Source: Clostridia bacterium
Lineage (GTDB): Bacteria; Bacillota; Clostridia; Christensenellales; Aristaeellaceae
DNA: 64,000 nt
Direction: 5' to 3'
Assembly: GCA_017519405.1 (NCBI GenBank)
Contig: JAFWSH010000006.1
Span: 9,284-73,283 of the forward strand
In this document: positions 1 through 64,000 of the stretch, one piece after another
How positions within the stretch are numbered: the first letter of the stretch is position 1
How the letters are laid out: every line of letters starts with the position of its first letter
Translations under genes and position numbers: made by a program
The notes under the pieces: generated by a model
Database searches by the model: none
What the model was told of the DNA's origin: nothing
The model's input: only the letters and a program-made list of their open reading frames with translations

Positions 1-1
1 C

Positions 2-2386
2 GAGGGAGAGACTGCGAAACTCAGCGCAGTTTTCACGCCTGCCGATACTGATAATAAAACTGTGACATGGACCAGCACGAATCCTTCTGTTGCTATGGTT
101 GACAGCAATGGCACAGTGACAGCTGTCGGTAATGGTCAGGCAGAGATCGTCTGCATACCTGCTGACACGTACCTGAGCAGTATGGTTTGCACAGTGTATG
201 TGGAAGACTATCTTGCCATTGAGACGGGAGAAAGCCAGGCCAGTCTCTATAAGCAGGGAAATCAGACCAATGAGGTATTCACCGCAAACCTTACGGAAGG
301 CACAATCAAGCGGCTGAACATCGCGGGCACTGATCCGGCTTGGGAACTGACCAGGGTAAGCGGAGACCATAGTGAAGTCATATCCACTGTTTCTGCGGAC
401 GGAGATGCTGTGACGATCACCTCTGCAGCGTTGCTCTCTGGGGGTGCAGATCAATATAGACTGACTTGCACCGCCGGGGACTACGCCAAGGCATTTGACT
501 TCAGCCTCAATGTCGTTGACCTTGCAAATACGGCAGAAACCATCAGCGCGGCTCAGACGCAAGTGCATTTGGCGGTTGGTGAAACAGCAGTCATTGATTT
601 CACGCCTGTAAGTTCTCCTGCAGGAACACAGATGCCTCAGGATGATCATATGTGGAGCCTCTACGCAGGTGTAGGCCAGGATTTCCATGATGCTATGGAC
701 TATAGCGTGTATGCCGAAAACGGCGACCATGTCACGGTTCGCTTTACCAAGGCAGGACACTATCTGCTCTCGCGTCAGTTCTTCCTCAGCAACCTGCACT
801 ATGAACAAACATGTGAAATCGTTGTCGGAGAACAGACCGAAAGTGGCCTTAATCTTCTGAAGCCAAGCACAACTGACGCGCTTGTGTACATGGGTGGTAC
901 TGCCGGAACCGTTGCGTCGATCACTTTCAGTGATTCAATCATGACCGACGTGTTTGCCGAGCGGATTGAATGGTCTCTGGATCACGTGTCTGGCGACAGC
1001 ACAGACGCGGTTGTGAAAGAAACGGGCAACGGCGCGGAGCTCGTTACCGTAGCCACTTATCATACTGGAGAAGATGTGTGGCGTGTCACTTGCACTTATG
1101 GCGAGTATTCGGAAAGTGTCGACATCAGAATCAGTGTGAGAGAAGCCAGGAGCGAAATCCCTGAAACCGTTACTCTGAGTATCAATCATTTGGACGGCAT
1201 GATGGGTAACTGGCTTTCCATGCCGATTGCAGTGGCATGCATGCCTTCTGGATCTGCACTTCCGGAGACCGGTGATGACTTCTGGTCCTTCCATCCGATC
1301 GGTATGGCAGCGGATGTGTGCGAATGGGAGATTGAGGACGGTGTCTTGCGTGCAAGATTCCTGTGGCCCGGCTACTACACCGGTACTCTTCAGTATGAAG
1401 CGGGAAATTTCAAATACGCCATGCCGGTGTATTCCGCCATCACCGACGAGGAAGGGATCCTCAATGCGCCGGCGCTTGAACTCCACCTGCTGAATATGCC
1501 CGGAACCGTTTATACAAACGGCCAGACCAATGTGGTGATTGGCTCTGTGGAGCTCAGCCACGGCATTGGTTCCTATTACGCCGGTGAGGCTTCCGCTTAT
1601 ATGGAATCACACGAGGGAAGCTGGAATATAAGCGTGGTTTCCGGCAGTGCCGCAACACTGGCTATTGAGGAAAACGGTAACAATAGCGCTTCCATTGTAC
1701 TTGCTGCCGCGAATGGCACCGGAGCCGTCATTTACTCTGTGACATGCACTGTTGATGGCAGCACGTATACCAAGGAAGGCTCGTTTATGGTCCTGGATGG
1801 TACGGCTCAGCCTGATCCAACACTGAAGCACAGTGTCTATCACGCAGTTACCGGCGATACAATCACGATTCCTACGATTGTGTATGAACGCAGTTCCGGC
1901 GCAATTCTGCAGAGCACAACCAAATGGGTTCCTGATTCGGTGCTTCCTGCCATTGGGTATGAATACACTGAGAGAAACGATTGCCTGCAGATGGTGTTCT
2001 ATAGAGAGGGCACATTTACTACATCCCTCACAGTGGTCATTGGCAACCTGAGCTACAGTATTCCGTTCACAATCGTGGTCAGCAATACGCCTGTCACTTA
2101 CAGGAATGTGATGAAGCTACCGGCGGCCTTGATGACGATTGACGACTATGCGTTTGAAGGGGTAAACGCTGAGGTTGTCGATCTTCGCGGCACAAGGATC
2201 ACAAGTATTGGTGCCGGAGCGTTCAGCCATTGTACAGATCTGGCGGTTGTCTACATTCCCGCAACCGTAACAAGCATTGCTTCCGATGCCTTCTACGGTT
2301 GCCTGAATGTAACGATTGTGTGCGAGAAGAATTCCAAGGCAGATACATTTGCTCAGCAGCACAACATACCGGTCGAATATGAATAA
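2..2386 (+). CDS. Cell-surface protein, 5-prime end outside window: Big_2 Ig-like region plus C-terminal BspA-type leucine-rich repeats
   Basis: Frame is open from base 2 (GETAKLSAVFTPADTDNKTVTWTSTNPSVAMVDSNGTVTAVGNGQAEIV, Big_2-like), so the ATG at 62 is internal. C-terminus IDDYAFEGVNAEVVDLRGTRITSIGAGAFSHCTDLAVVYIPATVTSIASDAFYGC is LRR_5/BspA-type. Stop at 2384-2386. Confidence 0.8.
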   Translation, partial: EGETAKLSAVFTPADTDNKTVTWTSTNPSVAMVDSNGTVTAVGNGQAEIVCIPADTYLSSMVCTVYVEDYLAIETGESQASLYKQGNQTNEVFTANLTEGTIKRLNIAGTDPAWELTRVSGDHSEVISTVSADGDAVTITSAALLSGGADQYRLTCTAGDYAKAFDFSLNVVDLANTAETISAAQTQVHLAVGETAVIDFTPVSSPAGTQMPQDDHMWSLYAGVGQDFHDAMDYSVYAENGDHVTVRFTKAGHYLLSRQFFLSNLHYEQTCEIVVGEQTESGLNLLKPSTTDALVYMGGTAGTVASITFSDSIMTDVFAERIEWSLDHVSGDSTDAVVKETGNGAELVTVATYHTGEDVWRVTCTYGEYSESVDIRISVREARSEIPETVTLSINHLDGMMGNWLSMPIAVACMPSGSALPETGDDFWSFHPIGMAADVCEWEIEDGVLRARFLWPGYYTGTLQYEAGNFKYAMPVYSAITDEEGILNAPALELHLLNMPGTVYTNGQTNVVIGSVELSHGIGSYYAGEASAYMESHEGSWNISVVSGSAATLAIEENGNNSASIVLAAANGTGAVIYSVTCTVDGSTYTKEGSFMVLDGTAQPDPTLKHSVYHAVTGDTITIPTIVYERSSGAILQSTTKWVPDSVLPAIGYEYTERNDCLQMVFYREGTFTTSLTVVIGNLSYSIPFTIVVSNTPVTYRNVMKLPAALMTIDDYAFEGVNAEVVDLRGTRITSIGAGAFSHCTDLAVVYIPATVTSIASDAFYGCLNVTIVCEKNSKADTFAQQHNIPVEYE

Positions 2387-2404
2387 TCAAAAGGAGTGAT
2401 CATC

Positions 2405-5400
2405 ATGAAGCGCATTCTCTCTTTAGTGTTGGCATTGTCGCTGATCTTGTCAGTAACTCCGATGACTCCATTCGCCGCAGTCGCTGCAGCTGAGCAGGTT
2501 TTCGCACTGCCGTCTGGATTACAGGAGGTCGAAGAACAGGCGTTTGCTGGGAATACCAGCATTACAACACTTGTGATTCCAAATGGCGTGACATCCATCG
2601 GCAGTGAAGCGTTTGAGGGCTGCACAGGCCTGACAGATGTTTCTATTGCCAGCATGAATGTCGTCATTGCCAATGACGCTTTCAAAAACTGCAGCGGAGA
2701 CATTGTGTTCTATGCGCACAATGGATCCACTGCCATGCTGTGGGCTATGGCGCATGGGTACAAGTGTATCTCCCTGGACGATGATTCTGATCATCTTGCC
2801 AGATTCTCTGCGATGATTGCGCATAGTGGCTTTAATCCGAGCTTGTTGATGAGCGATACGTTCGCTTCAGGGTGTTTGATTGTCAGAACGCCAAGTGGTA
2901 TGGATCGGCTCCCGGATATATCGGCATATAATCCAATTGACATATTCAGAAGTGATGATCACCTCTATTACATTCAGTTTAGTACAGATGGGCATGATGC
3001 AGAGGATTGTTTTGGCTATCTCAATGGCAACTCCGGAATCAGAGTTGAACCGGATCGCGTGGGTGCCAGCGATGATGTCTCTGCCCAAGGCGTAACCATC
3101 GCTGAAAACTGGGGAACCAATGATACGATGGGCTTTGATGTTTATGCGCCTTTCGTAGCCCAGCACAGATCTGGCAATGTGACCATTGCTGTCATCGACA
3201 GCGGCGTCAGCGAGAGCGCGTGGGGAGGGCAAAAGTCTCCGCATGCCATCAGCTTTGTAGGCGGCAGTGCCTCTTCTGACTCAGCGAGGCACGGCAGCAA
3301 GGTTGCTTCGATCATCAGTGATTGCCTTGGTTCGAACAAAAGCAGTGTCACACTTCTTCCTATCAAGGTCGTCAACAGCAGCTCCATGTACCGCACGAGC
3401 GTGATCATTGAGGGCATTAAGCACGCATATACGCATGGCGCGAACATCATCAACATGAGTCTTGGCTGGGATGTGAGCGAGGGAACCAGTCCTGAGATTG
3501 AGCATCAGCTTAGCGTTGCCAGCGGCAAGGGTATTCTGATCGTTGCCGCAGCTGGCAACGGTAGTGGCAATGTCATGTATCCTGCAAGCTGCGGTGGTGT
3601 GCTGGCTGTTTCGGCTCTTGCCTACAGTACCGAGTCCGGTTATAGTGTTCGTTCCAGAACTGGCAGTGCCATTGACTACACAGCGCCTGGTATGCATTTG
3701 ACTACTTCAGCTTATGATCCTGTTGATGCAGCAGGTGATATTATTGGCACCGCATCCACGTCTTTTGCGGCTCCTCAGATTACCGCCGCGTTGGCACTGA
3801 TTTCGCTTGATTCTAAGCACGGCGGAAGTCCGACTACCTGGCTGAATAAGTGCTGTATCGCTCCCGAGGGCGTTTCAAGCAGCGCATATGGACACGGTCT
3901 ACCTCAATTGGAAAAACTCATAAATATTGACACGGTAGATATAGAACTCTATAACATCGACGGTGGAGAAATTCCCAGCCGGCTTTGGCTTGGAGATAAA
4001 GGCAATGACTTTATGCTGGGCTGGAATATCATCCCAGAAGACGCAACAAATCAAACAGTAACTGTCACCAGCAATAAGCCCTCCGTTGTTTCCGTGCGCA
4101 AATATGGTAACCTCTATGCACTGATCACAGCGAAGGGAACAGGTGAAGCAGTGGTGTCTGTTTCCAATGGCGAGATCACAAAAGAGATCAGCATCGTTGT
4201 TGAAAAGCCGGTTACCGAAGTTTTGATCACAGGTACTGACGGGACAATGATTGTTGGTAAAGAACTTGATCTGGCAGTTTCTGTTCTGGCAGAAAATGCA
4301 ACCAACCGGGCTGTTCAGTGGAGATCGTCTGACGAGAACGTTGTTTCTGTATCTGAAACAGGGCATTTGATTGCTCTCGCTGCCGGCAAGGTGACGATCA
4401 CTTGTGAAGCACTTGACGGTTTTGGAACAAAAGGGCAGGTTGAGATCACTGTTATTGAGGTCCCCGACGCAACAGATATTTCGCTGACCGCTGAGGAAAA
4501 GGACATTTCTGGCGGTCGGGTAACGCTTGCAGTCGGCGAGACACTGACACTCATTCCGGAGATTCTGCCCGAGGAAGCTCCTCAAGAGTGCAGATACAGC
4601 TTCTTCCCCAAGGGAATCGTCACCGTGACTGATGAAGGCGTTGTGGAAGCTGTTTCACCGGGAACGGCAACGATTGTAGCTACTGCGACAACTGGTCAAA
4701 ACGTTTATACAGGCTTAAGCGTAACAGTTGTAATTTATCCTGAATCTGTGAGTATTTCGGCTGACAAGACAACACTTAACCCTGAGGAAACAATAGTCCT
4801 TGCTGCTGAAGTGCTTCCTGAAACCGCAACCGATAAGACTGTCACTTGGAGCAGCAGAAACGCTGCTGTCGCAACGGTCAACAGCAAATCTGGCAAGGTC
4901 ACAGCTTTGACTCCCGGCACGGCAGAGATCGTGTGCACGACATCTAATGGGCTGGAAGATACGATCACAATGACGGTCCGGCAGCCCATCACGATTACCT
5001 TTGACGCCGCCGGTGGTAACTGCAGTGAACCCTCAAGGCCTGCATATAGTGAGTATGATATAGGCACCTTGCCGAATGCAACGAGAAACTACTGGACGTT
5101 TGACGGATGGTACACTGCCGCAAGCGGCGGAACAGTCGTAACTGCGACTTCTGCGTTTGCTGAGGATACAACAGTGTATGCTCATTGGACCGGTTTGCCG
5201 TATACTGTCAGCTTCAATACAAACGGTGGTACCTGTTCTATTACAACAATGGATGCCAGAGTCGGCACTAAACTGGGCACACTTCCTGCGGCAGCAAAAG
5301 ATAACTATACTTTTGCGGGCTGGTACACTTCTGCTGATGAAGACGAAGGTACGAAAATCACAGCAGATTACATCCAAAACAACAACAGCAATCTTACGGT

Positions 5401-5935
5401 ATACGCCCACTGGACGGCAAATCCGTATACGATCAAATTCAGTGCCAATGGTGGTGTATGCGATACCGAAGAAATGACAGGCACTGTAGACAAGCCTATT
5501 GGCATCCTGCCACAGGCTGCGCGTGACTACTATATCTTTGACGGCTGGTTTACGACGCTCGATGACAGCGGAACTGAGATTACCGAGTCCTACACTCAGA
5601 GCACTGTTTCTGAAATAACCGTCTATGCGCACTGGATACCGATGACATATGTCATGACGTTCAACGCAAATGGCGGAAGCTGCGACGAGCTTACAAGGAC
5701 GTTTACTGTTGATACTGAAATCGGTGAGCTTCCTGTTCCCACGCGGTCCTATTATAGCTTTACAGGATGGTATACGCATGCTTCTTATCTCTACACGAAG
5801 TCTTATCAGTGGGTCAACACACCCCGGCAGGTTTTTGATGCACGAGTTGAATATCAGAATCGAACCACTGATAGCGTTCAAATCAGGGTATTCTGGAAGA
5901 ATACAATCTTCAGTGGTTACTCAGCATATGCGTAG
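2405..5935 (+). CDS. Secreted multidomain S8 (subtilisin-like) serine peptidase with BspA-type LRRs, Big_2 domains and Listeria-Bacteroides (Flg_new) repeats; ORF ends at an in-frame TAG inside a domain
   Basis: AAGGAG 2391-2396 lies 8 nt before ATG 2405. Signal peptide MKRILSLVLALSLILSVTPMTPFAAVAAA. LRR_5-type repeats (AFAGNTSITTLVIPNGVTSIGSEAFEGCTGLTDV). S8 catalytic motifs AVIDSGV (Asp), HGSKVASII (His), GTSTSFAAPQITAA (Ser). Big_2-like units (e.g. VTSNKPSVVSVRKYGNLYALITAKGTGEAVVSV). Then ~70-aa repeats, each ending VYAHW(T/I). Confidence 0.85.
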   Translation: MKRILSLVLALSLILSVTPMTPFAAVAAAEQVFALPSGLQEVEEQAFAGNTSITTLVIPNGVTSIGSEAFEGCTGLTDVSIASMNVVIANDAFKNCSGDIVFYAHNGSTAMLWAMAHGYKCISLDDDSDHLARFSAMIAHSGFNPSLLMSDTFASGCLIVRTPSGMDRLPDISAYNPIDIFRSDDHLYYIQFSTDGHDAEDCFGYLNGNSGIRVEPDRVGASDDVSAQGVTIAENWGTNDTMGFDVYAPFVAQHRSGNVTIAVIDSGVSESAWGGQKSPHAISFVGGSASSDSARHGSKVASIISDCLGSNKSSVTLLPIKVVNSSSMYRTSVIIEGIKHAYTHGANIINMSLGWDVSEGTSPEIEHQLSVASGKGILIVAAAGNGSGNVMYPASCGGVLAVSALAYSTESGYSVRSRTGSAIDYTAPGMHLTTSAYDPVDAAGDIIGTASTSFAAPQITAALALISLDSKHGGSPTTWLNKCCIAPEGVSSSAYGHGLPQLEKLINIDTVDIELYNIDGGEIPSRLWLGDKGNDFMLGWNIIPEDATNQTVTVTSNKPSVVSVRKYGNLYALITAKGTGEAVVSVSNGEITKEISIVVEKPVTEVLITGTDGTMIVGKELDLAVSVLAENATNRAVQWRSSDENVVSVSETGHLIALAAGKVTITCEALDGFGTKGQVEITVIEVPDATDISLTAEEKDISGGRVTLAVGETLTLIPEILPEEAPQECRYSFFPKGIVTVTDEGVVEAVSPGTATIVATATTGQNVYTGLSVTVVIYPESVSISADKTTLNPEETIVLAAEVLPETATDKTVTWSSRNAAVATVNSKSGKVTALTPGTAEIVCTTSNGLEDTITMTVRQPITITFDAAGGNCSEPSRPAYSEYDIGTLPNATRNYWTFDGWYTAASGGTVVTATSAFAEDTTVYAHWTGLPYTVSFNTNGGTCSITTMDARVGTKLGTLPAAAKDNYTFAGWYTSADEDEGTKITADYIQNNNSNLTVYAHWTANPYTIKFSANGGVCDTEEMTGTVDKPIGILPQAARDYYIFDGWFTTLDDSGTEITESYTQSTVSEITVYAHWIPMTYVMTFNANGGSCDELTRTFTVDTEIGELPVPTRSYYSFTGWYTHASYLYTKSYQWVNTPRQVFDARVEYQNRTTDSVQIRVFWKNTIFSGYSAYA

Positions 5936-5980
5936 AAAGTATCAGGAACCTGTGGAGGTGTCAGTATTCCTTTAACAACG

Positions 5981-8020
5981 GTGGTTCCTTATAATGCTTG
6001 GAGTAATAATAGTAGTGGTATCAGATCTCGAGAAGCTTATTCAAGCTGGATTACTGTTCCGCTTAACGGTGAAGATCAAACAACACTAAGCTTGGAGATT
6101 AAGTATCATCAGTACAACAGTGCAGGAACCGATATGTCGGCGACTTTGGGTAAATATGAAGATACGTGGACCATTGTAATTCCGGCATATCAAGCTACTG
6201 TCGCAGATAATGCTCACATTACTGCTTCCTACCTGCAGGCAACTACTAATGCTATTACAGTGTTCGCTCATTGGACGCCACACGAGTACACCATGTCTTT
6301 TGATCCTAATGAAGGCAACTGCACGACCGAGAGTATCGTTGGCATAGTCGATGCAGAGATTGACACGTTGCCCGAAGCTACCAGGGATTATTACGACTGG
6401 GATGGCTGGTATACTGCGAAAACAGGTGGATCTCGAATTGATGTAGGCTTTGTGCATGATACAGATTCTGATATTACAGCATACGCCCATTGGACGCCAC
6501 ATACATACACTATGACGTTTGATGTAAACATCGAGGACGCATCGTGCGATCTGATGGAAAAGCAGGGTACTGTTGATTCTTCAATTGGGACTTTGCCGAC
6601 ACCCACAAAACAATACTATACCTTTAATGGTTGGTTTACTGACGGAACGGGTGGTACTCGCGTCACCGATGCGTATGTGCAAGGCACAGATCAGCCAATT
6701 TCGGTTTATGCGCAGTGGACACCGGGTACGTACACGATGACGTTTAACAAAAATGGCGGCGCTTGCTCAACAACTAGCAAGACTGGAACAGTTGATGCTG
6801 CAATCGGCATACTGCCTTCTGCAACCAAAGAACTATATTCGTTCAAGGGATGGTTCACCTCTGCTTCAGGTGGAACGAAGATTACAGAGAGTTATGTGCA
6901 GAGCACAACGAGTAATATCACTGTCTATGCACAATGGGACGCCCTGCCATATACCATGGTATTTAATGGGAATGGAAACTCTGCTTTCCCGGTCACTGTT
7001 CCTTCACCGAGTACCAGAACATACTATGCCGATACACCTGTTGGATCATTGCCAACTCCTACCCGCAGCTATCATACCTTTGATGGGTGGTATACTGCAG
7101 CTACTGGAGGAAACAAGATAACAACAACCTACGCGCATCCATCAACTAACCCTATCACTGTTTATGCGCATTGGACTCCATATACCTTCAGTTTGAGCCT
7201 GAATCCTGGCGGAGGGTCTTGCTCTGAAACAGTGAGAACTTGTTCTGTGGGTGTTGCCATAGGTACGCTGCCTACGCCGACCAGAACCGGTTACACTTTT
7301 AAGGGTTGGTACGATGCAGCAAATAACGGTAACAAAGTAGAAGCCACCAAGGTCTACATGACAAACAGTGCCGCAGCAGTTTTTGCACAATGGACAGCGA
7401 ACGAGTATACTTACAGCGTTGTTTACAAATCGGCCAACGGTACGAGTTTGGGATCTTCGTCCGTCACAAAGACATTCGGAACGACAAACACGATTACACC
7501 ACCTGCTTATTCAGGCTACACGACTCCTGCTGCACAGAATGTTACCTGGGATGCAACATCGAAGACTATAACATTTACGTATGGGATTGCGAGTGTTACA
7601 TCTGCAACGACATCGGGAACATTTACCACAAGCCCGCAAATCACATATACAACCGAAACATCATACCGCAACAGAACTGCGACGAGCGTTGAGATTTGTG
7701 TTAAGTGGACCCTTACAATACATGGAAAAGGCAAAACCGTTATGCAAAACGCCATACATTTCTGGGGAACATGTGGTAGTGTATCAATACCTAACACGAA
7801 AATCACTTCCTGGAATGAATGGCAAGGACCGTACGCGGCTGGTGTAAACAAGACAAAATCAGCTACTTCCTCGTGGGTAACCGTTCCCCTTACCACAACT
7901 AATCAAACGACTCTTTCACTGAGTATGGAGTTGTGGCAGTGTAATGCAAACGGAACAAAGCTGACTGGCAATACCCATAAAACCGGACTTCCGTTGACAG
8001 TAAACATCCCAGCGTACTAA
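5981..8020 (+). CDS. Same-frame continuation of the surface peptidase gene: five more Listeria-Bacteroides repeats plus a C-terminal ~125-aa domain; probably the distal part of one gene interrupted by TAG 5933-5935
   Basis: Same reading frame as 2405-5935. Codons 5936-5980 are open (KVSGTCGGVSIPLTT). The GTG at 5981 has no Shine-Dalgarno. Repeats of the type YTMTFN.NGG.C....G.VD..IG.LP..T...Y.F.GW(Y/F)T...GG..I......Q......VYA(H/Q)WT. The C-terminal domain is homologous to the one split by the TAG. Confidence 0.7.
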   Translation: MVPYNAWSNNSSGIRSREAYSSWITVPLNGEDQTTLSLEIKYHQYNSAGTDMSATLGKYEDTWTIVIPAYQATVADNAHITASYLQATTNAITVFAHWTPHEYTMSFDPNEGNCTTESIVGIVDAEIDTLPEATRDYYDWDGWYTAKTGGSRIDVGFVHDTDSDITAYAHWTPHTYTMTFDVNIEDASCDLMEKQGTVDSSIGTLPTPTKQYYTFNGWFTDGTGGTRVTDAYVQGTDQPISVYAQWTPGTYTMTFNKNGGACSTTSKTGTVDAAIGILPSATKELYSFKGWFTSASGGTKITESYVQSTTSNITVYAQWDALPYTMVFNGNGNSAFPVTVPSPSTRTYYADTPVGSLPTPTRSYHTFDGWYTAATGGNKITTTYAHPSTNPITVYAHWTPYTFSLSLNPGGGSCSETVRTCSVGVAIGTLPTPTRTGYTFKGWYDAANNGNKVEATKVYMTNSAAAVFAQWTANEYTYSVVYKSANGTSLGSSSVTKTFGTTNTITPPAYSGYTTPAAQNVTWDATSKTITFTYGIASVTSATTSGTFTTSPQITYTTETSYRNRTATSVEICVKWTLTIHGKGKTVMQNAIHFWGTCGSVSIPNTKITSWNEWQGPYAAGVNKTKSATSSWVTVPLTTTNQTTLSLSMELWQCNANGTKLTGNTHKTGLPLTVNIPAY

Positions 8021-8044
8021 CCTTTACATGCGATGAATGTCAAG

Positions 8045-8080
8045 GCGGAGACAGGAAGAAAGTTTCTTGTCTCCGCTTCC
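8045..8080 (+). terminator. Rho-independent terminator candidate after the surface-protein gene
   Basis: GCGGAGACA (8045-8053) pairs with TGTCTCCGC (8068-8076), 14-nt loop, followed by TTCCTT. Starts 25 nt after stop 8018-8020. Confidence 0.55.
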
Positions 8081-8270
8081 TTGGCAGGATATTGTAAGAG
8101 CTTCGGAAACAACAATTATCCCTAAATCAGACCAAGATTGGCAAGCAATGATTCTGTTATACAGAATGCAAATGCTTGTTGGTTGGCTCCGCCCCCAAGC
8201 CCCTGAAAGCCAGAGCATAGCTCTGTGGTTGTGAAGGCTGCCTGCGTCATCCTCCGTTTGGCTTTCGCCC

Positions 8271-8338
8271 ATAATAGGAAAAAGCCCCTGTGCCTGAGTT
8301 TGGATTGCGCGATCAATCCGGTCAGGTACAGGGGCTTT
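8271..8338 (-). terminator. Rho-independent terminator candidate after the ICE relaxase gene
   Basis: AAAGCCCCTGT (8281-8291) pairs with ACAGGGGCTTT (8328-8338), with inner CCTGA/TCAGG pairing. Read on the minus strand the stem runs into TTTTTCCTATTAT. Begins 2 nt after the relaxase stop. Confidence 0.55.
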
Positions 8339-8339
8339 A

Positions 8340-9743
8340 TCATCGTTCTGTGTGCTCATCGATCTGGAGATCCCGGTCTTCTGGCAGGGTGTCCCGCAGC
8401 AGGATATCGAAGTTGAACTTGACATGATTCAGTGTTGTGATCCTTGGCTTGAGTTCCTCCAGCGCAGCATAATCTCTCTTTCGCTGGGCCTGAAGCGCGT
8501 TGTATTCAGCAGTAAGCTCTCTCAATGTGGGCATCTGTCCCTCATGAGAAGAATAGACAGCCTGCGCTGCTTTGTGTGCTTCGATCTCATCCCGATGCTC
8601 ACTGTAGAATCTGGATGACCAGCCGGATTCCCGGTATTGCCGATAAACGTCCTTTGTCCGGCGATAATCCCGGATCGCCTGGCGGAGATGGTTGATCTCG
8701 TCCATCCGGCTTTTGCTCTGGCGGATGGCGGCATGCAGATTGTTTCGCTCCGCTCGGAGCGACTGCAGTTCCGCTTGAAGCTCCTCGATGGATCCGATCT
8801 GATGCTCTTTCAGGAAAATCACGGATTGGGCTACAGCGTCTATGTTGTTCCGCTCTGCCCAGATCTGGAAGCCCCGGCCTTTCCCTTCACGGAGCTTCGC
8901 CTCAATATCAATCAGCCGCCTGATCTGAATCGCGGTGTAATCGCCGCGGGGAATCCGGGGGATGTGGACATGTTGGCCATCAATTGCGGAGCGTAAAGTT
9001 GCTTCAGAGTATTCAGCACCCAGGCTTTCCAGACGGATAAAGCGCTGGCCACCTGGCGGCTTCATGCTGATATGCGCGCCTCGCTTAATTCTGCAGCCGG
9101 CTTCTTCTATCAGCTGCATCAGTGCGTCAAAGCCATCAGGCTGCATCCGCAGGGCGGCGTCCAGGATCATCCGCAGATGATCCCGGTGGGATAAACCGGC
9201 ATCTTCACCCTGCCACTCGTTGTAGGAAACTGTCCTGTTCTGCGGATGCTGCACCACCGAAAGATGATGTTCCCGGCATAGCTGATCACTGATCTCCGCC
9301 ACAAGCCTGCTGGAGTTCCAGCGGTTCTGATATTTTCGCTTACAGTCCAAAGTGGTTGCGCAGAAAACAATGTGATTATGGATATGGTGTCTGTCCGTAT
9401 GAGTCGCCACCAGGAAAGCGTGTTCACCGCCCAGAAGCCGGGAGGCCAGCTCGTATCCAATCCTGTTTGCTTCTTCCGGCGTGACCTCTCCAGGCTTGAA
9501 AGACTGTCGGAGCTGGTAGGCGATCACCTCGTCTTTGCGCCTTTTGCCGGTAAAGGAGATGTATTCATTCCTGGCCATTACAAACTCATGATCCGCGCTT
9601 TGTGCTGTGCAAGCAAATGTTGAAATCAGCGATCCGTCTTCCGTCTTGTCCGGGTTCTTCACATAATCTACCCGAGCTTTCATACACTGCGCGATGGTTT
9701 TGCCCTGATTGATGTGCATGGGCATAATACGTGTCGTTGCCAT
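8340..9743 (-). CDS. Conjugative relaxase (relaxase/mobilisation nuclease domain, MobP-like)
   Basis: GGGAGGTG immediately upstream of ATG 9743. MATTRIMPMHINQGKTIAQCMKARVDYVKNPDKT N-terminus and the HTDRHHIHNHIVF histidine-triad metal motif. Long coiled-coil C-terminus. Confidence 0.85.
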   Translation of the reverse strand: MATTRIMPMHINQGKTIAQCMKARVDYVKNPDKTEDGSLISTFACTAQSADHEFVMARNEYISFTGKRRKDEVIAYQLRQSFKPGEVTPEEANRIGYELASRLLGGEHAFLVATHTDRHHIHNHIVFCATTLDCKRKYQNRWNSSRLVAEISDQLCREHHLSVVQHPQNRTVSYNEWQGEDAGLSHRDHLRMILDAALRMQPDGFDALMQLIEEAGCRIKRGAHISMKPPGGQRFIRLESLGAEYSEATLRSAIDGQHVHIPRIPRGDYTAIQIRRLIDIEAKLREGKGRGFQIWAERNNIDAVAQSVIFLKEHQIGSIEELQAELQSLRAERNNLHAAIRQSKSRMDEINHLRQAIRDYRRTKDVYRQYRESGWSSRFYSEHRDEIEAHKAAQAVYSSHEGQMPTLRELTAEYNALQAQRKRDYAALEELKPRITTLNHVKFNFDILLRDTLPEDRDLQIDEHTER

Positions 9744-9812
9744 GGGCACCTCCCAAAATACAAAAAGCGGCGATCTGTGTTTTGCACAAACCGCCGCCAA
9801 AGGACCTGTCGT

Positions 9813-10103
9813 TCAGCAGAGAAGGCCCTCAAAGAAGCCCAGAATATGATCCATCCGATTGAGAAGGAAGTTGGCCAGCGCAGGCAAGCCGATTGGACTG
9901 ACCAGCAGTGCCAGAGCCATGAAGGCAAATCCGTTCTGCCAGTAACCGATGGCAAACTCGATTGCGCCAAGCAGAGCGAAGACGCCTGTGGCCAGACCGA
10001 TCACCGTGGAAGCGATCGAAGTGACAAAAGCAGCCAGCCCCAGCATAAGACGGGTAATCAGCATCAGGGGCGCGAGCGCGATTCGTAACGTGAGCTTCAT
10101 CAT
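9813..10103 (-). CDS. Small integral membrane protein (3 predicted TM segments), paralog of 49852-50154
   Basis: GAGGAGG 7 nt before ATGATG. Start overlaps the mobC stop. Hydrophobic sequence LMLGLAAFVTSIASTVIGLATGVFALLGAIEFAIGYWQNGFAFMALALLVSPIGL aligns with the 100-aa protein of the nested transposon. Confidence 0.65.
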   Translation of the reverse strand: MMKLTLRIALAPLMLITRLMLGLAAFVTSIASTVIGLATGVFALLGAIEFAIGYWQNGFAFMALALLVSPIGLPALANFLLNRMDHILGFFEGLLC

Positions 10104-10459
10104 GGGGCAGCCTCCTCTTGCTTTTGTTCCAGCCTGGTCAGAATCCGGTTCATGACGTTCCAGACGTCATCCAGGCGGCGAAGAATATCATCCATCTCGG
10201 TCTCATACACAGATCCGCGTTCATTCAGGCGCTTCGCCATCTGGTTGACATTGTTGGTCAGGTTCTTCATCAGACGAAGCAATTCCCGGATTTCAGGGAG
10301 ATCGAGTTTCAGAAGATAGCCGTTCAGTGCCATGGCCCGCAGGTAGGCTGACTGGTTTCTGATCCCGAAGGCTTTCATCTTCTGCTGGAGCAGAGCATCT
10401 TCGGCTTCGGTGGTCTTGAAGTTGTGCTGCACCAGCCGCTTCTCCTGTTCCGTCTTCAT
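10100..10459 (-). CDS. mobC: MobC-family relaxosome accessory protein
   Basis: FKTTEAEDALLQQKMKAFGIRNQSAYLRAMALNGYLLKLDLPEIRELLRLMKNLTNNVNQMAKRLNERG matches the MobC (ribbon-helix-helix plus helical) family. ATG 10459 overlaps the upstream TAA (TAATG) with GGAG 5 nt upstream. The TTG at 10486 in the ORF track is less likely. Confidence 0.8.
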   Translation of the reverse strand: MKTEQEKRLVQHNFKTTEAEDALLQQKMKAFGIRNQSAYLRAMALNGYLLKLDLPEIRELLRLMKNLTNNVNQMAKRLNERGSVYETEMDDILRRLDDVWNVMNRILTRLEQKQEEAAP

Positions 10460-10947
10460 TATCGCTCCATACCACTCTTTCGGCAAGGCTGTCGCCGGGC
10501 GGCATCTCCGATCTCCGGATCTTTGGCCGGCATCGGCATCAGTCCAAATGCCCGGGAGACTTTCTCAATCGCTTTGTCGCGATTCTGTTCAAAGCCGGCG
10601 GCCAGCTGCTTTGCCTCGCTCTCCGTCATCAGCTCCAGACTCTCATCCGGCGCGCGAACCACCAGCGCGTTACCGATGATCGGATCTCCATGCCTGTCGG
10701 AACCATACAATTCGCTGGCAATACAGTTGATTGACAGATCCCCGTCACGCAGCTTTCCTTCCTCGTCGATCAGCAGCAGACAGCCCTTATCGGCCAGCGG
10801 CTCAACCTCAACAAGCTCAATCCAGTCACAGCCGATGAATCCTCTCGCGATCCCGAAGATCTCTTCCTGGGGATCGCATTCCACAACCTTCACTTCCTGG
10901 TTGTCGGTCAGCAAAACAGCGAACTTCTTTTCATCCATATCATTCAC
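10459..10947 (-). CDS. DUF3846 domain protein (ICE-associated)
   Basis: KKFAVLLTDNQEVKVVECDPQEEIFGIARGFIGCDWIELVEVEPLADKGCLLLIDEEGKL is typical DUF3846. Start is GTG 10947 or ATG 10938. Confidence 0.7.
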   Translation of the reverse strand: MNDMDEKKFAVLLTDNQEVKVVECDPQEEIFGIARGFIGCDWIELVEVEPLADKGCLLLIDEEGKLRDGDLSINCIASELYGSDRHGDPIIGNALVVRAPDESLELMTESEAKQLAAGFEQNRDKAIEKVSRAFGLMPMPAKDPEIGDAARRQPCRKSGMER

Positions 10948-10951
10948 CGCC

Positions 10952-12022
10952 TTATCGCGCCATATCAGGGGCTTTACGTTTTGCAGGCTTCACCGGAGCC
11001 GCTACTACGGCGAGTTCCGGTTTCGCTTCCCTGGGCATCTCCCGTTCCCGGATCGCCTGCCGCACCAGATTGATGAACCCATCCAGAATAGCCGGATGGG
11101 TCGTGACCGCATAGCTGTCTCTCCGGTCGCCGCCCAGGTCATTCTTCGGATCAGGAAAGTCAAAGCTGAAAGCCCAGTCCTTGTTTGCTTTCGAGAAGCG
11201 TCCATCCCAGGCTTTCACCTGAACCGTGGCCGCCAGCACAAGGCTGACGCGCTCAGGACCGTACTTTTCCATAACGCCATCAATTGCATGACGGTCCAGG
11301 CGGAAGCCATCGAAATGTGCGGCAACAGCTTCCTCGATCTCACGCTTGCAGTCGATATTCGCAAAGTGAGATTTCCTGTACTGCTCGAGTTCACCAAACT
11401 TCCGGGCATGCGCCGCGGACTCGTGATAAACCGGCACGTCAACAATCGGTTCCATATATGTTTCCTCCCGTTTTCTTCTGATCTCACGCAGACAGTCGGA
11501 CACAATCATCCGTTTTTCAGCATCAGATCCTGTGAGCAGTGCATCCAGCTGATACTCGACCGTAGCCAGATTGACGATCGCCTCCTGAAACCGTGGATCG
11601 ATTTCCGCGTCCATTGATTCCGGCTCATACTGGCTTGACCACTGCATCAGCTGATTCCGGTATGCGACCAGTTCATCAAACACGAAGGATAGCCGGTGAC
11701 GAAAGAGCTCCGGCTCACTGATCGTGTAGTTTTGCCGGACAGGCGAAGGCCGGGACTGCCCGTCGTACTGAATACCGAAATCAGAGGCAAGCCGCAGCGC
11801 CGCGTCCCTTGCCGTGGTACCGAAAAGGCGGCTGGTGAACCCGATCACATCACCATCCGCCTGGCACCCAAAGCAGTGAAAGCGCTTATCCACCTTCATG
11901 CTGGGATTCTTATCATCATGAAACGGGCATCTGCACATGCCCCCGTGTCCCACCCGCAGACCGTAGCGTTCCGCGGCCTGTCGGGTAGTGACACTGTTCT
12001 TTACAGCTTCAAACAGATTCAT
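10952..12022 (-). CDS. CHC2 zinc-finger (DnaG-N-like) primase-related protein
   Basis: GGAGG 7 nt before ATG 12022. MNLFEAVKNSVTTRQAAERYGLRVGHGGMCRCPFHDDKNPSMKVDKRFHCFGCQADGDVIGF carries the CHC2 Zn-finger (C-x-C-P-F-H...C-F-G-C). Confidence 0.8.
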   Translation of the reverse strand: MNLFEAVKNSVTTRQAAERYGLRVGHGGMCRCPFHDDKNPSMKVDKRFHCFGCQADGDVIGFTSRLFGTTARDAALRLASDFGIQYDGQSRPSPVRQNYTISEPELFRHRLSFVFDELVAYRNQLMQWSSQYEPESMDAEIDPRFQEAIVNLATVEYQLDALLTGSDAEKRMIVSDCLREIRRKREETYMEPIVDVPVYHESAAHARKFGELEQYRKSHFANIDCKREIEEAVAAHFDGFRLDRHAIDGVMEKYGPERVSLVLAATVQVKAWDGRFSKANKDWAFSFDFPDPKNDLGGDRRDSYAVTTHPAILDGFINLVRQAIREREMPREAKPELAVVAAPVKPAKRKAPDMAR

Positions 12023-12054
12023 GGGATGCCTCCGTGACATCAAAAATTTTGATC

Positions 12055-15000
12055 TCAGATTTCCGGCTCATTGTGCTTCTTCTCCCTTTGCTGGGGCCTG
12101 TCCAGGCTCAGCTTTGCGTCCAGCTCCGCCAGGCGCGCACTCTTTCGCCGGAGCTCTTCCTCCTGCGGGAAGGGCTTGCCCAGCTCAGCCCGGGCCGTCG
12201 TCATCTGCTGATTCAGATCCGCCAGCCGGTTCTGTGTCGTTTCAATCCGTTTCGGAATGCCGGCCAGGACGTTGTCGATGCGGGTAATCACGCCGCGGGG
12301 ATCTCCGCCCAGCTCCACCTGATGACTCATCGCACCCTTCAGGATCAGCATGTACTGACTCGAGAAGGGGTTGAACATAGCGCTCACGGCAAACCCACGG
12401 TACTCGCCAATGGAGACCTCCACGTCGCTGCGGATCTTCTTGCAGGCTGCCAGGATTGCTTCGCCGGCATCCTTTGCCTCGGCGAAGGTTTTTCCGCCGA
12501 CAGTCATACCGACAAAGTCCTTCTCCGGCAGCGGGTGAGCCGCGAGCGTGGCAAGATCCTGCTCAAAGCCGCGGATGAACCCGTTACAGCGCTCAATCTC
12601 CTGTGGGAAATGCTTCAGCAGCCGGTCTTCCAGCCTGTACTGCTGACTCTGATGATCCGCCTTCATCAGGCGGAGCCGCGCCACATCCACATCCAGGTCC
12701 ATCTTTTCCTTGATGTCAGGATCGCCGGCGCACAGGGCCTTGATCTCTGCATAGGAGAGCGCGGCCTCGTCGATATCCTCACAGGAACGGACAGGGCTTT
12801 TGCTGGTCATGACCTGGGAGATGAACTTCTGCTTGTTCTCCACGGTCTGCCAGAGGTAGGCGTCGAAGGTGCCTTCGGTCACGTAACGGTAGATCTGAAC
12901 ATCCGGATTGCCGTTGCCCTGACGGACAATGCGTCCGGCGCGCTGTTCCAGGTCACCAGGCCGCCAGGGACAGTCCAGATCGTGCAGAGCAATCAGTCTG
13001 TCCTGCACGTTGGTGCCCGCGCCCATCTTGGCGGTGCTGCCCAGCAGAATACGCACCTGACCCGCACGTACTTTCGCAAACAGCTCTTTCTTTTTCAGCT
13101 CCGAGTTTGCGTCATGGATGAAGGCGATCTCCTCTGGAGGCACGCCACGGGCGATCAGTTTGGCACGGATGTCCTCATACACGCTGAAGTCGCTCTCCAC
13201 GGCATTGCTGGAAACATGTGAGGCATCCAGCGGCTCCGTGCTTTCTTCCAGCGGCGGCAGTTCATCCTCTGTTGATTCTGCCGGTGTGTCCAGCCTGGCC
13301 GGCGCAGCCTTATCCGCTCCCTTGGGCGTGGAAATGTCGCAGAAGATCAGCTGCGTCAGCCGATCCGCCGCGCCTTCCTGCCAGATCCGGAATACGTTTC
13401 CAACACAGGCGTTGACCTTGCTGCCCGGATCATCCGGGAGAAGCGGATTGATCAGCCGTTGATCCAGACCAAGCTTTCTGCCATCACTGGTGATTTTCAG
13501 CATGTTGTCCACACGGGGATCCACGCTGCCGCTGTGCACCTTGCTGGCACGCTCAGACAGGCTCTGCACCATGGCCTTCTGAAGCTCTGTCGGCTGCACC
13601 ACAACAGTCTCATAATGCGGGGTGGGTGTGGGCAAATGCAGCTGATCCGCCGTCTTGATGTCGGCCACTTCGCGGAACATGGTCATCAGCTCCGGCAGAT
13701 TAAAGAACCGGGCAAAGCGTGTGCGTGCCCGGTATCCGGTGCCCTCCGGAGCCAGTTCAATGGCAGTGGTGGTTTCCCCGAAGGTGGAAGCCCAGGCGTC
13801 GAAGTGCGTCAGGTTCTGGCGCTTCAGGGTGGCGTACTGCAGATAGCGCTGCATGGTGTACATTTCCGTCATGCTGTTGCTGATGGGCGTGCCGGTTGCG
13901 AAGACAACGCCACGCCCACCGGTCAGCTCATCCATGTAACGGCACTTCATGAACATATCCGAAGACTTCTGCGCTTCGGAGGTGGACAGACCAGCCACAT
14001 TCCGCATCTTGGTTGTCAGGAAGAGGTTTTTGTAGGCATGCGCTTCGTCAACAAAGAGTCGATCCACGCCGAGCTCCTCAAAGGTTACCACGTCATCCTT
14101 CCGATCCTCCGCCTGCAGCTTCCGCAGCCGTCCTTCCAGCTGCTTTTTTGTGCGCTCCATCTGTTTGATGGAGAACTGCTCGCCGCGCATGAACTTCAGT
14201 TCCTGTACTCCCTTGGTGATCTCCTCGATCTGTTCCTGCAGCAAGCGCTCCTGACGCTCTCTGGACATGGGAATCCGCTCGAACTGACTGTGACCGATAA
14301 TGATCGCGTCATAATCCCCGGTGGCGATACGGGAACAGAACCGGCGGCGGTTGTTCTTCTCAAAGTCTTTCTTTGTGGTCACCAGAATCCGGGCGGAGGG
14401 ATACAGGCGCATGAACTCGCTGGCCCACTGTTCCGTCAGGTGATTGGGCACCACAAACATACTTTTGCTGCACAGGCCAAGGCGCTTGCTCTCCATGGCC
14501 GCGGCAATCATCTCATACGTTTTGCCCGCGCCGACCACATGAGCCAGCAGCGTGTTGCCGCCGTAGAGCATATGGGCGATTGCGTTCCGCTGATGCTCCC
14601 GCAGGGTGATCTCCGGGTTCATGCCGGAAAAGGTGATGTGCTGCCCGTCGTACTCCCGGGGGCGCACGCTGTTGAACAGCTCGTTGTACTTCTCTACCAG
14701 TGCGGCGCGCCGGTCAGGATCACGCCACACCCAGTCCCGGAAGGCTTCCTTGAGTGCCTGCTGCTTCTGCTGCGCCAGGGTGGTGGCCTCCTGATTCAGC
14801 ACTCGTTTTTCCTTACCGTCCGCGTCTTCCACGGTGTCGTAAACCCGGACATCACGCAGGTTCAGCGTGTCCTCCAGAATCCGAAGGCCGGTAACCCGGT
14901 CTGTACCGAAGGTCATGTTGTTGGCCACGTTGCTATAGGACAGGCTTGTCTTTCCGTTGATCCGCCATTCGGAAGTGAAATTGGAATACTGCACCTGCAC

Positions 15001-18000
15001 CGCCCGGCGCTGGTAGAACGGAATCTCGAATACTTCTTCCATGAACTGCTGGATGTATTTCCTGTCCACCCAGGTCGCGCCAAGCCGGACATCGATCTCT
15101 GATGCATCGAGGTCCTTGGGCTGTGCTTTTTCTAGAGCAGCCACGTTCGGTGCGAAGATTGGCGAAACCGCCGCGGCCTCTCTGGCCTCCCGGAGTTTCT
15201 GACGGACATTCCCGGACAGGTACTCGTCAGCGGTCACATACTGCGGGTTTCCCTGCTCATCCACCGGAGCTGGTAAACGAAAGATCACGCCGGTCAGATC
15301 CGATGCGATCTGTTCAGGCTCCATGCCCGTCAGTTCTGCCATATAGGGCAGATCCACACGCGCTCTTTCAGAGATGGAGACTGCCAGCGCCTCTACCGGT
15401 GTGTCCACGTGTTCCACAACCCGCTGCTGTCGGATCGTCCGCCGGGTGAACATGTCCGCTTTCTGCTTCAGCTGGCCATCCTCCGTCAGGATTTCCAGCG
15501 AGGAGAGGAGGTAATAGGACGAGTCATCGGAGAACGCCTGCATGTTGGGTCTGCTGTTGATCAGCCCAAATCTGGCAGTGAAATTGTCATACAGGGAGTT
15601 CAGCTCTGCCTGAATCTCATGAACGGAATAGTCATCCGCGTCATGGAGCTGTGCTTCCATCAGGCGATGCACACAGTCCCGCATGGCCACCATACCCATG
15701 ACACGCTCCTGCGCTGTGGCGTTCAGGTCAGGACGAACCATGATCGAGTTTTCCCGGTAATAGACTTGTCCATCCACCACGGTATAGGAATAGTTCCGGA
15801 CATTGGGATCGGCGGGAATACTGCTCCGGATGGCATCGCCCTCTGACAGATCAGGCAGTTCAGCCTCCTGATAAGTACCGGTGATATGGGACACAGCCTC
15901 CCGCAGCTGCTCAGCCAGATCCTCGCCGGGGAATGCCTGGCATGCTGTTTCCTGCTGACTGCCATACATGCTGTCATCCCAGATCATGTTGCCCAGCACC
16001 ATTTCAGGGTGCTCCGCAAAGTAGGCATTGACAGGGATGCCGTTCGCCGTCTGTCCAAGATGCACCCAATCCGGTTCAATATCGATGGCCCGATCCCGCT
16101 TCTGCAGGAAAATGATATCGCTGGTGACATCCGTGCCGGCGTTAGCCCGGAAAGCATTATTCGGCAGACGGATCGCGCCCAGCAGTTCAGCCCGCTGGGC
16201 GATGTACTTCCGCACTTCCGGGGACTGCTTGTCCATCGTGCCTTTGGAGGTGATAAAGGCGACAATACCGCCGGGCCTGACTTGGTCTAACGCTTTGGCA
16301 AAGAAGTAGTCATGAATCAGGAAATTGTACCGGTCGAACTGACGGTCCGGAACCCTGTATGCGCCGAAGGGTACATTGCCGATCGCGAGGTCGAAGAAGT
16401 CCTTGCGGTCTGTCTTTTCAAACCCGGTCACGGCGATGTCGGCCTGCGGATACAGGTGCTGCGCAATTCTGCCGGTGATGCTGTCCAGCTCCACGCCATA
16501 CAGCGAGCTGCCCGCCATGCTTTCCGGCAAAAGACCGAAGAAATTGCCGACACCGCAGGAGGGCTCCAGAATGTTGCCGCTCCGGAAACCCATCTGCTCC
16601 ACCGCCGCGTAGATCGCCCGGATCACAGTCGGCGAGGTATAGTGGGCGTTCAGGGTGGATGCCCTGGCCATCTCATACTCTTCCGGGGTAAGGAGGCTTC
16701 TCAGCTCAGCGAACTCTTCTGACCAGGCCGGGTTATCCCCGTCGAAGGCCTGAGGCATACCGCCCCATCCCACATACCGGGACAGGATTTCCTGCTCTTC
16801 CTGAGTCGCCTGCCTGTTCTCAGCTTCAATGGCTTTCAGGGTGCGAATGGCTTCGATATTCCATTTGAATTTGGTCTTCCGGCTGCCTTCACCCAGATGG
16901 TCATCGGTGATATGAAAGTTTGCCCCATCGGCAGGCACAGCTTCCTGCACTTGCTGTTCTTCCCGCGGTGCTTCGGAAACGCTCTGTTCTACCAGCGGTT
17001 CAGTCCTGAAAGGCCTGTTCCGTTCGTCGCGGTCCAGCAGACGCCACAGGATGGACTTGCTTTCTGCCCGGAAGATCGGATAGATCATAGCCGGATCGCG
17101 GAAAGCGACATCATAGAAGCGAACCTCATCCACCGTAAAGGGACGACCATCCATGTAGATGGTGTCACCGTGCTTCAGATCGTAGGGAAAGTCAGGCATA
17201 ACAGGCTGCTGGGGTTCTCTGGGGACAGGAACCTCATCCAAAGAGCGATCTGTCAGGTCAATGACGACCTCCCGCATAGCAGGCAGGCCGTCATGCTCCG
17301 GGATAATCCTCTCATCCGGGTGGAGAGGCGGAGTATTCTCCGCTGCAGGCTCCGATTCCCCAGATACCGGTTCAGTCACCGGCTCCTCAGCTTCCTCATC
17401 CCGAGTGATCGCAGCCACATCCGCTTCCACCTGCTGAACGAAAGGATTCCGGGCCAGAGCTTCGGGATCAACCAACTCGCCGTTCACAATTCCGCTTTCT
17501 GCCAGGCTCGCCCGGATCGCAGCGGGGTCAATATCGTCCAGACTATCATCTGGTTCCTGGCTTTCCGCGGGCGCGCTCTCCGTAAGCTGTTCTTCTGCAT
17601 TCTCTGGGGAGCTTGCCGAAAAGGACGGATAAGCGGCACGCGCGGCTGGCACAGGAAGCCCGGTATCGGCGAACGCTACCCGCATTTCAGCGAGGCGTGC
17701 CTGTTCCGCGTCCGTCAGGTAAGAACCGCTCTCTACCAGGCGGCGGATATGCTGCTCCACAGCCGGCCAGCGCAGCTTCATTTCCTCCCTGAAGCCACGC
17801 CGGGAGAGGCGCATGCCCTGGCTGTTGTAATCCACAAAGCCGCTGGAGCCGTCCAGGTATGTATGACTGTGGCCGCCGATACCGTATTCGTCCTTCAGGA
17901 ACGCCTGCGCGTCCTTCGGCGACGGATGGCTGTCATAGAAAGCAGCGATTCGCAGCCTGCCGCCCTCAAAGCCCGAGCCCCGACGGAGGACGTGGTCGAT

Positions 18001-19263
18001 CTCCTCATCGGAAACAGAAAACGCAGAGACGGCTGTCTCTGCGCGGGGAGTGGGATGGGGTTGTTCAGATTCTGCCTGGCTTTCGTCGATAGCGGCGATC
18101 TGCTCAGCCTCTGTGGGAATCAGGAGTGAGAGCTGTTCTGTCTCCGGCTCCTGGCCTGTCAGGTGTAGATCAGCTCCGACAGGATCATTTCCTCCGCCTG
18201 CTGCTTCAGGTTGTTCATCAGGCCCACCCAGGCCATCTGATCCCTGGCCTTCAGTTCCTCGGTCACGCCGTTCTGCTTCGTCAGCAGACTCATCAGGCTC
18301 TCCAGCCTTGCGTGCGCCGTCTCGTCGATCTCCTGCAGGTGCGCCATCAGGCTGCCGTTCAGGATCAGCCGTGTGTACAGTCCCGGACGGCTCTGCTCCA
18401 GGTAGCGCTGCCTCATGATCCCGTACTTGCCCAGCGGCTTCTGTTCCGCTTCGGTCAGACCCAGGTCCGGCAGCAGGTAGTCTCCGTTCCGCTTGTAGAT
18501 CAGTTCGCTCATGATTCATGCTCCTTTCAGCAGTCCTGACAGTTGTTTCGATCTGTCGCAGGATCTGTCCGCTGATGTCGCTGACAGCCCTGCCGAGTTC
18601 CGCCACGGTGGCGGGAGTGTTCCAGTCCAGCACCTCGATGAAGTCCTCCCGGCGCAGCTCCGGATCCAGGCCGCAGCGGGTCTGAATGCTGTAGGAGATG
18701 CTGGCCGCCGCGGCCTTCCGGAAGGAAGCTCCGATGCTGAAATCATCATAATCCAGCAGCGCCGGACTGTCCACGCTGTCGCGGATGTCACGGGCGTGAT
18801 CCCGCCACCAGGCCAGCGCCTGCTGCTGGGCAATCTGATCGATCTGCTGGACAAGGCCCATGGCAGCGTCCGCGTAATACTGGTCTTCCAGCATCTGCCG
18901 CACCGGCTCCTGCGTGTCCACTGTCAATGCCCAGGGCTCAACGCTCCGGGAGTTCTGCCGTGTGCCGGTGTCTGACACGTCGAAGACATACCGGACACGC
19001 ATTCCTTCCGATCCGGGAGCAAGCAGGGCGATGCCCTTTGAACCGCGCCGGATATAGCGCCGCATCGTGTCATTCCAGAGATCATACGAAGCGCACGCGG
19101 TGGCCTCCGGCCTTTGGGCATAAATCAACAGCTGATCGTGAAAGGGATACTTGTACAGCCGGGAGGCGGTTGTGAGGAAGGAAGTCCATTCCAGGTAATC
19201 CGCGCTGATTCTGCCGGCGGTCTCATCCGCCATGAGCGCATAAGCCTGCGCCTTGTTCGGCAT
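12055..19263 (-). CDS. Giant polyvalent protein: ArdC-N-like ssDNA-binding domain + N6-adenine DNA methyltransferase + SNF2-family helicase
   Basis: GGGAGGAAG precedes ATG 19263 (alternative ATG 19281 overlaps the upstream stop). ArdC-N-like FHDQLLIYAQRPEATACASYDLWNDTMRRYIRRGSKGIALLAP. MTase motifs LEPSCGVGNFFG (SAM-binding) and AIGNVPFG (motif IV). Helicase motifs VVGAGKTYEM, FVDEAHAYKN (DEAH), QRAGRIVRQGN (motif VI). Confidence 0.9.
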   Translation of the reverse strand: MPNKAQAYALMADETAGRISADYLEWTSFLTTASRLYKYPFHDQLLIYAQRPEATACASYDLWNDTMRRYIRRGSKGIALLAPGSEGMRVRYVFDVSDTGTRQNSRSVEPWALTVDTQEPVRQMLEDQYYADAAMGLVQQIDQIAQQQALAWWRDHARDIRDSVDSPALLDYDDFSIGASFRKAAAASISYSIQTRCGLDPELRREDFIEVLDWNTPATVAELGRAVSDISGQILRQIETTVRTAERSMNHERTDLQAERRLPAAGPGSDRSGTEAAGQVRDHEAALPGAEPSGTVHTADPERQPDGAPAGDRRDGARKAGEPDESADEAERRDRGTEGQGSDGLGGPDEQPEAAGGGNDPVGADLHLTGQEPETEQLSLLIPTEAEQIAAIDESQAESEQPHPTPRAETAVSAFSVSDEEIDHVLRRGSGFEGGRLRIAAFYDSHPSPKDAQAFLKDEYGIGGHSHTYLDGSSGFVDYNSQGMRLSRRGFREEMKLRWPAVEQHIRRLVESGSYLTDAEQARLAEMRVAFADTGLPVPAARAAYPSFSASSPENAEEQLTESAPAESQEPDDSLDDIDPAAIRASLAESGIVNGELVDPEALARNPFVQQVEADVAAITRDEEAEEPVTEPVSGESEPAAENTPPLHPDERIIPEHDGLPAMREVVIDLTDRSLDEVPVPREPQQPVMPDFPYDLKHGDTIYMDGRPFTVDEVRFYDVAFRDPAMIYPIFRAESKSILWRLLDRDERNRPFRTEPLVEQSVSEAPREEQQVQEAVPADGANFHITDDHLGEGSRKTKFKWNIEAIRTLKAIEAENRQATQEEQEILSRYVGWGGMPQAFDGDNPAWSEEFAELRSLLTPEEYEMARASTLNAHYTSPTVIRAIYAAVEQMGFRSGNILEPSCGVGNFFGLLPESMAGSSLYGVELDSITGRIAQHLYPQADIAVTGFEKTDRKDFFDLAIGNVPFGAYRVPDRQFDRYNFLIHDYFFAKALDQVRPGGIVAFITSKGTMDKQSPEVRKYIAQRAELLGAIRLPNNAFRANAGTDVTSDIIFLQKRDRAIDIEPDWVHLGQTANGIPVNAYFAEHPEMVLGNMIWDDSMYGSQQETACQAFPGEDLAEQLREAVSHITGTYQEAELPDLSEGDAIRSSIPADPNVRNYSYTVVDGQVYYRENSIMVRPDLNATAQERVMGMVAMRDCVHRLMEAQLHDADDYSVHEIQAELNSLYDNFTARFGLINSRPNMQAFSDDSSYYLLSSLEILTEDGQLKQKADMFTRRTIRQQRVVEHVDTPVEALAVSISERARVDLPYMAELTGMEPEQIASDLTGVIFRLPAPVDEQGNPQYVTADEYLSGNVRQKLREAREAAAVSPIFAPNVAALEKAQPKDLDASEIDVRLGATWVDRKYIQQFMEEVFEIPFYQRRAVQVQYSNFTSEWRINGKTSLSYSNVANNMTFGTDRVTGLRILEDTLNLRDVRVYDTVEDADGKEKRVLNQEATTLAQQKQQALKEAFRDWVWRDPDRRAALVEKYNELFNSVRPREYDGQHITFSGMNPEITLREHQRNAIAHMLYGGNTLLAHVVGAGKTYEMIAAAMESKRLGLCSKSMFVVPNHLTEQWASEFMRLYPSARILVTTKKDFEKNNRRRFCSRIATGDYDAIIIGHSQFERIPMSRERQERLLQEQIEEITKGVQELKFMRGEQFSIKQMERTKKQLEGRLRKLQAEDRKDDVVTFEELGVDRLFVDEAHAYKNLFLTTKMRNVAGLSTSEAQKSSDMFMKCRYMDELTGGRGVVFATGTPISNSMTEMYTMQRYLQYATLKRQNLTHFDAWASTFGETTTAIELAPEGTGYRARTRFARFFNLPELMTMFREVADIKTADQLHLPTPTPHYETVVVQPTELQKAMVQSLSERASKVHSGSVDPRVDNMLKITSDGRKLGLDQRLINPLLPDDPGSKVNACVGNVFRIWQEGAADRLTQLIFCDISTPKGADKAAPARLDTPAESTEDELPPLEESTEPLDASHVSSNAVESDFSVYEDIRAKLIARGVPPEEIAFIHDANSELKKKELFAKVRAGQVRILLGSTAKMGAGTNVQDRLIALHDLDCPWRPGDLEQRAGRIVRQGNGNPDVQIYRYVTEGTFDAYLWQTVENKQKFISQVMTSKSPVRSCEDIDEAALSYAEIKALCAGDPDIKEKMDLDVDVARLRLMKADHQSQQYRLEDRLLKHFPQEIERCNGFIRGFEQDLATLAAHPLPEKDFVGMTVGGKTFAEAKDAGEAILAACKKIRSDVEVSIGEYRGFAVSAMFNPFSSQYMLILKGAMSHQVELGGDPRGVITRIDNVLAGIPKRIETTQNRLADLNQQMTTARAELGKPFPQEEELRRKSARLAELDAKLSLDRPQQREKKHNEPEI
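18159..18512 (-). CDS. TnpV-family protein ORF nested out of frame inside the polyvalent-protein gene
   Basis: AAAGGAG 8 nt before ATG 18512. The 117-aa product (GDYLLPDLGLTEAEQKPLGKYGIMRQRYLEQSRPGLYTRLILNGSL...ARDQMAWVGLMNNLKQQAEEMILSELIY) aligns along its length, roughly half identical by eye, with the TnpV homolog at 50295-50708 (GDYYFPDLTAPEADSKPIGKWGRMHRNYLKEHRPGMYTRLILSGKL...AQDQMLWVGRMNSIRNRAEEIILAELIF). Confidence 0.6.
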   Translation of the reverse strand: MSELIYKRNGDYLLPDLGLTEAEQKPLGKYGIMRQRYLEQSRPGLYTRLILNGSLMAHLQEIDETAHARLESLMSLLTKQNGVTEELKARDQMAWVGLMNNLKQQAEEMILSELIYT

Positions 19264-19277
19264 ATCTCTTCCTCCCG

Positions 19278-19580
19278 TCATTCAATCTCATCATCCGGAT
19301 CCACTTCGTCCAGCCAGAAAGCCATGCCCGTGCCCCACGCGGAGTCCTCGTCCGGGAAGACCGGGGAATACTCCGGCGTCAATTCCTCGGACAGATCGTC
19401 AAAATCGTTATCGGTCATGCCTTCCAGCTTGGCGATCACACCCTGCGCAAGGTCCAGCAGATCCGTTTCATCCGGCATCAGGTAACCGATCATCCTGCGC
19501 AGCTCCTCGATGGTTCCTTTCCGGCTGCCGGGATCATAGAGCGTGATCAGGTTGAGTTCATCTATCGTAAATATCGTCAT
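19278..19580 (-). CDS. Transposon-transfer assisting protein (TTRAP family)
   Basis: MTIFTIDELNLITLYDPGSRKGTIEELRRMIGYLMPDETDLLDLAQGVIAKLEGMTD is typical of the TTRAP family of Firmicute ICEs. Confidence 0.7.
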   Translation of the reverse strand: MTIFTIDELNLITLYDPGSRKGTIEELRRMIGYLMPDETDLLDLAQGVIAKLEGMTDNDFDDLSEELTPEYSPVFPDEDSAWGTGMAFWLDEVDPDDEIE

Positions 19581-19837
19581 GAATCCTCCTTGGCAGAACT
19601 GTCGTCCGTTCCGTCATACCAAAGCGCGTAAGAGATCAGGTCGTCCATATCCCATCCCACAGGCAGCACATTTTTCAGGCATGGTTCACAGTCCATCAGG
19701 CCGTCAACCGGCGCGTACCTGTTTTCATAGCGTGCGGGGCAGGCATTACCGGACTCCATGCATTTCCCATTCCGGTAATAGGGGCACTCGTTCCGGAGGA
19801 GCGCCCGGATGCTTGTCCGAATCCTTCTTCTGGTCAT
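19577..19837 (-). CDS. Cysteine-rich VLP domain protein
   Basis: ECPYYRNGKCMESGNACPARYENRY...CEPCLKNVLPVGW: Cys pattern plus the VLP motif. Start overlaps nothing; stop overlaps the TTRAP start. Confidence 0.7.
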   Translation of the reverse strand: MTRRRIRTSIRALLRNECPYYRNGKCMESGNACPARYENRYAPVDGLMDCEPCLKNVLPVGWDMDDLISYALWYDGTDDSSAKEDS

Positions 19838-19888
19838 AGGGCCTCGCTTCTGACTGCCCGGCCCTAAGGCCGGGCATAAAAGAAGGCA

Positions 19889-20524
19889 TCACACCAATGG
19901 CGCGATGTCTTCCTTCGTCATGTAGATATTGAAGCTGGCCAACTCCGGAACGGCATTGAGCTCGGTGCAGTTCTTGGCCTCCTTGAACGCGTCTTCCTCG
20001 TCGCCTTCCTGCAAGGTGCGCAGGGAGTATACGGGCTGATCCAGGCATTCGTCCCGGAGAGCGTCGAAGCGGGTCACCAGCTTCTGACCATGCAGCCGGC
20101 ACAGGTGATCAACCAGGCCCAGCAGGAAGAAAGCGCATCTGTAAAGGCCGTCGGCGTAGAACCGCTCAATCCAGTAATCCTTGCAGATGGCTTTGACAAA
20201 GCCCATGTCCCCGCAGGAACCCAGCTTGATCAAGGTGCAGTCCACCATCACATAAAAGTCCAGCATGGAAGAATCATCATGCCGTTCAGTCTTCGGCAGC
20301 TGATCCCCGCCGCAGAGCGCCTCATCGATGTGGCTGCCCAGAAGCTCTTCCATCGTAGTGTCAAGCGCGCCGGCAATGCACGCCACCGTCAGCACCTCGC
20401 AGCGGTCAAACTGCGCCTTGCCGCTCAGAATGTCCCGCAGGGTGGACTCCGGAACACCGCTCTTGCGGCTCAGTTCAGCACGGGTCATGTTCTTTTCCTT
20501 CATCAGTTCGTTCAGAAACATCAT
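19889..20524 (-). CDS. XRE-family helix-turn-helix protein with uncharacterised C-terminal domain
   Basis: N-terminal MTRAELSRKSGVPESTLRDILSGKAQ is a Cro/C1-type HTH. The C-terminal ~140 aa are not recognised. Confidence 0.7.
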   Translation of the reverse strand: MMFLNELMKEKNMTRAELSRKSGVPESTLRDILSGKAQFDRCEVLTVACIAGALDTTMEELLGSHIDEALCGGDQLPKTERHDDSSMLDFYVMVDCTLIKLGSCGDMGFVKAICKDYWIERFYADGLYRCAFFLLGLVDHLCRLHGQKLVTRFDALRDECLDQPVYSLRTLQEGDEEDAFKEAKNCTELNAVPELASFNIYMTKEDIAPLV

Positions 20525-21447
20525 CTGTCCATTCCTTTCTGCTTGTTCGCATGCCTGGCCGGCTTTACCGGCGGCGTTGTCTCAGTTTTCTCAGCAGCCC
20601 GCGCCAGCTTGTGCGCCCGCTGGGCCTGCCGGTCGTAAATGTAGAGATAGAAATTGTAGTCATCATGCCGGGGCGTACACCGGAGACAGTATTCATACCG
20701 TGGTGTCTCCGCGTGAAAGCCAAAGCTGTCGTCACAGCGGCTGCCATTCCGACAGGCCTTGCGCATGGTTTCAAAGTCCTTCAGCAAGTGACCATCGGCA
20801 CGCAGGCCTGTCATCACATCCCGAAGCTCCTTTGAGAATGATTCCGTGTTCAGATCCGGCTGATGGTCAAACCAGCTTGACCAGAATTCCTTGCCGCTGT
20901 GACCGAAATCCCCGCGCAGGTGTCCCACGCAGCCGCGCTCCAGATCCGTGCTTTTGTCCGCGGAATACAGCCAGCTTTTCTGATCCTCCTGAATGGGCGC
21001 CCAGACCAGGTTCTGCCGGCACTCGCGTTCCATCGCCTGGAGCGCGTTTTCAAACGCATACAGAGCCGTACGGGAGAACTCATCGTAATAATCCGTGGCA
21101 TTACGGATGCCAAAATCCTTTGACAATCCCTGCTGCTGCACAAAGGAGGAGGAATCCGCCGCGTCCAGATACCCTGTGATCTCAGCACGCAGATCAGCGA
21201 TTAACTCATGCATGCTTTCGCCATCGTCTCCGGCGTAGATCATTTCTTCCGTCCCCATATCCGGATCCTCGGAACTGAAGGACAGGGTCAGTTCGGAGCG
21301 CTGCCCAGTCCGGGTGAACTCAAGCCTTGTGTCAGCCGTATAATCGTGCGTGAAGTACCGGATGCTCCGCTCATCCGGCCCATCATCCGGGCGGTGCCTG
21401 TCCTGGAGGCTGTCCCGCCAGTTTTCATAGTCTTCCATTGACTGCAT
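20521..21447 (-). CDS. Hypothetical protein (ICE-associated, family not recognised)
   Basis: 308-aa ORF, co-directional, stop overlaps the downstream start. Normal amino-acid composition, unlike the antisense ORFs. Confidence 0.55.
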   Translation of the reverse strand: MQSMEDYENWRDSLQDRHRPDDGPDERSIRYFTHDYTADTRLEFTRTGQRSELTLSFSSEDPDMGTEEMIYAGDDGESMHELIADLRAEITGYLDAADSSSFVQQQGLSKDFGIRNATDYYDEFSRTALYAFENALQAMERECRQNLVWAPIQEDQKSWLYSADKSTDLERGCVGHLRGDFGHSGKEFWSSWFDHQPDLNTESFSKELRDVMTGLRADGHLLKDFETMRKACRNGSRCDDSFGFHAETPRYEYCLRCTPRHDDYNFYLYIYDRQAQRAHKLARAAEKTETTPPVKPARHANKQKGMDR

Positions 21448-21464
21448 CTGCGTCCTCCTGATGA

Positions 21465-22214
21465 TTATCTTTCGGGGCCCTTGGGATGCTTACGCTCCTT
21501 ATGATGACCTTCATGAGGAGTATCCGCAGCCCCAGGCACAACCGGCGTCTCCGGGTTCCGCTCCTGCTTCGGCCCATTGTTGATGATCCCGTCAATCATG
21601 CCGTAATCATCCTCCAGGGTCATCTCCGCGTTCCGGAGCGGGTTATCCGGCATGAAGTCCGGCAATTCCCTGAAACCGAAGCTGTCGGTGTAATAGCACC
21701 GGATCGTATCATGCTGTCTCAGCGCTATCACATCGCTGACACTCAGGCTGTGCCCGTGGAAGTCCGCTGGCCGATCAAGGTTGAACCTGGCGTAAAGGCT
21801 TTCCAGAATGGCAAGCGGCTCACGGGTGTCATCTGACGGGAGCGTACCGGTGTAGATCAGATCGTAATGTGCCGACCGGATACTCTGATCGACCGCTCTG
21901 GTATCACAGCCTTCCAGCCAGCAGCAGTTGGCTCCGATGCTCAGGTAAAGAACCGACTCCTGCATAACCGCGTTCCGGACAGAGATCATCTGCGAATCTG
22001 TATTGGGGATCACCGTAAATCCAGCGTCCCGGAGATACTGTTCAGCAGCAGCTTTGTCCGGGAAAAAGATGCCTTCCGCTGTTTCAAGAATCTTGTGCAC
22101 ATCCCGCCGCAGGCGCAGCGCGTCACGGTTCAGATCATCCAGGCTGGCAAATCGGAGCATGTGATAATCCGGGCCGTCCTTCAGCTGATAAATCGCATAG
22201 CTGTTATCCGGCAT
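21465..22214 (-). CDS. YodL-like domain + DUF4316 protein
   Basis: GGAGGTG 6 nt before ATG 22214. MPDNSYAIYQLKDGPDYHMLRFASLDDL is a YodL-like N-terminus. C-terminal NPLRNAEMTLEDDYGMIDGIINNG is DUF4316-like. Confidence 0.7.
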   Translation of the reverse strand: MPDNSYAIYQLKDGPDYHMLRFASLDDLNRDALRLRRDVHKILETAEGIFFPDKAAAEQYLRDAGFTVIPNTDSQMISVRNAVMQESVLYLSIGANCCWLEGCDTRAVDQSIRSAHYDLIYTGTLPSDDTREPLAILESLYARFNLDRPADFHGHSLSVSDVIALRQHDTIRCYYTDSFGFRELPDFMPDNPLRNAEMTLEDDYGMIDGIINNGPKQERNPETPVVPGAADTPHEGHHKERKHPKGPER

Positions 22215-22274
22215 TGCTGTCACCTCCAAAAGACATCAGGCCGGATGCCCGGAAAGCATCCAGCCTGAAAGAGA

Positions 22275-23189
22275 TTACTCAAACACCATGCCGCTGGTCT
22301 TCGCACCATCCGAGAGCACCAGCGCATACTTGTACTGCCCGTCCTGTACGCTCTGGCGGCAGATGCGCAGACCGTAGAGTTCCACCGAGTCACCACGGGC
22401 CAGGGTCAGCTCAAACTCAGAATCGTTCCAGTAACGGTTGCGGGCGCTGTCATAGTAGTCAATCGACCAGGTGCCGGACCATTGCACCTCGCGTCCGCTT
22501 TTCAGGGTTGACGTGCCGGTCACAGTACCGTCCTCATGGAATACAATCCGGCTGGCATCCATCGCGCTGCCCACATAGAGCTTCCAGCTGCCGACCACGG
22601 CGTGCCGGGCTTCCCGCAGGGTTGTGACTGTGCCGGAAAGGCAATCCGTGGGCACAAAGCCCCGGAACGGAACGCCTTTGTCCTCAGACTCAATGTAGGT
22701 CCAGGTGCCCATGGTGCCGAGACACGTAACCTTCGTGTTCTCAGCCAGTTTGACCAGAAGCGCCTTACTGCCCAGGGGATCGTCTGTGACCTCAACATTG
22801 TAGTTGACGATGGCGGTCGCCTTTGTCAGCCTGAGTTCAGGCACCTCGGTGTCCTTCGGCAGTGCGTTCTTGTAGATATATCCGATGCGGTTGCGCTCTC
22901 CCTTGATGTCATACTGCACCAGGATCCAGTCGCCCTCTGATCCGAAGACCTGAATCCAGCCGTTCGTACTGACACGGGCGCGGCCCTTGGCACCACGAAT
23001 GCTCTTTTTGTTGGGAGCGGAGTAAACCGCATAGGTCTGATTGCCTGTGAAAGAGACTACCTCGGCACTGAAGGTTCCCCCAGGAATGGCGGGGACCTTG
23101 GACGTGTCCATGGTGATCACTGTATCCGCCATCGCGGCAGGGCACAGGAGCAGGCAGATCAAAAGCATCGACAGAAGTTTCTTTATCAT
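22275..23189 (-). CDS. Secreted protein with SH3b-like domain(s)
   Basis: GGAGG 6 nt before ATG 23189. Signal peptide MIKKLLSMLLICLLLCPAAMA. NGWIQVFGSEGDWILVQYDIKGERNRIGYIYKNALP is SH3b-like. The longer 450-aa track ORF (to 23627) overlaps topB with an R/G/H-rich extension. Confidence 0.7.
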   Translation of the reverse strand: MIKKLLSMLLICLLLCPAAMADTVITMDTSKVPAIPGGTFSAEVVSFTGNQTYAVYSAPNKKSIRGAKGRARVSTNGWIQVFGSEGDWILVQYDIKGERNRIGYIYKNALPKDTEVPELRLTKATAIVNYNVEVTDDPLGSKALLVKLAENTKVTCLGTMGTWTYIESEDKGVPFRGFVPTDCLSGTVTTLREARHAVVGSWKLYVGSAMDASRIVFHEDGTVTGTSTLKSGREVQWSGTWSIDYYDSARNRYWNDSEFELTLARGDSVELYGLRICRQSVQDGQYKYALVLSDGAKTSGMVFE

Positions 23190-23200
23190 GGAAAGCCTCC

Positions 23201-25303
23201 TCATTTGAAAGTTGGGCGAAGAAACGGTTTTCCGTTCTCGTTGTAATCCAGGTGCAGCGTCGCGTTGTACTTGATATGGGACTTTGCGGAAACAAGGCCC
23301 TTCTTGAACACCGAGCCCTTTTCCACCAGCGCTTTCACATCGCTGGCTGTGAGCGGGTGTTCTGCGCCGGTGAGGATGCCGCCTGTTTTCCAGAGCACAA
23401 AACCGCAGATCCGGTTTTCGCACATAAAGCCTTTGGCATGATCCGTGATCGCCGCACCACACCTGGGACAGGCACAGATTTTCTGCCGCATGGGTGCAAA
23501 GAGCGCATCCGCGTTCTCCGCGCGGGTGGTATCCTTTGTCAGCTCCTGAACCCAGGCGCGAATGTCCCGCATGAAGTCCTCCGGCTTTTCTTCGCCGTTC
23601 TCGATTCGCTTCAGCCGCTGTTCCCAATCAGCCGTCAGCTGGGCTGAACAGAGCCGCGCAGGCAGCACAGCTGTCAATGCTTTGCCCTTGGCTGTCGGGA
23701 TCAGCACGCGCTTTCGCCGGTCGCCGGTGCGCTCTACCAGCTTTGTTTCCAGGAGCTTTTCCAGGATCGCTGCCCGGGTAGCCGGAGTGCCGATGCCCTT
23801 GTGCTCAGCGTCGTCCGGCATATCTTCCGCGCCGGCGGTTTCCATGGCGTGCAGGATCGTGTCCTCTGTATGATGGGCAGGCGGCGTGGTCTTGCCCTCC
23901 GCCAGTTCGGCCCGGGGCAGCGGAAGCTCATCGCCTTCCTTCCAGTCAGGAAGTTCGGTGTCCCTGGTTTCATCCTCTTCCTTGTCACGCGGAACGCGGC
24001 TGCCGATGCTGTCCCGGAATGCCTGCCAGACCTGATACCATCCCGGCTGAATCGTCTTCCTGCCTTTCAGGCGGAACTCTCTTCCGGCGCACTCCACGGT
24101 ATAGGTGGTCTCTTCCAGCACACGGGGCTGGGAGAGTGCGCAAAGCAGCCGCACACAGACAAGGTTCAGCAGATCCGCCACACAGGAAGGCAGAGCGGAA
24201 ATCGCCGCTGCCTGGTTCGGCATGGATTCTGTCGGAATGATGGCATGATGATCCGTCACCTTGCTGTCGTTGATCACACGCCCAGCTTCCGCGGTGAACT
24301 CGCTGCCGCTTGTGTACGGCAGCGTGCCGTTGACGCGGGAGGCCAGCTCCTGCAGTCCGGACTCCGCGTTGTGCGTCAGGAACCGGCTGTCAGTGCGCGG
24401 ATAAGTCAGGAGCCGCTTTTCATAGAGTGACTGTGCATACTCCAGTGTCTGCTGAGCGGTGAAACCGAAGACACGGTTTGCGTCCCGCTGCAGAGTGGTG
24501 AGGTCATAGAGTAAGGGCGGGTTCTCCGTTTTCTGTCTGCGCTCCACACGCTTGACGATGGCATTTGACTGGTTGCAGGATTCCATCAGCGAACGGGCCT
24601 CTGCCAGATCCTGAATCCGATTCGAGTGTGCCTGCTGTCCGTCGCCCAGATTCAGCTTGACGGTATAGAAGGTTTCCGGCCTGAAGTTCGCGATGCTGTC
24701 TTCCCGCTCGGTCAGCATGGCCAGCGTCGGCGTCATGACCCGCCCGATATGCAGGGTGGAGCCATAGAGCAGCGAGTACAGGCGTGTGGCGTTCATGCCG
24801 ATCAGCCAATCTGCCTGCGCCCGGCAGAGGGCAGCCTGATACAGGTTGTCATAGGCGGACATGCTTTTCAGGCTGTGAAAGCCCTCCTGAATCGCGCTCG
24901 CTTCCATGGAGGAAATCCAGAGCCTGCGCACCGGCTTCCTGCATTCCGCCATCTGATAGACCAGACGGAAGATGAGCTCACCCTCGCGCCCGGCGTCCGT
25001 GGCGCAAATGATACCGTCCACATGTTCATCCTTCATCAGGGAGGAGACAATGCCGAACTGCTTCGCGCTTTCCGGAGAAATGTTGTATTTCCACTTTTCC
25101 GGGATGATCGGAAGATCCTGATAACGCCAGTGCGCATACTCTGCCTTGTAGTCCTCCGGCATGGCCAGCTCCACCAGGTGTCCCACGCACCAGGTCACAA
25201 TCATGCCCCGTCCCTGCATATAGCCGTCCGCGTTTTCATTCACGCCAAGCACGGCGGCAATTGTTCTGCCCACGCTGGGCTTTTCCGCAATGATCAGTTC
25301 CAC
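23201..25303 (-). CDS. topB: DNA topoisomerase III (type IA)
   Basis: GGAGG 6 nt before GTG 25303 (VELIIAEKPSVGRTIAAVLG is the Toprim start). Active-site Tyr region LLTYPRTDSRFL. C-terminal zinc ribbon CPRCGAAI...CENRICGF. Confidence 0.9.
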   Translation of the reverse strand: MELIIAEKPSVGRTIAAVLGVNENADGYMQGRGMIVTWCVGHLVELAMPEDYKAEYAHWRYQDLPIIPEKWKYNISPESAKQFGIVSSLMKDEHVDGIICATDAGREGELIFRLVYQMAECRKPVRRLWISSMEASAIQEGFHSLKSMSAYDNLYQAALCRAQADWLIGMNATRLYSLLYGSTLHIGRVMTPTLAMLTEREDSIANFRPETFYTVKLNLGDGQQAHSNRIQDLAEARSLMESCNQSNAIVKRVERRQKTENPPLLYDLTTLQRDANRVFGFTAQQTLEYAQSLYEKRLLTYPRTDSRFLTHNAESGLQELASRVNGTLPYTSGSEFTAEAGRVINDSKVTDHHAIIPTESMPNQAAAISALPSCVADLLNLVCVRLLCALSQPRVLEETTYTVECAGREFRLKGRKTIQPGWYQVWQAFRDSIGSRVPRDKEEDETRDTELPDWKEGDELPLPRAELAEGKTTPPAHHTEDTILHAMETAGAEDMPDDAEHKGIGTPATRAAILEKLLETKLVERTGDRRKRVLIPTAKGKALTAVLPARLCSAQLTADWEQRLKRIENGEEKPEDFMRDIRAWVQELTKDTTRAENADALFAPMRQKICACPRCGAAITDHAKGFMCENRICGFVLWKTGGILTGAEHPLTASDVKALVEKGSVFKKGLVSAKSHIKYNATLHLDYNENGKPFLRPTFK

Positions 25304-25326
25304 AGTTTTCCTCCTGTCCGATGAAA

Positions 25327-25400
25327 CTCCGCAAAAGGTGGCTTTTTGCGGAGCGTTGTTCAATGGATACACCCCGCGGTTTGCATGTCCCGCGGGGTGT
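25327..25400 (-). terminator. Two hairpins between the DUF4366 gene and topB (terminator/attenuator candidates)
   Basis: ACACCCCGCGG (25369-25379) pairs with CCGCGGGGTGT (25390-25400). CTCCGCAAAA (25327-25336) pairs with TTTTGCGGAG (25344-25353). On the minus strand the second stem is followed by TTTCATC. T-runs are weak. Confidence 0.4.
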
Positions 25401-25405
25401 TTCGG

Positions 25406-26803
25406 TTACTCGGCGCTTTCGCCGCTGTCCTCGGCATCATCGTCGTCCAGATCAAAATCCGTATCCGCGGATCGGGTGTTACCCTTGCCCTTGTTGCGGA
25501 AGAAGAGGAACGCGCCGACTCCCGCGAGCAGCACAATCGCCGCCAGCGCCAGGATGGCCGTCATCTGATCCGGTCCTTCCTGCTTCTCTGTTTCCACGGA
25601 GACAGTTGTCGGCTGAGGAACGGCGGTGGGCTCCGGGGTCACGTAGATGATCTCCGGAGTCGGGGTCGGAACCTCCTCCTTCTCCTCATCGCTCATAAGC
25701 GCCAGCAGATCCCGCTCATCCACGAGGTTCAGGAAATGCGTCTCATACATTTCCGCGTCCTCATCGATGGGCTTGTCGTAGTCGATCACCAGGTAGAAGG
25801 TGTTGCCGCTCTTGCTTTGCAGGGTGATGAACTGCTTGTTTGTCGCGGCGGAGTACAATACATCGAGGGTATGAGAATTGCCATCCGCCAGGTAAGGCAT
25901 GCCGGGGCCAATGGTGATGTATTCCTTCTCAATGATCGGCTCCGGGGTAGGGGCAACAGTCGGCACCGCGGTAGCAACGGGGATATCCTCGTCGGAGACA
26001 TAGATCAGGGAACTTCCCAGACCCGGGCGTTCGGTGGCCGCAGGCAGTGTGGAATCATCCGGCTGCAGAACCGTTACAGGCGCAGGCGTCGCTTTTGTCT
26101 CTTCGGTCTCCTTTGTCGGAGCCGGCTTTTTCGTGGGCTTCACCGTTGCTGTGGGCTCCGGCGTGGGGTCCGCGGGCTTCTGATAATGCGGGTTGTCCAT
26201 GCTCACAGGATCCGAGAAATTGCCGGCGTAATCAAAAGCCCTGACCGCCAGCCGCTCGAACTGGTTCATCTCCTGATCCAGCTCCACATCCAGATCTCCG
26301 CCGGTCACAGTGGTGAACAGCATGCTGTTGACCTGCACGCCGGCAACACCGGACAGATCGTCCCGGATGTCAATGTGCAGCGTTGTGCCGTTGATCCCGG
26401 CGTTCACGACAGGCGGTGTCCGGTCAATGGTCGTAACCTCCGCGGTCTCCTCGCTGATCTCACCGTTGGGGCCGGTCACGCGGAGCGTAAAGGTGCCGTT
26501 CTCATACACGGTGATCTCCGCCTTGTTCTGATCAAACAGATCCTCGCAGTCTGACCAGCTGCCCTGATTCAGGCGGTATTCGATCTTCTGCCAGCCAATA
26601 CTGTCCGGATCATTGACCGTCGCCCTGATCACCGCGCCCTGACCGTCTGTCCAGCCGCCGGGTGCCGTCAGCACAATCCGGTAGGGCGAAACGCCCTCGG
26701 CGCTGACCGTGTATACAGAAGCAAGAAGCGTGAAAGCCAGCAGCAGAATAACCCACGGCCAGACCTTACGCACGTTCATCGTCAATGGAATCATCCTCCT
26801 CAT
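25406..26803 (-). CDS. DUF4366 domain surface/membrane protein
   Basis: N-terminal signal/TM VWPWVILLLAFTLLASVYTVSA. GNTFYLVIDYDKPIDEDAEMYETHFLNLVDERDLLALM is the DUF4366 signature. C-terminal TM AILALAAIVLLAGVGAFLFF. Start uncertain (ATG 26803, 26794 or 26779). Confidence 0.75.
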   Translation of the reverse strand: MRRMIPLTMNVRKVWPWVILLLAFTLLASVYTVSAEGVSPYRIVLTAPGGWTDGQGAVIRATVNDPDSIGWQKIEYRLNQGSWSDCEDLFDQNKAEITVYENGTFTLRVTGPNGEISEETAEVTTIDRTPPVVNAGINGTTLHIDIRDDLSGVAGVQVNSMLFTTVTGGDLDVELDQEMNQFERLAVRAFDYAGNFSDPVSMDNPHYQKPADPTPEPTATVKPTKKPAPTKETEETKATPAPVTVLQPDDSTLPAATERPGLGSSLIYVSDEDIPVATAVPTVAPTPEPIIEKEYITIGPGMPYLADGNSHTLDVLYSAATNKQFITLQSKSGNTFYLVIDYDKPIDEDAEMYETHFLNLVDERDLLALMSDEEKEEVPTPTPEIIYVTPEPTAVPQPTTVSVETEKQEGPDQMTAILALAAIVLLAGVGAFLFFRNKGKGNTRSADTDFDLDDDDAEDSGESAE

Positions 26804-27116
26804 CGGGAATCTCTTCTTCCGCGCCGGTCAGGGGACTTGCCGCCGTTTCCATCATGGGCACAGACGGCACCGGCCGATCGCGTTCGCCCTTCATGATCTG
26901 CATGATCTCGTCAAACATCTCAGGGGTCACATGATACAGGGCAGCCGTGGCGTTGATCGCCGTGAAGTCCGCCTGCTTTACCCGTTCGCGCAGTTCCTGC
27001 ACCTCATCCTGAAGTTCCCGCAGCTCCTGCTCCTTTTTCTCCAGCAGTGCGTGCAGCTTCAGGCGGTCCGAAGGGTATCTCTTCTTCTTGTTCTCGTTAT
27101 TCTGGTTTTCGTTCAT
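26766..27116 (-). CDS. DUF4315 family protein
   Basis: GAGGTGG 6 nt before ATG 27116. Coiled-coil KLHALLEKKEQELRELQDEVQELRERVKQADFTAINATAALYHVTPEMFDEIMQ is typical of DUF4315. Confidence 0.7.
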   Translation of the reverse strand: MNENQNNENKKKRYPSDRLKLHALLEKKEQELRELQDEVQELRERVKQADFTAINATAALYHVTPEMFDEIMQIMKGERDRPVPSVPMMETAASPLTGAEEEIPDEEDDSIDDERA

Positions 27117-27126
27117 TCAGTCCACC

Positions 27127-27828
27127 TCAGTCGATGGGCAGCCGGCCATAGGCATAGATTTTCTTGGCCCACTGCCCGTTCTTCAGGTCCGCAAACCCTA
27201 CCGGGTCGCCAGCATGGATCATCATGCCATTGCCCACATAGATCCCCACATGAGTGATGCCCTTCGTATTGCCCATGGTTTTCTCGAAGAATACCAGGTC
27301 TCCGGGGCGCACTTCCTCAGCCGGAATATCCTCGCAAACACCGTACAGCCCAGAAGCGCCAAGACGCTTGGTCTTGTAAACCCCGGAGTGATTGAACACC
27401 CAGCAGACGAACCCGGAGCAGTCAAAGCCCGTGTCCGGGCTGCCTGCGCCGTACACGTAGGGATAGCCGATATACTTCTCCGCCTCGATCATCAGGGCGA
27501 GGAAATCCGGATCCGCCGCAAGCAGCTGCTCTGGGATGGTGTACCTCACAAGCTTGCCTTTGGACTTCACACCGTTTACTTTGACGTTGCTCTTGCCTGC
27601 GGAGCTGATCACGGGAAACTCGTACTCATCCTCGTCATCAAGCATGAAGAATTCCGGATCGTCGAGGATGACGTAGGCGTCGCCCCAGTCTTCTTCCTCC
27701 TCAAATCCTTCGGCGTAACCGCTCATCCCGGGCACCAGGGCAGACATCAGGATCATGGCGAGCAGCAGAGCAACGAACCGCTTCGCGGTGAACATGGTGA
27801 AATCATACTTTCTCAGAATCATGGTCAT
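27127..27828 (-). CDS. NlpC/P60 (C40) cell-wall peptidase
   Basis: AAGGAG before ATG 27828. TM/signal FVALLLAMILMSALVPGMSGYA. GYPYVYGAGSPDTGFDCSGFVCWVF (catalytic Cys) and HVGIYVGNGMMIHAGDP (His). Confidence 0.85.
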   Translation of the reverse strand: MTMILRKYDFTMFTAKRFVALLLAMILMSALVPGMSGYAEGFEEEEDWGDAYVILDDPEFFMLDDEDEYEFPVISSAGKSNVKVNGVKSKGKLVRYTIPEQLLAADPDFLALMIEAEKYIGYPYVYGAGSPDTGFDCSGFVCWVFNHSGVYKTKRLGASGLYGVCEDIPAEEVRPGDLVFFEKTMGNTKGITHVGIYVGNGMMIHAGDPVGFADLKNGQWAKKIYAYGRLPID

Positions 27829-27893
27829 CTTCTCCTTCCGGCTGCCTGGCAGCCGCAAATAAGGCAGGGCCTGTTTCAGACTCCTGCCGTTTG

Positions 27894-29825
27894 TCAGTAC
27901 GGGACACGCCCGTAGGAATGGAAGTGTTTGCGCCAGTAGGAATCGTTCAGGTTGGCATAGCCGATGGGGCTGCCACAGTGGATCATCATGTTGTTGCCAA
28001 CATAGATGCCGCAGTGTGTGATGCCGGCCACGTCATCGCCCATAGTACCGTCGAAGAACACGATATCCCCGGGGCGCACATCCTCCGGCAATACATTCCG
28101 GCACAGGCTTCGCAGGCCTTTGGCTCCCAAGCGGCCCGTGTTGTACACACCGCTGTTGGTGAAGACGTAGCTGACAAAACCGGAACAGTCAAAGCTGGTT
28201 TCCGGATCAGAGCCGCCCCACACATAGGGATAGCCGACGTACTTGTTGGCTTCTTCCATGAGGCGGGCGAAGGTGGGATCCGCGTCCAGGGTGGCTTGCG
28301 GGATGTCATACAGCATCGGGTCTCTGAGCGGGGTGGCATGGCCGCCCCGGAAGATGCCTTCCATGTTGCCGTGGGTGCCCATGTACAGGGCGTACATGCT
28401 CATCATGTGATGACTCATGCTGACCACCGGCAGATGGGACAGATCCTTGTTCTCCAGCGTGACATTGCAGATGGTGTAGGTATAAGGAACGCTCTCACCG
28501 TTCACCGTCCGATAACGGGTCTGGGTGGTTACGGTCTCCCTTACCTGGTACTGCAGGTCAAAATACTTGTTGATGACAGGCATGGCCGAGTCGATATCCC
28601 ACTGTTCGCCGTCATGGTACGCGGAGATGATCGCGATCAGCACATAGGGATCATGCCAGATTTCATCCGCGTCGACATGGTACTCGTCATACCCGGGATG
28701 ATACCGGCTGTAGTGATCCATCTCATCCTTCAGCGCTCTTTCCTTGTCCGCGTAGGCACGCTCAGCAGCCCTGACATCCGCTTCCTCAGCCGGATAGGTG
28801 CCGATCACGATGGATTCCAGCACGGCCTGTACCAGCGGGCTGCAGGACTGCAGGGCACTGACCAGGAAAAGAAGCATGGCACCCAAAGCCAGAATGACCA
28901 GGATGGTCGGATGCTTGCGGACCGTATCCACCGCTTTGCCCGCGACCTCACTGGTCTTTTCAGCCGCCTTGTCAGCGGCTTTGGCTGTCGTGTGAACGGA
29001 GCCTTTTCCGCGTTTGGCGGCGGCATACTCCCGGCGGATCGCCCGCTTCTGCTGCCAGCGGGAATAGGGATTGCTGGTGAACTGCGGATGTTCCTGCTGA
29101 CGTTTGGCTTCCAGAAATCGGATGTTCGCCTGATCCAGCTTCTTTTCGGCTTTCTCTGCCTGCCGGTAGTGCCGCACGTTCTTCGCGTGATAGGCATGCT
29201 CACCGGCCTGCAGGGCAGTTTCCCTTACGTCGTCGGCTTTCAGGACAGCGTCGACCGCCGCGTTGTCATCCTCGTTGGCTTGCGCGACCTGCCGGTGCAG
29301 CTGATCTCCCGCGGTCCGGATGGTCTTTTCAACGGAGTGCGTCAGGTGAGAAGGCTTTTTCTCCCGGGTCTCCTCGAACTTCAGCCCGACTGCCTTCCTG
29401 CTTGCGGGGGCATCTGAACCGGTTTTTAGATTGCCGCCGCTCTTTCCGCCGGTCGTGGCGACAGGCTTCTTCGTGCCGGAGGCCGCTTGCGGAGCAGGGG
29501 TGTCAGGCTGTGCCGGATTCGATTTTGCTCCTGGCCGCTGCCGGGTGTTCCGGACAGCGGGGGCCTGGGGATCAGTACGCTCACCAGGAACAACACCCTC
29601 AGGCACGCCAGCAGCAGGCTCCGGCATGGGTTCAGCCGCAGGAGCCGGTTCAGCCTCTTCACGGGACAGCCTCAGCCGGTAGTGCTTCTTCAGCTTCTTC
29701 CGGGCTTTATCATACCTGTCCGCTGCCTTCTCCGCTCTCGCGATGGGGCGGGAAAGCGCGTCGTTCTCCAGCTCCTCTTTGGAGAACTGGAGGCGAGGAG
29801 AACCCCTGTTATGCTGCTCATCCAT
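27894..29825 (-). CDS. CD1108-type mobile-element protein with C-terminal NlpC/P60 peptidase domain
   Basis: Long charged N-terminus, TM (ILVILALGAMLLFLVSAL), C-terminal GYPYVWGGSDPETSFDCSGFVSYVF ... HCGIYVGNNMMIHCGSP. Confidence 0.8.
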   Translation of the reverse strand: MDEQHNRGSPRLQFSKEELENDALSRPIARAEKAADRYDKARKKLKKHYRLRLSREEAEPAPAAEPMPEPAAGVPEGVVPGERTDPQAPAVRNTRQRPGAKSNPAQPDTPAPQAASGTKKPVATTGGKSGGNLKTGSDAPASRKAVGLKFEETREKKPSHLTHSVEKTIRTAGDQLHRQVAQANEDDNAAVDAVLKADDVRETALQAGEHAYHAKNVRHYRQAEKAEKKLDQANIRFLEAKRQQEHPQFTSNPYSRWQQKRAIRREYAAAKRGKGSVHTTAKAADKAAEKTSEVAGKAVDTVRKHPTILVILALGAMLLFLVSALQSCSPLVQAVLESIVIGTYPAEEADVRAAERAYADKERALKDEMDHYSRYHPGYDEYHVDADEIWHDPYVLIAIISAYHDGEQWDIDSAMPVINKYFDLQYQVRETVTTQTRYRTVNGESVPYTYTICNVTLENKDLSHLPVVSMSHHMMSMYALYMGTHGNMEGIFRGGHATPLRDPMLYDIPQATLDADPTFARLMEEANKYVGYPYVWGGSDPETSFDCSGFVSYVFTNSGVYNTGRLGAKGLRSLCRNVLPEDVRPGDIVFFDGTMGDDVAGITHCGIYVGNNMMIHCGSPIGYANLNDSYWRKHFHSYGRVPY

Positions 29826-29974
29826 CAGGCATCGACCTCCTTATGCTCCCGCTGCCATTCCTCGAAGAGCGCTTCTTCCCGCCGGTCAGCTTCAGATGCC
29901 GCGGCACAGAGGGCCCACATCATCAGGCCAAACAATGCGGCCGCGGGAATCGCAATGATGAGAAATACCGTCAT
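29825..29974 (-). CDS. 49-aa single-pass membrane protein (below the ORF-track size cut-off)
   Basis: GAGGAGG 6 nt before ATG 29974. MTVFLIIAIPAAALFGLMMWALCAAASEADRREEALFEEWQREHKEVDA. Its TGA overlaps the ATG of the downstream gene (TGATG at 29823-29827). It fills the otherwise empty 160-nt gap between virB4 and the CD1108-type gene. Confidence 0.6.
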   Translation of the reverse strand: MTVFLIIAIPAAALFGLMMWALCAAASEADRREEALFEEWQREHKEVDA

Positions 29975-29985
29975 GCGCGTCCTCC

Positions 29986-32415
29986 TCAGCTCCCAGCGGC
30001 ATGCACCTCGGTGGGCTTGGTGGTCATGATGCTGTAGAGCTTCGTATTCTTGGGGAACCGGTCCTGGAAAGGCAGGATCACATTACCGTAGAACAGCAGT
30101 CCTTCACCTTCGCCGCTCTGGGTCACATACGACAGCTGATGCGGTGAAATACCCAGCTTCTTCGCCAGAATCTCACGGTCGCCAGCGGCCTGGTTGAGCA
30201 TGTAGATGTAGTCGCTGTTCTCAAAGATGTTCTCGATCTCCTGACTGGCCAGCAGATCCTTCACATTCTGTGTGATCCCAGTGGGAATTCCGCCCCACTT
30301 GCGGAAGCGCTTCCAGATCTCCACGCTGTAGGCAGCCGTCTGCTCCTCCTTCAGGAGCAGATGGAACTCGTCCATGTAGTAGCGGGTGGACTTGCCTTCG
30401 GCCCGGTTTTCGGTGACGCGGCCCCAGACCTGATCCTGCACGATCAGCATGCCCAGCTTTTTCAGCTGCTTGCCCAGTTCCTTGATGTCGTAGCAGACAA
30501 GACGATTCTGTACATCCACGTTTGTCCGGTGATTGAACACATTGAGTGAACCAGTCACGTAGATTTCCAGCGCTGTCGCCAGGGACTGTGCTTCCTTTTC
30601 CTCCTGCTGCCGCAGGGCGTTGTACAGATCCTCCAGGATCGGCACATTCTCCGGGCACGGATGGTTCAGGTAGGGCTGATAGATGATGTGCACCGCGCGG
30701 TCGATAATGGTCTTTTCAATCGGCTGAAGCCCATCCCGGCCGCCGACAATCAGCTCACACAGCGACAGGATGAAGTCGGATTTCAAGGACAGCGGGTTCT
30801 CATCGTCCGAATAGTTCAGGTTGATGTCCATCGGATTGATGTACGAATCACTGGTGGGCGAAATCCGGATGACCTGACCATGGAACATGTTGACCAGCGG
30901 GTAATACTCGCCCTCGGGGTCGCAGATGATCACGTCATCGTCCGTCAGCAGGATCACATTGGCAATCTCACGCTTTGCGGCGAAGGATTTGCCGGAACCG
31001 GGCGTGCCGAGAATCAGGCCGTTGGGGTTCTTCAGCCATTTCCTGTCCACCATGATCAGGTTGTTGGACAGGGCATTCAGGCCGCAGTACAGGGCTTCCT
31101 TGCTGGTCTGGAACAGCTCCTGTGTGGTGAAGGGCACAAAAATAGCGGTTGACGATGTGGTCAGACCGCGCTGAATGTGGACCATGTTGTGCCCCAGGGG
31201 CAAGCAGGACACCATGCCGGCCTCCTGCTGGAAGTCCAGAGGAATCAGCTGGCAGTTGTGCTGCTGCGCCAGACTCTGCGCCTGTTTCACATTCAAGCTG
31301 AGCTGCTTTTTGTTGTCAGCCGTATTCATCACCAGGAAGGTGATGAGGAACATGCGCTCATTCCGACTCTGCAGATCTTCCAGCAGCTTCTTGGCTTCGC
31401 CGCCGTAGGTGGCCAGATCACTGGGGATGATGTCCATATCGTAGCCGGCACGGACTGCCTTTTTCTGTTCCTCAATCTTCATCTTGTCCAGGTCGGTGAT
31501 CTTCCGCTTCACATCCTTGATAGCCGCCACCTGGTCGATCGCCTGGATATGCAGCGAAACGATCAGGCTGGATTCCATCGCCAGGAAATCCGCCAGACAC
31601 CGGTCGTTCAGGTCGGCAGCCAGAATCGAGAAGAAGCTGACTTCACCCTGCTTGCTGCCCATGCCGAAAGTGTTCTTCTGCCGGAAATCGAAGGAGGCCG
31701 GCGCGATGAAGTCTTTGGTGGACAGTCCCGTCGGGGCCAGCCATTTCCAGTCGAACTGGAAGGGGGCCTGGGTGTCCATGTGAAACATGCCATGCATGAG
31801 CTTCAGGCGTTCCCGTCCATCCAGCGGGCTTGCCGCCACACCCAGCCGCTTGAAGTTGTTCAGAAGATCAATCTCAATGCGCTCCAGCCGTGGCTTGGCT
31901 GCCTTGTAATTCTCCGCGTCAATGCCGAAGGTGATGAACTTGGTCTTCGTCAGGCCGTTGTTGCCCTTGGCCAGCTGGCTCTGCAGCATTTCGGCGTACT
32001 CGTGCCGGACATCGTTGAAGCCATCATCCCGGTCAGGAATCACAATGCTCTGCTCGAAGGTTTCCGGACTGGCTGTCAGGTTCAGGAAGGAAAACTGCAG
32101 GTGAATGCTGGAATCGAAATAGTTCAGGAAATCACACCAGCCCTCAAAGATCGAGGTCTTGTCATCGTTCTGGGCCAGCTGGTAATTGATATCCTGGAAC
32201 TGAATGGTCTTGGTATAGTAGCTGTCCGTGACCCGGCAGATGCCATCCGGCCACATCCGCTGATACGGAATGGTTGCCTGGGCAGTGCGCGGGCCCTTCT
32301 TCGTCTGCCGCTGATTCCGGGCCATGAGCTCCTGCAGCTGCTTTTTCTCTGACCGGGTAAGGCGGAGCTTCCTGCCCTCCGCCTTTTCCCGGCCCCTCTC
32401 ATTTGTCTTTGCCAT
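29986..32415 (-). CDS. virB4: VirB4-like conjugal transfer ATPase (CD1110-type)
   Basis: 809 aa. Walker A GTPGSGKSF, Walker B-like RYYMDEFHLLL. Position after prgI-like gene with overlapping stop/start. Confidence 0.9.
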   Translation of the reverse strand: MAKTNERGREKAEGRKLRLTRSEKKQLQELMARNQRQTKKGPRTAQATIPYQRMWPDGICRVTDSYYTKTIQFQDINYQLAQNDDKTSIFEGWCDFLNYFDSSIHLQFSFLNLTASPETFEQSIVIPDRDDGFNDVRHEYAEMLQSQLAKGNNGLTKTKFITFGIDAENYKAAKPRLERIEIDLLNNFKRLGVAASPLDGRERLKLMHGMFHMDTQAPFQFDWKWLAPTGLSTKDFIAPASFDFRQKNTFGMGSKQGEVSFFSILAADLNDRCLADFLAMESSLIVSLHIQAIDQVAAIKDVKRKITDLDKMKIEEQKKAVRAGYDMDIIPSDLATYGGEAKKLLEDLQSRNERMFLITFLVMNTADNKKQLSLNVKQAQSLAQQHNCQLIPLDFQQEAGMVSCLPLGHNMVHIQRGLTTSSTAIFVPFTTQELFQTSKEALYCGLNALSNNLIMVDRKWLKNPNGLILGTPGSGKSFAAKREIANVILLTDDDVIICDPEGEYYPLVNMFHGQVIRISPTSDSYINPMDINLNYSDDENPLSLKSDFILSLCELIVGGRDGLQPIEKTIIDRAVHIIYQPYLNHPCPENVPILEDLYNALRQQEEKEAQSLATALEIYVTGSLNVFNHRTNVDVQNRLVCYDIKELGKQLKKLGMLIVQDQVWGRVTENRAEGKSTRYYMDEFHLLLKEEQTAAYSVEIWKRFRKWGGIPTGITQNVKDLLASQEIENIFENSDYIYMLNQAAGDREILAKKLGISPHQLSYVTQSGEGEGLLFYGNVILPFQDRFPKNTKLYSIMTTKPTEVHAAGS

Positions 32416-32773
32416 GAAGGATCTTATTTACCTCCTGTCGGTTACGGATGTTCTGCTCCACCGTTGCGTAAAAGTTGTCCGTCTCGTACACCCGCGTCCG
32501 GGGCCGGACGAAGCGGGCCTGGACGTAGTGCTTCAGGAGAACCTCCAGGGGCTGTCCATGCCGCTCAAACATGGCGAACATGAAAAACGGCAGCATCACG
32601 ACGATCATGAGCGCTGCCGCCATGCTGACGCCGATGACGTTCTTGGTCAGGAAGAACAGAGGCACACCCACCAGCGCGCCCAGGCCGAAGCAGATGACCT
32701 GGCGCTTGGTCAGATTGAAGAGAAACTTGGATTTAACCCTTGTAAGGTCCTTGGGTACCGGCACATAGGCCAT
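32399..32773 (-). CDS. PrgI-family T4SS membrane protein
   Basis: MAYVPVPKDLTRVKSKFLFNLTKRQVICFGLGALVGVPLFFLTKNVIGVSMAAALMIVVMLPFFMFAMFE is a typical PrgI family N-terminus with two TM segments. Confidence 0.8.
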   Translation of the reverse strand: MAYVPVPKDLTRVKSKFLFNLTKRQVICFGLGALVGVPLFFLTKNVIGVSMAAALMIVVMLPFFMFAMFERHGQPLEVLLKHYVQARFVRPRTRVYETDNFYATVEQNIRNRQEVNKILHGKDK

Positions 32774-32776
32774 TTC

Positions 32777-32980
32777 TTATCCCTCCTTCCCACGTCGGGG
32801 CTGATTCCGCCAGCAGCAGTTGCGCTGCCTCTCCGGCAGGATCTTGCCCCGCTGATCCCGGCTGCCTTGCCGCTTGGGCTTGCGCTTCCGCAGCCGTCCA
32901 CGCTGCTTCTGCCTGCCCTTCGGCTCCGGCGGCTTCCCGAAGACGGAAGCGATACTGGTCGCTATTTTCATATTGCTCAT
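32777..32980 (-). CDS. 67-aa extremely basic small protein (hypothetical)
   Basis: GAGGAG 6 nt before ATG 32980. MSNMKIATSIASVFGKPPEPKGRQKQRGRLRKRKPKRQGSRDQRGKILPERQRNCCWRNQPRRGKEG. The longer 105-aa track ORF has no SD. Confidence 0.45.
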   Translation of the reverse strand: MSNMKIATSIASVFGKPPEPKGRQKQRGRLRKRKPKRQGSRDQRGKILPERQRNCCWRNQPRRGKEG

Positions 32981-32996
32981 CGTTTGCTCCTCAGGC

Positions 32997-33866
32997 TTAA
33001 TGGGCGTTAAAGATGGACTTCGCCACACTGCTGGACTTGAACAGCGTGAAACACAACAGCACCGTGTAGCCAATGCATGTCCAAAGCGCCGCACTCACAT
33101 CGCTGCCCACGCTGATGCCCTGCACCAGTACCGCGTAGATGCCGACACAGACCATGATCAGGAAAGCCTGGAATCCCAGCGCGAACAGGGAACGCAGGTA
33201 GTTCTGTCCCATCTGGCCCCATTCCCGGTTCACCATGGTCGCCATGGGGATCGGGGCAACGGAGGTCACCATGTAGATCTCGATCATGCGTCCATAAACG
33301 ATGATGAAGATGCAGATGCTGAGAACCCACGCGATAATGCCCATGAGGGAAGACTGGAACCACAATCCGAACAGCGGGCCGATGTCCATCTCCATGAGCC
33401 GGGCTTCCATGTCTCCCAGGATCGTTGACACATCCAGCGCGGTCTCTCCGATGATCACGCCCGCCGCCTGACTGACCACATGCTGCGCGACGTCAAATAC
33501 GGCCATCACGATGTTCCAGGTGTTGGTGACGATGAGCACAGCCGCAAAAGTCTTGATGATCCATTTGAAGAAAATGAACGTCTCAAACTCGTGCATGTTG
33601 TTGCGGTCGATCAGGAGCTGGATAAGCTCCATGCACATGACGAAGGTCAGGATAATGCCCGCAATAGGCACCACCACGTTTTCCGAAAGGGTCCGGATCA
33701 TGCTGAAGATGCTGCCGTTCCACGCCTGGGGCGTCTTGCCCACAGTGGAAGCCACATCGGCCACACGGGTATTGATGCTGTCAAACAGCCCGGAAAGGTT
33801 GCTGACAATGCCGCCGACCAGGAGCCCTTTCAGCCATTCTGTGATCTTGTCCCATATGAAGTTCAA
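32997..33866 (-). CDS. VirB6/TrbL-like polytopic T4SS membrane protein (CD0415/CD1112-type)
   Basis: 289 aa, about 6 TM segments. N-terminus MNFIWDKITEWLKGLLVGGIVSNLSGLFDSINTRVADVASTVGKTPQAWN is typical of this family. Confidence 0.8.
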   Translation of the reverse strand: MNFIWDKITEWLKGLLVGGIVSNLSGLFDSINTRVADVASTVGKTPQAWNGSIFSMIRTLSENVVVPIAGIILTFVMCMELIQLLIDRNNMHEFETFIFFKWIIKTFAAVLIVTNTWNIVMAVFDVAQHVVSQAAGVIIGETALDVSTILGDMEARLMEMDIGPLFGLWFQSSLMGIIAWVLSICIFIIVYGRMIEIYMVTSVAPIPMATMVNREWGQMGQNYLRSLFALGFQAFLIMVCVGIYAVLVQGISVGSDVSAALWTCIGYTVLLCFTLFKSSSVAKSIFNAH

Positions 33867-33933
33867 AGGGCATCCCTCCTAAAAGCCCCCTCCCGCGGGC
33901 TGCGGGAGAGGGCGGTTGGTGCTGCGAGAGGCA

Positions 33934-34149
33934 TCAGCCGAAGAGACCGCTCAGCAGAGGAACGAGGGTGGTGCCGATCAGGGCGACACCGCCGCCGGCC
34001 ATCAGCTGCTTGATACCCTGGGACTTGGCACCGGGGTTATCGTTGCCGTAACCTTCCAGCAGATTGATGACGCCCCAGATGCCGAGACCGGCACCGATGG
34101 CAATCACAAGCGTCTGCAGCACAGTGACGGCAGAGGAGAAAAAAGCCAT
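33934..34149 (-). CDS. Maff2-family small membrane protein
   Basis: GGAGG 7 nt before ATG 34149. MAFFSSAVTVLQTLVIAIGAGLGIWGVINLLEGYGNDNPGAKSQGIKQLMAGGGVALIGTTLVPLLSGLF is Maff2. Confidence 0.8.
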   Translation of the reverse strand: MAFFSSAVTVLQTLVIAIGAGLGIWGVINLLEGYGNDNPGAKSQGIKQLMAGGGVALIGTTLVPLLSGLFG

Positions 34150-34283
34150 ACACATACCTCCTTGTACGTGAAAGGGCCGCCGTTTCCGGCAGCCCAGGTG
34201 GAATGAATGCCTGTTCGGACTGGCAGCGCTCTTCACTGCCACGACAGGCGTATTATCTGGTTATTCAGTTGTTGGCAGGACCA

Positions 34284-35597
34284 TCAGAGCAGGTTGTCAT
34301 ACCCGTCTGTCAGCAGCGTATCGTCCGTCATATCCTCCAGAAGCGCCTCTTCATCCTCTTCTGTTACATCCATCTCCCAGACCTGGCTTTCTTCCTCCAG
34401 GCGTAGTTTCATCTGCCGGTGCAGATAGCTTTCGATGTGGAAGGCGTTCTTTGGATCGGAATCTGACAGATACCGGTAGTTGGGGTGTGCCGTGATGTCA
34501 TACTTGTCCGACAGGAAGGGCCGAACGCCGCGCAGCTGCAGAATGCACTTCCCGCCGTCCATCACAGCCAGCTCATCCATGGACATCAGGCTCTTGCCGA
34601 GCTTCTGGTAGTTCAAGCTGTGGGAGATTTCCCGGCCCCGGCTTTCACCGGTATTGAAGGTGTCGATGGTTTCCTTGCCCAGCAGTTCTTCCATCTCCTT
34701 CAGGGTGGTCTTTTCCTTTCCGCCCAGGAACAGCAGCGTATCGCAGTTGCCCACAATGGTATCCGCGTTGTCCTTGTAGATGGCTTTCAGCTGGGACTGG
34801 GCCTGCAAGACGATGCACGCGGAGATCTCCCGGCTGCGGATGGTGGCGATGAGCTTTTCAAAGTTCGGAATCTGTCCGATATTGGCAAACTCATCGATCA
34901 GGCACCGCACATGCACCGGGAGCCTGCCGCCGTAGACATCATCCGCCTTCTCGCAGAGCAGGTTGAACATCTGACTGTAGGCCATGCTGATCAGGAAATT
35001 GAAGCTGGCGTCCGTGTCGGACATGATCAGGAACAGGGCTGTCCGCTGGTCACCGATGGTGTCCAGGTGCAGCTCATCATAGGCGGTGATGTCCCGCAGC
35101 TCCTGAATATCGAAGACCGCCAGGCGCGCGCCGCAGCTGACGAGTATGCTCTTGGCCGTCTTGCCGGCAGCCATCCGATACTTCGCGTACTGCCTGACGG
35201 CAAAGTGCCCCGGTTTCTCCCTGGCAAGCTTTTCAAAGGCCAGATCCACCTCATTCCGGAAGTCCTCATCGTCCTCCCGGACCTCCATCTTGTTCAGCAT
35301 ATCGATCAGCTCAGAGAAGTTCTGACGCTCCGGGGGCAATTCATAATGAATGTACCCAATCAGCGCGATGTAGAGCAACGTTTCCGCCTTCACCCAGAAA
35401 TCCTCGCCGGCCTTGCCTTCACCCTTGGTATTGGAGATCAGGACCGTGACCAGCTTCAGGATGTCCTTTTCACTGTGAATGTAGGCGAAAGGATTGTAGT
35501 GCATCGACTTGCCGAAATTGATCGTATTGAAGGCGCGCACGTCATATCCGGCGGCGACCAGAAGCTTGCCGGTTTCAACGATCAGGGTCCCTTTGGG
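34284..35597 (-). pseudogene. virD4: VirD4/TraG-type coupling protein (T4CP), C-terminal 437 codons, severed from its N-terminus by the nested transposon
   Basis: Frame reads (stop TGA 35598-35600) PKGTLIVETGKLLVAAGYDVRAFNTINFGKSMHYNPFAYI...RCLIDEFANIG. There is no start codon or SD at the point where homology begins. It continues exactly from ...IVVTDPKG of the fragment at 53355-53894. Confidence 0.85.
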
Positions 35598-35643
35598 TCA
35601 AGTACTTTTACGCTGTTTTTTTCAGGAAATTTAAAAAAAACCT

Positions 35644-35814
35644 TTACGATGTTGGTTCACAAAGAGAATTTGAGCGAATCAGCTTCAAAACCTTGTCGTT
35701 CATGGTCGCTTTGCCCTTCTCCGCAAAGCGAAAGATGACCTTGTAGATCGTCTTGCCATATCTGATGGTCATTGCTGTTTTCAGCTCAGTCACTTCTTTC
35801 TTTTCCTTGTCCAT
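35644..35814 (-). CDS. tnpW: TnpW-like small protein (56 aa; below ORF-track cut-off)
   Basis: GAGGTG 7 nt before ATG 35814. MDKEKKEVTELKTAMTIRYGKTIYKVIFRFAEKGKATMNDKVLKLIRSNSLCEPTS resembles the transposon-encoded TnpW family (..IG.TTY.V...F.......T..DK(I/V)L.LI). It is the last gene before the element end, as in Tn4451. Confidence 0.6.
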   Translation of the reverse strand: MDKEKKEVTELKTAMTIRYGKTIYKVIFRFAEKGKATMNDKVLKLIRSNSLCEPTS

Positions 35815-35874
35815 TGGAATCACCTCTTTGTCTTACTCCCCGGCAGAGCCTTTCACAGCCCAGCCGGGGAGATT

Positions 35875-37515
35875 TTATTGTCGCTCCTGATCGTACTTTT
35901 TCTCCAGCACGGGGCTTTTCGCCACAGGCTGCTGCTCATCATCTTCCTGCGTCACCGCATCAATGGCAGCATTCATAACCTGTTCCAGCTCACGCCGGTT
36001 TTCCCGTACTTCCATCTGCTCTGAAAAGTCTTCCCGCTCCGGCAGCGCATCCGGGATCGCCTTGCGCGTCCAGTAGCGGAGCTTGCTCAGCTGATCCAGC
36101 TCTGCATGAATCTGTCCCAATTTGGGACGAAGTGATTCGTTCTGTTCTGTCAGCTCTTGCCGCTGTGCTTTCAGCTTCTTCACGCCGGCCTTGTCCAGGG
36201 GAAGGGAAACACCCAGCTTCTTCGAGAGTTTCTCGCGAAGGTAGGTTGCCTTGCGGAGCCGCTTCAGTTCATCGGCGTGTTCGGCCTGGAAGGCTTCGCG
36301 CCGGCCTTTGAAATGAATCCTGTCCAACTGATCCTGGAGAGGAGCAAGCTCTCTGTAATCCTCGATCGCTGTAAAGAAGTCATCGATATCACGAATCACT
36401 TGATTGTTGCTGCGGACATCGCCCTGCATCAGTTCAAGCTGAACCCTGGTGTTGGACAGTCGAAGCGCCAGATCTTCCACTGTAGTAATGCCGGTCTCTT
36501 TCATCAGAATGATCATCTTGGACATATCCTGCAGATCTCTGATGCCAGCCTTTTCACGTGCGTATTTACCCCAGCTCTCCCGGCCTGCTTCGCGCATGGC
36601 CCGGTAGCTGAGGATCACATCGGTCAGGGAATGAGTCTGCGGATTCTCCAGCACTTCCTGGTGGTGGATTGCTGCCATCAGTTCCGCGATCTTATCGCCC
36701 AGCTTCTTCGCTGCCCGTTTCAGAGAACCGAGAAGTCGATTGATGCTGAGAATCTCACGATTCTTTTCGCCCATCTCCGTGACGGTGCCTTTCCGCTCCA
36801 TGGCGGCTGCGGCGGGGCCGAGATGCCGTTGAGGCAGACGGTCTTCAATGCCTTGTCGCTCCAAAGAGCGCATGTCGATTCGCTCCGGCCTGCCAGCAGC
36901 TTCAAGGGCAGCGTTCTGCATCACTTCCCAGTCATGTCGCCAGATCTCGGCGTACTTGTGATCGTTCCAGTCTACAGTGTTGACGTTGCGGCGTTTCCAT
37001 TTCCCATTCTTGCCCTTGACACGGTTGCCTCGTTCATCCAGCACGTATTCCGTCCGGGTCTTATCGAGCCACTTGCCATGCTCGTCCATAGCCCGGAGAG
37101 TCAGCAGAAGATGAACATGGGGGTTGCCGTCGCCTTCGTCGTGATAGTACAGATCACAGATCATGCCTTTGCTGACAAACTCCTGCTGGCAGTAGTCCCG
37201 AATCAGCGCCAGGTTCTGCTCATACGTCAGTTCCTTCGGGAGAACAATGAGCATCCGTCGGGCCGTCTGAGCATCCTTTCTTTTCTCAGCGGCATCCACC
37301 GCATTCCAGAGTGCCTGGCTGTCAGCGTATTCCCGGGGAGCGTTGTCTGGCAGCATGACTTCCCGATAAACGACACGCTCCGGGCTGCTGTGTGGATGCT
37401 TCCATTCATGATCGCGCTCGGAGTACATTTTCTCTCCGGCGTTATAAGCTGCAGTAGCCATGACGGACTGATCTTTGCGGCCTATATACGATATGGAAAA
37501 CGTGGGACAGGGAAT
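35875..37515 (-). CDS. MobQ-type (MobA/MobL family) relaxase; first ATG at 37461 but homology starts upstream, probable ATT start at 37515
   Basis: AAYNAGEKMY (catalytic Tyr region), HDEGDGNPHVHLLLT (HxDx..NPHxH motif), long coiled-coil C-terminus. In-frame codons upstream of the ATG encode IPCPTFSISYIGRKDQSV, matching the family N-terminal strand. GGAGGTG 10 nt upstream of ATT 37513-37515. Confidence 0.8.
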   Translation of the reverse strand: MPCPTFSISYIGRKDQSVMATAAYNAGEKMYSERDHEWKHPHSSPERVVYREVMLPDNAPREYADSQALWNAVDAAEKRKDAQTARRMLIVLPKELTYEQNLALIRDYCQQEFVSKGMICDLYYHDEGDGNPHVHLLLTLRAMDEHGKWLDKTRTEYVLDERGNRVKGKNGKWKRRNVNTVDWNDHKYAEIWRHDWEVMQNAALEAAGRPERIDMRSLERQGIEDRLPQRHLGPAAAAMERKGTVTEMGEKNREILSINRLLGSLKRAAKKLGDKIAELMAAIHHQEVLENPQTHSLTDVILSYRAMREAGRESWGKYAREKAGIRDLQDMSKMIILMKETGITTVEDLALRLSNTRVQLELMQGDVRSNNQVIRDIDDFFTAIEDYRELAPLQDQLDRIHFKGRREAFQAEHADELKRLRKATYLREKLSKKLGVSLPLDKAGVKKLKAQRQELTEQNESLRPKLGQIHAELDQLSKLRYWTRKAIPDALPEREDFSEQMEVRENRRELEQVMNAAIDAVTQEDDEQQPVAKSPVLEKKYDQERQ

Positions 37516-37650
37516 TTCGTTCTCACCTCCGTTTCTCAGCGCTATGCGCTGTAAAGGGGTAGCTGACGCCAGTCAGCGCAGGGGCTTGCCCCTGTGATGC
37601 CACAAAGGCAGCGCCGACTGGCATCGAGCTCCCCGCAGGGGCCCTCGGAG

Positions 37651-37700
37651 AGCGCACTGTGTTCCGAAGGAACACATAAGTGCGCCCTCAACAAGTTGAG
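37651..37700 (+). promoter_or_regulatory. oriT of the nested transposon (MobQ / RSF1010-pIP501 type nick region)
   Basis: Inverted repeat GTGTTCC (37659-37665) / GGAACAC (37669-37675), followed immediately by A-TAAGTGCGCCCT (37677-37688), the conserved MobQ nic-region core. Further hairpins lie upstream (GCTGAC..GTCAGC, CAGGGG..CCCCTG) and downstream (CCCTCAAC..GTTGAGGG). Located just upstream of the MobQ relaxase gene. Confidence 0.75.
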
Positions 37701-37703
37701 GGA

Positions 37704-38069
37704 TCAGCTTGTTGCCGAAAACCGTTCCTCCGTCCGGGTGGCCTGCGGGGCGGTCTGCGGCGTGGTCCGGGCATTCTCAAACAGCTGCTCCATGGTGATC
37801 CTGTTCTCGCCGGAGCGGATTTCCCGCATCTGGGTCAGCAGCTTCTGAATGCCGGAGAAGCTGAACACATGGTTCAGGAAAAGCTTGATGTCTTCGTCGG
37901 TGAAGACTTCAGCCTTGTCGCCCAGGTGCATGGTCAGTTCGCCGCCACGCTGATAGATACTGTGGTTGCGATCCTTCCGTGCCTGAACTTTGATCTTTTG
38001 ATCCAGTTCTGCCTTTTGTGCCTCAATGCGCTGCATCGAAGCTTTCAGCTTATCCAACTGTTTGCTCAT
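37704..38069 (-). CDS. DUF3847 domain protein (usual partner of MobA/MobL relaxases in Firmicute elements)
   Basis: MSKQLDKLKASMQRIEAQKAELDQKIKVQARKDRNHSIYQRGGELTMHLG...FLNHVF is the typical DUF3847 coiled-coil plus C-terminal segment. Confidence 0.7.
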   Translation of the reverse strand: MSKQLDKLKASMQRIEAQKAELDQKIKVQARKDRNHSIYQRGGELTMHLGDKAEVFTDEDIKLFLNHVFSFSGIQKLLTQMREIRSGENRITMEQLFENARTTPQTAPQATRTEERFSATS

Positions 38070-38164
38070 CGGAATCCTCCTTCCTCATTGATACTTTTGC
38101 TGGCCAGCAAAGGAAAAGGCACCGGCTGTTTTGATCAGTCGATGCCCTCTGCTTTGATGGCCGT

Positions 38165-38464
38165 TCAAGTGTTGGTTCTGATGCCGAGTCCTGCTGCTTT
38201 CGCTTTCTCGCTGGCCGCACTCCGTTTTTCCTCGCTCATGGGCGGGAGAAGCCGGATGGACACACGATCCTTCTGAATCTCGTACTCGGCATAGTCCGGA
38301 TACTTCTGCTTGTCAACGCGCCGGCACACTTCCGGGTATCGGGTGGCAAACTCCCGCAGGCGTCTGCGCAGGCCAGGGTCGTATGTGCAGATGGTTACGG
38401 GATCGCGGCTCTGGTTGTAGAGCAGGACGGTCTCTTTTTCGTGCTTGGTGAGACGATAGGACAT
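38165..38464 (-). CDS. Hypothetical 99-aa protein of the transposon backbone
   Basis: GGAGG 7 nt before ATG 38464. MSYRLTKHEKETVLLYNQSRDPVTICTYDPGLRRRLREFATRYPEVCRRV... Family not recognised. Confidence 0.6.
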   Translation of the reverse strand: MSYRLTKHEKETVLLYNQSRDPVTICTYDPGLRRRLREFATRYPEVCRRVDKQKYPDYAEYEIQKDRVSIRLLPPMSEEKRSAASEKAKAAGLGIRTNT

Positions 38465-38525
38465 GGGAACCTCCTATTTCGATAACTTGTTTCATTTGGC
38501 TGAAATCTCGCCAAACTAATTGCAC

Positions 38526-38716
38526 CTATTCGTTCTATTCGTTAATTGCCAAAAAGCCCTTGATACATAAGGGATTTGAGCTACTTTGAAATGCAGTTCC
38601 TTCCAGAATCGCATTTTCCACCATTATCAATATATAGGCATCAATTTAATGGCGCATACTATATGTTGTATTAAACGCCCTTGAGGAAGAAAAACAATAA
38701 CGTCGAATAGAACGAA
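38526..38716. repeat. 9-mer repeats CTATTCGTT: two tandem direct copies plus an inverted 13-nt copy 160 bp away, bracketing the AT-rich divergent control region
   Basis: CTATTCGTT at 38526-38534 and 38535-38543. CGAATAGAACGAA at 38704-38716 is the exact reverse complement of TTCGTTCTATTCG at 38529-38541. The inverted copy ends 17 nt before the -35 box. Confidence 0.7.
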
Positions 38717-38732
38717 AGCAAAAAATACATTA

Positions 38733-38761
38733 TTGACAATGTTATAGTTTACATGTATACT
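38733..38761 (+). promoter_or_regulatory. Near-consensus sigma-70/sigma-A promoter of the peptide-rSAM-UvrA operon
   Basis: TTGACA (38733-38738), 17-nt spacer, TATACT (38756-38761). 30 nt upstream of ATG 38792. Lies in the AT-rich intergenic region. Confidence 0.7.
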
Positions 38762-38791
38762 GGCATCAACCTATAGAAGGAGGTGCAGTAC

Positions 38792-38974
38792 ATGGTCTCT
38801 TATTCTGGAGATGCGTACAATGCGCTTTACGGCAACATTACCCCCACAATGATGGCTGGTCCCCGCGAGAAGTGCATGTCTCAGTGCACTGGCTGTAAGT
38901 GCAGCTGCAGCTCTAAGTGCAAGTACACTGACAATCGCCCTGAGGTTACGGACGAAGAATGGGAGGTTCTGTAA
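38792..38974 (+). CDS. Cys-rich precursor-like peptide A (60 aa, 6 Cys)
   Basis: GAAGGAGG with 8-nt spacing to ATG 38792. MVSYSGDAYNALYGNITPTMMAGPREK-CMSQCTGCKCSCSSKCK-YTDNRPEVTDEEWEVL. Layout is leader / Cys core / acidic tail. Homologous to peptide B. Confidence 0.75.
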   Translation: MVSYSGDAYNALYGNITPTMMAGPREKCMSQCTGCKCSCSSKCKYTDNRPEVTDEEWEVL

Positions 38975-38975
38975 C

Positions 38976-39140
38976 ATGAGTGCAACCACGAACGAGTATG
39001 CCCAGATGTTCGGCAACATCTCTGATATGAGCAACATCTCCATGGCAAAGTGCGCCTGTGTGAAGTGCAACTCCTGCACTTGCGCCTGCTCCTGCTCCAG
39101 GTGCAAGCGGGCTCCTGAGAAGGAGGATATCGAATGGTAA
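38976..39140 (+). CDS. Cys-rich precursor-like peptide B (54 aa, 8 Cys; below ORF-track cut-off)
   Basis: GGGAGG (38961-38966) 9 nt before ATG 38976, 1 nt after the stop of peptide A. MSATTNEYAQMFGNISDMSNISMAK-CACVKCNSCTCACSCSRCK-RAPEKEDIEW. Its TAA (39138-39140) overlaps the rSAM ATG (ATGGTAA). Confidence 0.75.
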   Translation: MSATTNEYAQMFGNISDMSNISMAKCACVKCNSCTCACSCSRCKRAPEKEDIEW

Positions 39141-40540
39141 AGCTTTCTCGCTTTGCACATGAGTATGACCTCGGTGATGCGATAGCCCTTTATCACTCGC
39201 TGAGGATGAAACCTGTGTATTTGACGAGAAAGGCTTATGAGGACTTGCAGGTGTGGCTTGCAAGTCCTCTTTGCTCTACACCCGAAAATGCACCGGAGAA
39301 TCTGACCAACGAAGTCGCTGAACTGATAAAATGCAAGGTGCTTACCAAAACGGATGATGAAGATGATAAGGTGCTCAGGTTTATCCGCTCCAGAGCACCT
39401 GTCCCCGCTATTAGTGTCTGCTACATGATTCTAAGTGAGCAGTGCAATCTGGCCTGCAAATACTGCTTCCTCGGAAACAACGATGAAGAAAAACGGCGGC
39501 AGTTCTTGCTTGAGGATATGAGTGCTGAGACAGCAGATCAGGCAATTGATTTTTTCATCAGGCAGATGAAACTTTCTGATCTGGATTTTGAAGACGCAAA
39601 TCCGGTCGTGATTTTCTATGGCGGCGAGCCAATGGTCAATTTTCCGGTACTTGTTCACATTGCTGAAAGACTCAATGCACTCAGGAGTGTTGAGAAGTGC
39701 GTTAAGAATGTCGAGATGTCCATGGTCACGAACGGATTATTGCTGACTGAAGAACGCATTCTGAAGCTCAAGGAGCTCGGCGTCTCAATTGCTATCTCTT
39801 GCGATGGTTTTACCGATGCCGCGAACAATATGCGTGTTGATCTCGGTGGAAACCCCGTCTTTGCCCGTGTGCTTAAGACTCTAGACCTTTGCAAACGCTT
39901 GGGCGTAGACGTCGCACTCTCTGTGACACTGAGTGAGGAAACAATCAAAGACACCGTGAATATTCTGAATCTTGTAGACAATTACGGTGTCAAGTCCTTT
40001 GGGTTTAACATCTTGATGTCGAGTGATACATTCGTTCTTCCGGAAAGCTACAATGAAGCAGCAGCTCAATTCATCATTGATGAGTTTGTAGAGCTTCGGA
40101 AAAAAGGCATATACGAAGACCGTATGATGCGGAAACTCGACTCTTTCTCCAAGGCGCAGGTCTATTATTCTGACTGTGCCGCAACAGCGGGCGGACAGAT
40201 CGTTGTGGCACCTAACGGCCAGGTCGGCATCTGTCATGGATGCCTGTACGATAAAAAATACTTTGTCACTTCGATTTACGATCAATCATTTGATGCCACA
40301 AAGGATCCAACGTTTATCGAGTGGTCGCAGCTTACACCGCTGAACAAAGATTGTTGTCTCGACTGCCCGGCCCTTGGAATCTGCGGCGGAGGCTGCCCGA
40401 TCAATGCGATGCACCTAAAGCCCGGCAACACGATTCATTCCGTTGACGAGCGATTCTGCGTGCATGCCAAGAAGACGCTGGATTTCTTCATCCGTGATCT
40501 ATATCGCATCATATGCGAAAGCAGGGGTAAAAATGGCTGA
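39134..40540 (+). CDS. Radical SAM / SPASM-domain peptide-modifying enzyme with N-terminal RRE-like extension
   Basis: GAGAAGGAGGA SD. CNLACKYC (CX3CX2C). C-terminal full SPASM pattern: C-X18-C with GX4C (CAATAGGQIVVAPNGQVGIC), then CLDCPALGICGGGC (CX2CX5CX3C). About 100 aa N-terminal to the rSAM core, where RiPP-recognition elements normally sit. Confidence 0.9.
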   Translation: MVKLSRFAHEYDLGDAIALYHSLRMKPVYLTRKAYEDLQVWLASPLCSTPENAPENLTNEVAELIKCKVLTKTDDEDDKVLRFIRSRAPVPAISVCYMILSEQCNLACKYCFLGNNDEEKRRQFLLEDMSAETADQAIDFFIRQMKLSDLDFEDANPVVIFYGGEPMVNFPVLVHIAERLNALRSVEKCVKNVEMSMVTNGLLLTEERILKLKELGVSIAISCDGFTDAANNMRVDLGGNPVFARVLKTLDLCKRLGVDVALSVTLSEETIKDTVNILNLVDNYGVKSFGFNILMSSDTFVLPESYNEAAAQFIIDEFVELRKKGIYEDRMMRKLDSFSKAQVYYSDCAATAGGQIVVAPNGQVGICHGCLYDKKYFVTSIYDQSFDATKDPTFIEWSQLTPLNKDCCLDCPALGICGGGCPINAMHLKPGNTIHSVDERFCVHAKKTLDFFIRDLYRIICESRGKNG

Positions 40541-42671
40541 TGTCATTCGGGTTGAAGGAATCGAAACCAACAATCTTAGAGGCCTTGATGTTGAGCTTGA
40601 AAAAAGAGCTCTTAACCTGATTATCGGGCCATCCGGTAGTGGAAAGTCATCTTTAGCATACGATACAATTGCACAGATTGGTCAGCATGAATATATGGCC
40701 ATGTTTGCTGACGATGTTGCTGAACCCTCTTACAAGGTTAAGGGGTATCACAATATGGTTGTTGCGGTGCCGATCAGACAATCTAACAGCAACAATAATA
40801 TGCACTCAACCATTGGAACGTATTTCGGTCTTAACCGGAGTATCGCTTTCATTTTTGCGTCCATGACAGGTATCCCAGAGGAGCACTTCACATTAAACCG
40901 AGCTGCTAATCTGTGCGAAAACTGTCATGGACTTGGTTTTATCAGCGTTATTGACGAAAACAGGATTATCGATTACAGCCTTCCGATCTCACAGAATCCT
41001 TTCCGATGCTGGAATAAATTCAAAGATTTCTACCGCCAGATTCTTGTCGCTTACTGCCACGATGTAGGAATTGACCCGTCAAAAACATTCCGGCAGCTGT
41101 CGGAAAAAGAAAAGCATCTGCTTCTCTATGGTGAAGGGAAGACTAAGTACAAGTTCCTCTACAAGCGAACCAACGGAACCTCACAACGTACATCCTGCTA
41201 TTATGGCATCATGACTGGGAAAGCGATGATGCCAGATTACAGTACCGCGAGCAGGTTTTATAGCGAGAGGACTTGCCCATGTTGTGGAGGTCAGAAGTAC
41301 GGAGCTGAACAACGGCAGTACCTGTTTAACGGTCTGTCAATTGGCGACTTTATGACTATGCCCTTTGCGGAACTCATCAATTTCGTAGAGGAATCAAAGA
41401 AAAAGGTAAAGGATGTTCGTATCTCTTTTGCTTTCAATAGTCTCCACTCCTTTCTGAAAAAGGCTATTGATCTAAATCTGGGGCATCTGTTCTTCCATCG
41501 CGCAATACCGACTTTGTCTGGTGGAGAATTGCAGCGCCTGAGAATGGTGCAGGTTTTTAATGCGCAGCTTTCTGATATGCTGGTTGTCCTGGATGAACCT
41601 CTGGCAGGGTTGTCGGGACGCGAGAAGAAAGCAATCTATGAAAACATCATAGCTCTCTGTGACCGTCATACTGTTCTTGTGGTCGATCATAGCGACGTGT
41701 TTGTCAGCAAAGCCCGCAGAATCTATGCTCTTGGCCCAGGTGGCGGTTCAAAGGGCGGACAGATGATTGATGCTGCTCAATATATCCAGCAAGAGAGTCA
41801 ATCGCGCTCTTTGAGTGTGTTCAAGACTGATGCTATGCTACCAATAGAGGTATCAAGTCCTGTCTATCAATATCAAGGCACCAGAATCGCGATCATGCAG
41901 TCTGCTATGAATATGATCACCGGGCCTTCCGGGGTCGGAAAATCAACACTGCTTCGTGAGTATTTCCCGCAGGTTTTTGATGAGTACTTGTATATAAACC
42001 AGAAACCAATGATGGGAAACAAAACTTCCAGTGTTATTACAGCTCTGGATCTGTTTGGAAGAATCCAGGATCTATTTGCGAAGAAAACTGGGAAAGACCG
42101 GCGTTGGTTCTCCAACCAATCCGGCTGCGATGGAGCTTGCCCGGTTTGTGGTGGCGCCGGCTACATAGAGTACGGATACGATGCCAGGACAAAATCAATA
42201 CTGCCTTGCGAAGAGTGTGAAGGAACAGGATTCAACAAAGTTCTGAAGAAATATAAGATTGATGGCAAAACCATATTTGATATATGGAACATGACCATTG
42301 ATGAAGGTATTCAGTACTTTAGAAAGCTCGACTCCAAGATCAGTACTACCTTCGAAGAAGCATCTTCAATCCTCCTGGGGCACTTGAAGATTGGGCAACC
42401 TACTTCCACTCTTTCAGGTGGAGAAAATATCCGCATCAAGATCATGAAGGCTGCCAAATCAACAGCGAAGGTTCTCGGCATTGATGAACCGTTCAAAGGG
42501 TTAAGTCCATCTGAAATATATCTTGTCGCTTCTTTCTTTGATCGCATTCGAGCGAAAGGTAAAACGATTGTCGTTGTAGATCACTCAGAGGAAGCTGAGA
42601 GATACTTTGGACACAGGATTGTATTAGCACAGAAGGACGGCATACTAATAGAATCTCGGAGACAAATATAA
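40533..42671 (+). CDS. UvrA paralog (712 aa), class II-like: both ABC ATPase modules and Zn modules present, UvrB-binding domain absent
   Basis: ATG 40533 overlaps the rSAM stop by 8 nt. VEGIETNNLRGLDVELEKRALNLIIGPSGSGKSSLAYDT (compare UvrA ..THNLKNIDLDIPR.KL.V.TGLSGSGKSSLAFDT). FTLNRAANLCENCHGLGF and CPCCGGQKY Zn module. LSGGELQRLRM. Second Walker A ITGPSGVGKSTLL. CPVCGGAGY...CEECEGTGF. LSGGENIRIKI. The segment between LLFARVG-equivalent and FSFN-equivalent that carries Zn1 plus the UvrB-binding domain in UvrA is missing. Confidence 0.85.
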   Translation: MADVIRVEGIETNNLRGLDVELEKRALNLIIGPSGSGKSSLAYDTIAQIGQHEYMAMFADDVAEPSYKVKGYHNMVVAVPIRQSNSNNNMHSTIGTYFGLNRSIAFIFASMTGIPEEHFTLNRAANLCENCHGLGFISVIDENRIIDYSLPISQNPFRCWNKFKDFYRQILVAYCHDVGIDPSKTFRQLSEKEKHLLLYGEGKTKYKFLYKRTNGTSQRTSCYYGIMTGKAMMPDYSTASRFYSERTCPCCGGQKYGAEQRQYLFNGLSIGDFMTMPFAELINFVEESKKKVKDVRISFAFNSLHSFLKKAIDLNLGHLFFHRAIPTLSGGELQRLRMVQVFNAQLSDMLVVLDEPLAGLSGREKKAIYENIIALCDRHTVLVVDHSDVFVSKARRIYALGPGGGSKGGQMIDAAQYIQQESQSRSLSVFKTDAMLPIEVSSPVYQYQGTRIAIMQSAMNMITGPSGVGKSTLLREYFPQVFDEYLYINQKPMMGNKTSSVITALDLFGRIQDLFAKKTGKDRRWFSNQSGCDGACPVCGGAGYIEYGYDARTKSILPCEECEGTGFNKVLKKYKIDGKTIFDIWNMTIDEGIQYFRKLDSKISTTFEEASSILLGHLKIGQPTSTLSGGENIRIKIMKAAKSTAKVLGIDEPFKGLSPSEIYLVASFFDRIRAKGKTIVVVDHSEEAERYFGHRIVLAQKDGILIESRRQI

Positions 42672-42720
42672 ACGCTACATGATAGACACCGGGCGCACAT
42701 CTGTAGTTGGGGGTGACGAC

Positions 42721-45714
42721 ATGGGACGTCCAGAGGACGAGCGGGTGAAAATTCCAGCCTTGCTACATCTGACAAGGCTTGGTTATAGCTACCTCTCGCT
42801 CCAGGAATGCGAGCATGACGAGGAAACCAATATCTTCCTCTCCATATTTCGCGACTCCCTGGCACAGATCAACATGCAGCCCGTAAGCGAGGAGAAGGCT
42901 GCTGACATCATCCGAGAGATTCGGAACGCCTTGGATAATGACGATCTGGGTCGTGAGTTTTTCAAGCTCCTTCAGGCTGGCTGCAGCGGGTTGAAGCTGA
43001 TTGACTTTGAGCATCCAGATCAGAATAGTTGGCATGTGGTCACTGAGCTACCCTGCAAGAGGGATCAGGACGAATTCAGGCCTGACATCACGCTGCTGAT
43101 CAACGGATTGCCGCTGGTGTTCATCGAGGTCAAACGACCCAACAATGTAGATGGCATCCAGGCTGAACGGGATCGGATGGATCGCCGGCTGAGTAATCCA
43201 AAGTTCCGGCGGTTCATCAACATGACCCAGTTGATGATCTTCTCGAACAATGGAGAATATGATGATTCCGAGACGCCTCCGCTCTCCGGCGCTTTCTATG
43301 CGACCATCGGAAAGAAGCGACTGTTCTTCAATCATTTTCGAGAGGAACAGGAAGGCCGGTTTGCGCAGATTGCGGATTTGGATCCCACGGCGGAACGGAA
43401 GATCCTGCTGGACACACATCTCCCTGCCATCAAGCACCATGCAGAGTATCTGACCAATCTGAGCCCTACCACACCGACGCACCGCATTCTCTCTTCCATG
43501 GCCAGCAGGGATCGACTGCTGTTCTTGCTGCGCTATGGTTTGGTCTATGTTGATCGGGTGAACGATAACGGCATCACGGAGACAGAGAAGCATGTGATGC
43601 GCTACCCGCAGTTGTTCGCCACGCAGGCCATTGAGAAGCGAATCTCTGATGGCGGCCGAAAAGGTGTCATCTGGCACACCCAGGGAAGCGGTAAAACAGC
43701 ATTGGCCTACTTCAATGTCCGGTACCTGTCGGACTATTTCCAGCATCAGGGAGTGATCGCCCGGTTCTACTTCATCGTGGATCGGTTGGATCTGCTTCAG
43801 CAGGCAGCGGATGAATTCCGCGCCAGAGGACTGACGGTCAACGAAGTCAATTCCAAGGATGCTTTTGAAAAGGCTTTGACACCGGTTCGGGAGAGCAGCA
43901 CCTCCGGCGGTCTCTCCATAACCGTGGTGAATATCCAGAAGTTCTCCGATGAAGCGGTAGCTCAGCCAAGTGACTACGGCCTTCGGGTACAGCGTGTGTA
44001 CTTCATGGATGAAGCGCACCGCAGCTACAATCCTAAAGGCTCATTCCTGTCTTATTTGCAGGCTTCGGACCGGCAGGCGATATGGATTGCACTGACCGGC
44101 ACTCCGCTGATCGGTGAAGGCTATAACACCAAAGATGTCTTTGGACCCTACATTCATAAATACTACTACAATGCCTCCATCAAGGATGGCTATACCCTGC
44201 GGTTGATGCGGGAGGGTATTCGCACCGAATACCGTGTGCAGATGCAAGGCGTTCTGGAGAGCATCCGCACTCTCGAGCGCTCCATTCAACGGGAAGACCT
44301 CTATGCCCATGAGAAGTATGTTCAGCCGTTGGTGCAGTATATCGTGGAGGATTTCACACAAGCCCGCGTCAGGCTTCACGATCCCTCCATCGGCGGAATG
44401 ATCATCTGCGATTCCTCCAAGCAGGCCCGGGAGGTCTTCCGGCAGATGAAGGATCTGCCGGATCTGAAGGTCGCGCTGATCCTGCACGATGAGGATGACA
44501 TCGAAACCAGAAAGCAGGAGCGTATCGACTTCAAGAAGGGCGCTATCGATATTCTGATTGTCTTCAACATGCTACTGACGGGCTTTGACGCACCTCGGCT
44601 CAAGCGGCTGTACGTAGGCAGAGTGATCAAGGATCACAACCTGCTGCAGGCGCTTACCCGTGTTAATCGACCCTATGGACAGCATCGTTTCGGCACCGTG
44701 ATTGACTTTGCCGACATCCGGAAAGAGTTCGACAAGACCAACCAGGAATACATGCGGGAGCTGCAAACGGAGCTGGGTGATGCTTTTTCCGAGTATGACA
44801 GCATCTTCATGACCGAAGATGAAATCAGGACCGCTCTGACGGCTATTGAGGACGTACTGTTCCTCTATGACCGGGTCAACATCTCTGTCTTCACGCAGCA
44901 GATCTCTGACAATGTGGGCAAACCGGAATTGCTTCAACTGCAAAAAGCTCTGACCCAGTATCGAGAAATGGCGAATGTTGCCCGGCTGTATGGCTATGAT
45001 GCCCTTGCCTCATCGTTCACCGTGAGCAACGCTTCCGCCATGCTGACCGAGGTCACTAATCGGATCAAATTGCTGAATCAGCGCGAAACGCTGGATCAAG
45101 CCGTTGATATGCAGTCTGTGCTGAACATCGCCATGGATCAGATCCAATTTGTATTCAAGCGGATCTCCAAGGATGAAATGGTCATCGCGGACAGTTACCG
45201 GGAGATGCTGGAGCGTACCCGACAGACGATGCACAGCAATCACGACCCGGACGATCCGGAGTATGTCACACTGCTGGAAGAGCTGCAACGGCTGCTGCAG
45301 AAGAAAAAGATCGAGGAACTGACCGCCGAGGAGATGCGGGAGGATATGGCCGCCCTGGATCGCATCCGGACACAAGCTGCGGAGCTCAACCGTCGGGATG
45401 CAATGCTGACCCAGCGTTACGAGAACGATCCACGCTTTATGCGCATCCATAAGCGCCTGCGGGCCAATCCGCCGCCTATCGGGAGCGATGTGCAGATCCA
45501 TCAGGTGCTGATGCGCTTGAAGCACTCAACAGATGAGAGTGTGATGATGAACAGCGGCATTCTTCGGAACGAAGCTTATTTCACTCAGGCGCTGATGCCT
45601 CAGATCATTGACGCTCTACGTTCCAGCCATCTGCCCTTCACCCTGCCGCAGGTGCAGTTTGTGGGACAAACAATCTCCCGGGAATACTTCCGTGAAAGGA
45701 CATGGGCCAGCTGA
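42721..45714 (+). CDS. hsdR: Type I restriction enzyme R subunit
   Basis: MGRPEDERVKIPALLHLTRLGYSYLS N-terminus (alternative ATG 42679). PD-(D/E)xK-like region ITLLINGLPLVFIEVKRP. Helicase motifs VIWHTQGSGKTALA and VYFMDEAHRS. Stop overlaps the hsdM start (TGATG). Confidence 0.9.
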   Translation: MGRPEDERVKIPALLHLTRLGYSYLSLQECEHDEETNIFLSIFRDSLAQINMQPVSEEKAADIIREIRNALDNDDLGREFFKLLQAGCSGLKLIDFEHPDQNSWHVVTELPCKRDQDEFRPDITLLINGLPLVFIEVKRPNNVDGIQAERDRMDRRLSNPKFRRFINMTQLMIFSNNGEYDDSETPPLSGAFYATIGKKRLFFNHFREEQEGRFAQIADLDPTAERKILLDTHLPAIKHHAEYLTNLSPTTPTHRILSSMASRDRLLFLLRYGLVYVDRVNDNGITETEKHVMRYPQLFATQAIEKRISDGGRKGVIWHTQGSGKTALAYFNVRYLSDYFQHQGVIARFYFIVDRLDLLQQAADEFRARGLTVNEVNSKDAFEKALTPVRESSTSGGLSITVVNIQKFSDEAVAQPSDYGLRVQRVYFMDEAHRSYNPKGSFLSYLQASDRQAIWIALTGTPLIGEGYNTKDVFGPYIHKYYYNASIKDGYTLRLMREGIRTEYRVQMQGVLESIRTLERSIQREDLYAHEKYVQPLVQYIVEDFTQARVRLHDPSIGGMIICDSSKQAREVFRQMKDLPDLKVALILHDEDDIETRKQERIDFKKGAIDILIVFNMLLTGFDAPRLKRLYVGRVIKDHNLLQALTRVNRPYGQHRFGTVIDFADIRKEFDKTNQEYMRELQTELGDAFSEYDSIFMTEDEIRTALTAIEDVLFLYDRVNISVFTQQISDNVGKPELLQLQKALTQYREMANVARLYGYDALASSFTVSNASAMLTEVTNRIKLLNQRETLDQAVDMQSVLNIAMDQIQFVFKRISKDEMVIADSYREMLERTRQTMHSNHDPDDPEYVTLLEELQRLLQKKKIEELTAEEMREDMAALDRIRTQAAELNRRDAMLTQRYENDPRFMRIHKRLRANPPPIGSDVQIHQVLMRLKHSTDESVMMNSGILRNEAYFTQALMPQIIDALRSSHLPFTLPQVQFVGQTISREYFRERTWAS

Positions 45715-47345
45715 TGGATACGATTGAGATTACCCGGCAAACCAAGGCCATGATTGATGGTCTGAAGACCATATGCGCCAATTTCGGCCTGGGCAATGCC
45801 GCCAGCGAATACAAGATCATAACCGAGGTTTTCCTCTACAAATTTCTGAACGACAAGTTCCTCTGGCAGGTACGGAAGGTGGTTCCAGCCCTGCAGGGGT
45901 GTACCGACGCACAGGTAGAGGAGTATCTTGCTACACTCAGCGAAGACGACTTCACGCTGATCCTCTATCAGCTGGCTCCCGACACCGCCCGTCTGCAGCG
46001 GAATCAACTCATCTCTGCTCTGTACAATCGACAGAATGAGGAGCGCTTCCATGAGCTGTTCGACACGACTCTGAAGGACATCTCCGATCAGAATCTTGAG
46101 GTCTTTTCGGTGTCGGCAGGCACATCCTCACGCATCCGTCTCTTCGGCGGCCTCTCTCAGTATGTGATTGAGGAAGAAAAGAAAGCGCCCTTCTGTCGTG
46201 CGCTGATCGGACAGCTGGTGTCGGATTCTTTCTCCGCTGTGTTCGACCAGAAGTATGATTTCTTCGCTGACATCTTCGAGTACCTGGTGAAGGATTACAA
46301 CAAGGACAGCGGTAAATACGCTGAGTACTACACGCCCCATGCCATCGCCACGATTCTGGCCCGCATCCTTGTGCGAGAACCAGTGCAGGATGTGTCCGTG
46401 TATGACCCCGCAGCAGGATCCGGCACGCTGGTGCTGGCCACCGCTCATGCCATCGGCGAGAACAAGTGCACCATCTATACCCAGGATATCAGCCAGAAAT
46501 CCAATGAATTCCTGCGCCTGAACCTGATCCTGAACAGCCTGGTGCACTCCCTGCCCAATGTAATTCATGACGATACTCTTGTGAGCCCCCGGCACCTGAA
46601 CGCCCGGGGCGATGGCATCGCCACCTTCGATTTCATCGTCAGCAATCCGCCCTTTAATATGGACTTCAGCAAAACCCGGGATCAGCTGGCTGGTGAAGCC
46701 TACAAAGCCCGCTTCTTCGCCGGGGTTCCAAATATCCCCAACAAGAAGCTGGACAGCATGGCTGTCTACCAGATGTTCCTGCAGCACATCATCGTCTCCC
46801 TGAATGAGCACGGAAAGGCAGCGGTAGTAGTTCCGACAGGCTTTCTGACTGCCGGTAGCGGCATCCCGCTGAATATTCGTCAGCGCCTGGTGGATCATCA
46901 CTGGCTCCGTGGCGTTGTGAGCATGCCAAGCAATATCTTTGCCAATACCGGCACCAACGTTTCCGTGGTGTTCATCGATAAGGATCATACCGGGGACGTC
47001 ATCCTGATGGATGCCAGTAAGCTGGGCAGTAAGGTCAAGGTGGATGACAACCAGCGAACCGTCCTTTCCGACGAGGAGATTGAACGGATCATCACCGCAT
47101 TCAACGCTGGAGAACCTATCGAAGATTTCTGCGTTGTCGTCAGTGAGGAGCAGATCAAAGAAAAGAAATACAGCTTCTCCGCCGGGCAGTATTTCGAGGT
47201 GAAGATTGAGTACGTGAACCTGACCCCGGCCGAATTTGCGGAGAAAATGCAGGACTACCAGTCCCGGTTGCAGGCAATGTTTGAGGATGGACATCGGCTG
47301 GAGGCAGAGATTATGGAGCAGTTGGGGCGGGTGAAATATGAATAA
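45714..47345 (+). CDS. hsdM: Type I R-M N6-adenine DNA methyltransferase subunit
   Basis: VYDPAAGSGTLVL (SAM-binding motif I), IVSNPPFNMDF (NPPF motif IV), HsdM-N-like N-terminus (ITEVFLYKFLNDKF). Alternative ATG at 45702. Confidence 0.9.
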   Translation: MDTIEITRQTKAMIDGLKTICANFGLGNAASEYKIITEVFLYKFLNDKFLWQVRKVVPALQGCTDAQVEEYLATLSEDDFTLILYQLAPDTARLQRNQLISALYNRQNEERFHELFDTTLKDISDQNLEVFSVSAGTSSRIRLFGGLSQYVIEEEKKAPFCRALIGQLVSDSFSAVFDQKYDFFADIFEYLVKDYNKDSGKYAEYYTPHAIATILARILVREPVQDVSVYDPAAGSGTLVLATAHAIGENKCTIYTQDISQKSNEFLRLNLILNSLVHSLPNVIHDDTLVSPRHLNARGDGIATFDFIVSNPPFNMDFSKTRDQLAGEAYKARFFAGVPNIPNKKLDSMAVYQMFLQHIIVSLNEHGKAAVVVPTGFLTAGSGIPLNIRQRLVDHHWLRGVVSMPSNIFANTGTNVSVVFIDKDHTGDVILMDASKLGSKVKVDDNQRTVLSDEEIERIITAFNAGEPIEDFCVVVSEEQIKEKKYSFSAGQYFEVKIEYVNLTPAEFAEKMQDYQSRLQAMFEDGHRLEAEIMEQLGRVKYE

Positions 47346-48585
47346 AGTCAAGCTTATAGATATATGTGATGACTTGAGCGATGGACTCCATGCTGCCCCC
47401 GTTTTTAATCCTCAAGGGGAATACCTTTTTGTGAATGCTATCAATCTCGAAAATGGATATATCATTGACACAGGGGATGGGAAGCGCGCTGATTATTCCG
47501 AATATGTAAAATACAGGATTGACTTGAATGACAGAACAATACTGTATTCAATTGATGGTACAATCGGAAAGATAGCGCGATATCGTGGTGAAAAAGTCAT
47601 TCTGGGAAAAGGGGCTTGTTATATCAAGCTTAAAGAGACTGTAAATGCTGATTACATCTATTACTTACTCCAATCATCTATATTTCAAGCATACTTAAAA
47701 AGCATGACCACAGGTTCGACAATACACCATATATCACTCGAAACTATGCGGAACTTTAGCTTTGCATTACCGGATCGGGTAATTCAAGATTGTATTGCTA
47801 AAGTTCTATTAGTCATAGATCAGAAAATCGATCTTAATACTCGCATCTGTACTGAGCTGGAATCCATGGCCCGCACCCTCTATGACTACTGGTTTGTGCA
47901 GTTTGATTTCCCGGATGAAAACGGCAAGCCCTACCGCAGCAGCGGCGGGGAAATGATGTGGTGCCAGGAGCTGGGGCGTGAGGTGCCGAAGGGATGGAAG
48001 TTGGGGACAATTGGTGACCTGGGAGAGGTTGTTTCAGGAGCCACCCCTTCAACAACAGAAGACAGTTATTATACTGATAGCGGTATAGCTTGGATTACTC
48101 CGAATGACCTCTCAAACAATGGACAAAACATGTTCATTGCTCATGGTGAAAGAGATATTACAGAAGCCGGATTACAAAGCTGCTCTTCTGTACTCATGCC
48201 AGAAGGCAGCGTTCTGATGAGTTCCAGAGCTCCTATTGGATATCTTGCAATTGCCGCAAATGACGCATGTACAAACCAGGGATTCAAATCTATCATCTGC
48301 AATAAGGGATTTCTGTCTCTGTATGTTTACTATACGCTAAAGAGAAATGTGGATGGAATTGCAAGGCAGGGGGTCGGCACCACCTTCAAAGAGGTATCGA
48401 GAGAAGCGCTTACAAGGTACCCTGTTCTTCTCCCGCCACAATGTATCGCTGAAAGATTTGAATACCTACTGCAACCAGTAGGAAAAGCGCGGCTAAAGTG
48501 CGAGCAGGAAGCAAGCGAATTAGTTCATCTCCGCGACTGGCTCCTGCCGATGCTGATGAACGGGCAAGCAAAGGTGGTACTATAA
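47338..48585 (+). CDS. hsdS: Type I R-M specificity subunit (two target-recognition domains)
   Basis: ATG overlaps the hsdM stop by 8 nt. Two TRDs separated by the conserved helix LNTRICTELESMARTLYDYWFVQFDFPDENGKPY, and C-terminal conserved helix CEQEASELVHLRDWLLPMLMNGQ. Confidence 0.9.
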   Translation: MNKVKLIDICDDLSDGLHAAPVFNPQGEYLFVNAINLENGYIIDTGDGKRADYSEYVKYRIDLNDRTILYSIDGTIGKIARYRGEKVILGKGACYIKLKETVNADYIYYLLQSSIFQAYLKSMTTGSTIHHISLETMRNFSFALPDRVIQDCIAKVLLVIDQKIDLNTRICTELESMARTLYDYWFVQFDFPDENGKPYRSSGGEMMWCQELGREVPKGWKLGTIGDLGEVVSGATPSTTEDSYYTDSGIAWITPNDLSNNGQNMFIAHGERDITEAGLQSCSSVLMPEGSVLMSSRAPIGYLAIAANDACTNQGFKSIICNKGFLSLYVYYTLKRNVDGIARQGVGTTFKEVSREALTRYPVLLPPQCIAERFEYLLQPVGKARLKCEQEASELVHLRDWLLPMLMNGQAKVVL

Positions 48586-48608
48586 AACAGAAAGCGAGGA
48601 AAGAATTC

Positions 48609-48995
48609 ATGGAAAGAGATATGGATTTGGTTCGTCTGATCCTGCTGGAAATCGAGAAAGAGTACAAATCAACAGTCCTTTATGATTTGAAGATCGATGG
48701 CTATGACATGGAAACGGTAGCCTATCATTGCAAAATACTTCATGAGGCAAAACTGATTTCAGCATATAAAGGCATGTATGCCGATAATGCCCTTCAGGAC
48801 TTCGCAGTAGGATCTCTTACATGGGAAGGTCATGACTATCTTGATAAAGTTCGTGACAACAGCCGTTGGGGAAAGATAAAGAAATTACTGAAGGAGAAGA
48901 CCCTCCCGCCAACAATTGAGGTTATCAAAATGCTGGCTGATGGTCTGATCAGCGCTGCAACTGCCGCTGCTGTCAGCAGTATTACCGGGGCATAA
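48609..48995 (+). CDS. DUF2513 domain protein
   Basis: GAGGA 9 nt before ATG 48609. MDLVRLILLEIEKEYKSTVLYDLKIDGYDMETVAYHCKILHEAKLISA....SLTWEGHDYLDKVRD is typical DUF2513 (winged-helix-like). Confidence 0.75.
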   Translation: MERDMDLVRLILLEIEKEYKSTVLYDLKIDGYDMETVAYHCKILHEAKLISAYKGMYADNALQDFAVGSLTWEGHDYLDKVRDNSRWGKIKKLLKEKTLPPTIEVIKMLADGLISAATAAAVSSITGA

Positions 48996-49055
48996 CAGAA
49001 ATATTCCTTTATCAGTTTTGAATGGCGTAGAGGCGGCACTCTCCAACAAGTGTTG

Positions 49056-49325
49056 TTAATCCAGCGCCCACTCCACGCCTTCCTCGTCATCCATCCATTC
49101 TTGTGAATCAACCAGCGCTTCAACGCCCACACTGAGTTCCCCAAAGGGTTTCGATCCATCATACGCCGGCTCCACACAGACAACCTGTGTGGGGCCGTTT
49201 CTGCGCCAGTTCAAATCATCATATCCGTTGCGCTCCATGGCGATCTCCACGGCTTCCTCTTCGCTCTCTGCTTCGATAGCGTCCTCAAATACCAACTGCC
49301 GGCACAAAGTCACGTTCCACATCAT
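49056..49325 (-). CDS. Hypothetical acidic 89-aa protein (transposon backbone)
   Basis: Start overlaps the upstream stop. Composition is normal. Family not recognised. Confidence 0.5.
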   Translation of the reverse strand: MMWNVTLCRQLVFEDAIEAESEEEAVEIAMERNGYDDLNWRRNGPTQVVCVEPAYDGSKPFGELSVGVEALVDSQEWMDDEEGVEWALD

Positions 49326-49762
49326 GTTTTTTCCGTCTCCTTCCTGCCAGTGGGAGTGGCGTTTCGATTGAGCAGCTTCAGTAAAATATCCTGATGTACG
49401 CCTTGCAAAATGAACTTGGAAATCAGATTGCTGTCGGTGTTACGGGCAACAAGTACATGCTTCCGGTATTCGTCCTCAAAGTCGGGATCATCGAGTGAGG
49501 GCAGTTCATCGCAGACACGGCGATTCCGCAGATACCTCTTGGCCTTCCGGTCAAACCCTCTCAGATACTGCATGAGCATCCTGGACTTTTCCAGACTTTT
49601 TAGCTGGTCTGGATGTGCCATACGAAGGTACAGGTAGTGCAAGGTGCCGTATTCGCTAATTCCTTTAAGCTCGGGCAGTTCAGGGCTGTAGGGAATGTAG
49701 ATGCTTCCGCAGAGGCGGTAGTTGATGCCGTTGATGGTGACGTTCTTCTTCATTTTCGTCAT
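49322..49762 (-). CDS. Hypothetical 146-aa protein, distantly TnpV-like N-terminal pattern
   Basis: AAGGAG 9 nt before ATG 49762. INGINYRLCGSIYIPYSPELPELKGISEYGTLHYLYLRMAHPDQLKSLEKSRMLMQYL loosely parallels the TnpV G.YY.PDL....KP.G..G....YL....P pattern. Confidence 0.55.
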   Translation of the reverse strand: MTKMKKNVTINGINYRLCGSIYIPYSPELPELKGISEYGTLHYLYLRMAHPDQLKSLEKSRMLMQYLRGFDRKAKRYLRNRRVCDELPSLDDPDFEDEYRKHVLVARNTDSNLISKFILQGVHQDILLKLLNRNATPTGRKETEKT

Positions 49763-49851
49763 GTTGATCTCTCCTTGTGTTTATGGGAATGGAAAAGCCG
49801 CCTCCGAAGAAGCGGCTGGGTGACAAAGTGGGTGTTAAACCGGGTGATAAA

Positions 49852-50154
49852 TCAGGCTGTGATGAAGTCCAGCACTCTGTACAGCAGGTCGGCGGCTTTG
49901 CCGATGATCCAGCTGGCAAGGTGCGGTGCTGCCAAAAGGAACAGGCCCAGGCCCAGACATTGATACGCCATTGCCGATGGAGCACCGGCAATCCACTCGA
50001 TGGCGGCACCAAAAATGAACAGCCCTGCGACCAGGTTTGTGACCATAGAACCGATCCCGATCACGATGGCACAGGCCGCATGACACAGGAACAGTGCCAG
50101 GGCCGCGGGCATGGCAATCAGCTTCAACGGCAGTCTGATGATGCGTCTGATCAT
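49852..50154 (-). CDS. Small integral membrane protein, paralog of 9813-10103
   Basis: AGGAGG 7 nt before ATG 50154. MIRRIIRLPLKLIAMPAALALFLCHAACAIVIGIGSMVTNLVAGLFIFGAAIEWIAGAP... The longer 137-aa track ORF has no SD. Confidence 0.65.
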   Translation of the reverse strand: MIRRIIRLPLKLIAMPAALALFLCHAACAIVIGIGSMVTNLVAGLFIFGAAIEWIAGAPSAMAYQCLGLGLFLLAAPHLASWIIGKAADLLYRVLDFITA

Positions 50155-50294
50155 AGTCGGCACCTCCTGCATCCATTCTTTGTGCAAAACTCCAGTCTTG
50201 AGTCTATCCGTTTCTGCTCCGGGCGGGCAACGGTGATCTTGCCCACCCGGAGTATCGGTTCCCAAAGGTCTGGTCTGGAACTTACTTTTTGAGC

Positions 50295-50708
50295 TCAGAT
50301 GAAGATCAATTCAGCCAGGATGATTTCTTCCGCTCTATTCCTGATGCTGTTCATTCTCCCGACCCACAGCATCTGGTCCTGCGCCTTCATCCTCTCATCA
50401 ACGCCCTCGCTGCACTGCATCTGCCGGATGATGACTTCCAGCCGGGCTTGGGCTTGCTCGTTCAACTCAGCCAAGGTCTGATACAGCTTGCCGGACAGGA
50501 TCAGCCGGGTGTACATTCCGGGCCTGTGCTCCTTCAGGTAGTTCCGATGCATCCGGCCCCATTTCCCGATGGGCTTGGAATCCGCTTCCGGGGCAGTGAG
50601 ATCCGGGAAGTAGTAGTCACCGTGGAGCGTGTAATCCAGTCCGTTCTGATTGTCGTGAATGTGCCGGGGAAGATGGGGATTCATGTTCATACTGGTTTCC
50701 ATAGCCAT
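50295..50708 (-). CDS. tnpV: TnpV-family protein
   Basis: Immediately downstream of the large serine recombinase, as in Tn4451. GDYYFPDLTAPEADSKPIGKWGRMHRNYLKEHRPGMYTRLILSGKLYQTLAELNEQAQARLE. Confidence 0.8.
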   Translation of the reverse strand: MAMETSMNMNPHLPRHIHDNQNGLDYTLHGDYYFPDLTAPEADSKPIGKWGRMHRNYLKEHRPGMYTRLILSGKLYQTLAELNEQAQARLEVIIRQMQCSEGVDERMKAQDQMLWVGRMNSIRNRAEEIILAELIFI

Positions 50709-50726
50709 TCTCCTTTCGCCGTTTGG

Positions 50727-53270
50727 TCATACTGCCTGCTGTGCTGATGGTTTATGCGCTGCGTAGTAGTCTCTTCGGTGAGCAAGATGCTTCTCACGTT
50801 TGGCTGCGGCTATCGGATCGGTGAGGGCTGCTTGGTTGAGCTTTCGCCTGCTCCTGGTGGTTGCTTCGACTTGCTTTGCCCGCTCGGCAGTAAGCCTCTC
50901 CGCCGCAACGGGATCTGTTTCAGCCTGTGCCCGAAGCTCAGCGCGCCGCCGTTTCTGCCGCTCGTTATTCTTACGCTGCTTTTCCCGCTGCTTTGCCTCA
51001 TATTCAGCGGCAAACTCAGGATCATTGGCGGCTCTCTGCTTCTGTCGTTCTGCAAATGCTCTGCCATAGCTGCGTCGGCGTTCTATCTTTTCTTCCAGAT
51101 CTCTGGCTGCTTCAGGATCGGTTTTGGCCCGTTCCGTAAGATCATCCATCTTCGCCTTTGCTCTTGCATTAGCTGCTGCATTCTTCGCTTTGAGCGCCTC
51201 TGCAAATGCAGGATCTGAAGCTGCCTTTTCTTTGGTCTTTGTCCGGTACTGTGCCTGCTTTGCCCTCCCGTAGGCTCTGCGTTTTTCCAGCTCTGCGGCC
51301 GCGGCGGGATCGCTGTCAGCAATCTGGGCAAGCTCTTTCTGACTCATGGATAGGAATGGGTTCGGTGGAACATATGTGCCATTCGCAATGGCTTCCTGCT
51401 TTTTCTCTTCTTGCCGCTTCTGCTGGTAGGCCCGGTTGTATGCCCGCCTCTTTTCCTTTTCCGCTTCGAGCTTCGCAGCGATTTCCGGATCGTGCTCAGC
51501 CTGTTCGATGAGCTCAGCCCTTCTCCGGGCTTTTCGTTCTTTTTCCCTCTGTTTCGACTGCTCGTCCAGGTTACGCTTCCGTTCTGCTTTCTCCGCAGCC
51601 TTTCTTGCCCTGGTCTGGGCGATTTCAAAGGCAATAGCTTCCGGTGCGGGCTGGTAGCTTCCGATGAAGGAGAAGGTGATGTCGATCTGCTGGATGCGTT
51701 CGCCGGTCTTGGTATCGGTCTCGGCTTGATGAACATCGACCCGGTCGATCAGTTCAAAGACCATGTCTTGGGTCAGCTCGTCGAATTCCCGGTATTTGCG
51801 GATGGCTCTGAGGAAACGGTCAGGGTCTGATCTTCCGGCCTTCGTGTCTTCGATCTTTGTCTCCAAAGATGTGATCTTCGATTCCAGATCTTCCTGCTCC
51901 TGGTCATACTGGGCAATCAGTCTGTCCACCTGTCTGGCCGGCATATGGCCAAGCTGCCGATCCTCATAAAGACCGCGAATCAGATTGTCGAGTTCCGCAA
52001 TCCGTTTCCTGGCCGCAGCGAGATCTCTTTTGCTTTCGTTCAGCTCACTGCTGTGCTGTTCAGCCCACTGCTGATTGAGCTTTGTCCTGAAGGATTCTTC
52101 GTCCTCAAGCGCTTCTGCGGCAACAACCTTGAGTGCCAGCCTCACAGCCTCGGTCAGTGCCGTTGCGGAGATGGAGTGGCTGGTGCATTCCTGATAGATA
52201 CTTTTGTAATGCCGGCATCGGAAAGAGTAGTTGTAGTAAGCTCCGTTCGTTTTGTTGCGGATCAGAGCCAGCTTCGCGCCGCAGTCTGGGCAGAAAGCCA
52301 GGCCGAATAACATGTGCGTATGCGTCCCGCTGGGGCTGCGCCTGGTGCATCTCTTCCGCAGCTTCTGAGCCTGATCCCAGATGTCCTGATCGATGATTGC
52401 CTCGTGCGTGTCCGGGAAGAAAAGGCGTTCATCCCGTGTGGTTGGTCGGCGCTTTTTACTGCGGAAGTTGACTCGCACTGACTTACCCAGAATCGTATGG
52501 CCGAGATACTCCTCCCGATCAAGGATTGTGCGGATCGCATGAGGGGACCACAAACATGGATCTATGTACGATCTGCTGTGGACTGCCTCCGGGTGATACT
52601 TGGCGGCATAGGCTGATGGAATCAGAATCTTTTCCTCTGTCAGCATTCTGGCAATACCCGGCGCGTTCATACCCTGAGCGGCCAGTTCAAAGATTCTTCT
52701 GACCACCGCCGCCGCTTCATCATCAACCACAAGGGTCTGCTTGTCTCCCTGAAGCCTGATGTATCCATATGGCACCGAACCGCTGCACCGCAATCCTTCT
52801 GACATTCTGGATTTGAAGATCGCACAGATCTTCCGGCTAGTATCCTTGGCATACCACTCGTTGATCACATTCAGGAACGGGGTAAACTCATTCTCTGTCG
52901 GGTTGTCGCTGTCCACATTGCTGTTGATAGCGATGAATCGGACACCTTTCTCAGGAAAGTGGATCTCAGTGTAAAGGCCGACTTCCAGATAGTTTCTTCC
53001 GAATCGGCTCATGTCCTTGACGATCACGGTGCTGATCAGACCGGCATCAATATCGGCCAGCATCTGCATGAAGCCAGGTCGGTTGAAGTTAGTGCCGGTG
53101 TAGCCATCATCGGAATAGTGCCGAATGTTCGTGAAACCATGCTGCCTCGCGTAGTCTTCCAGATACCTCTTCTGGTTCTGAATCGAGTTGCTTTCCCCGG
53201 CAGAGTCATCATCTCTGGAAAGCCGCTCATATAACGCTGTAATGCCGCTTTCTCGCTTGGTTTGGTTCAT
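50727..53270 (-). CDS. tnpX: Large serine recombinase (TnpX-like) with a 255-aa repetitive basic C-terminal tail
   Basis: GGGGGTG 7 nt before ATG 53270. Resolvase domain ITALYERLSRDDD (catalytic Ser), IVKDMSRFGRNY. Recombinase domain. Zn-ribbon CPDCGAKL...FRCRHY. Coiled-coil/DUF4368-like region. Then seven DP..AA-type repeats (50730-51494). Confidence 0.9.
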   Translation of the reverse strand: MNQTKRESGITALYERLSRDDDSAGESNSIQNQKRYLEDYARQHGFTNIRHYSDDGYTGTNFNRPGFMQMLADIDAGLISTVIVKDMSRFGRNYLEVGLYTEIHFPEKGVRFIAINSNVDSDNPTENEFTPFLNVINEWYAKDTSRKICAIFKSRMSEGLRCSGSVPYGYIRLQGDKQTLVVDDEAAAVVRRIFELAAQGMNAPGIARMLTEEKILIPSAYAAKYHPEAVHSRSYIDPCLWSPHAIRTILDREEYLGHTILGKSVRVNFRSKKRRPTTRDERLFFPDTHEAIIDQDIWDQAQKLRKRCTRRSPSGTHTHMLFGLAFCPDCGAKLALIRNKTNGAYYNYSFRCRHYKSIYQECTSHSISATALTEAVRLALKVVAAEALEDEESFRTKLNQQWAEQHSSELNESKRDLAAARKRIAELDNLIRGLYEDRQLGHMPARQVDRLIAQYDQEQEDLESKITSLETKIEDTKAGRSDPDRFLRAIRKYREFDELTQDMVFELIDRVDVHQAETDTKTGERIQQIDITFSFIGSYQPAPEAIAFEIAQTRARKAAEKAERKRNLDEQSKQREKERKARRRAELIEQAEHDPEIAAKLEAEKEKRRAYNRAYQQKRQEEKKQEAIANGTYVPPNPFLSMSQKELAQIADSDPAAAAELEKRRAYGRAKQAQYRTKTKEKAASDPAFAEALKAKNAAANARAKAKMDDLTERAKTDPEAARDLEEKIERRRSYGRAFAERQKQRAANDPEFAAEYEAKQREKQRKNNERQKRRRAELRAQAETDPVAAERLTAERAKQVEATTRSRRKLNQAALTDPIAAAKREKHLAHRRDYYAAHKPSAQQAV

Positions 53271-53354
53271 ATGTTTTCACCCCCTTCCTTCGCTTACAAA
53301 CCCTGTAGCCGCTGTTTACAAACGTCCGGCACATGGACAGCTTACCAGATTCTG

Positions 53355-53894
53355 CCCCTTCGGGTCGGTCACCACAATGGAAGTGCCTTTCGTCTTCGTG
53401 CACTGCATGATGTTCGGCTTGATGAAGAACCGCGTTTTGCCGGAGCCGGAACCGCCCACAACCAGCACGTTCTTGTTCCGGGCGTTCCGGGGATCCTTGG
53501 GGCGGCTGCGCATGGTCAGGCTTTCCGTCTTCGTCAGGATGATGTTGTTCCACGGATCCGGATCGATAAACGGCGCGATGTCCGCGTGCGTGCCCCAGCG
53601 GGCGGAGCCGTACTCGATGTTGTGCCGGTACTTCTTGGCGTTCTTGCCCTTCTGGTAGACAGCGAACCGGAGCAGACCCCCGACCAGCAGCCCGACCAGC
53701 AGATCAACGGGATGGAAGCTGGGCAGCAGGGACTGAAAGGCCGCCGAGAAGCCGTCCAGCAGATGCAGCAGCTTCTGGGAGGCGTCCGCGCCTTCCGCCA
53801 GCCGCCAGGCCTCGCCAAGCTTTGTGGCATAGAGGCCGATCAGGACATAGGGCAGATTCAGGATCAGCTGCTTTTTGAGCCGCTGTGTGTTCAT
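53355..53894 (-). pseudogene. virD4: VirD4/TraG-type coupling protein, N-terminal 180 codons (TM region + Walker A), severed by the nested transposon
   Basis: MNTQRLKKQLILNLPYVLIGLYATKLG..(two TM)..NVLVVGGSGSGKTRFFIKPNIMQC...SIVVTDPKG, then 12 transposon-derived codons (QNLVSCPCAGRL) and stop at 53316. ATG overlaps the pcfB stop (ATGA). Confidence 0.85.
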
Positions 53895-54397
53895 CGCTGC
53901 TGTCCTCTCTCCCTGGTCCGGTGCCGTCTCCTGTCGGGGCTCAGCTCGCCCAGCGGATCCACCACGGCCTCGATGGGCGCGCGCGTCCTGCGATGCTTTC
54001 TCGCGAACTCCGCTGCGTAGGCAGCCATTGCCTGATCGATAGCCGCCCGGTCACGGGCTTTGAAGAACAGCATGTACCGCTGCTTTCCGTCCGGTGAGAC
54101 GCCTTTTTTGATGGCATAGTCCACGCCGTACTGTTTGGCGATGCGGTCAAACCTTCTTACCTCGGCCTTGTCCGCCAGCTCGGTTTTCTCCACGCCCTGA
54201 TTCTGTTCAATGAGCTCCCTGACGGTCTGCTTGCCCTGAGGCTTGACGTCCTGGCGCTCCTTATGCTCCTTCATCTTGTTTCTCGAATAATTGAGAAACT
54301 TCGTAAAGGCGGCGGCCAGGGTCCGAGCGGTCAGCTTGCTGGAATTGATGATCAGCGTGACCGATTTGTTTTCAAGATCTTCCTGCGTGATGATCAC
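53891..54397 (-). CDS. PcfB-family (DUF3801) protein
   Basis: SVTLIINSSKLTARTLAAAFTKFLN...GKQTVRELIEQNQGVEKTELADKAEVRRFDRIAKQYGVDYAIKK......YMLFFKARDRAAIDQAM is the typical PcfB family. Only a GTG start abutting GGGAGG is available, so the start is uncertain. Confidence 0.75.
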   Translation of the reverse strand: MIITQEDLENKSVTLIINSSKLTARTLAAAFTKFLNYSRNKMKEHKERQDVKPQGKQTVRELIEQNQGVEKTELADKAEVRRFDRIAKQYGVDYAIKKGVSPDGKQRYMLFFKARDRAAIDQAMAAYAAEFARKHRRTRAPIEAVVDPLGELSPDRRRHRTRERGQQR

Positions 54398-54404
54398 CTC
54401 CCGG

Positions 54405-54448
54405 TGAAGGAAAGGACCCGGGGACGCTTATCCGGCATCCCCGGGTCC
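54405..54448 (-). terminator. Rho-independent terminator candidate after the 788-aa surface-protein gene
   Basis: GGACCCGGGGA (54414-54424) pairs with TCCCCGGGTCC (54438-54448). On the minus strand it is followed by TTTCCTTC. Confidence 0.55.
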
Positions 54449-54490
54449 GGAAGAAACCGCTTTTCAACGGTTCCTTCGGGAACTGCGCTG

Positions 54491-56857
54491 TCACGACGCC
54501 TTCCGCCGGCGACGGCGGCGCACCAGGCCGACGATCCCGCTGGTGACCATCACGGCGAGGCCCACCCACATGATGCCGGTAACCGCCAGGTGCACGCCAG
54601 TCTGGATCGTGGTGTAGTTGACCAGCCTCCGCATCTGTTCCGGAACGGCGTAGTACGCGTCCAGCTTGACCCTGATGACCTCTCCGGTCACGGTAAAGCC
54701 TTCCAGGGTCTCCGTTTCCCGGATCACATAGGTGCCGGGCTTCAGGCTGGTGAAGCGGACAATGCCGTCCTTGTCGGACTCCGCGGTGCCCAGCTCCTTG
54801 CCGCTCTCGTCCTCCAGACGGAACTTCACGCCGGCCAGGGGCTGACCAGAGCTGTCCGTCTTGATGAACTCGTAGTGGTCGGGAATGTTCACGCACAGAA
54901 TCGGCTTGGGCTCTGTCCAGCCGTCACCCACACGGAAACGGACGTCCTCCATGCGGCTGTAGCCCTCAGGGGCAGCCGTTTCCCGGATGATCCACTCGCC
55001 ATAGTCAAACCGGTGGAAGGTAAACACGCCGTCAGCGTCGCTGACCGCGGTTTCCACCTTTTCCATGGTGGTCGCGTTCCAGAGCGTGAACTCCACGCCC
55101 GGCAGGGGCTTGCCGGAGGGATCGGACTTGATGCACATGATCTTCTTCTCCGGGTTCACCACCGTCGCGGCGGGCTCCTCAGCGTTGGCATAGCCCTCGT
55201 CAATGCTCAGGCTGATCACCTCATGGGTCATCAGGTAACCTTCCGGAGCGGAAAGCTCCCGGATGGTGTACTTGCCATAGTCAGCGCCGATGAAGCGGGC
55301 CAGGCCTTGCGCGTCAGAGACAGCGGTCATGACCAGCCGGCCTTTGCTGTCATACAGCCCGAACTCCGCGCCCTGCAGGGGTGTGCCGTTCTGGTCGGTT
55401 TTCCGGATCAGGATCACGGACTGGACGTTCACCAGCGTGGCCACAGGCTTCTTCGGATTGACGAAGGTGCCGTCCACCGTGATGGGCACCACCGTAGCGT
55501 TCAGCAGATAGCCGGGCAGCGCTTTGGTTTCCCGGATCTCATACTGGCCATACGGAATCTTTTCAAAGACAGCCAGGCCATCCTCACCGGTGACGGCTTT
55601 CGCCTGCAGGGTACCGTCCTGCCTGAAGAGGCCGAACTCTACGCCGGCGAGAGGACGATGCTTTTCGTCCTCCTTCCGGATGCTGAACCGGGTATAGTCA
55701 TCCGCGACCGCCGTCTTTCCGACGATCTTGCCGTCCTGGCTGATGGAGAAGGACAGCTCTGTCACAGACAGCTCATAGCCCTCCGGAGCCAGGACTTCCC
55801 GGTAGGTATAGGAACCGGGCACCGCGGGGAACGCGGGCAGATAACCGTCCTCACCGGTATAGCCCTTCAGCACAATGGTTCCGTCGCTGTTTCTGATCTC
55901 GATCAGGGTGTGCGGCAGGTAATCCGATCCGGTCAGGTCGGTCTTGGAAACCCTGACTTCCGCGTGAATCAGACGGTTCAGGACAGGCTGCTCAAAGGCC
56001 AGCCGCATTTCGCCATCCTGGATCTGCGTGTCCGCCGGGAGGCTGAACACGCGGGGATTGGGATTCAGCGTCCAGCCCTCAGGGCCGGAGAGCTCCCGTA
56101 CCTCATACGTTCCCGCCGGGAAGCGGCCATAGAAGGAAACCGCGCCGTTCTTGTCCGAGATAGCAGTGGACATCAGGGAACCGGCGTTCAGGGAACCGGA
56201 CCTGCTGTTCAGCTGATCCATGCAGAAGAGGCCGAACACAAAGCCCTCGCCGGGCTCAATCGCCAGCGTGGTGGTGACCATGCCGTCCGCGTCAGTCACG
56301 GTGGACAGGACTTCCTTTTCCTTCTTCAGGCTGATCCTTGCCGGCATGAGTTCGTTGCTGGCCGCCAGGGTGACCGTGAGCACCGGCGTCTCATGATCCC
56401 GCGCATCCAGCACCACATCAAAGCGGGTGCTGTCAAAGGCATAGCCATCCGGTGCGGAGACCTCGGTCACATAGTAGTGGCCCAGGGGCAGGAGCTTGCT
56501 CTGATCCGTCTTCTCACCGGTGGTGACAATGGTATCGGCCATATCACCGGCCCTGAACCATACCGTGCCGTCCTTGCCGACGATGTCTTCCACGGCGCGC
56601 ACCTCAAACACGGCCCCTTCCAGATACCCTGTCCCGTAGATCGGCGTGTACACCAGATTCCCGAAGGGATCCTGATGCTCGTTGAAGCCCGTCAGGACAG
56701 GCCCCTGCTTCTCAATCTGGATCAGGCCCTTCACCGGCGTGTTGGTGATCGCGATTTCCGCCGTGCCCGCCTCAGCGAAGGCCATGGCGGGGATGGTGAG
56801 CAGCAGCAGGAGCAGAGCAATCAGGAGGACCGGCGTCTTGTTTTTTGTGATATACAT
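54491..56857 (-). CDS. Sortase-anchored surface protein built of Cna-B/SpaA-type (prealbumin-like fold) repeats
   Basis: Signal peptide MYITKNKTPVLLIALLLLLLTIPAMAFA. Repeated units of type G(A/V)(E/V)F.L......(V/A)......(S/T)D..G...F..(L/I).(P/Y)G.Y.(I/V)(R/T)E..AP.GY. C-terminal sorting signal TIQTG + hydrophobic VHLAVTGIMWVGLAVMVTSGIVGLV + RRRRRRK. Confidence 0.8.
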   Translation of the reverse strand: MYITKNKTPVLLIALLLLLLTIPAMAFAEAGTAEIAITNTPVKGLIQIEKQGPVLTGFNEHQDPFGNLVYTPIYGTGYLEGAVFEVRAVEDIVGKDGTVWFRAGDMADTIVTTGEKTDQSKLLPLGHYYVTEVSAPDGYAFDSTRFDVVLDARDHETPVLTVTLAASNELMPARISLKKEKEVLSTVTDADGMVTTTLAIEPGEGFVFGLFCMDQLNSRSGSLNAGSLMSTAISDKNGAVSFYGRFPAGTYEVRELSGPEGWTLNPNPRVFSLPADTQIQDGEMRLAFEQPVLNRLIHAEVRVSKTDLTGSDYLPHTLIEIRNSDGTIVLKGYTGEDGYLPAFPAVPGSYTYREVLAPEGYELSVTELSFSISQDGKIVGKTAVADDYTRFSIRKEDEKHRPLAGVEFGLFRQDGTLQAKAVTGEDGLAVFEKIPYGQYEIRETKALPGYLLNATVVPITVDGTFVNPKKPVATLVNVQSVILIRKTDQNGTPLQGAEFGLYDSKGRLVMTAVSDAQGLARFIGADYGKYTIRELSAPEGYLMTHEVISLSIDEGYANAEEPAATVVNPEKKIMCIKSDPSGKPLPGVEFTLWNATTMEKVETAVSDADGVFTFHRFDYGEWIIRETAAPEGYSRMEDVRFRVGDGWTEPKPILCVNIPDHYEFIKTDSSGQPLAGVKFRLEDESGKELGTAESDKDGIVRFTSLKPGTYVIRETETLEGFTVTGEVIRVKLDAYYAVPEQMRRLVNYTTIQTGVHLAVTGIMWVGLAVMVTSGIVGLVRRRRRRKAS

Positions 56858-56940
56858 CCGTTATACCTCATTTCTCTGTCGGCATGGAACGAAAAGGGGC
56901 AGCGGAGAAGCCCGCTGCCCGTAACGTTCCATGCGCCGGG

Positions 56941-58962
56941 TTACTTCGTGCTGCCTTCGGTGTCCATGGGAATGCGGACGCGGACCGTGTATCCCTCGTC
57001 CAGATAGTTGTCCGGGACGCTGGTCTCCACGATCTCATACTCACCCCAGGTCAGCAGCGGAGTTTCGGCGATGCCATCCTTGCCGGAGGTCAGCACCGCG
57101 ACAATCTCGCCGTTGTCATCCCCGTTGTGGGAGGGCAGGCCGGAAACGCGGGTCACGGTAAAGACCGCGCCGGGCAGGGGCATGCCTGTTTCGCTGTCGG
57201 TCTTCACAATGCGGATCTTGCCCTGAATGGGCTTGTTGGTCACAGTCCGGGTGATCGTCTCATCCATGCCCAGGGTAATGACCTCGCTCCAGAGTTCATC
57301 GGCATAGCCGGTGGGATTCTCGCGCTCCTTCACCAGGTAGGTGTTCGGGAACAGGGCAGGGGATTCAGCCATGCCGCTCTTGTCGGTGACAATGGTCACC
57401 ACCAGATCGCCGGGATTGCCGTCATCGTCAACCTCATAGATATCAAACTGAACGCCCGCGATGGGATGATCGTCCAGCTCGTCCTTCTTCAGGATCGTGA
57501 TGCGGCCAGGCGCGGGCTGGTTGATGACAGTGGCCAGCAGCTTGCTGGGGTTCACATAGGTGCCGTCGATCACGATGGACCATTCCTCATCGGAAGCGTG
57601 ATATCCGCTGGGAGCGCTCAGCTCACGGATGGTGTAGCTGCCGTAGGGGATCTTCGAGAACAGCACGATGCCGTCCGCGTCCGAAACGGCTTCCTGCACC
57701 TTATTGCCCTTCTCGTCAAAGAGGCCGAAGACCGCGCCGGGCAGCGGCTCATCGCTGTCGGTCGTCTTCATCAGCATGACCTTGTTGACTTCATTGCGGA
57801 TTTCCGTCTTGCCGGTTACCTTGCCATCCGCGCTGACGGTAAAGGTCAGAGTCTCCACGTTCAGGGCATACCCGCTGGGCGCGTAGGTTTCCTTGAACGT
57901 GTAGGTGCCGGGCACCACGGGGATGTCCGGGATCTCGCCATTGGCGTCGGTGTATTCGCGGCAGATGACCGTACCGGTCGAGTCATAGACCTCGATCAGA
58001 GCGCCGGGAAGGCTGACCTTGCCGGTGATATCCTTCTTGGTGATCGTTACGGGCGTGTAGATGAGGCGGTTCAGGATGGGCTGGGCCAGCACGACGTCAA
58101 TCACGTCCTCCTCGGAAGACATGTTGGCGGAGGTCAGCTTCACAGGATACTTGTCTGCGCTCTGCAGATAGCCCGCGGGAACAGCGAGCTCCTTGAGGTA
58201 GTAATCCCCGTGGGGATACATGCCGGAGAACACGAGAAGACCGTCAGCATCGGTCTTGCCGGTGGCCATGAGCGTTCCTGCGGGCAGCTTCTGATTGTCG
58301 CCATACGTGATGACGCTGCTGTTGTACAGGCCGAACACAAAGCCCTCGCCGGGCACTGTCTCCACCTCCTGGTGGATCATGCCTTCCTCGGTCTCCGTTC
58401 GCGTCAGCGCTTCTTTCTGCTTCCGAAGGGTTACGCGGACAGGCAGGTAGGTGTTGGAAGCGGACACCCGGATCTCCACAATGGCCGTCTTGTTGTCCAC
58501 GGCGGAGAGGGTCACGTTATAGGGCCGGCTGTCAAAGATGTATCCGTCAGGAGCGGAAATCTCCGTCAGGTAGTAGCGGCCCAGGGGCAGGATCTTGGAC
58601 TTTACCGCGCCGGTTTTGCTGGTGGTCAGCGTTTCCACGAGGTCGTCCTTTTGGTAGAAGACCGTGCCTTCCTTGCCGACGATATCCTCGGCGGCGCGCA
58701 GTTCAAAGATCGCGCCTTCCATGTACCCGTCCTGATAGACGGGCTTCATCAGGGTATTGCCGAACTCGTCTGTCTCATCGGCAAAGCGGACCAGCTGCAG
58801 GCCGGTTTTCTCCAGCACGATATCGCCCTGGACCGGCGTGTTGGTCACGTTCAGGACAATGGTCACCGGCTCGTCGTCGGCCAGGACCGTGGGCACCTGA
58901 AAGCAGGTCATCAGAATGACAAGGGCAAGGCCCAAATGCAGCATTCTCTTCATGAAATTCAT
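56941..58962 (-). CDS. Secreted Cna-B/SpaA-type repeat protein, paralog of 54491-56857 but without a sorting signal
   Basis: Signal peptide MNFMKRMLHLGLALVILMTCFQVPTVLA. N-terminal 150 aa colinear with the 788-aa protein (NTPV.G.I..EK.G..L..F.......FGN......Y..GY(L/M)EGA(V/I)FE(V/L)RA.EDIVGK(D/E)GTV). Ends ...RVRIPMDTEGSTK with no TM. Confidence 0.8.
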   Translation of the reverse strand: MNFMKRMLHLGLALVILMTCFQVPTVLADDEPVTIVLNVTNTPVQGDIVLEKTGLQLVRFADETDEFGNTLMKPVYQDGYMEGAIFELRAAEDIVGKEGTVFYQKDDLVETLTTSKTGAVKSKILPLGRYYLTEISAPDGYIFDSRPYNVTLSAVDNKTAIVEIRVSASNTYLPVRVTLRKQKEALTRTETEEGMIHQEVETVPGEGFVFGLYNSSVITYGDNQKLPAGTLMATGKTDADGLLVFSGMYPHGDYYLKELAVPAGYLQSADKYPVKLTSANMSSEEDVIDVVLAQPILNRLIYTPVTITKKDITGKVSLPGALIEVYDSTGTVICREYTDANGEIPDIPVVPGTYTFKETYAPSGYALNVETLTFTVSADGKVTGKTEIRNEVNKVMLMKTTDSDEPLPGAVFGLFDEKGNKVQEAVSDADGIVLFSKIPYGSYTIRELSAPSGYHASDEEWSIVIDGTYVNPSKLLATVINQPAPGRITILKKDELDDHPIAGVQFDIYEVDDDGNPGDLVVTIVTDKSGMAESPALFPNTYLVKERENPTGYADELWSEVITLGMDETITRTVTNKPIQGKIRIVKTDSETGMPLPGAVFTVTRVSGLPSHNGDDNGEIVAVLTSGKDGIAETPLLTWGEYEIVETSVPDNYLDEGYTVRVRIPMDTEGSTK

Positions 58963-58977
58963 GTCGTTTCCTCCCGA

Positions 58978-61941
58978 TCATTCGATCTTGACAATTGTAG
59001 TGAATCCGGAGTCAACATAGCCCTCAGGCACTCCGGTTTCCGTTACCTGATACTCGCCCCAGACCAGCCAGGACGTTTCCGCAATCCCGTTCTCATCGGT
59101 GGTGATTACCGCGACCACCTTGCCGATATTCGTGACATCATAGGAGTCCGGCCCGGAAAGGCGGGTGATGGTGAACACAGCGCCGGCCAGCGGCTGCCCC
59201 GTCACGGTGTCAGTTTTCATAATCCGGATCTTTCCCAGGATGGACTTGTTCGCAAACGTGACCGTGCTGGTCGTGCCGGCTGTCACTTCGACCTCCCGGG
59301 ACGGTTTTGCCGCCAGCTGGAAGCCCTGAGGCGGCGTTTTCTCACGCACGGTATACTTGCCCGGCTGAAGACCAGTGAACGAGGCGATGCCGTTGGCGTT
59401 GGTGGACGCGGTCGCGATCACGCTGCCCGTGCTGTCCAGCAGTTCAAACACGGCCCCCTTCAGAGACGTCCCGTCGGTCATGGTCTTGGTGACCTGGATT
59501 TCACCCTGGCTCAGTTCAAAGACCAGCGTCGCGCTTTTCAGAGGATAAGGATGCCCATAGAGGGGGACCATGATCTTCTGAATGGAAACGGAGGGAACGC
59601 CTACCAGGAAACTCGCTTCCTCGTCATCCGAGGAAATGGATTCCATGTCAACGCTGAACAGGCTGCGGGACGAGGTGACCCGGATGGTGTCGCCGCTTTT
59701 CACGTAATAGTAGTCGTTGTCCGAGCCGCCGGTATTCCCCGTCAGGGTTCTGCTGGCAATCTTCGGAATGCGGATCAGGTCAGCGTCCGTTCTCAGCGTC
59801 GCGGTGCCGATATACTGATCTCCGGAAATGCTGGTGCTCATGTTGGACACGGTGATGTCCCCGGTGATCCTGGAACGGGCAATGCCGTTCTCCGCCAGCC
59901 AGCGGGCATAGGTCAGATACACAGCGGGCGCACCACCGGAGAAGCTGTAGAAGTTGTCCATGTTCCAGTAATCCCGGACATACTGCGCGCCTTCCAGCTG
60001 CTTGATGACCTCACGCATGGCAAACTGTCCCGCGACACGGCTCCAGACCTCATTGTTGGCGTCCGAGCGGTTCAGGGCCATGAAGGGATAGGTGTGGCGC
60101 AGCACCCAGGCCAGCGCGTGCATGGTGGATTCGCTGTAGCGCACACCGGTTGTGCCGCCGTAGTTGGGATCGTTGGAAAAGGTCTCCATGTCCACCAGAA
60201 CATAGGAGCCTTTCGGCTGCTGGTTGGAGCCGGAGCCCTCGCCGGGACCGGACAGCTTGTGCTCCAGGCAGAACACGGTAAAGCCATCCAGGTAGTGGGG
60301 CGTGGCGTACACAATGCCATGCTCCGGGGATTTCGCGATCTGCGGGTACTCGCTGTCGTGGCCGGAAGAGCCGTACAGACCCGATTGCCACTCATAGAAT
60401 CCGCCGATGCTGCCGCTGATGTTCTTCAGGGTAAAGCCGTTCATGGGCGTGGACCGCAGCGACCGCTGGCTGCTCCGGTTCATCCGGAAGTATTCCAGCG
60501 TCCAGGCAAAATCCGTGACCGTGCAGGAATCGCTGGTCGCGTCGCCGGTCTCATCCGCCCTGATCCAGGCCGTGCTGTAGTCCGTCCACTTGAGCGTTCC
60601 GTCAGTGAAATCATCGCCGTACAGGAAGCGCACCTGGTACCAGACGCCGCCGCTCTTGTCCAGCTCCACAGACAGGACCTGCACCGTGGCGGCCTTCACA
60701 AAGTGCCCCAGATATTCGCCGCTGTACTGGGTTTCCGCGGCCTGCTCGTCGATCCCGGCAAACACGCGGGTGCTCCGGGTAACGCCGATGTAAGCGCCGG
60801 GCTCCGCGTGCGCGGGCGTTTCCTCAGCATCCTCGGGCGGGAGTTCCGTGTCAGTGGCCGGGGACTCCTCCAGCGGATCTTCCGGTTCATCGGAGGTCTC
60901 GGCGGGGTCTCCGTCTTCCGGTTCGGGCTCCTGACTGGTCTCCACGGGCTCGGAGGTTTCCTCCGGAACATCGGTTTCCTCAGGGTCATCCTGCGGAATG
61001 GTCTTATCCTGTTCGTCAGGAAGAGGTTCCGGGATTGTCTCCGTCTCGCTGCCGGGATAGAAGCCATTCACCACAAAGAGGCCCATCAGGCCAATGGAGG
61101 TCATGCCTTCACCCATGGGCAGATAGTTGATCTCCGCCGCGTCCTCATCCAGCAGGAAGTGGTCGTCCAGGTTTTTCACGCTGACAAAACCCTTGACCAC
61201 ATACCCCTCCTCGTCCAGGAACCAGACCACCACCGTGTCATGCTCAGTATACGCGGTGGCCAGCACCAGAAAGATGTCGGAAGTCGTGGTATAGATCAGC
61301 GTGTCCGCCTTCAGCACCGGACTGCTGTAGACACTGGTTTTCCGGACGGTCGGGACATAGACGTGTCCGTAGGTTTCCAGCGCGATTTGCAGGGGATGCC
61401 GGTCGTCCACGGACTCATCCTGTTCGGGCTCGGTGACATCCGACTCGGTGGTGTCCGAGGAAGCATCCGTCTCCGGGACTGAAGGATCCTCGCTTTCCAC
61501 GGGATCGGCAGGCTCCGTTTCGGACTGTTCAGGAACTACCGGGTCCTCAGGCTCCGTCTCGTCAACGGGCTCCGGCATGGACGTGTCAGAAGGAGCAGTC
61601 GTGCTTTCCTCATCCTCTTCTGTCACAGGATCCGGGGAAGCCTGCTGCTCTTCGGTATCGTCAGGCGCGGATGTCTCTTCCATCGACAGCACAGGTGCGT
61701 CCGCCTCTGTTTCTTCAGCGGGCAGATCAGCAGCCGGCTGTTCTTCCGGCAGCGGCTCCTGTTCCGCGGGAGAGGAAGCAGCAGACTCTTCGCCGGAATC
61801 CACGGGAATGACTTCCACGGTAACGCCGTCCTCCGGCACCGCCGTCTCTTCCGCCAGCGCGGCCATGGGCATACAGGTGAGCGCCATGCACACGGACAGA
61901 ATGAGGGCGGCAATACGATTGAGTTTTCCTTTCATTTGCAT
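58978..61941 (-). CDS. Large secreted adhesin-like protein: acidic P/E/T/D-rich regions, central globular region, two C-terminal Cna-B-type repeats
   Basis: Signal peptide MQMKGKLNRIAALILSVCMALTCMPMAALA. About 150-aa and 100-aa acidic low-complexity tracts. C-terminal GAVFELLDSTGSVIATASTNANGIASFTGLQPGKYTVREKTPPQGF and GAVFTITRLSG...GEYQVTETGVPEGY. Confidence 0.75.
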   Translation of the reverse strand: MQMKGKLNRIAALILSVCMALTCMPMAALAEETAVPEDGVTVEVIPVDSGEESAASSPAEQEPLPEEQPAADLPAEETEADAPVLSMEETSAPDDTEEQQASPDPVTEEDEESTTAPSDTSMPEPVDETEPEDPVVPEQSETEPADPVESEDPSVPETDASSDTTESDVTEPEQDESVDDRHPLQIALETYGHVYVPTVRKTSVYSSPVLKADTLIYTTTSDIFLVLATAYTEHDTVVVWFLDEEGYVVKGFVSVKNLDDHFLLDEDAAEINYLPMGEGMTSIGLMGLFVVNGFYPGSETETIPEPLPDEQDKTIPQDDPEETDVPEETSEPVETSQEPEPEDGDPAETSDEPEDPLEESPATDTELPPEDAEETPAHAEPGAYIGVTRSTRVFAGIDEQAAETQYSGEYLGHFVKAATVQVLSVELDKSGGVWYQVRFLYGDDFTDGTLKWTDYSTAWIRADETGDATSDSCTVTDFAWTLEYFRMNRSSQRSLRSTPMNGFTLKNISGSIGGFYEWQSGLYGSSGHDSEYPQIAKSPEHGIVYATPHYLDGFTVFCLEHKLSGPGEGSGSNQQPKGSYVLVDMETFSNDPNYGGTTGVRYSESTMHALAWVLRHTYPFMALNRSDANNEVWSRVAGQFAMREVIKQLEGAQYVRDYWNMDNFYSFSGGAPAVYLTYARWLAENGIARSRITGDITVSNMSTSISGDQYIGTATLRTDADLIRIPKIASRTLTGNTGGSDNDYYYVKSGDTIRVTSSRSLFSVDMESISSDDEEASFLVGVPSVSIQKIMVPLYGHPYPLKSATLVFELSQGEIQVTKTMTDGTSLKGAVFELLDSTGSVIATASTNANGIASFTGLQPGKYTVREKTPPQGFQLAAKPSREVEVTAGTTSTVTFANKSILGKIRIMKTDTVTGQPLAGAVFTITRLSGPDSYDVTNIGKVVAVITTDENGIAETSWLVWGEYQVTETGVPEGYVDSGFTTIVKIE

Positions 61942-61954
61942 TCGCAGATCTCCT

Positions 61955-63028
61955 TTATTCTTGTACAGCCATGACGATCAGCCGCCCGCTGACGCCGCCA
62001 TAGCCGCGGTCGCAGGTGATCAGGGTCAGGATGTGATCCGACGCCGTCACCTGAACACCGGTGTCATACAGGGCTTTTCGTCTGGCCCGGTTCACAAAGC
62101 GCATGAAGCTCTCGTCACTGGCAAAGGTAGCCGTCGCCGCGTCCCACTCGCTGACGTTCATGTTCACCACCGCGAAGACGCGATAGTCGCGCGCACCGTA
62201 CAGGGTGTCCAGATGAATCATGGAGTGGGCGTTGCAGTACGCCTGATCCTTGTACTCGAGCAGGGTGCTGAACATGGCGTCGCTGTGGCTCAGATGATGA
62301 CCGTAGATGGCGATGCTCCGGCTCGGCGTCCTGTAATCCGAGCTTTTCAGGGAGAACAGGGTGCCCAGCTTGCTCTGCTTTCCGGTGAACAGATGGTGCA
62401 GGTAGTATTCGGTGTTGTCAGAGCGCACCACAGGGTAATCAATCCCGGTCCCGGGGATGGTGATCCACGCGACGAAGTCCCGGTTCTGCGCCAGACAGGC
62501 CTCCAGATCCACACCGGACTGCGGCTTGGGCGTCGGGGTAGCCGGCGCGGGCTTGTCTGTCGGCCGTTGTGTCGCTGTGCCCGGGTCAGTCGTGTTCCTG
62601 GGCGGATCACTGGTTGGTTCTTCTGTCACCGGTGTATCCGGTGTGGCATCCGGCTCAGGCTCCACGGGCGGTGAAGCGGTCGCTTCCGGGGCGGGCGTTT
62701 CCGTGCAGGTTGCTTCCGGGGCTTCGGTTCCCGGCGGTTCCTCTGGCAGAAGCCCGTTGGGATCGGGCGGTTCCTCCGGTGGCGCAGGATCAGCCGCGTT
62801 GGTTTCCGTCGGTGCGGGCGTCGGACGGATTACCGGTCCGGTTTCCTGCAGGCGGACCTGTTCCGCCATGGTTCCGTACTCCTCGTCATCCGTCTGATAG
62901 GAGACCCATTCGGAAGCCATCGGCCAGACGAACATGAACGCGCCGATCAGAAACAGGAGAACCAGTATGACAGCGCTTCGCTTCTGAGATCCATTCTTCA
63001 ATTCGTACCTCCAATTGAAAAGACGCAC
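61955..63028 (-). CDS. srtB: Class B sortase with an unusually long Pro/Thr/Glu-rich linker
   Basis: N-terminal TM (AVILVLLFLIGAFMFVWPMA), ~130-aa P/T/E-rich linker. Catalytic domain NRDFVAWITIPGTGIDYPVV...IAIYGHHL...HILTLITCD (TLxTC Cys motif). Confidence 0.8.
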   Translation of the reverse strand: MRLFNWRYELKNGSQKRSAVILVLLFLIGAFMFVWPMASEWVSYQTDDEEYGTMAEQVRLQETGPVIRPTPAPTETNAADPAPPEEPPDPNGLLPEEPPGTEAPEATCTETPAPEATASPPVEPEPDATPDTPVTEEPTSDPPRNTTDPGTATQRPTDKPAPATPTPKPQSGVDLEACLAQNRDFVAWITIPGTGIDYPVVRSDNTEYYLHHLFTGKQSKLGTLFSLKSSDYRTPSRSIAIYGHHLSHSDAMFSTLLEYKDQAYCNAHSMIHLDTLYGARDYRVFAVVNMNVSEWDAATATFASDESFMRFVNRARRKALYDTGVQVTASDHILTLITCDRGYGGVSGRLIVMAVQE

Positions 63029-63044
63029 ATCTCACGACATGCGT

Positions 63045-63971
63045 CTATCGCTGCTCCTTGGCCTGCTCACGTTTCCGGAGCCAGCCGTCCAGGAGCTTCA
63101 GGATGACGGCTTCCATCTGCTTGACCGTGTACGACCTCGGAAAGTACTTCTTCAGCGTGTCATGGCTCAGCGTGACGGAATTGTACAGGGGCTTCTTTTC
63201 CTCAGAAATGATCTTCTTGACCCCTTCCTCGGTGAGCGTTCCCGCTTTGCTCTCCTGCTTGATGCGCTGCGCCTGGGAAAGAGACGGTGTCTGCTGTGTC
63301 TCTTCCAGTGCGGTGAACACCCATTCCTGCTCCTGCGGCTGCAGGAAGGACAGCTCCACCGCCGGCGTGAAAGCCAGCTCACCCTGATCCACCTTGTCCA
63401 GGAGGGGCGGCGTCAGGTCATTCAGCCGTATGAAGCGCTGGACTTGCCGTTCGCTCGTTCCTGCGTCTTCTGCCACTTGGGTCACGGACAACTTCTCGCC
63501 AACTTGGCGAGAAGTTAGGTCACGCCGTGCACCTTGATGGCTCAGCGCATCCATCTTCATCTGGTACGCCTTCGCCCGTTCGCTGGGCAGGATGTTCTCC
63601 CGCTGAAGGTTGCTGTCCACCATGATGATCGTGGCTTCGTCGTCGTCCAGGTCGCGGATGATCGCCGGGATCTCGTCAATCCCGGCCAGCTCACAGGCAC
63701 GCTTGCGCCGGTGGCCGGAGATGATCTCATAGGTGCCGTCGCTCAGGGGCCGCACAATGATGGGTGACAGAACGCCGTATTCCCTGACGCTCTCCACGGT
63801 TTCCATCATGCGCTCATCGTCCAGCACACGGAACGGATGGTTCAGGAAGGGCACCAGATCGGTCAGCGGAAGATTCTGCACCTGTACACGCTTTTCGCCC
63901 TGACGATCCGCTTCCGTGGAGAAGATGTCATCGAGCGGCGTTAAGCTGATGTTTCTGCCGCTGCTGTTCAA
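63045..63971 (-). CDS. parB: ParB/Spo0J-like nuclease-domain protein
   Basis: GAAGGAGGTG 7 nt before TTG 63971. GVLSPIIVRPLSDGTYEIISGHRRKRACELAG is the ParB box (GxxxPIxVR...GHRR). HTH region follows. Confidence 0.85.
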   Translation of the reverse strand: MNSSGRNISLTPLDDIFSTEADRQGEKRVQVQNLPLTDLVPFLNHPFRVLDDERMMETVESVREYGVLSPIIVRPLSDGTYEIISGHRRKRACELAGIDEIPAIIRDLDDDEATIIMVDSNLQRENILPSERAKAYQMKMDALSHQGARRDLTSRQVGEKLSVTQVAEDAGTSERQVQRFIRLNDLTPPLLDKVDQGELAFTPAVELSFLQPQEQEWVFTALEETQQTPSLSQAQRIKQESKAGTLTEEGVKKIISEEKKPLYNSVTLSHDTLKKYFPRSYTVKQMEAVILKLLDGWLRKREQAKEQR

Positions 63972-64000
63972 GCTGAAGCACCTCCTTCGTCAGCGCGTGA

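Follow-up and report, generated by a model that had tools for sequence, protein, structure and literature searches.

Split coupling protein gene

The T4CP gene (VirD4/TraG, CD1115 family) of a conjugative element lies in two pieces in the window, i.e., the whole 64,000-nucleotide stretch of DNA that was analysed. This raises the question of whether one gene was interrupted by another mobile element, by which mechanism, and whether the interruption can be reversed. The first-pass annotation had proposed a gene split into two same-strand fragments, 17,766 bp apart. All the features and coordinates that it gave for the split were found again, and the gap was confirmed with one copy of the AA core counted. 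The features are collected in Table 1.

Table 1. Features of the split T4CP gene, the inserted element and the host ICE in the window
Feature	Position	Strand	Remarks
T4CP N-terminal fragment (VirD4/TraG, CD1115 family)	53359..53894	(-)	two TM segments, Walker A GGSGSGKT, end ..VVTDPK
attL core, AA crossover dinucleotide	53359..53360	(-)	Lys codon positions 1-2 of DPKG
-10-like hexamer TAAGCT	53339..53344	(-)	TGG before; 14 nt inside left end; read directly from sequence
Large serine recombinase (LSR), TnpX-like	50727..53270	(-)	847 aa; Resolvase + Recombinase + Zn_ribbon_recom + DUF4368
TnpV	50295..50708	(-)	PF14198, 155 bits
TnpV-like small protein	49322..49762	(-)	weak, under Pfam cut-off
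DUF2513 protein	48498..48995	(+)	
Type I restriction-modification cargo, whole	42679..48585	(+)	
hsdS	47338-48585	(+)	
hsdM	45702-47345	(+)	
hsdR	42679-45714	(+)	
UvrA-paralogue ABC ATPase (cargo)	40443..42671	(+)	true start probably downstream of 40443
Radical-SAM peptide cluster (cargo)	38783..40540	(+)	
FibroRumin-type radical SAM/SPASM peptide maturase (cargo)	39134-40540	(+)	
Two Cys-rich small ORFs (cargo)	38783-38974, 38976-39140	(+)	
DUF3847 protein	37704..38069	(-)	usual partner upstream of relaxase; under Pfam cut-off
MobA/MobL (MOBQ) relaxase	35875..37461	(-)	528 aa; MobA_MobL (PF03389) 255 bits
TnpW	35644..35823	(-)	26 bits
TTGACC hexamer of right end	35596..35601	(-)	read directly from sequence
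attR core, AA crossover dinucleotide	35593..35594	(-)	
T4CP C-terminal fragment	34284..35592	(-)	(..K)GTLIVETG.., Walker B LIDEFANIG, TraG-D_C domain
Host ICE backbone	8340..64000	(-)	left limit approximate; runs off right window end; ParB, sortase, SpaA adhesins, DUF3801, (T4CP), Maff2, TrbL_2, PrgI, VirB4, NlpC/P60, CD1107-like, topoisomerase, YodL, SNF2 (2408 aa), primase-like, MobA/VirD2 relaxase

The 180 T4CP codons of the N fragment run from 53894 to 53355 (-), and the last residues are IVVTDPKG. Past codon 180 the ORF goes on, as had been described, for 12 unrelated codons (QNLVSCPCAGRL) of element DNA and ends with the stop at 53318-53316. The C-fragment ORF (35597 to 34284, -) reads PKGTLIVETGKLL...LIDEFANIG... 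and is directly preceded by an in-frame TGA at 35600-35598; its lack of a start codon and SD of its own had also been pointed out correctly. The break parts Walker A from Walker B, and neither fragment has a further stop or a frameshift. In the Pfam profile PF02534, positions 30-82 were matched by the N fragment and 78-442 by the C fragment, which also scored 473 bits against NCBIfam NF045973 (CD1115 family). The window contains no other T4CP gene.

The joined T4CP has 614 aa and matches thousands of uninterrupted proteins of 604-617 aa, with a best match of 96% identity over 100% of the length. Uninterrupted relatives of 614 aa, at most 96% identical, read ..VVTDPKGTLIVETG.. without a break. 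Alignment to intact CD1115/VirD4-type T4CPs, which had been suggested as a check, gave both fragments as contiguous across the step from DPKG to T. In all of the best 120 homologues DPKG is directly followed by T (TL; TI in one), and 118 of them read TDPKGTL[IMV][IV]E[TC]G. The one exception in length among these 120 has 827 aa and an internal duplication. In DNA alignment, positions 1-1679 of the uninterrupted relative L001 correspond to 55031-53356 and positions 1672-6219 to 35597-31047; therefore, the two T4CP fragments abut.

Nothing beyond the raw look of two ORFs speaks for the 180-aa and 437-aa products being encoded naturally by two genes (a split T4CP), or for a mis-assembly. Against separate genes stand the contiguous single proteins among the best 120 homologues, and the C fragment with a TGA in front in place of a start codon. 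Against mis-assembly, the junctions were seen again in independent assemblies and unitigs. Exact matches were obtained on 16 contigs for the N fragment and on seven for the recombinase, and both junctions were spanned by unitigs of four independent gut metagenomes with zero mismatches and even depth. Because the junctions recur across contigs and independent metagenome unitigs, the structure is not an assembly artefact. Refuted by homologue contiguity and junction recurrence, either reading can be given practically no credence.

Inserted element and host ICE

The insert, with its LSR gene, TnpV, cargo, MOBQ relaxase and TnpW, is an integrative mobilisable element (IME). A nested mobilisable element had been expected here, and the relaxase, LSR, TnpV and TnpW were all found in the insert. 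The placement of tnpW at one end and of a TnpX-like recombinase at the other also held, but the recombinase gene is directed away from the junction, with its 5' end next to it. The LSR ATG is located 85 bp from the junction, at one extremity of the element, and the gene (53270 to 50727) reads into the element, co-directional with the T4CP gene.

The DUF4368 domain (PF14287) of the LSR scored 63 bits, and the NCBIfam search gave weak XisF-family similarity. Its nearest plasmid-borne relatives share 38-51% identity with it, and only over its N-terminal 63%. The relaxase scored 185 bits against NCBIfam MobQ, slightly under the 200-bit cut-off. Among the insert ORFs scanned, no PF02534 or VirB4 match was detected, so the element has its own relaxase without T4CP or mating-pore genes.

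No cat gene is present in the insert, and the cargo comprises restriction-modification (RM), radical-SAM and UvrA-like genes. In the PADLOC search of the cargo, beyond type I RM only weak mad3/mad8 and viperin-like matches were obtained, too weak to identify a known defence system. In relatives, the cargo includes methylases and aminoglycoside-resistance genes.

Judged from its sequence, the host element is an ICE of the Tn5252-superfamily / CTn4 (CD1115) type, from a gut Firmicute. The CD1115-family VirD4, Maff2 (141 bits), SNF2-type helicase, DUF3801, TrbL_2, PrgI (110 bits), VirB4 and CD1107-like genes belong to one transfer module, and the remaining transfer genes in the window are all full-length. 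ParB was located at 63045-63971, near the right window end. No ICE integrase was found within the window, past whose right end the ICE continues. As it stands, the ICE is probably unable to couple DNA to its secretion channel.

Crossover site and target specificity

The crossover was placed by comparing approximately 35 independent junctions. The left junctions (L002, L022-L031, L034-L038, L041, L042) read CC[G/C/A] AA followed by the element, and the base before AA depends on the target (G/C/A). In left junctions of nine recombinase lineages, the base after AA is element-specific. The right junctions (19 metagenome loci and Logan unitigs) read element CCC AA followed by [A/G/T], the last base being target-dependent. 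The 2-bp direct repeat AA is bounded on both sides by target-dependent variation, and the junction sequences place the crossover at AA, i.e., codon positions 1 and 2 of the Lys in the conserved DPKG motif. The mechanism by serine recombinase that had been proposed is supported.

Other cores were rejected. Joins at the nearest GA give a frameshift or an extra Gln (..PKGQTL..), found in none of the 120 best intact homologues. A CC crossover is excluded because the third base of the Pro codon varies (G/C/A) among left junctions with an identical element end, and a GG crossover is excluded by right junctions with AA followed by GTG (L004, L020). Around the junction L001 reads GAT CCG AAA GGT ACG, with synonymous differences, and is insufficient alone to define the core.

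The same dinucleotide is occupied by nine LSR lineages, after DUF3801 and a truncated T4CP, with LSR identities to the window LSR of 100, 97, at least 90, 89, 79, 65, 50, 47 and 45%. Every left junction examined falls in a T4CP gene, within one and the same codon. The occupied genes span several subfamilies differing in flanking DNA, and within one metagenome the same element ends were joined to other T4CP genes. The recombinase search of genome contigs found one locus, a 97% relative in a Christensenella MAG.

A chance landing of a low-specificity, Tn4451-like transposon in the T4CP gene would fit the Tn4451-like backbone genes (TnpX-like LSR, TnpV, TnpW) and the non-T4CP DNA at 7 of the 19 right-end junctions. 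Against it, one codon dinucleotide was reused in at least 17 left-junction loci, in nine lineages and in 12 of the 19 right-end loci, and the core is AA, whereas GA was reported for Tn4451 (PMC5704250, Table 1). Because nine recombinase lineages share the dinucleotide in several T4CP subfamilies, integration is site-specific; the seven right ends outside T4CP genes make this specificity strong, not absolute. The recurrence of the site refutes a chance landing, which is very improbable. With high probability, the insert is a Tn6104-like IME, by published architecture, which was placed by its own TnpX-type LSR in the T4CP gene of a Tn5252/CTn4-type ICE.

Predicted excision and promoter geometry

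If attL recombined with attR at AA, a circle of 17,766 bp would be set free and GAC CCG AAA GGG ACC would be regenerated, giving an intact T4CP. The earlier prediction that precise excision would restore the ORF is matched, at the level of sequence, by the AA join, which rebuilds a contiguous 614-aa frame. The predicted attB is ..GTGACCGACCCGAAAGGGACCCTGATC.. and the predicted circle joint is ..GTACTTGACCCAAGGGGCAGAATCTGG..; the sequences predicted to be diagnostic of excision are GACCCGAAAGGGACC and TTGACCCAAGGGGCAGAATC.

The LSR gene lies on the same strand as the truncated T4CP gene, 85 bp downstream, and the interval from the T4CP-N stop to the LSR ATG has no predicted terminator; therefore, ICE transfer-operon transcription should read in. 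Metatranscriptome contigs are continuous across 53359, with strand information absent and DNA carry-over possible. The integrated LSR gene appears to have no good promoter of its own. With read-through from the transfer operon, IME excision, and with it T4CP repair, would be linked to ICE induction.

The hexamers TTGACC and TAAGCT would come to a 17-bp spacing only in the circular form. The predicted -10 hexamer is weak, with 3/6 matches, and is rescued only by the extended TG. A TAnnnT hexamer is kept 13-14 nt after AA in L023, L028, L029 and L030. For Tn4451, a promoter at the circle junction was reportedly described by Lyras and Rood in 2000 (cited in PMC13023037 and PMC9765467). By this analogy, the circle joint may form a TTGACC-17 bp-TGG-TAAGCT promoter that drives the LSR for re-integration. 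The IME would then be mobilised via its own MOBQ relaxase through the repaired ICE machinery and, in the recipient, re-insert into an ICE at its T4CP gene.

The empty-site pattern ACCGAYCCSAARGGGACCCTGATCGT gave no match in an exact scan of JGI metagenome contigs. The circular joint gave none in viral contigs, where both element ends were also absent, and no excision or circularisation joint was found in Logan contigs of the four carrier metagenomes (DNA runs) and four RNA runs. Since rare variants are lost from contigs, the missing empty site and circle are weak negative evidence. In the Logan contigs of the four metagenomes, depth was even across T4CP flanks and cargo; therefore, occupancy is close to complete in those metagenomes.

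These searches also bear on a parasitic dead-end, in which the IME permanently disables its host ICE and excises rarely or never in response to it. Such an element would spread by vertical inheritance along with the disabled ICE, or in trans by means of other conjugative elements in the same cell. The undetected empty site and circle in the contigs searched and the even depth fit this explanation. So do the failure of Tn6103, the carrier of Tn6104/5/6, to transfer (PMC3158075), and the many decayed IMEs and ICEs of streptococci (PMC7168690). Identical element ends in several T4CP genes of one metagenome are a further point for it, because alternative helpers may then be disabled too. However, the T4CP fragments have no further stops or frameshifts and 96% protein identity to an intact homologue, and every other transfer gene in the window has its full length. 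The strictly shared orientation, the lack of a predicted terminator and the conserved geometry of the junction promoter are in keeping with regulated excision, and excision was demonstrated for Tn6104 (PMC3158075). The dead-end is considered rather unlikely.

As a tentative and somewhat doubtful extension, the TnpX-like clade (45-100% identical) may be specialised on the DPKG dinucleotide, and the IME may be a transcriptionally slaved, reversible switch. The LSR gene of each clade member would lie directly downstream of the truncated T4CP gene and be co-transcribed with it. ICE induction would then produce LSR, the IME would leave, the T4CP would be rebuilt and both elements would transfer; the circle-junction promoter would drive re-integration in the recipient, at the T4CP gene of the ICE found there. 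If this holds, IMEs would be obligate, reversible passengers of many gut ICE families, ferrying defence and peptide cargo between them. To our knowledge, the model of ICE-induced IME excision repairing the coupling protein has never been tested. The exact AA core, the attB and attTn sequences, the predicted read-through and the predicted junction promoter make it directly testable.

Comparison with known elements

IMEs with serine integrases inside traG/VirD4 of Tn5252-/Tn1549-type ICEs were already described (PMC3158075, PMC5357655, PMC5704250, PMC7168690), and the model of an excision-dependent switch was also published (PMC5357655, PMC5704250). The locus is a well-resolved new example; the nesting phenomenon and the switch hypothesis were known before. 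The nesting of IMEs in ICEs has a big meaning, since it decides the mobility of conjugative elements and which cargo travels.

Tn6104 was found within Tn6103, a CTn5-like ICE of Clostridioides difficile R20291 (Brouwer et al. 2011, PMC3158075), and its target is the ICE traG/VirD4 gene (PMC5704250, Table 1). Both Tn6104 and the window IME have a TnpX-related LSR at one end with TnpV adjoining, multi-gene cargo and a MobA/MobL relaxase near the other end. Both lie inside an ICE traG/VirD4 gene with a 2-bp direct repeat, and the host ICE is presumed transfer-defective in both. The cargo of Tn6104 consists of regulators, an ABC transporter, sigma factors and a toxin-antitoxin pair, whereas that of the window IME is type I RM, a radical-SAM peptide cluster and a UvrA-like ATPase. 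The host ICE lineage and the bacterial host also differ. Excision was demonstrated for Tn6104 (PMC3158075), whereas that of the window IME is predicted.

The streptococcal traG IMEs (IME_Class_5, PMC5357655; S. suis Tn1549_traG, PMC7168690) share with the window IME a single serine integrase, a PF03389 relaxase (approximately 530-550 aa), the lack of an own coupling protein and the site-specific disruption of VirD4 in Tn5252-/Tn1549-type ICEs. A common model of induction, excision and repair was proposed. Two traG sites are known for these IMEs (PMC5357655, PMC7168690). They are 6-14 kb in size and occur in Bacilli, whereas the window IME has 17.8 kb and belongs with gut Clostridia-type elements. 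The MOBQ-type MobA/MobL relaxase is common to the window IME, Tn6104 and streptococcal IME_Class_5.

With Tn4451/Tn4453 (TnpX, TnpV, TnpW, TnpY, TnpZ, catP), the window IME shares a TnpX-type LSR with DUF4368 and homologues of TnpV and TnpW. In both, the LSR gene occupies the outermost left position, where the circle joint can provide it with a promoter. Tn4451/Tn4453 have a 2-bp crossover and a circular intermediate; the window IME has a 2-bp core and a predicted circle. Tn4451 has a GA crossover dinucleotide and inserts at numerous sites (PMC5704250, Table 1), whereas the window IME has an AA core and one strongly preferred target. The cargo is also different, without catP.

In other systems too, a large-serine-recombinase element interrupts a gene that is restored by precise excision, an outcome predicted here. 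In the skin element (sigK, SpoIVCA), the fdxN element (XisF) and phage 'active lysogeny', excision restores the interrupted gene. These elements interrupt developmental or competence genes of the host and are often immobile. In contrast, the window IME, itself transferable, interrupts a gene of a second mobile element. For genome annotation, an ORF of an approximately 190-aa 'VirD4' followed by a recombinase gene is the mark of an occupied site and is not to be annotated as a decayed ICE.

Split coupling protein gene

The VirD4/TraG coupling protein (T4CP) gene of the ICE was found as two fragments on the same strand, separated by a 17,766-bp insert. Past DPKG, the ORF of the N fragment, which contains two hydrophobic segments and the Walker A motif VVGGSGSGKTRF, continues for 12 unrelated codons before the stop at 53318-53316 (minus). 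The C fragment has no start codon and is directly preceded by an in-frame TGA, as the first-pass annotation had read. The Pfam domain PF02534 (T4SS-DNA_transf) was divided between the fragments, i.e., profile positions 30-82 in the N fragment and 78-442 in the C fragment. The C fragment also matched TraG-D_C and TrwB_AAD_bind and was assigned to the CD1115 family of VirD4-like proteins in NCBIfam (473 bits, cut-off 250).

A single join at DPKG gave a protein of 614 aa, which was searched against 5.8 billion proteins. Thousands of uninterrupted homologs were returned, and the best 120 were inspected. These were 604-617 aa long except for one of 827 aa with an internal duplication, and the nearest was 96% identical over the full length. 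Both fragments aligned contiguously in all 120, with DPKG followed unbroken by T; TDPKGTL[IMV][IV]E[TC]G was conserved in 118/120. In an uninterrupted relative, L001, the gene order was DUF3801-T4CP-Maff2-TrbL_2-PrgI-VirB4. At the nucleotide level, L001 positions 1-1679 aligned to 55031-53356 of the window and 1672-6219 to 35597-31047; therefore, the two T4CP fragments abut. Exact copies of the N fragment were present on 16 contigs, and exact copies of the recombinase on 7. In four gut metagenomes, unitigs spanned both junctions with zero mismatches and a depth equal to that of the cargo. The arrangement is not an assembly artefact. The split gene is real, and its earlier interpretation was essentially right.

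Conjugation requires a T4CP, and no second T4CP gene was found in the 64-kb window. Because the break separates Walker A from Walker B and the C fragment lacks its own translational start, we infer that transfer of the ICE is defective while the insert is in place.

The 827-aa homolog (P0002) has an internal duplication of approximately 210 aa. Its repeat block opens with ..HSSYVVTDPKG, the motif targeted by the IMEs, and the duplication may reflect faulty assembly or be the footprint of a recombination event.

Gene content of the insert

Coordinates of the T4CP fragments and the genes of the insert
Feature	Position	Strand	Remark
T4CP N fragment, 180 residues	start 53894	minus	ends IVVTDPKG
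Large serine recombinase (LSR), 847 aa	53270->50727	minus	Resolvase, Recombinase, Zn_ribbon_recom, DUF4368
TnpV	50708->50295	minus	
Second TnpV-like ORF and small ORFs	within insert	minus	TnpV-like match weak
hsdS, hsdM, hsdR	48585-42679	plus	
DUF2513 protein	within insert	plus	
UvrA-paralogue ATPase	within insert	plus	
Radical-SAM/SPASM maturase	within insert	plus	FibroRumin type; TIGR04136, 806 bits
Two Cys-rich small ORFs	within insert	plus	
DUF3847 protein	within insert	minus	
MobA/MobL (MOBQ) relaxase, 528 aa	37461->35875	minus	
TnpW	35823->35644	minus	
T4CP C fragment, 437 codons	35597->34284	minus	frame opens PKGTLIVETGKLL...

The insert encodes an LSR and a MOBQ relaxase, and no coupling or mating-pore protein was found among the insert ORFs scanned. 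Therefore, it is an integrative mobilisable element (IME), and the nested mobilisable element proposed earlier was confirmed. The recombinase gene had been described as pointing at the junction, which is wrong: the start codon is 85 bp in from the left junction, and transcription of the gene proceeds into the element, in the same direction as that of the T4CP gene.

The Cys-rich ORFs, 63 and 54 aa long (e.g., ..CACVKCNSCTCACSCSRCK..), lie directly upstream of the maturase gene, which is followed by that of the UvrA-paralogue ATPase (38783-42671, plus). This part of the cargo resembles a mobile RiPP cluster in which the ATPase may serve for self-protection. A family assignment was sought for the two peptides, and none was found.

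Integration site

Left junctions were taken from loci encoding relatives of the recombinase. All of them lie directly 3' of DUF3801 and a truncated T4CP gene on the same strand.

Left junctions by identity to the LSR of the window (slash, end of the AA core)
Locus	LSR identity	Left junction
L022	100%	GAC CCG AA/GGGGCAGAATCTGG
L002 (Christensenella MAG)	97%	GAT CCG AA/GGGGCAGAATCTGG
L034-L038	at least 90% (same 90% cluster)	GAC CCC AA/GGGGCAGAATCTGT
L023-L027	89%	GAC CCG AA/GGGGCAGAATCTGT
L028	79%	GAC CCG AA/GGGGCAGATTCTGT
L029	65%	GAC CCC AA/GGGCTATAATGTG
L030, L031	50%	GAT CCG AA/CCGTCGGAACG
L041	47%	GAC CCG AA/GGGGTAGAATAAA
L042	45%	GAC CCA AA/GAGAAACACAT

Therefore, the base 5' of AA is set by the target (G, C or A) and the base 3' by the element. 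For the right junctions, metagenome contigs were scanned for exact matches to the final 21 nt of the element (19 loci). Twelve run into C-terminal fragments of T4CP genes, among which at least four sequence types occur (PKGTLIVETG, PKGTLITECG, PKGSLLVECG and PKGSILIECG), with A or G after AA. The other seven run into unrelated DNA (AA/TGG.., AA/GTG.., AA/GGG..). At L003, L004/L020, L007, L012, L015 and L016, the right end (..GTACTTGACCCAA) is joined to such non-T4CP DNA, and these junctions look like secondary integration sites. Among loose ends of Logan unitigs within single metagenomes, the left end was joined to LVILDPKG and SFVVTDPKG genes, and the right end to PKGSVLIECGKL.

AA is the only pair of bases common to both junction sides (attL 53360-53359, attR 35594-35593), and the element length counts one AA. 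Reciprocal exchange at AA is predicted to give GAC CCG AAA GGG ACC, i.e., D-P-K-G-T as in intact homologs, so the sequence bears out the earlier proposal that precise excision would restore the ORF. A GA core of the Tn4451 style was rejected, as it would give a frameshift or an extra residue. The target has the form GnCCCn-AA-nGGGnC, and the predicted circle joint, TG-CCC-AA-GGG-CA, is an imperfect palindrome centred on AA.

Expression and predicted excision

The recombinase gene starts 45 bp after the truncated T4CP ORF and has a Shine-Dalgarno-like GGAAGGGGGTG upstream. The scan found no terminator-like site between the two; the sole one lies upstream of DUF3801. Contigs of four metatranscriptomes, which are unstranded and may contain DNA, join the T4CP N fragment without a break to recombinase genes from close relatives, compatible with read-through.

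While the element is integrated, CCGACC or CGACCC stands at the -35 position. Circularisation would bring TTGACC of the right end (35601-35596) to a spacing of exactly 17 bp from TGG-TAAGCT (53344-53339). The 89, 79, 65 and 50% LSR lineages have a TAnnnT hexamer at the matching distance of 13-14 nt after AA. The predicted junction promoter would repeat the logic of Tn4451, whose circular intermediate reportedly builds the tnpX promoter (Lyras & Rood 2000, as cited in PMC13023037 and PMC9765467).

In the proposed mechanism, transcription of the ICE operon would extend into the recombinase gene, after which the IME would be excised by attL x attR recombination. The T4CP would be rebuilt, and both elements could transfer, the IME through its own MOBQ relaxase. 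The joint promoter would then drive re-integration of the IME into a T4CP gene. Neither empty site nor circle was found in contigs of the four carrier metagenomes, JGI metagenome contigs or viral contigs.

The bovine-gut and digester metatranscriptomes X25, X26, X28 and X31 gave contigs of the recombinase/TnpV and relaxase modules of close relatives. The window cargo (39.5-48.7 kb) was absent from these contigs, so other cargo accompanies the circulating backbone there.

Host element

The DNA around the IME, from approximately 8.3 kb up to the right edge of the window, belongs to the host element, a Firmicutes ICE of Tn5252/CTn4 type. Its genes code for ParB, sortase, SpaA-type adhesins, DUF3801, T4CP, Maff2, TrbL_2, PrgI, a VirB4-like ATPase, two NlpC/P60 hydrolases, a CD1107-like protein, topoisomerase, YodL, a 2408-aa SNF2 protein, a primase-like protein and a MobA/VirD2 relaxase, all full-length apart from the split T4CP. 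The left flank (1-8020, plus) has a lower GC content (0.46-0.52), and its genes specify large surface proteins in which BspA-type LRR, Big_2, Listeria-Bacteroides repeats and a subtilase domain were recognised. This flank probably belongs to the chromosome or to the accessory DNA of the ICE. The left limit of the ICE is approximate (8.0-8.3 kb).

Comparison with known elements

Tn6104, which lies inside the CTn5-like ICE Tn6103 of C. difficile R20291, combines a recombinase related to TnpX with TnpV, cargo and, at its right end, mobA/mobL, and it has a 2-bp repeat (Brouwer et al., PMC3158075). Its excision was demonstrated, and transfer of Tn6103 was undetected, "possibly because of the insertion" (PMC3158075). 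A review lists Tn6104 and IME_Sco1050_traG_site1/2 as serine-recombinase IMEs targeting an "internal site of traG (VirD4 CP) from Tn5252-related ICEs" (PMC5704250, Table 1). Of 16 streptococcal serine-integrase IMEs, 12 lie inside traG, maff2 or snf2, and those in traG have a Ser_1 integrase and a PF03389 MOBQ relaxase without a CP (Coluzzi et al., PMC5357655 and its supplement). It was proposed that ICE induction triggers IME excision, restoring the conjugation module (PMC5357655). Tn1549_traG IMEs were described in S. suis (Libante et al., PMC7168690).

The insert agrees with the traG-targeting serine-integrase IMEs in every architectural feature tested and shows neither the GA core nor the multi-site insertion, both defining features of Tn4451 proper. 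Therefore, it is filed as a new member of the former group. It probably works like Tn6104, in a different ICE lineage and with other cargo. It is a clean, well-resolved case of a published phenomenon, and its exact sequences make the unproven excision-switch model testable. In the cited traG-IME literature, we did not find stated the base-level site (AA of the DPKG Lys codon), its use by recombinases diverged down to 45%, or the geometry of the read-through and of the junction promoter.

Different ICE sites are used by further lineages of the recombinase family. The gene of P0138, a 46% LSR relative (L039/L040), adjoins the gene of an SNF2 helicase of ICE type, which fits the snf2 target reported for streptococcal IMEs; this lineage carries an MmeI-type restriction-modification enzyme. 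On the Kurthia gibsonii plasmid pND2a (L032; NZ_CP147848, 8549-10878), a 39% LSR follows a T4CP fragment broken at ..FKLAAG/, which is a second, different integration site in coupling protein genes, in this case on a plasmid from a member of the Bacillales. Approximately 2 kb 3' of this recombinase, past an IS1182 transposase gene, is the gene of a CatB-related acetyltransferase. The Klebsiella pneumoniae IncC plasmid NZ_CP070578 (L033; 5974-12580) has the same backbone order, LSR (41% identical) ... MobA/MobL, TnpW, and the cargo on this proteobacterial conjugative plasmid is aph(2'')-IIa and aac(6')-Im.

Follow-up and report, generated by a model that had tools for sequence, protein, structure and literature searches.

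Within the 64,000 nucleotides of DNA that were analysed (the window), four genes follow a promoter-like site on the forward strand in the order pepA, pepB, radical SAM (rSAM)/SPASM gene and UvrA-like gene, their reading frames overlapping or closely spaced. The predicted sigma-70-type promoter, TTGACA-17-TATACT (38733..38761, + strand), was read from the sequence; it matches 11 of 12 consensus positions and is the top-scoring promoter-like site in 38.3-43.2 kb, a stretch with no overall enrichment of such sites (9 vs 7.0 +/- 3.4 in shuffles). pepA (ATG 38792..38974, +) encodes precursor peptide A, 60 aa with 6 Cys, and has AGGAGG 8 nt upstream; an alternative start given by the ORF lister, GTG 38783, would overlap this Shine-Dalgarno sequence. 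After a gap of 1 nt, pepB (38976..39140, +), preceded by GGGAGG as Shine-Dalgarno sequence, encodes precursor peptide B, 54 aa with 8 Cys. The pepB stop and the start of the rSAM gene (39134..40540, +; 468 aa) share an ATGGTAA overlap, and the rSAM stop overlaps by 8 nt (ATGGCTGA) with the ATG of a class-II-type UvrA-like double ABC ATPase of 712 aa (40533..42671, +), for which the ORF lister also gives an upstream in-frame start, TTG 40443. The initial annotation had described promoter, peptides, rSAM/SPASM enzyme and ATPase at these same positions, and its claim that such tight coupling marks a single functional unit is supported. The same gene order recurs in dozens of unrelated genomes and is therefore not due to chance.

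GC content across 38-43 kb is 0.46-0.48, compared with 0.55-0.62 in the genes of the conjugative element (ICE) on either side, of which the cassette is cargo; it had been described as an AT-richer block carried by a mobile element, and so it proves. The Type I restriction-modification (R-M) genes hsdR, hsdM and hsdS follow directly. Of the defence-island context that was read into them, the adjacency itself holds, but it is not conserved at other loci and thus carries little weight.

Judged from sequence, the cassette is almost certainly a member of the FibroRumin RiPP family, comprising peptides A and B, the rSAM/SPASM maturase and the UvrA-like ATPase. FibroRumin is curated as TIGR04135 (target peptide), TIGR04136 (rSAM maturase) and PF27848, and has been defined in silico only. 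In the profile-HMM check, the rSAM protein was assigned to TIGR04136 with 806 bits (cut-off 400), and peptide B matches TIGR04135, FibroRuminTarg, with 72.8 bits (cut-off 45). PGAP names the homologues likewise, and tandem Cys-rich peptides followed by a maturase are common to both. On the other hand, the curated family consists of peptide and maturase only, with the UvrA-like partner outside it, and peptide A of the window scores 37.1 bits, under the TIGR04135 cut-off of 45. The system had been called undescribed; this fails for the peptide and maturase pair, already curated and named, and stands for the UvrA-like partner, which is unnamed, as well as for the literature, where our search found no paper mentioning the FibroRumin family.

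Peptide A is built of a leader (..AYNALYGNI..), a core (CMSQCTGCKCSC..) and an acidic tail (..DEEWEVL). Conserved type-A peptides from 13 further loci align with it (consensus aY..mlGnI...C..QCTGC.C.C.CSC...fEWE); of the type-A members it diverges most. Peptide B has the leader MSAT..EYAQMFGNI, the core KCACVKCNSCTCACSC and the tail ..EKEDIEW, and across phyla the type-B core, CACvaCNSC.TCaCS..C, hardly varies. At some loci the two are fused into one peptide. The Cys density is very high, 7-8 Cys per ~15 residues at invariant spacing. Net charge in the family ranges from -7 to +3 and is mostly acidic, unlike classical DNA binders, which speaks against a DNA-acting RiPP unless the acidic tail is removed.

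The maturase matches Pfam Radical_SAM and carries both CNLACKYC (CX3CX2C) and a complete SPASM motif, CLDCPALGICGGGC (CX2CX5CX3C), as first annotated. The AlphaFold2 (AF2) model of residues 1-90 (pLDDT around 90) has the topology beta-beta-beta-alpha-alpha-alpha, and the top Foldseek matches of the protein are to CteB (5WHY/5WGG), full length over 471-486 columns; the two together support the reading of the first three genes as a RiPP cassette of sacti-/ranthipeptide type whose enzyme bears an RRE-like domain at its N-terminus. SCIFF (CteA-CteB) and PapA-PapB likewise pair a small Cys-rich precursor with an rSAM/SPASM enzyme that has an N-terminal RRE, yet the window's enzyme lies far under the cut-offs for PapB (129.6 bits vs 340, the second-best NCBIfam model) and for the SCIFF maturase (425), and the window has two co-conserved peptides with acidic, Trp-containing tails together with a UvrA-like partner. 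The QhpD model covers residues 52-460 with 107 bits (cut-off 453). An identity as anaerobic sulfatase maturase (anSME), raised beforehand as a refuting outcome, was rejected (TIGR03942, 99.7 bits vs cut-off 349).

A 14-bp hairpin with a U-rich tail, flagged as terminator-like, lies in the 5' part of the rSAM ORF (39239..39269, +) and is conserved, being found in 17 of 20 homologous loci. In the hairpin alignment (A4) 95.6% of cells are paired, compared with 32-56% in slid controls. Five pairs change on both sides, among them 19-43 (AU:9/GC:9) and 20-42 (GC:10/AU:7), a covariation score reached by 0 of 500 shuffles. The hairpin may be terminator/attenuator-like, or may stabilise the 3' end of the peptide mRNA.

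The UvrA-like protein has no UvrB-binding domain and lacks the Zn module of that domain, but it retains the insertion domain as well as Zn modules 2 and 3. Against TIGR00630 it reaches 335.6 of the 729.8 bits set as cut-off, query residue 111 jumping to profile position 261; Pfam UvrA_DNA-bind is found at residues 141-228. A PDB sequence search returns Thermotoga maritima UvrA (257 bits), Ecm16 (253 bits) and Deinococcus radiodurans UvrA2 (197 bits). The AF2 model (pLDDT 86) resembles Bst UvrA with a TM-score of 0.83-0.85 normalised to the query, and Ecm16 with 0.82 normalised to the target and 0.72-0.73 to the query (rmsd 3.4 A). The TIGR00630 gap, the PDB search and the structure comparison bear out the annotation as a UvrB-domain-less UvrA paralogue. 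Both Walker A and B motifs, the LSGGE signatures, the H-loops and the Zn2/Zn3 Cys are invariant in 29 family members; the family is a single cluster at 50% identity. No NCBIfam model names this partner, and PGAP labels it 'hypothetical protein', 'excinuclease' or 'ATP-binding cassette domain-containing protein'.

Class II UvrA proteins, which do without the UvrB-binding domain, confer self-resistance to DNA-binding natural products, for which ATPase activity and the insertion domain are required (PMC10192343; PMC9328131); uvrA-like genes serve as markers of DNA-binder biosynthetic gene clusters (PMC10413001). Like DrrC, Ecm16, MtrX and D. radiodurans UvrA2, the window's protein lacks the UvrB-binding domain with its Zn module and keeps the insertion domain and two ABC modules, and like the self-resistance proteins it is encoded inside a biosynthetic cluster (PMC10192343). 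Identity to them is only about 24-30%, however, and by score the protein is no nearer to Ecm16 than to class I UvrA. In a rough NJ tree the family and its nearest outside relatives form one clade, separate from the classical class II references. The cassette's ATPase goes with ribosomal Cys peptides, and its hosts are anaerobes and gut bacteria; the self-resistance proteins go with PKS/NRPS intercalators in actinomycetes.

We find a UvrA-like gene directly downstream of the rSAM gene in 23 of 23 loci from several phyla (rSAM identity at least 58%), a count that includes L014, where only the first ~266 UvrA residues were detected, and L023, which is cut by a contig end. Conversely, an rSAM gene lies upstream in all 8 UvrA-seeded metagenome loci that have upstream sequence, and three look-ups of family members gave a UvrA-like gene at all 16 places. 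The synteny check set by the initial annotation therefore came out in its favour, since the rSAM homologues have Cys-rich ORFs as well as UvrA-like genes as syntenic neighbours. By sequence comparison the ATPase is, with near certainty, a constant and so far unnamed component of the cassette. Peptide and rSAM pairs lacking a nearby UvrA-like gene also occur, at chromosomal Campylobacter loci and one Desulfosporosinus locus; such pairs are unexpected for a lethal toxin, unless immunity is encoded elsewhere or the variants are harmless. Orphan, immunity-only copies of the UvrA-like gene were not seen, a point against a DNA-acting RiPP.

There is little doubt that the cassette is self-contained and horizontally mobile. 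No flanking gene is conserved among 119 neighbours: the commonest family occurs 3 times, a single neighbour is an ABC_tran, and the 25 most frequent neighbour families listed include neither a peptidase nor an exporter. The absence of protease, exporter and immunity membrane protein, pointed out for the window, thus extends to the loci compared, none being conserved across them. SCIFF and ranthipeptide systems are often without a dedicated exporter. Monoderm and diderm hosts alike carry the cassette; a product that is secreted would have to be exported across either type of envelope, yet no exporter travels with the cassette, a further point against a DNA-acting RiPP. The flanks are rich in mobile-element, toxin-antitoxin (TA) and Abi genes, and the full cassette lies on one Campylobacter plasmid among RelE/ParE, HicAB and ParA genes; some loci are plainly housekeeping (trp operon; rpsF-ssb-rpsR).

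The nearest outside relatives of the UvrA-like protein (33-39% identity) are likewise encoded behind small Cys-peptide cassettes, of other types. Of the nine whose neighbourhoods were looked up, five come after a different rSAM and a small Cys peptide whose basic core, RSQCRT..KR.DC, hardly varies, in some cases together with a SAM methyltransferase; one comes after a peptide of CXXX-repeat-like type and a PapB-like rSAM, two after a Cys peptide with a pair of ThiF-like enzymes, and one has no peptide-cassette neighbour.

What, then, might the cassette do? By analogy, we tentatively favour, at somewhat under an even chance, a two-peptide crosslinked RiPP that acts on DNA or DNA-bound enzymes, with the class-II-type UvrA as ATP-driven self-protection. 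Transcription would start at the 38733 promoter, and the hairpin ~105 nt into the rSAM gene would stop or stabilise most transcripts, so that peptide mRNA would exceed enzyme mRNA. The N-terminal RRE of the maturase would bind the common leader motif Y..(M/L)(F/L)GNI, and the enzyme would put Cys-derived (thioether-type) crosslinks into both near-invariant Cys cores. Peptides A and B, given their fusion in some genomes, would act jointly, and the mature product would bind DNA or trap a DNA-bound enzyme. The UvrA-like ATPase, unable to recruit UvrB, would recognise product-laden DNA and clear the product with ATP, protecting the cassette-bearing cell as DrrC and Ecm16 do against intercalators; since its clade is no nearer to Ecm16 than it is to class I UvrA, this function is transferred across a long distance. 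The toxin may exit through host pumps or lysis, or it may act inside the cell, serving the mobile element for addiction or exclusion. Microcin B17 offers a precedent, a plasmid-borne Cys/Ser/Gly-rich ribosomal peptide made by dedicated enzymes into a poison of DNA-bound gyrase, with a dedicated DNA-level immunity protein. Its azoles are formed by an E1-like/YcaO/dehydrogenase trio and its immunity is due to the McbG pentapeptide-repeat protein and the McbEF exporter; unlike the cassette, it has neither a UvrA-like protein nor an rSAM.

Rather unlikely, though also arguable by analogy, is an intracellular DNA-surveillance, defence or exclusion module, in which unexported crosslinked peptides would serve the UvrA-like scanner as subunits, regulators or cofactor-like partners and, together with it, sense or block foreign or abnormal DNA to the benefit of mobile element or host. 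QhpC, whose Cys are crosslinked by the rSAM/SPASM enzyme QhpD, is such a small Cys-rich polypeptide; it works within the cell envelope as a protein subunit (quinohemoprotein amine dehydrogenase gamma), not as an antibiotic. Unlike that system, the cassette has no dehydrogenase partner genes, and the partner in it is a predicted DNA-binding ATPase. The match of the QhpD model, the lack of a conserved exporter or protease in hosts of both envelope types, a conservation of core and tail exceeding that of usual antimicrobial RiPPs, the fused A-B variants and the acidic C-terminal FEWE and EEIEW tails, which could dock on a DNA-binding groove, are all in keeping with it. So are the mobile-element, TA, Abi and R-M surroundings of ICE and plasmid, a UvrA-less variant directly upstream of Wadjet JetABC, and the TIR/SEFIR, PIN and HD-CE/HATPase genes that adjoin sister cassettes. 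Yet the cassette encodes neither a nuclease nor any other effector; PADLOC gave no matching system, only generic ABC-type matches to mad3; the phage collections searched did not yield it; several loci are housekeeping; and one docking mode is hard to reconcile with sister peptides that are very different, some strongly basic.

Metal- or Fe-S-binding (redox) peptides are an improbable reading. Their C-x-C and CX2CX2CX3C-like cores would coordinate Zn, Cu or an iron-sulfur cluster after tailoring by the rSAM, and the UvrA-like protein would use or be regulated by the metallopeptide, or shield DNA from the resulting chemistry. The dense, invariantly spaced Cys suggest as much, as do the B core CVACNSCTCAC, which fits CX2CX2CX3C, and the A core CxxQCTGC, which we read as CX3CX2C; in CteB, the auxiliary SPASM cluster contacts a substrate Cys. 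At such density, however, chance can produce any spacing motif; the sister peptides have only 2-3 Cys, no metal-homeostasis gene is among the cassette neighbours, and the DNA-scanning ATPase is left without a reason. Less probable again is that the ATPase has no DNA role and serves biosynthesis or handling, as chaperone or release factor for peptide or maturase, or as export energiser with a host permease: its translational coupling to the rSAM, and a clade that accompanies four different peptide-modifying chemistries, would fit, but the DNA-related features (insertion domain, Zn modules 2 and 3) are all kept and invariant, the UvrA fold is kept over the whole chain, no transmembrane partner is conserved, and peptide and rSAM pairs persist without it. 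That the UvrA-like gene is independent cargo for general DNA-damage or intercalator tolerance and only hitch-hikes beside the RiPP pair, as lone class II UvrA paralogues on many plasmids (e.g. Staphylococcus, Streptomyces, Deinococcus) might suggest, is already near refutation, given two-way co-occurrence in all close loci of several phyla, overlapping reading frames, one tight family found in cassette context only, and nearest relatives likewise tied to peptide cassettes.

A DNA-targeting peptide with the UvrA2 as self-resistance, one of the hypotheses of the initial annotation, is therefore the explanation we favour, while rating it a little below even; its other two, an intracellular defence or exclusion module and a metal- or Fe-S-binding peptide system, are the less likely readings given above. 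The constant presence of a UvrA-like DNA-scanning ATPase suggests that the modified peptides act on DNA.

The cassette in the window is a compact operon read from the plus strand. A promoter-like sequence, TTGACA-17-TATACT (38733-38761), matches 11 of 12 consensus positions and is the best of the region; it is followed by pepA (ATG at 38792, to 38974; 60 aa, 6 Cys) and, 1 nt further on, by pepB (38976-39140; 54 aa, 8 Cys), each with an AGGAGG-type Shine-Dalgarno sequence (SD). The gene of the radical SAM/SPASM maturase (rSAM, 39134-40540; 468 aa) starts within an ATGGTAA overlap on the pepB stop, and the fourth gene, encoding a UvrA-like ATPase of 712 aa (ATG at 40533, to 42671), overlaps the rSAM stop by 8 nt. 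Reading the sequence directly, we recovered exactly the four genes and signals of the initial annotation, and the AT-richer block that it had noticed by eye is real, the cassette having 46-48% GC against 55-62% in the surroundings. The same annotation had taken the operon to be undescribed, which does not hold for the peptides and the maturase: this pair is a curated, purely in-silico family, FibroRumin, and the window cassette belongs to this known but uncharacterised family. What lacked a description is the UvrA-like protein as constant partner, together with a wider superfamily of UvrA-like proteins and Cys-rich peptides.

Against TIGR04136 ('FibroRumin system radical SAM peptide maturase') the rSAM scores 806 bits, with an equivalog cut-off of 400, over residues 4-460 of 468. 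It carries CX3CX2C as CNLACKYC and the SPASM motif CX2CX5CX3C as CLDCPALGICGGGC; the radical SAM and SPASM cysteines are invariant among 22 homologues. The Pfam PqqD model does not match the rSAM; in the AF2 model, residues 1-90 (pLDDT ~90) fold into three strands and then three helices, an RRE-type domain, and the enzyme is thereby predicted to bear an N-terminal RiPP recognition element. Its best structural match is the thioether synthase CteB, over the full length, followed by TigE, SuiB, anSME and ChlB. Radical SAM and SPASM motifs and an N-terminal RRE are features that the rSAM has in common with sactipeptide and ranthipeptide synthases, and we infer that it forms Cys-derived crosslinks in the cores of the A and B peptides. 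The alternative of an anaerobic sulfatase maturase, which the initial annotation had named as a danger to its reading, fails by score (99.7 bits; TIGR03942 cut-off 349.45) and by neighbourhood, a sulfatase being absent from all of them. PGAP already applies FibroRumin names to homologues. Literature searches found no papers mentioning FibroRumin by name, accession or peptide core strings, and nothing relevant linking UvrA with radical SAM, SPASM, RiPP or immunity.

The product of pepB passes TIGR04135 ('FibroRumin family radical SAM-modified Cys-rich RiPP') at 72.8 bits, with a cut-off of 45; that of pepA scores 37.1 bits, under the cut-off, and still aligns with the conserved type-A peptides. 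Homologous peptides are also marked by PF27848 (FibroRuminTarg), a family added to Pfam more recently. Across ~35 loci two co-conserved types are found: type A, with the consensus ..aY..mlGnI...C..QCTGC.C.C.CSC...fEWE.., of which the window copy is the most divergent, and type B, with the consensus MsA....y...fG.I....Ma.CACvaCNSC.TCaCS..Cr..p....i.W. Conservation extends over the leader motif, the core and the acidic tail with its Trp; the cores hardly vary between Clostridia and Kosakonia, a constancy uncommon among antimicrobial RiPPs. Taken at full length, most of the peptides carry a net negative charge (range -7 to +3). Four loci (L018-L021; for example 5807-6001 of L019) encode, just upstream of the rSAM, one fused peptide: its leader and core are of type B, and after them come the CISQCTGC motif and an ELEWE tail of type A. 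A Rosetta-stone fusion of this kind points to joint action of the two peptides. Remote rSAM homologues of 30-36% identity, from organisms that include CPR bacteria and an archaeon, retain a leader motif resembling G-N-I and have different Cys cores; none has a UvrA-like neighbour.

The linkage of the fourth gene to this pair is the central observation. An rSAM-seeded search, with one genome per species, gave 47 loci, and in 23 of 23 with an rSAM of at least 58% identity the UvrA-like gene lies immediately downstream, itself 48-65% identical (one ~99%). These 23 include L023, which ends at a contig edge, and L014, in which only the first ~266 UvrA-like residues are detected (7400-8197), a sign of decay. 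In the reverse direction, the rSAM is present in 8/8 UvrA-seeded metagenome loci that have upstream sequence; this contig scan used a single-sequence query and reached close relatives only. Homologues of the rSAM are syntenic with Cys-rich ORFs and with UvrA-like genes, in accordance with the single unit first proposed. Three look-ups of family members added 16 places, all with rSAM linkage. Among the isolates with the linkage are Ruminococcus albus 8, Fretibacterium fastidiosum, Lachnospiraceae bacterium C10, Bacillus sp. DNRA2, Coriobacteriales OH1046, [Eubacterium] yurii and Kosakonia arachidis; the UvrA-like gene is likewise found in MAGs with the labels Fibrobacter, Spirochaetes and Bacteroidales. 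Linkage of the parts in the cassette is obligatory. NCBIfam has no model for the ATPase.

The exceptions that are devoid of the ATPase are chromosomal Campylobacter loci, with an rSAM ~50% identical and one B-like peptide, and a Desulfosporosinus locus with A, B and an rSAM at 42%. One Campylobacter rSAM (L027, 4947-6356) is broken into ORFs of 259 and 201 aa, another sign of decay. In Desulfosporosinus sp. Tol-M (L029, 5567-13135) the A, B and rSAM genes lie downstream of a PbeA/Type IV restriction-like helicase, and a Wadjet operon, complete with jetA, jetB and jetC, follows them after 320 nt.

The ATPase has class II UvrA architecture, as this was defined for Ecm16 (PMC10192343). Its alignment skips from query residue ~111 to UvrA position ~261, so the UvrB-binding domain is absent, as claimed at the outset. 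PF17755, the DNA-binding insertion domain, matches residues 141-228. In all of 29 family members this domain, Zn modules 2 and 3 and both ABC modules, each of them complete, are kept without change, down to the motifs GPSGSGKS, G.SG.GK.T, LSGGE (twice), LDEP, DEP and the H-loop His residues. Foldseek matches the protein to UvrA and Ecm16; the AF2 model (pLDDT 86) superposes on Bst UvrA with a TM of 0.83-0.85 (query-normalised) and on Ecm16 with 0.82 (target-normalised) or 0.72-0.73 (query-normalised), rmsd 3.4 A. A canonical class I UvrA of nucleotide excision repair is rejected, given the missing UvrB-binding domain and 335.6 bits against a TIGR00630 cut-off of 729.8. By sequence the ATPase is equally far from Ecm16 and from class I UvrA (PDB sequence bits 253 and 257, D. 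radiodurans UvrA2 197), and in a rough neighbour-joining tree, without bootstrap and without DrrC or Ecm16, its clade is separate from plasmid class II references.

The association with Cys-rich peptides extends further than FibroRumin. An exhaustive search of 1.84 billion representatives places the FibroRumin ATPases in a single 50%-identity cluster. Beyond it comes a steep fall in score, 908 to 466 bits, and the next proteins are 715-770 aa long and 33-39% identical. We examined nine of these relatives by neighbourhood. Five come after a different rSAM/SPASM enzyme, ~430 aa long and of no curated family, accompanied in three cases by a SAM methyltransferase; each cassette has one or two small peptides whose terminal basic core, (C)QRSQCRT(T/L)(H/L)KR(K/Q)DC, hardly varies. 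These RSQCRT..KR(K/Q)DC sister cassettes lie at 1520-6089 of L069, 3799-8211 of L070, 4036-8148 of L071, 2662-7232 of L075 and 2713-6410 of L076; NCBIfam models match none of their peptides and none reaches its cut-off with the rSAM. Two relatives (L082, 2630-7226; L084, 448-5114) follow two ThiF-family enzymes and a conserved Cys peptide, ..GCSGxRSDCCTRxCT..LEVNAGV(I/L)QY, one (L085, 1671-5274) follows a CXXX-repeat-like peptide and a PapB-like rSAM, and one has no such neighbour. In the rough neighbour-joining tree the relatives and the FibroRumin ATPases form one clade, distinct from the plasmid class II references, with E. coli UvrA as outgroup. The coupling of this clade to cassettes that modify small Cys peptides is therefore general and older than FibroRumin. 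We found no description of it in the literature; uvrA-like genes have been used as markers for DNA intercalators, in a genome-mining study that lists a 'RiPPs' class among actinobacterial clusters, without follow-up (PMC10413001).

Within the operon, a terminator scan detects a hairpin of 14 bp with a U-rich tail on the plus strand at 39239-39269, ~105 nt into the rSAM ORF. The same hairpin occurs in 17/20 homologous loci (homologous positions in L002-L019 and L056). In an alignment of 18 sequences 95.6% of cells pair, compared with 32-56% only in slid controls; five pairs change on both sides, among them 19-43 (AU in 9, GC in 9) and 20-42 (GC in 10, AU in 7), and the covariation score was reached by 0 of 500 shuffles. 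The encoded amino acids shift in step (ED..SP, ES..SS, KG..SP), and selection therefore acts on the RNA. Excess of precursor over enzyme is a common design in RiPP operons; the hairpin is probably a partial terminator or attenuator, or a 3'-end stabiliser of the peptide mRNA, that would set the ratio of peptide to enzyme mRNA. Covarying inside the rSAM ORF, it would make a clean case of regulatory RNA that lies within coding sequence.

In the window the cassette is preceded by conjugation and mobilisation genes (VirB4-like, TrbL, T4CP, MobA/MobL relaxase) and followed by hsdR, hsdM and hsdS of a Type I restriction-modification (R-M) system and a large serine recombinase, the whole enclosed in a larger Gram-positive conjugative element. 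Past the UvrA-like stop (42671-42721) hsdR starts after 8 nt (ATG 42679) or 50 nt (ATG 42721, better SD); no terminator-like site was found in between, and in the window element only, the R-M genes may be reached by read-through from the cassette promoter. GC climbs from 0.47 to 0.54 at ~43 kb. The element has two unlike relaxases, of MobA/VirD2 type (8340-9800) and MobA/MobL type (35875-37461), and encodes a giant SNF2/ResIII-like protein of 2408 aa (12055-19281) and a topoisomerase (23201-25372); together with a CD1107-like and an NlpC/P60 protein, the gene content of 8340-37461 is in keeping with a mobilisable unit that lies inside a larger ICE or has fused with one. Large surface-protein genes stand on either side of the mobile region (62-8020 and 54491-61941), on one side with LRR_5/Big_2/Flg_new repeats and in one case a subtilase S8 domain, on the other as SpaA-type pilin or adhesin genes.

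We reject a functional tie between the cassette and the R-M system: hsdR is 8-50 nt away here, but the adjacency that the initial annotation had read as defence-island context is not kept elsewhere, where the trp operon, rpsF-ssb-rpsR, or integrases with IS elements take its place. The 119 flanking ORFs of 19 loci contain no family in more than three copies; they comprise transposases, Mob_Pre, NikA, relaxase, Rep-like ATPases, Barstar, Fic, AbiEi, AbiLi and ordinary metabolic genes. The lack of a protease, exporter or membrane immunity gene, likewise noted earlier, extends to this sample: none is conserved in it, the 25 commonest families listed contain no peptidase or exporter, and ABC_tran appears once. 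Because the flanking genes, including the R-M neighbour, are not conserved, the cassette is a self-contained, horizontally mobile module. A complete copy on a 36.9-kb Campylobacter plasmid, with its ATPase annotated as 'hypothetical protein', adjoins a mobilisation gene, RelE/ParE, HicAB and ParA. On this plasmid (L058, Campylobacter sp. RM16187 p16187MP2, 4191-19220) the cassette is divergent from the mobilisation gene, an adjacency that resembles that of the MobA/MobL relaxase in the window, and is ringed by duplicated RelE/ParE, HicAB, CopG and ParA modules; relaxase or Mob genes recur in other flanks (Mob_Pre three times, NikA twice). In L048-L055, all of one species, an Ogt-type O6-alkylguanine-DNA methyltransferase gene adjoins the cassette on the opposite strand (4174-5537), in some samples with a variable IS (DDE_5) insertion in between. 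A phage origin is rejected, single sequences and alignments alike giving no match in INPHARED or IMG/VR. So is a known defence system: PADLOC 2.0 yields nothing for the peptides, weak viperin matches for the rSAM and partial ABC-type matches for the ATPase (mad3, 136 bits over three stretches; JetC matches mad3 too).

What would peptides and a UvrA-like ATPase do together? We tentatively favour, at somewhat less than an even chance, a reading by analogy to DrrC and Ecm16: the rSAM would crosslink the A and B cores, the product would act on DNA or on a DNA-bound enzyme, and the ATPase would clear it off the carrier's DNA by ATP hydrolysis. This DNA-level reading draws on resistance-gene logic and on one ATPase clade combined with four peptide chemistries, a pattern more in line with a shared target than with a shared biosynthetic step. 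Against a DNA-acting product stand the acidic FibroRumin peptides, the peptide and rSAM pairs without ATPase, the missing exporter and the long distance from the ATPase to characterised class II proteins. The absence of orphan immunity genes from what was seen counts against it too.

It is conceivable, if rather doubtful, that the cassette is a mobile intracellular DNA-directed conflict module of a new kind and not an antibiotic cluster. Crosslinked A/B peptides would then work with, or be checked by, the UvrA-like scanner, so as to exclude, addict or protect DNA for the carrier plasmid or ICE, and FibroRumin would belong, as a single branch, to a wider and so far unrecognised superfamily that pairs one UvrA-like clade with at least four chemistries of Cys-peptide modification. 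An intracellular complex of peptides and ATPase, or a defence-addiction role, we consider unlikely: in its favour are the missing export genes, the range of hosts, the conserved peptide tails, the A-B fusions and the neighbourhoods rich in MGE, toxin-antitoxin and defence genes; it is weakened in that the cassette contains no effector and some loci have housekeeping neighbourhoods. Peptides that bind metal or Fe-S are improbable, and an ATPase that serves as maturation or handling factor is very improbable. Chance adjacency of the UvrA-like gene and the RiPP genes is close to excluded.

For years FibroRumin has stood in the databases as an orphan family, and its constant UvrA-like partner yields a first testable hypothesis, that of a DNA-level product. 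If true, this would be, to our knowledge, the first RiPP class with UvrA-type self-protection, and the uvrA-like marker for DNA-binding natural products would widen, beyond the PKS/NRPS clusters of actinomycetes, to ribosomal peptides. Its hosts being anaerobes of gut, rumen and mouth, the cassette moves among them on ICEs and plasmids, from phylum to phylum. The UvrA-like clade with its four Cys-peptide cassettes provides small, expressible clusters of 3-5 genes, a set in which DNA-directed peptides, or a new MGE-borne conflict system, may be found.

Follow-up and report, generated by a model that had tools for sequence, protein, structure and literature searches.

The SCIFF peptides and their enzymes CteB/ScfB (ranthipeptides) combine a short leader-bearing precursor and its C-terminal Cys cluster with an RRE-rSAM-SPASM enzyme, and these systems have neither a dedicated protease nor a dedicated exporter. 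In the PapA/PapB system (freyrasin), several Cys residues lie in a repetitive core, and CxxxD motifs supply the Asp/Glu acceptors. The UvrA-like proteins Ecm16 and DrrC protect the DNA of the producer against intercalators, and to our knowledge, all known UvrA-like resistance proteins counter small-molecule intercalators of actinomycetes and not RiPPs. uvrA-like genes have been used to flag clusters that encode DNA-binding products (PMC10413001). Finally, the FibroRumin system is a family with a bioinformatic definition only, whose members from gut, rumen, and oral bacteria fall into more than 1000 clusters in public data when grouped at 90% identity.

Here, we analyzed a locus that shares traits with all of these systems, in a 64,000-nucleotide stretch of DNA from a Clostridia bacterium (the window). 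It comprises two genes for small Cys-rich peptides, pepA and pepB, and the genes of a maturase and of a UvrA-like ATPase (Table 1). The two peptide sequences quoted in the initial annotation were reproduced exactly, both on the plus strand; in the ORF listing, the pepA frame opens at a GTG (38783) and not at the ATG. A tRNA search of the window returned none.

Table 1. Features of the FibroRumin locus (positions in the window)
Feature	Position	Strand	Details
Putative sigma-70-type promoter	38733..38761	+	TTGACA-17 nt-TATACT; 11/12 consensus positions; top site in 38400-42800
Shine-Dalgarno (SD) of pepA	38776..38783	+	GAAGGAGG; 8 nt before ATG 38792; read from sequence
pepA	38792..38974	+	Type-A FibroRumin precursor, 60 aa; ATG 38792, stop ends 38974
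pepA regions			Leader, ~residues 1-27; Cys core, 28-44; acidic Trp follower, 45-60
SD of pepB	38961..38966	+	GGGAGG; within W-E-V codons of pepA tail
pepB	38976..39140	+	Type-B (canonical) FibroRumin precursor, 54 aa
pepB regions			Leader, residues 1-25; core, 26-44 (8 Cys); follower, 45-54, with I-E-W end
Maturase (RRE-rSAM-SPASM)	39134..40540	+	468 aa; TIGR04136, 806 bits
Conserved RNA hairpin	39239..39269	+	14-bp stem, 3-nt loop, then T-rich run; maturase codons 36-46; terminator-like
Class-II UvrA-like double ABC ATPase	40533..42671	+	712 aa; start from existing gene call; PF17755 and ABC_tran matches

The maturase scored at twice the cut-off (400 bits) of the NCBIfam model TIGR04136, "FibroRumin system radical SAM peptide maturase," and carries both the rSAM CxxxCxxC and the seven-Cys SPASM motif expected of a member. 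pepB likewise scored above the cut-off of 45 bits of the peptide model TIGR04135 (72.8 bits), whereas pepA fell below it (37.1 bits); pepB is the canonical member and pepA the divergent one. As in other FibroRumin loci, the two homologous Cys-rich small genes stand in tandem directly upstream of the TIGR04136 maturase, although the pair in the window is the most divergent one that we recovered. Neither peptide matched a family in our local copy of Pfam at E ≤ 0.01; the newer PF27848 was found in precomputed annotations only, where it is assigned to both peptide ORFs of an identical contig. The system thus already stands in NCBIfam and Pfam, and judged by sequence, pepA and pepB are not a new class but members of the catalogued, unstudied FibroRumin system. 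The worry that pepB would be lost to routine annotation was partly right, because metagenome gene callers often skip one or both peptides, but PGAP names both FibroRumin peptides in the RefSeq plasmid NZ_CP012551.1.

An assignment to the SCIFF system was rejected. Despite the shared layout, the maturase reached only 99.8 bits against a cut-off of 425 (TIGR03974), and the peptides match no model but TIGR04135. Indeed, two paralogous peptides, a conserved follower, horizontal mobility, and the link to a UvrA-like ATPase are features of FibroRumin that set it apart from SCIFF. PapB is the nearest non-self family of the maturase, and the substrates of both have several Cys in a repetitive core, but the score of 129.6 bits lies under the PapB cut-off of 340, and the cores here lack the Asp/Glu acceptors found in the CxxxD motifs of the PapB substrate.

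Both peptide types recurred, always as a pair, upstream of homologous rSAM genes in about 40 independent related loci, with 27 distinct sequences among the type-A orthologues. In loci L018 to L021, the two types are fused into one B+A peptide, and Campylobacter MAG loci represent reduced relatives with a single peptide. Types A and B are paralogues, since their profiles matched each other with a probability of 97.9% and an E value of 3.9e-13 (hhalign). Purifying selection on the peptide cores is extreme: pN/pS among orthologues was 0.02 for type B and 0.06 for type A, at synonymous sites that are near saturation (pS, 0.81 to 0.88).

The alignments also showed which of the motifs shared by pepA and pepB extend beyond the window. 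The leader motif, initially written Y-x-x-(L/M)-(Y/F)-G-N-I-(T/S), is found family-wide in the form Y-x-x-[LM]-[LFYM]-G-x-I. The family-wide core is C-A-C-V-A-C-N-S-C-T-C-A-C-S-C-[RK] in type B and C-x-x-Q-C-T-G-C-x-C-x-C-x-C-S-C in type A, and the C-S-C-S-x-C-K block reported as shared, although present in both peptides of the window, is limited to its lineage. Similarly, a Lys before the first Cys is a general property of type B only, where the residue is always K or R; in type A, it is restricted to the window's lineage. The acidic tail, described as ending in (E/I)-E-W, keeps an invariant Trp family-wide in both peptide types, but its conservation is partly at the nucleotide level, because its codons double as the pepB SD and the rSAM start codon. 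The window's pepB carries an extra S-R-C insert and thus 8 Cys compared to 7 in the family, and its pepA has 6 Cys instead of 7, with 4 additional aa in the follower.

All four genes are tightly coupled into a single unit. A gap of 30 nt separates the putative promoter from the pepA ATG, and pepB begins one base past the pepA stop codon. TGGGAGG or an equivalent lies 8 to 10 nt ahead of the pepB ATG in 24/24 distinct A/B junctions. The maturase ATG sits in the last pepB codons (gaATGGtaa), with the same 7-nt overlap in 18 of 24 loci, and the last 8 nt of the maturase gene are shared with the start of the ATPase gene. The initial reading of pepA and pepB as two paralogous precursors, each composed of leader, Cys core, and follower, for the adjacent rSAM enzyme is upheld by a curated family model, strict synteny, translational coupling, and purifying selection.

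Within the maturase gene, about 100 nt from its start, we found an RNA hairpin that is conserved in 24 of 27 loci. Its stem covaries: 91.5% of the alignment cells are paired, and 9 of the 14 pairs show compensatory changes, with a synonymous third codon position covarying with its pairing partner. None of 500 shuffles matched these values, and slid controls were paired at 33 to 55%. We consider the hairpin a candidate leaky terminator or 3' stabilizer. No Rfam family matched the leader or hairpin region, and an inverted-repeat scan of the intergenic region 38440-38800 gave short imperfect repeats only, with no assignable oriT.

Among 40 homologues of the maturase, C104, C108, and C111 of the CxxxCxxC motif are invariant, as are the SPASM cysteines C348, C367, C408, C411, C417, C421, and C442, and C370 is kept in at least 90%. 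In an AlphaFold2 (AF2) model, the N terminus adopts a beta3-alpha3 arrangement (strands 8 to 12, 16 to 21, and 26 to 31; helices 32 to 43, 55 to 66, and 76 to 86; pLDDT, 89 to 96), which corresponds to the PqqD-like winged helix of RRE-dependent maturases. This predicted RRE-like domain fits the proposal that the leader motif is an RRE-binding handle. The fold matched that of TigE best, with further matches to CteB and ChlB, like TigE RiPP maturases, and to anSME, and the RRE-bearing CteB, TigE, and SuiB were among the whole-length matches. By sequence, the top PDB match is CteB, and the nearest families (PapB, CefB, QhpD, the SCIFF maturase, and anSME) are all Cys directed. TigE makes a C-C bond, forming cyclopropylglycine (PMC10878394). 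As the best fold match of the model, it would count against a thioether chemistry, but fold alone does not fix chemistry.

The conserved UvrA-like ATPase, missed in the initial annotation, is the most informative clue to function. It lies directly 3' of the maturase gene in 23/23 close loci (48 to 64% identity) and is the sole other conserved gene in the neighborhood. It forms its own clade, with at most 30% identity to other plasmid UvrA paralogues. Its sequence matches in the PDB are UvrA, Ecm16, and DrUvrA2, and its AF2 model (pLDDT, 86.9) reached TM-scores of up to 0.83 to UvrA and Ecm16; the alignment to Ecm16 (7sh1) is contiguous, residues 32 to 442 pairing with 40 to 477 of the chain (TM-score 0.83, normalized to Ecm16). 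Walker A and B, LSGGE, the H-loops, and the cysteines of Zn2 and Zn3 do not vary among homologues. With two ABC nucleotide-binding domains, an insertion domain, and Zn2/Zn3 but neither Zn1 nor the UvrB-binding domain, it has the architecture of a class II UvrA-like protein. A canonical UvrA of nucleotide excision repair was rejected: the protein scored 335 bits on TIGR00630 (cut-off, 729.8) and lacks the UvrB-binding domain, residues 113 to 262 of Thermotoga maritima UvrA having no counterpart in it. PGAP labels this partner "hypothetical protein" or "excinuclease," and there is no curated model for it.

This ATPase thus shares with Ecm16, DrrC, and UvrA2 the two ABC domains, the insertion domain, two Zn modules, the lack of a UvrB-binding domain, and a gene that adjoins a biosynthetic operon (PMC10192343, PMC10413001). 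It differs from them in sequence (only ~24 to 30% identity), in host (gut, rumen, and oral anaerobes instead of actinomycetes), and in its partner, a RiPP operon instead of an NRPS or PKS intercalator pathway. Two reduced relatives, namely locus L029 of Desulfosporosinus and the Campylobacter MAG loci with one peptide, lack the ATPase, and a requirement for it in maturation was therefore rejected.

The cassette was found across at least eight phyla, both Gram positive and Gram negative, as cargo of conjugative elements, plasmids, and defense islands. Loci bearing the ATPase occur in Firmicutes, Fibrobacter, Synergistota, Coriobacteriia, Spirochaetes, Bacteroidales, and Enterobacteriaceae and on a Campylobacter plasmid. 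The cassette DNA of Kosakonia had no match in complete Escherichia coli genomes. A pooled census of 107 flanking ORFs, which has no per-locus resolution, suggested a mixture of mobile-element, Abi/TA, and housekeeping genes. The type I restriction-modification (R-M) genes directly downstream in the window were judged not to belong to the system, since outside this element and its near-identical relatives the cassette occurs without them.

Taken together, we consider it probable that pepA and pepB are the tandem precursors of a FibroRumin cassette (pepA-pepB-maturase-UvrA-like ATPase) that makes a DNA-directed product along the following lines. Transcription would start at the TTGACA/TATACT promoter, and the hairpin with its T-run would stop or stabilize part of the transcripts, so that peptide mRNA would exceed enzyme mRNA. 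The maturase would use its N-terminal RRE to dock on the leader through the motif Y-x-x-[LM]-[FLY]-G-x-I and would modify the Cys-rich cores; ranthipeptide-type thioether cross-links from sulfur to carbon are the most likely modification. Since some genomes fuse types A and B into one peptide, the two would act jointly. The cassette crosses phyla without a protease or an exporter yet keeps a DNA-scanning ATPase, which makes it most likely that the mature product is DNA directed; the ATPase would then shield the DNA of the producer, in the way that Ecm16 and DrrC counter intercalators, or partner the product on DNA. Against a DNA-directed product, residues suggestive of DNA binding are few in the cores, and the tails have an acidic character.

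It is possible, though on balance not probable, that the cassette is instead an intracellular conflict system, serving in anti-phage or anti-plasmid defense or as a toxin-antidote addiction module for the mobile element, with modified peptides that are never exported, act on DNA within the cell, and are partnered or restrained by the ATPase. This alternative accepts the peptides as precursors and differs from the explanation above only in the purpose of the product. It draws on the fact that four genes without a conserved protease or exporter travel together across at least eight phyla, and on the company they keep in several independent contexts: the type I R-M system in the window and, elsewhere, nSTAND, DUF1016, AbiH, PIN, and type I R-M genes, an OLD-like AAA_15 protein, PLD-helicase with AIPR, helicase-HNH with Wadjet, a McrC-like protein, and an MTase. 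On plasmids and ICEs, relaxase or TA genes adjoin the cassette, and it is absent from phage collections, the maturase having no match in INPHARED phages or IMG/VR viral contigs. However, at least five contexts are bare insertions amid housekeeping genes, and a rough count, suggestive at most, placed a defense gene within three genes of the cassette in roughly 7 of 18 contexts. Nor did any PADLOC-DB 2.0 model match beyond generic rSAM and ABC similarity (pVip, 1.6e-13, on the rSAM core; ABC-type mad3/mad8 on the ATPase; none on the peptides). A more specific version, which we hold to be fairly unlikely, sees a self-contained, mobile, DNA-directed conflict module in which modified peptide pairs and the ATPase act inside the cell. 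Either the peptides would damage or mark DNA and the ATPase would load or clear them, as a defense against invading DNA, or peptides and ATPase would form a toxin-antidote pair that stabilizes the mobile element.

We are also doubtful that the product is a secreted, bacteriocin-like RiPP that host proteases and transporters process and export, the UvrA-like protein serving purely in self-immunity. The leader-core layout, the RRE maturase, and a hairpin that would favor excess precursor are all typical of bacteriocin operons, a uvrA-like gene in a cluster is a sign of self-resistance (PMC10413001), and efflux or ABC genes lie near a few loci (MatE at L007, MFS at L067, and an ABC ATPase in Campylobacter). 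Yet no conserved exporter, protease, or peptidase was found across 30 loci. Host-specific export also fits poorly with transfer between Gram-positive and Gram-negative bacteria, and the conserved C-terminal follower would need to be removed too.

Far less probable is that the peptides are unmodified metallothionein-like or Fe-S-binding small proteins and that the rSAM enzyme acts elsewhere. With 6 to 8 Cys per ~17 to 19 residues, the peptides do recall metallothioneins in Cys density and in CxC and CxxC spacing, as pointed out in the initial annotation, and with few non-Cys acceptor residues present, part of the Cys may remain available for metal binding. No relationship is supported, however, since neither peptide matches a metallothionein or any other family in Pfam. 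In addition, pepA and pepB differ from metallothioneins in their conserved leader and follower and in their strict synteny and translational coupling with an RRE-bearing peptide maturase, curators define the family as a RiPP target, and invariant non-Cys core residues (Q-C-T-G-C; C-N-S-C-T-C) suggest recognition by an enzyme rather than chelation. That the two ORFs, small as they are and skipped by gene callers in several contigs, could be chance frames in a Cys-codon-rich leader region is refuted by the recurrence of both peptides across phyla, by saturated synonymous sites with almost no nonsynonymous core change, and by the A-B profile match, in line with an SD and an ATG for each ORF and matches to curated HMMs.

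The FibroRumin family is large, yet we found no publication on it, and no product is known. Our analysis turns what was a database label into testable statements: two peptide types that are obligate but fusible, a built-in stoichiometry device, no export machinery, and an invariant UvrA-like partner. If this partner does not mark a DNA-directed product, the cassette would be an ordinary member of an uncharacterized RiPP family. Should the cassette be a DNA-directed conflict module, the human gut microbiome would harbor a conflict system of mobile elements that is of a new kind, and the product would be the first RiPP with a DNA-repair-type ATPase as its cognate partner. If the partner does mark a DNA-directed product, following the logic by which uvrA-like genes mark intercalator clusters, the FibroRumin peptides would represent a new chemotype of DNA-targeting peptide.

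Both small open reading frames (ORFs) described in the initial annotation are present in the window with exactly the sequences quoted there. The radical SAM maturase that follows them passed the NCBIfam model TIGR04136, "FibroRumin system radical SAM peptide maturase", with 806 bits against a cut-off of 400, and the second peptide gene, pepB, passed TIGR04135, "FibroRumin family radical SAM-modified Cys-rich RiPP", with 72.8 bits against a cut-off of 45; the first, pepA, reached 37.1 bits on the latter model, which is under the cut-off. Furthermore, PF27848 (FibroRuminTarg, from a newer Pfam) is tagged on both ORFs in the precomputed annotation of an identical contig, and PGAP named both peptides and the maturase on a RefSeq Campylobacter plasmid. 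Judged from these scores, tags and names, the window holds a clear member of the catalogued FibroRumin family, which comprises 1089 clusters at E <= 1e-60. The window is also matched by UQYI01000014.1, from an uncultured Clostridiales MAG of the UMGS assembly project. Our literature search found no publication that names the family.

Features of the cassette (pepA, pepB, maturase and UvrA-like ATPase) and its surroundings, in window positions
Feature	Position	Strand	Remarks
Conjugative element	about 29000-38500 and 48600-50500		
TraG-like ATPase, PrgI, TrbL_2, Maff2, T4 coupling protein, TnpW (including T4SS genes)	about 29000-38500	-	upstream, divergent from cassette
DUF3847 and 99-aa ORF	about 29000-38500	-	upstream of cassette
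MobA/MobL relaxase	35875-37461	-	upstream of cassette, divergent
Promoter-like site TTGACA-17-TATACT	38733-38761	+	11/12 positions match; best in region
pepA Shine-Dalgarno GAAGGAGG	ends 8 nt 5' of ATG 38792	+	supports pepA start
pepA	38792 (ATG)..38974	+	60 aa; ATG 38792 most plausible start
Dual-coded tail regions	38955-38978 and 39128-39140	+	pepB Shine-Dalgarno; maturase ATG
pepB	38976..39140	+	54 aa
Maturase, radical SAM gene	39134..40540	+	468 aa; start within final pepB codons
RNA hairpin, 14-bp stem, then T-rich run	39239-39269	+	maturase codons 36-46; flagged by terminator scan
Class-II UvrA-like ATPase, without UvrB-binding domain	40533-42671	+	712 aa; UvrA paralogue
Complete type I R-M system (hsdR, hsdM, hsdS)	42679-48585		starts 8 nt past UvrA-like stop
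DUF2513, TnpV	about 48600-50500		downstream, after type I R-M genes

We compared the peptides across species-representative genomes (47 loci) and about 40 metagenome contexts. In close relatives, defined by a maturase identity of at least 58%, each locus encodes two peptides, of two conserved types, A and B, which correspond to pepA and pepB. The type A core reads C-x-x-Q-C-T-G-C-x-C-x-C-x-C-S-C and is followed by a [FV]-[ED]-W-E-x-x tail, while the type B core reads C-A-C-V-A-C-N-S-C-T-C-A-C-S-C-[RK] and its tail ends in Trp. The leader motif that had been proposed for both peptides was borne out in both types, as Y-x-x-[LM]-[LFYM]-G-x-I, and the two types are paralogues, since their profiles align with a probability of 97.9% (E 3.9e-13). 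Alignment showed that the window pair is an outlier among these sets: pepB carries an additional S-R-C and eight cysteines in total, and pepA has six cysteines and a longer follower. The window pair does contain the C-S-C-S-x-C-K block that had been described as common to A and B, but this block is lineage-specific rather than a general feature.

The cores are under the strongest constraint, with a pN/pS of 0.019 in type B and 0.059 in type A (pS 0.81 to 0.88), compared to 0.34 to 0.45 for the leaders and 0.39 to 0.45 for the tails. In several contigs (among loci L069-L080, L082 and L084), the peptides are encoded in the DNA and one or both were skipped by the gene caller. The cores had also been likened to metallothioneins; in our local Pfam copy, neither pepA nor pepB matched any family, metallothionein included, and it is unlikely that the peptides are plain metal binders that stay unmodified. 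That the two ORFs are chance reading frames is excluded.

In four related loci (L018, L019, L020 and L021; about 5726-6001 in L018), the pair is replaced by one fused peptide, in which a B-like leader and core are followed by an A-like C-I-S-Q-C-T-G-C and an A- or B-like Trp tail. This Rosetta-stone fusion argues that the A and B peptides work together.

The peptide tails proved to be dual coded. Across the 24 distinct A/B junctions, the pepB Shine-Dalgarno is without exception supplied by the W-E-[VE] codons in the type A tail (TGGGAGG; W-E-V in pepA), and in 18 of the 24 the maturase ATG lies within the final pepB codons NNA-TGG-TAA. The residue preceding the Trp of the pepB tail varies (E, V, A or K), while the third base of its codon is invariably A, and the low synonymous divergence of the tails (pS 0.31 to 0.49) is due to this dual coding. 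The reported conservation of an E-W tail therefore operates partly at the nucleotide level. Since the Trp is retained where the ATG overlap is absent (L007, L013, L022, L029 and Campylobacter), it likely has a role in the peptide as well. The wiring continues downstream, where the UvrA-like gene is called from 8 nt ahead of the maturase stop.

The hairpin at the beginning of the maturase gene is retained in 24 of 27 related loci. Pairing was found in 91.5% of cells, with compensatory changes in 9 of 14 pairs; none of 500 shuffles reached the observed value, and slid controls gave 33 to 55%. Because the covariation extends to a synonymous third codon base, the constraint acts on the RNA. Together with its T-run, the hairpin is a candidate leaky terminator or 3' (mRNA) stabiliser, which would lift precursor mRNA above enzyme mRNA and so set the peptide-to-enzyme ratio. 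Other RiPP operons use such a device to raise precursor mRNA over enzyme mRNA.

In the maturase, C104, C108 and C111 (CxxxCxxC) and the complete SPASM cysteine motif are invariant, save C370 (at least 90% of homologues). At its N-terminus, the AF2 model (pLDDT 78.9) confidently shows a beta3-alpha3 domain of the RRE type, and over its whole length the fold matches TigE (TM 0.71), CteB (0.63 to 0.65), ChlB, anSME and SuiB; CteB is also the top PDB match by sequence. Thioether formation is the favoured chemistry because the curated families closest in sequence (PapB, CefB, QhpD, the SCIFF maturase and anSME) are all Cys-directed. TigE, however, forms cyclopropylglycine (PMC10878394), so that we infer rather than assign this activity.

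The UvrA paralogue is encoded directly behind the maturase in each of the 23 close genome loci (48 to 64% identity), which come from Firmicutes, Fibrobacter, Synergistota, Coriobacteriia, Spirochaetes, Bacteroidales, Bacillus and Kosakonia. It was also found in all metagenome contexts examined and on the Campylobacter plasmid, and is the sole further conserved gene of the neighbourhood, where we found no conserved protease or transporter. The protein contains PF17755 and two ABC domains, falls under the UvrA equivalog cut-offs and keeps Walker A and B, the signature motifs, the H-loops and the Zn2 and Zn3 cysteines invariant. The predicted structure (pLDDT 86.9) superposes on both UvrA and Ecm16 ("class II UvrA"); the latter likewise lacks the UvrB-binding domain. 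Ecm16 handles echinomycin-bound DNA via an insertion domain and its ATPase (PMC10192343), and uvrA-like genes serve as markers for gene clusters of DNA-binding products (PMC10413001). The FibroRumin proteins form a separate clade, since their identity to other plasmid-borne short UvrA or DrrC-like paralogues does not exceed 30%; no curated model covers them, and PGAP labels them "hypothetical protein" or "excinuclease". Among loci L069/L070 (9328-11452), L071-L080, L082 and L084, one lineage has the gene in two pieces, ORFs of 353 aa and 370 aa, possibly because of a pseudogene or an assembly frameshift.

Two reduced relatives are without the ATPase gene, which is therefore dispensable for maturation. 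In Desulfosporosinus (L029), both peptides and the maturase have a helicase-HNH gene on one side and Wadjet jetABC on the other, and a lineage of Campylobacter MAGs (L024-L030) has the maturase and a single Cys-rich peptide of a different kind, with a convergent ABC ATPase gene close by.

The window cassette is carried as cargo by a conjugative element. GC content over the cassette and R-M genes (38001-50000) is 0.46 to 0.54 versus 0.54 to 0.61 on either side, consistent with recent acquisition of the cargo. No oriT was identified; if it lies in the 38465-38790 spacer, the cassette, which diverges from the relaxase operon, would come first in the leading region. The type I R-M genes may be co-transcribed with the UvrA-like gene; we rejected them as a part of the cassette, which they adjoin only in this element and near-identical relatives. 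Elsewhere, the cassette occurs in defence islands (nSTAND/DUF1016/AbiH/PIN/type I R-M; OLD-like ATPase; PLD-helicase and AIPR; helicase-HNH and Wadjet; McrC-like; MTase), on mobile elements or plasmids with relaxases, transposases, serine recombinases and TA genes, or as bare insertions amid housekeeping genes, and it was absent from the phage collections searched. By plain count, roughly 7 of 18 independent contexts link it to defence, which is suggestive. In L007 (5221-7926) and L067 (13266-16097), an ankyrin-repeat protein and then an efflux-type transporter (MatE or MFS) are encoded downstream.

Overall, the initial reading was essentially right: it is established that the two peptides are genuine precursors and paralogues of each other, hard-wired to a maturase of RRE-rSAM-SPASM architecture and to a class-II UvrA-like ATPase. 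We propose that the leader would dock on the maturase RRE, that the cores would be cross-linked, probably by thioethers, and that the A and B products would act jointly. The product is probably DNA-directed, with the ATPase as a DNA protector or partner. Since the module crosses the Gram divide without export or processing genes, we lean towards a role inside the cell rather than secretion. The finding is a rediscovery of a curated family without prior experimental characterisation, and its value lies in the newly described anatomy: paired A and B peptides that can also be fused, tails with a dual coding role, a hairpin that covaries and an obligate partner of the UvrA-like kind.
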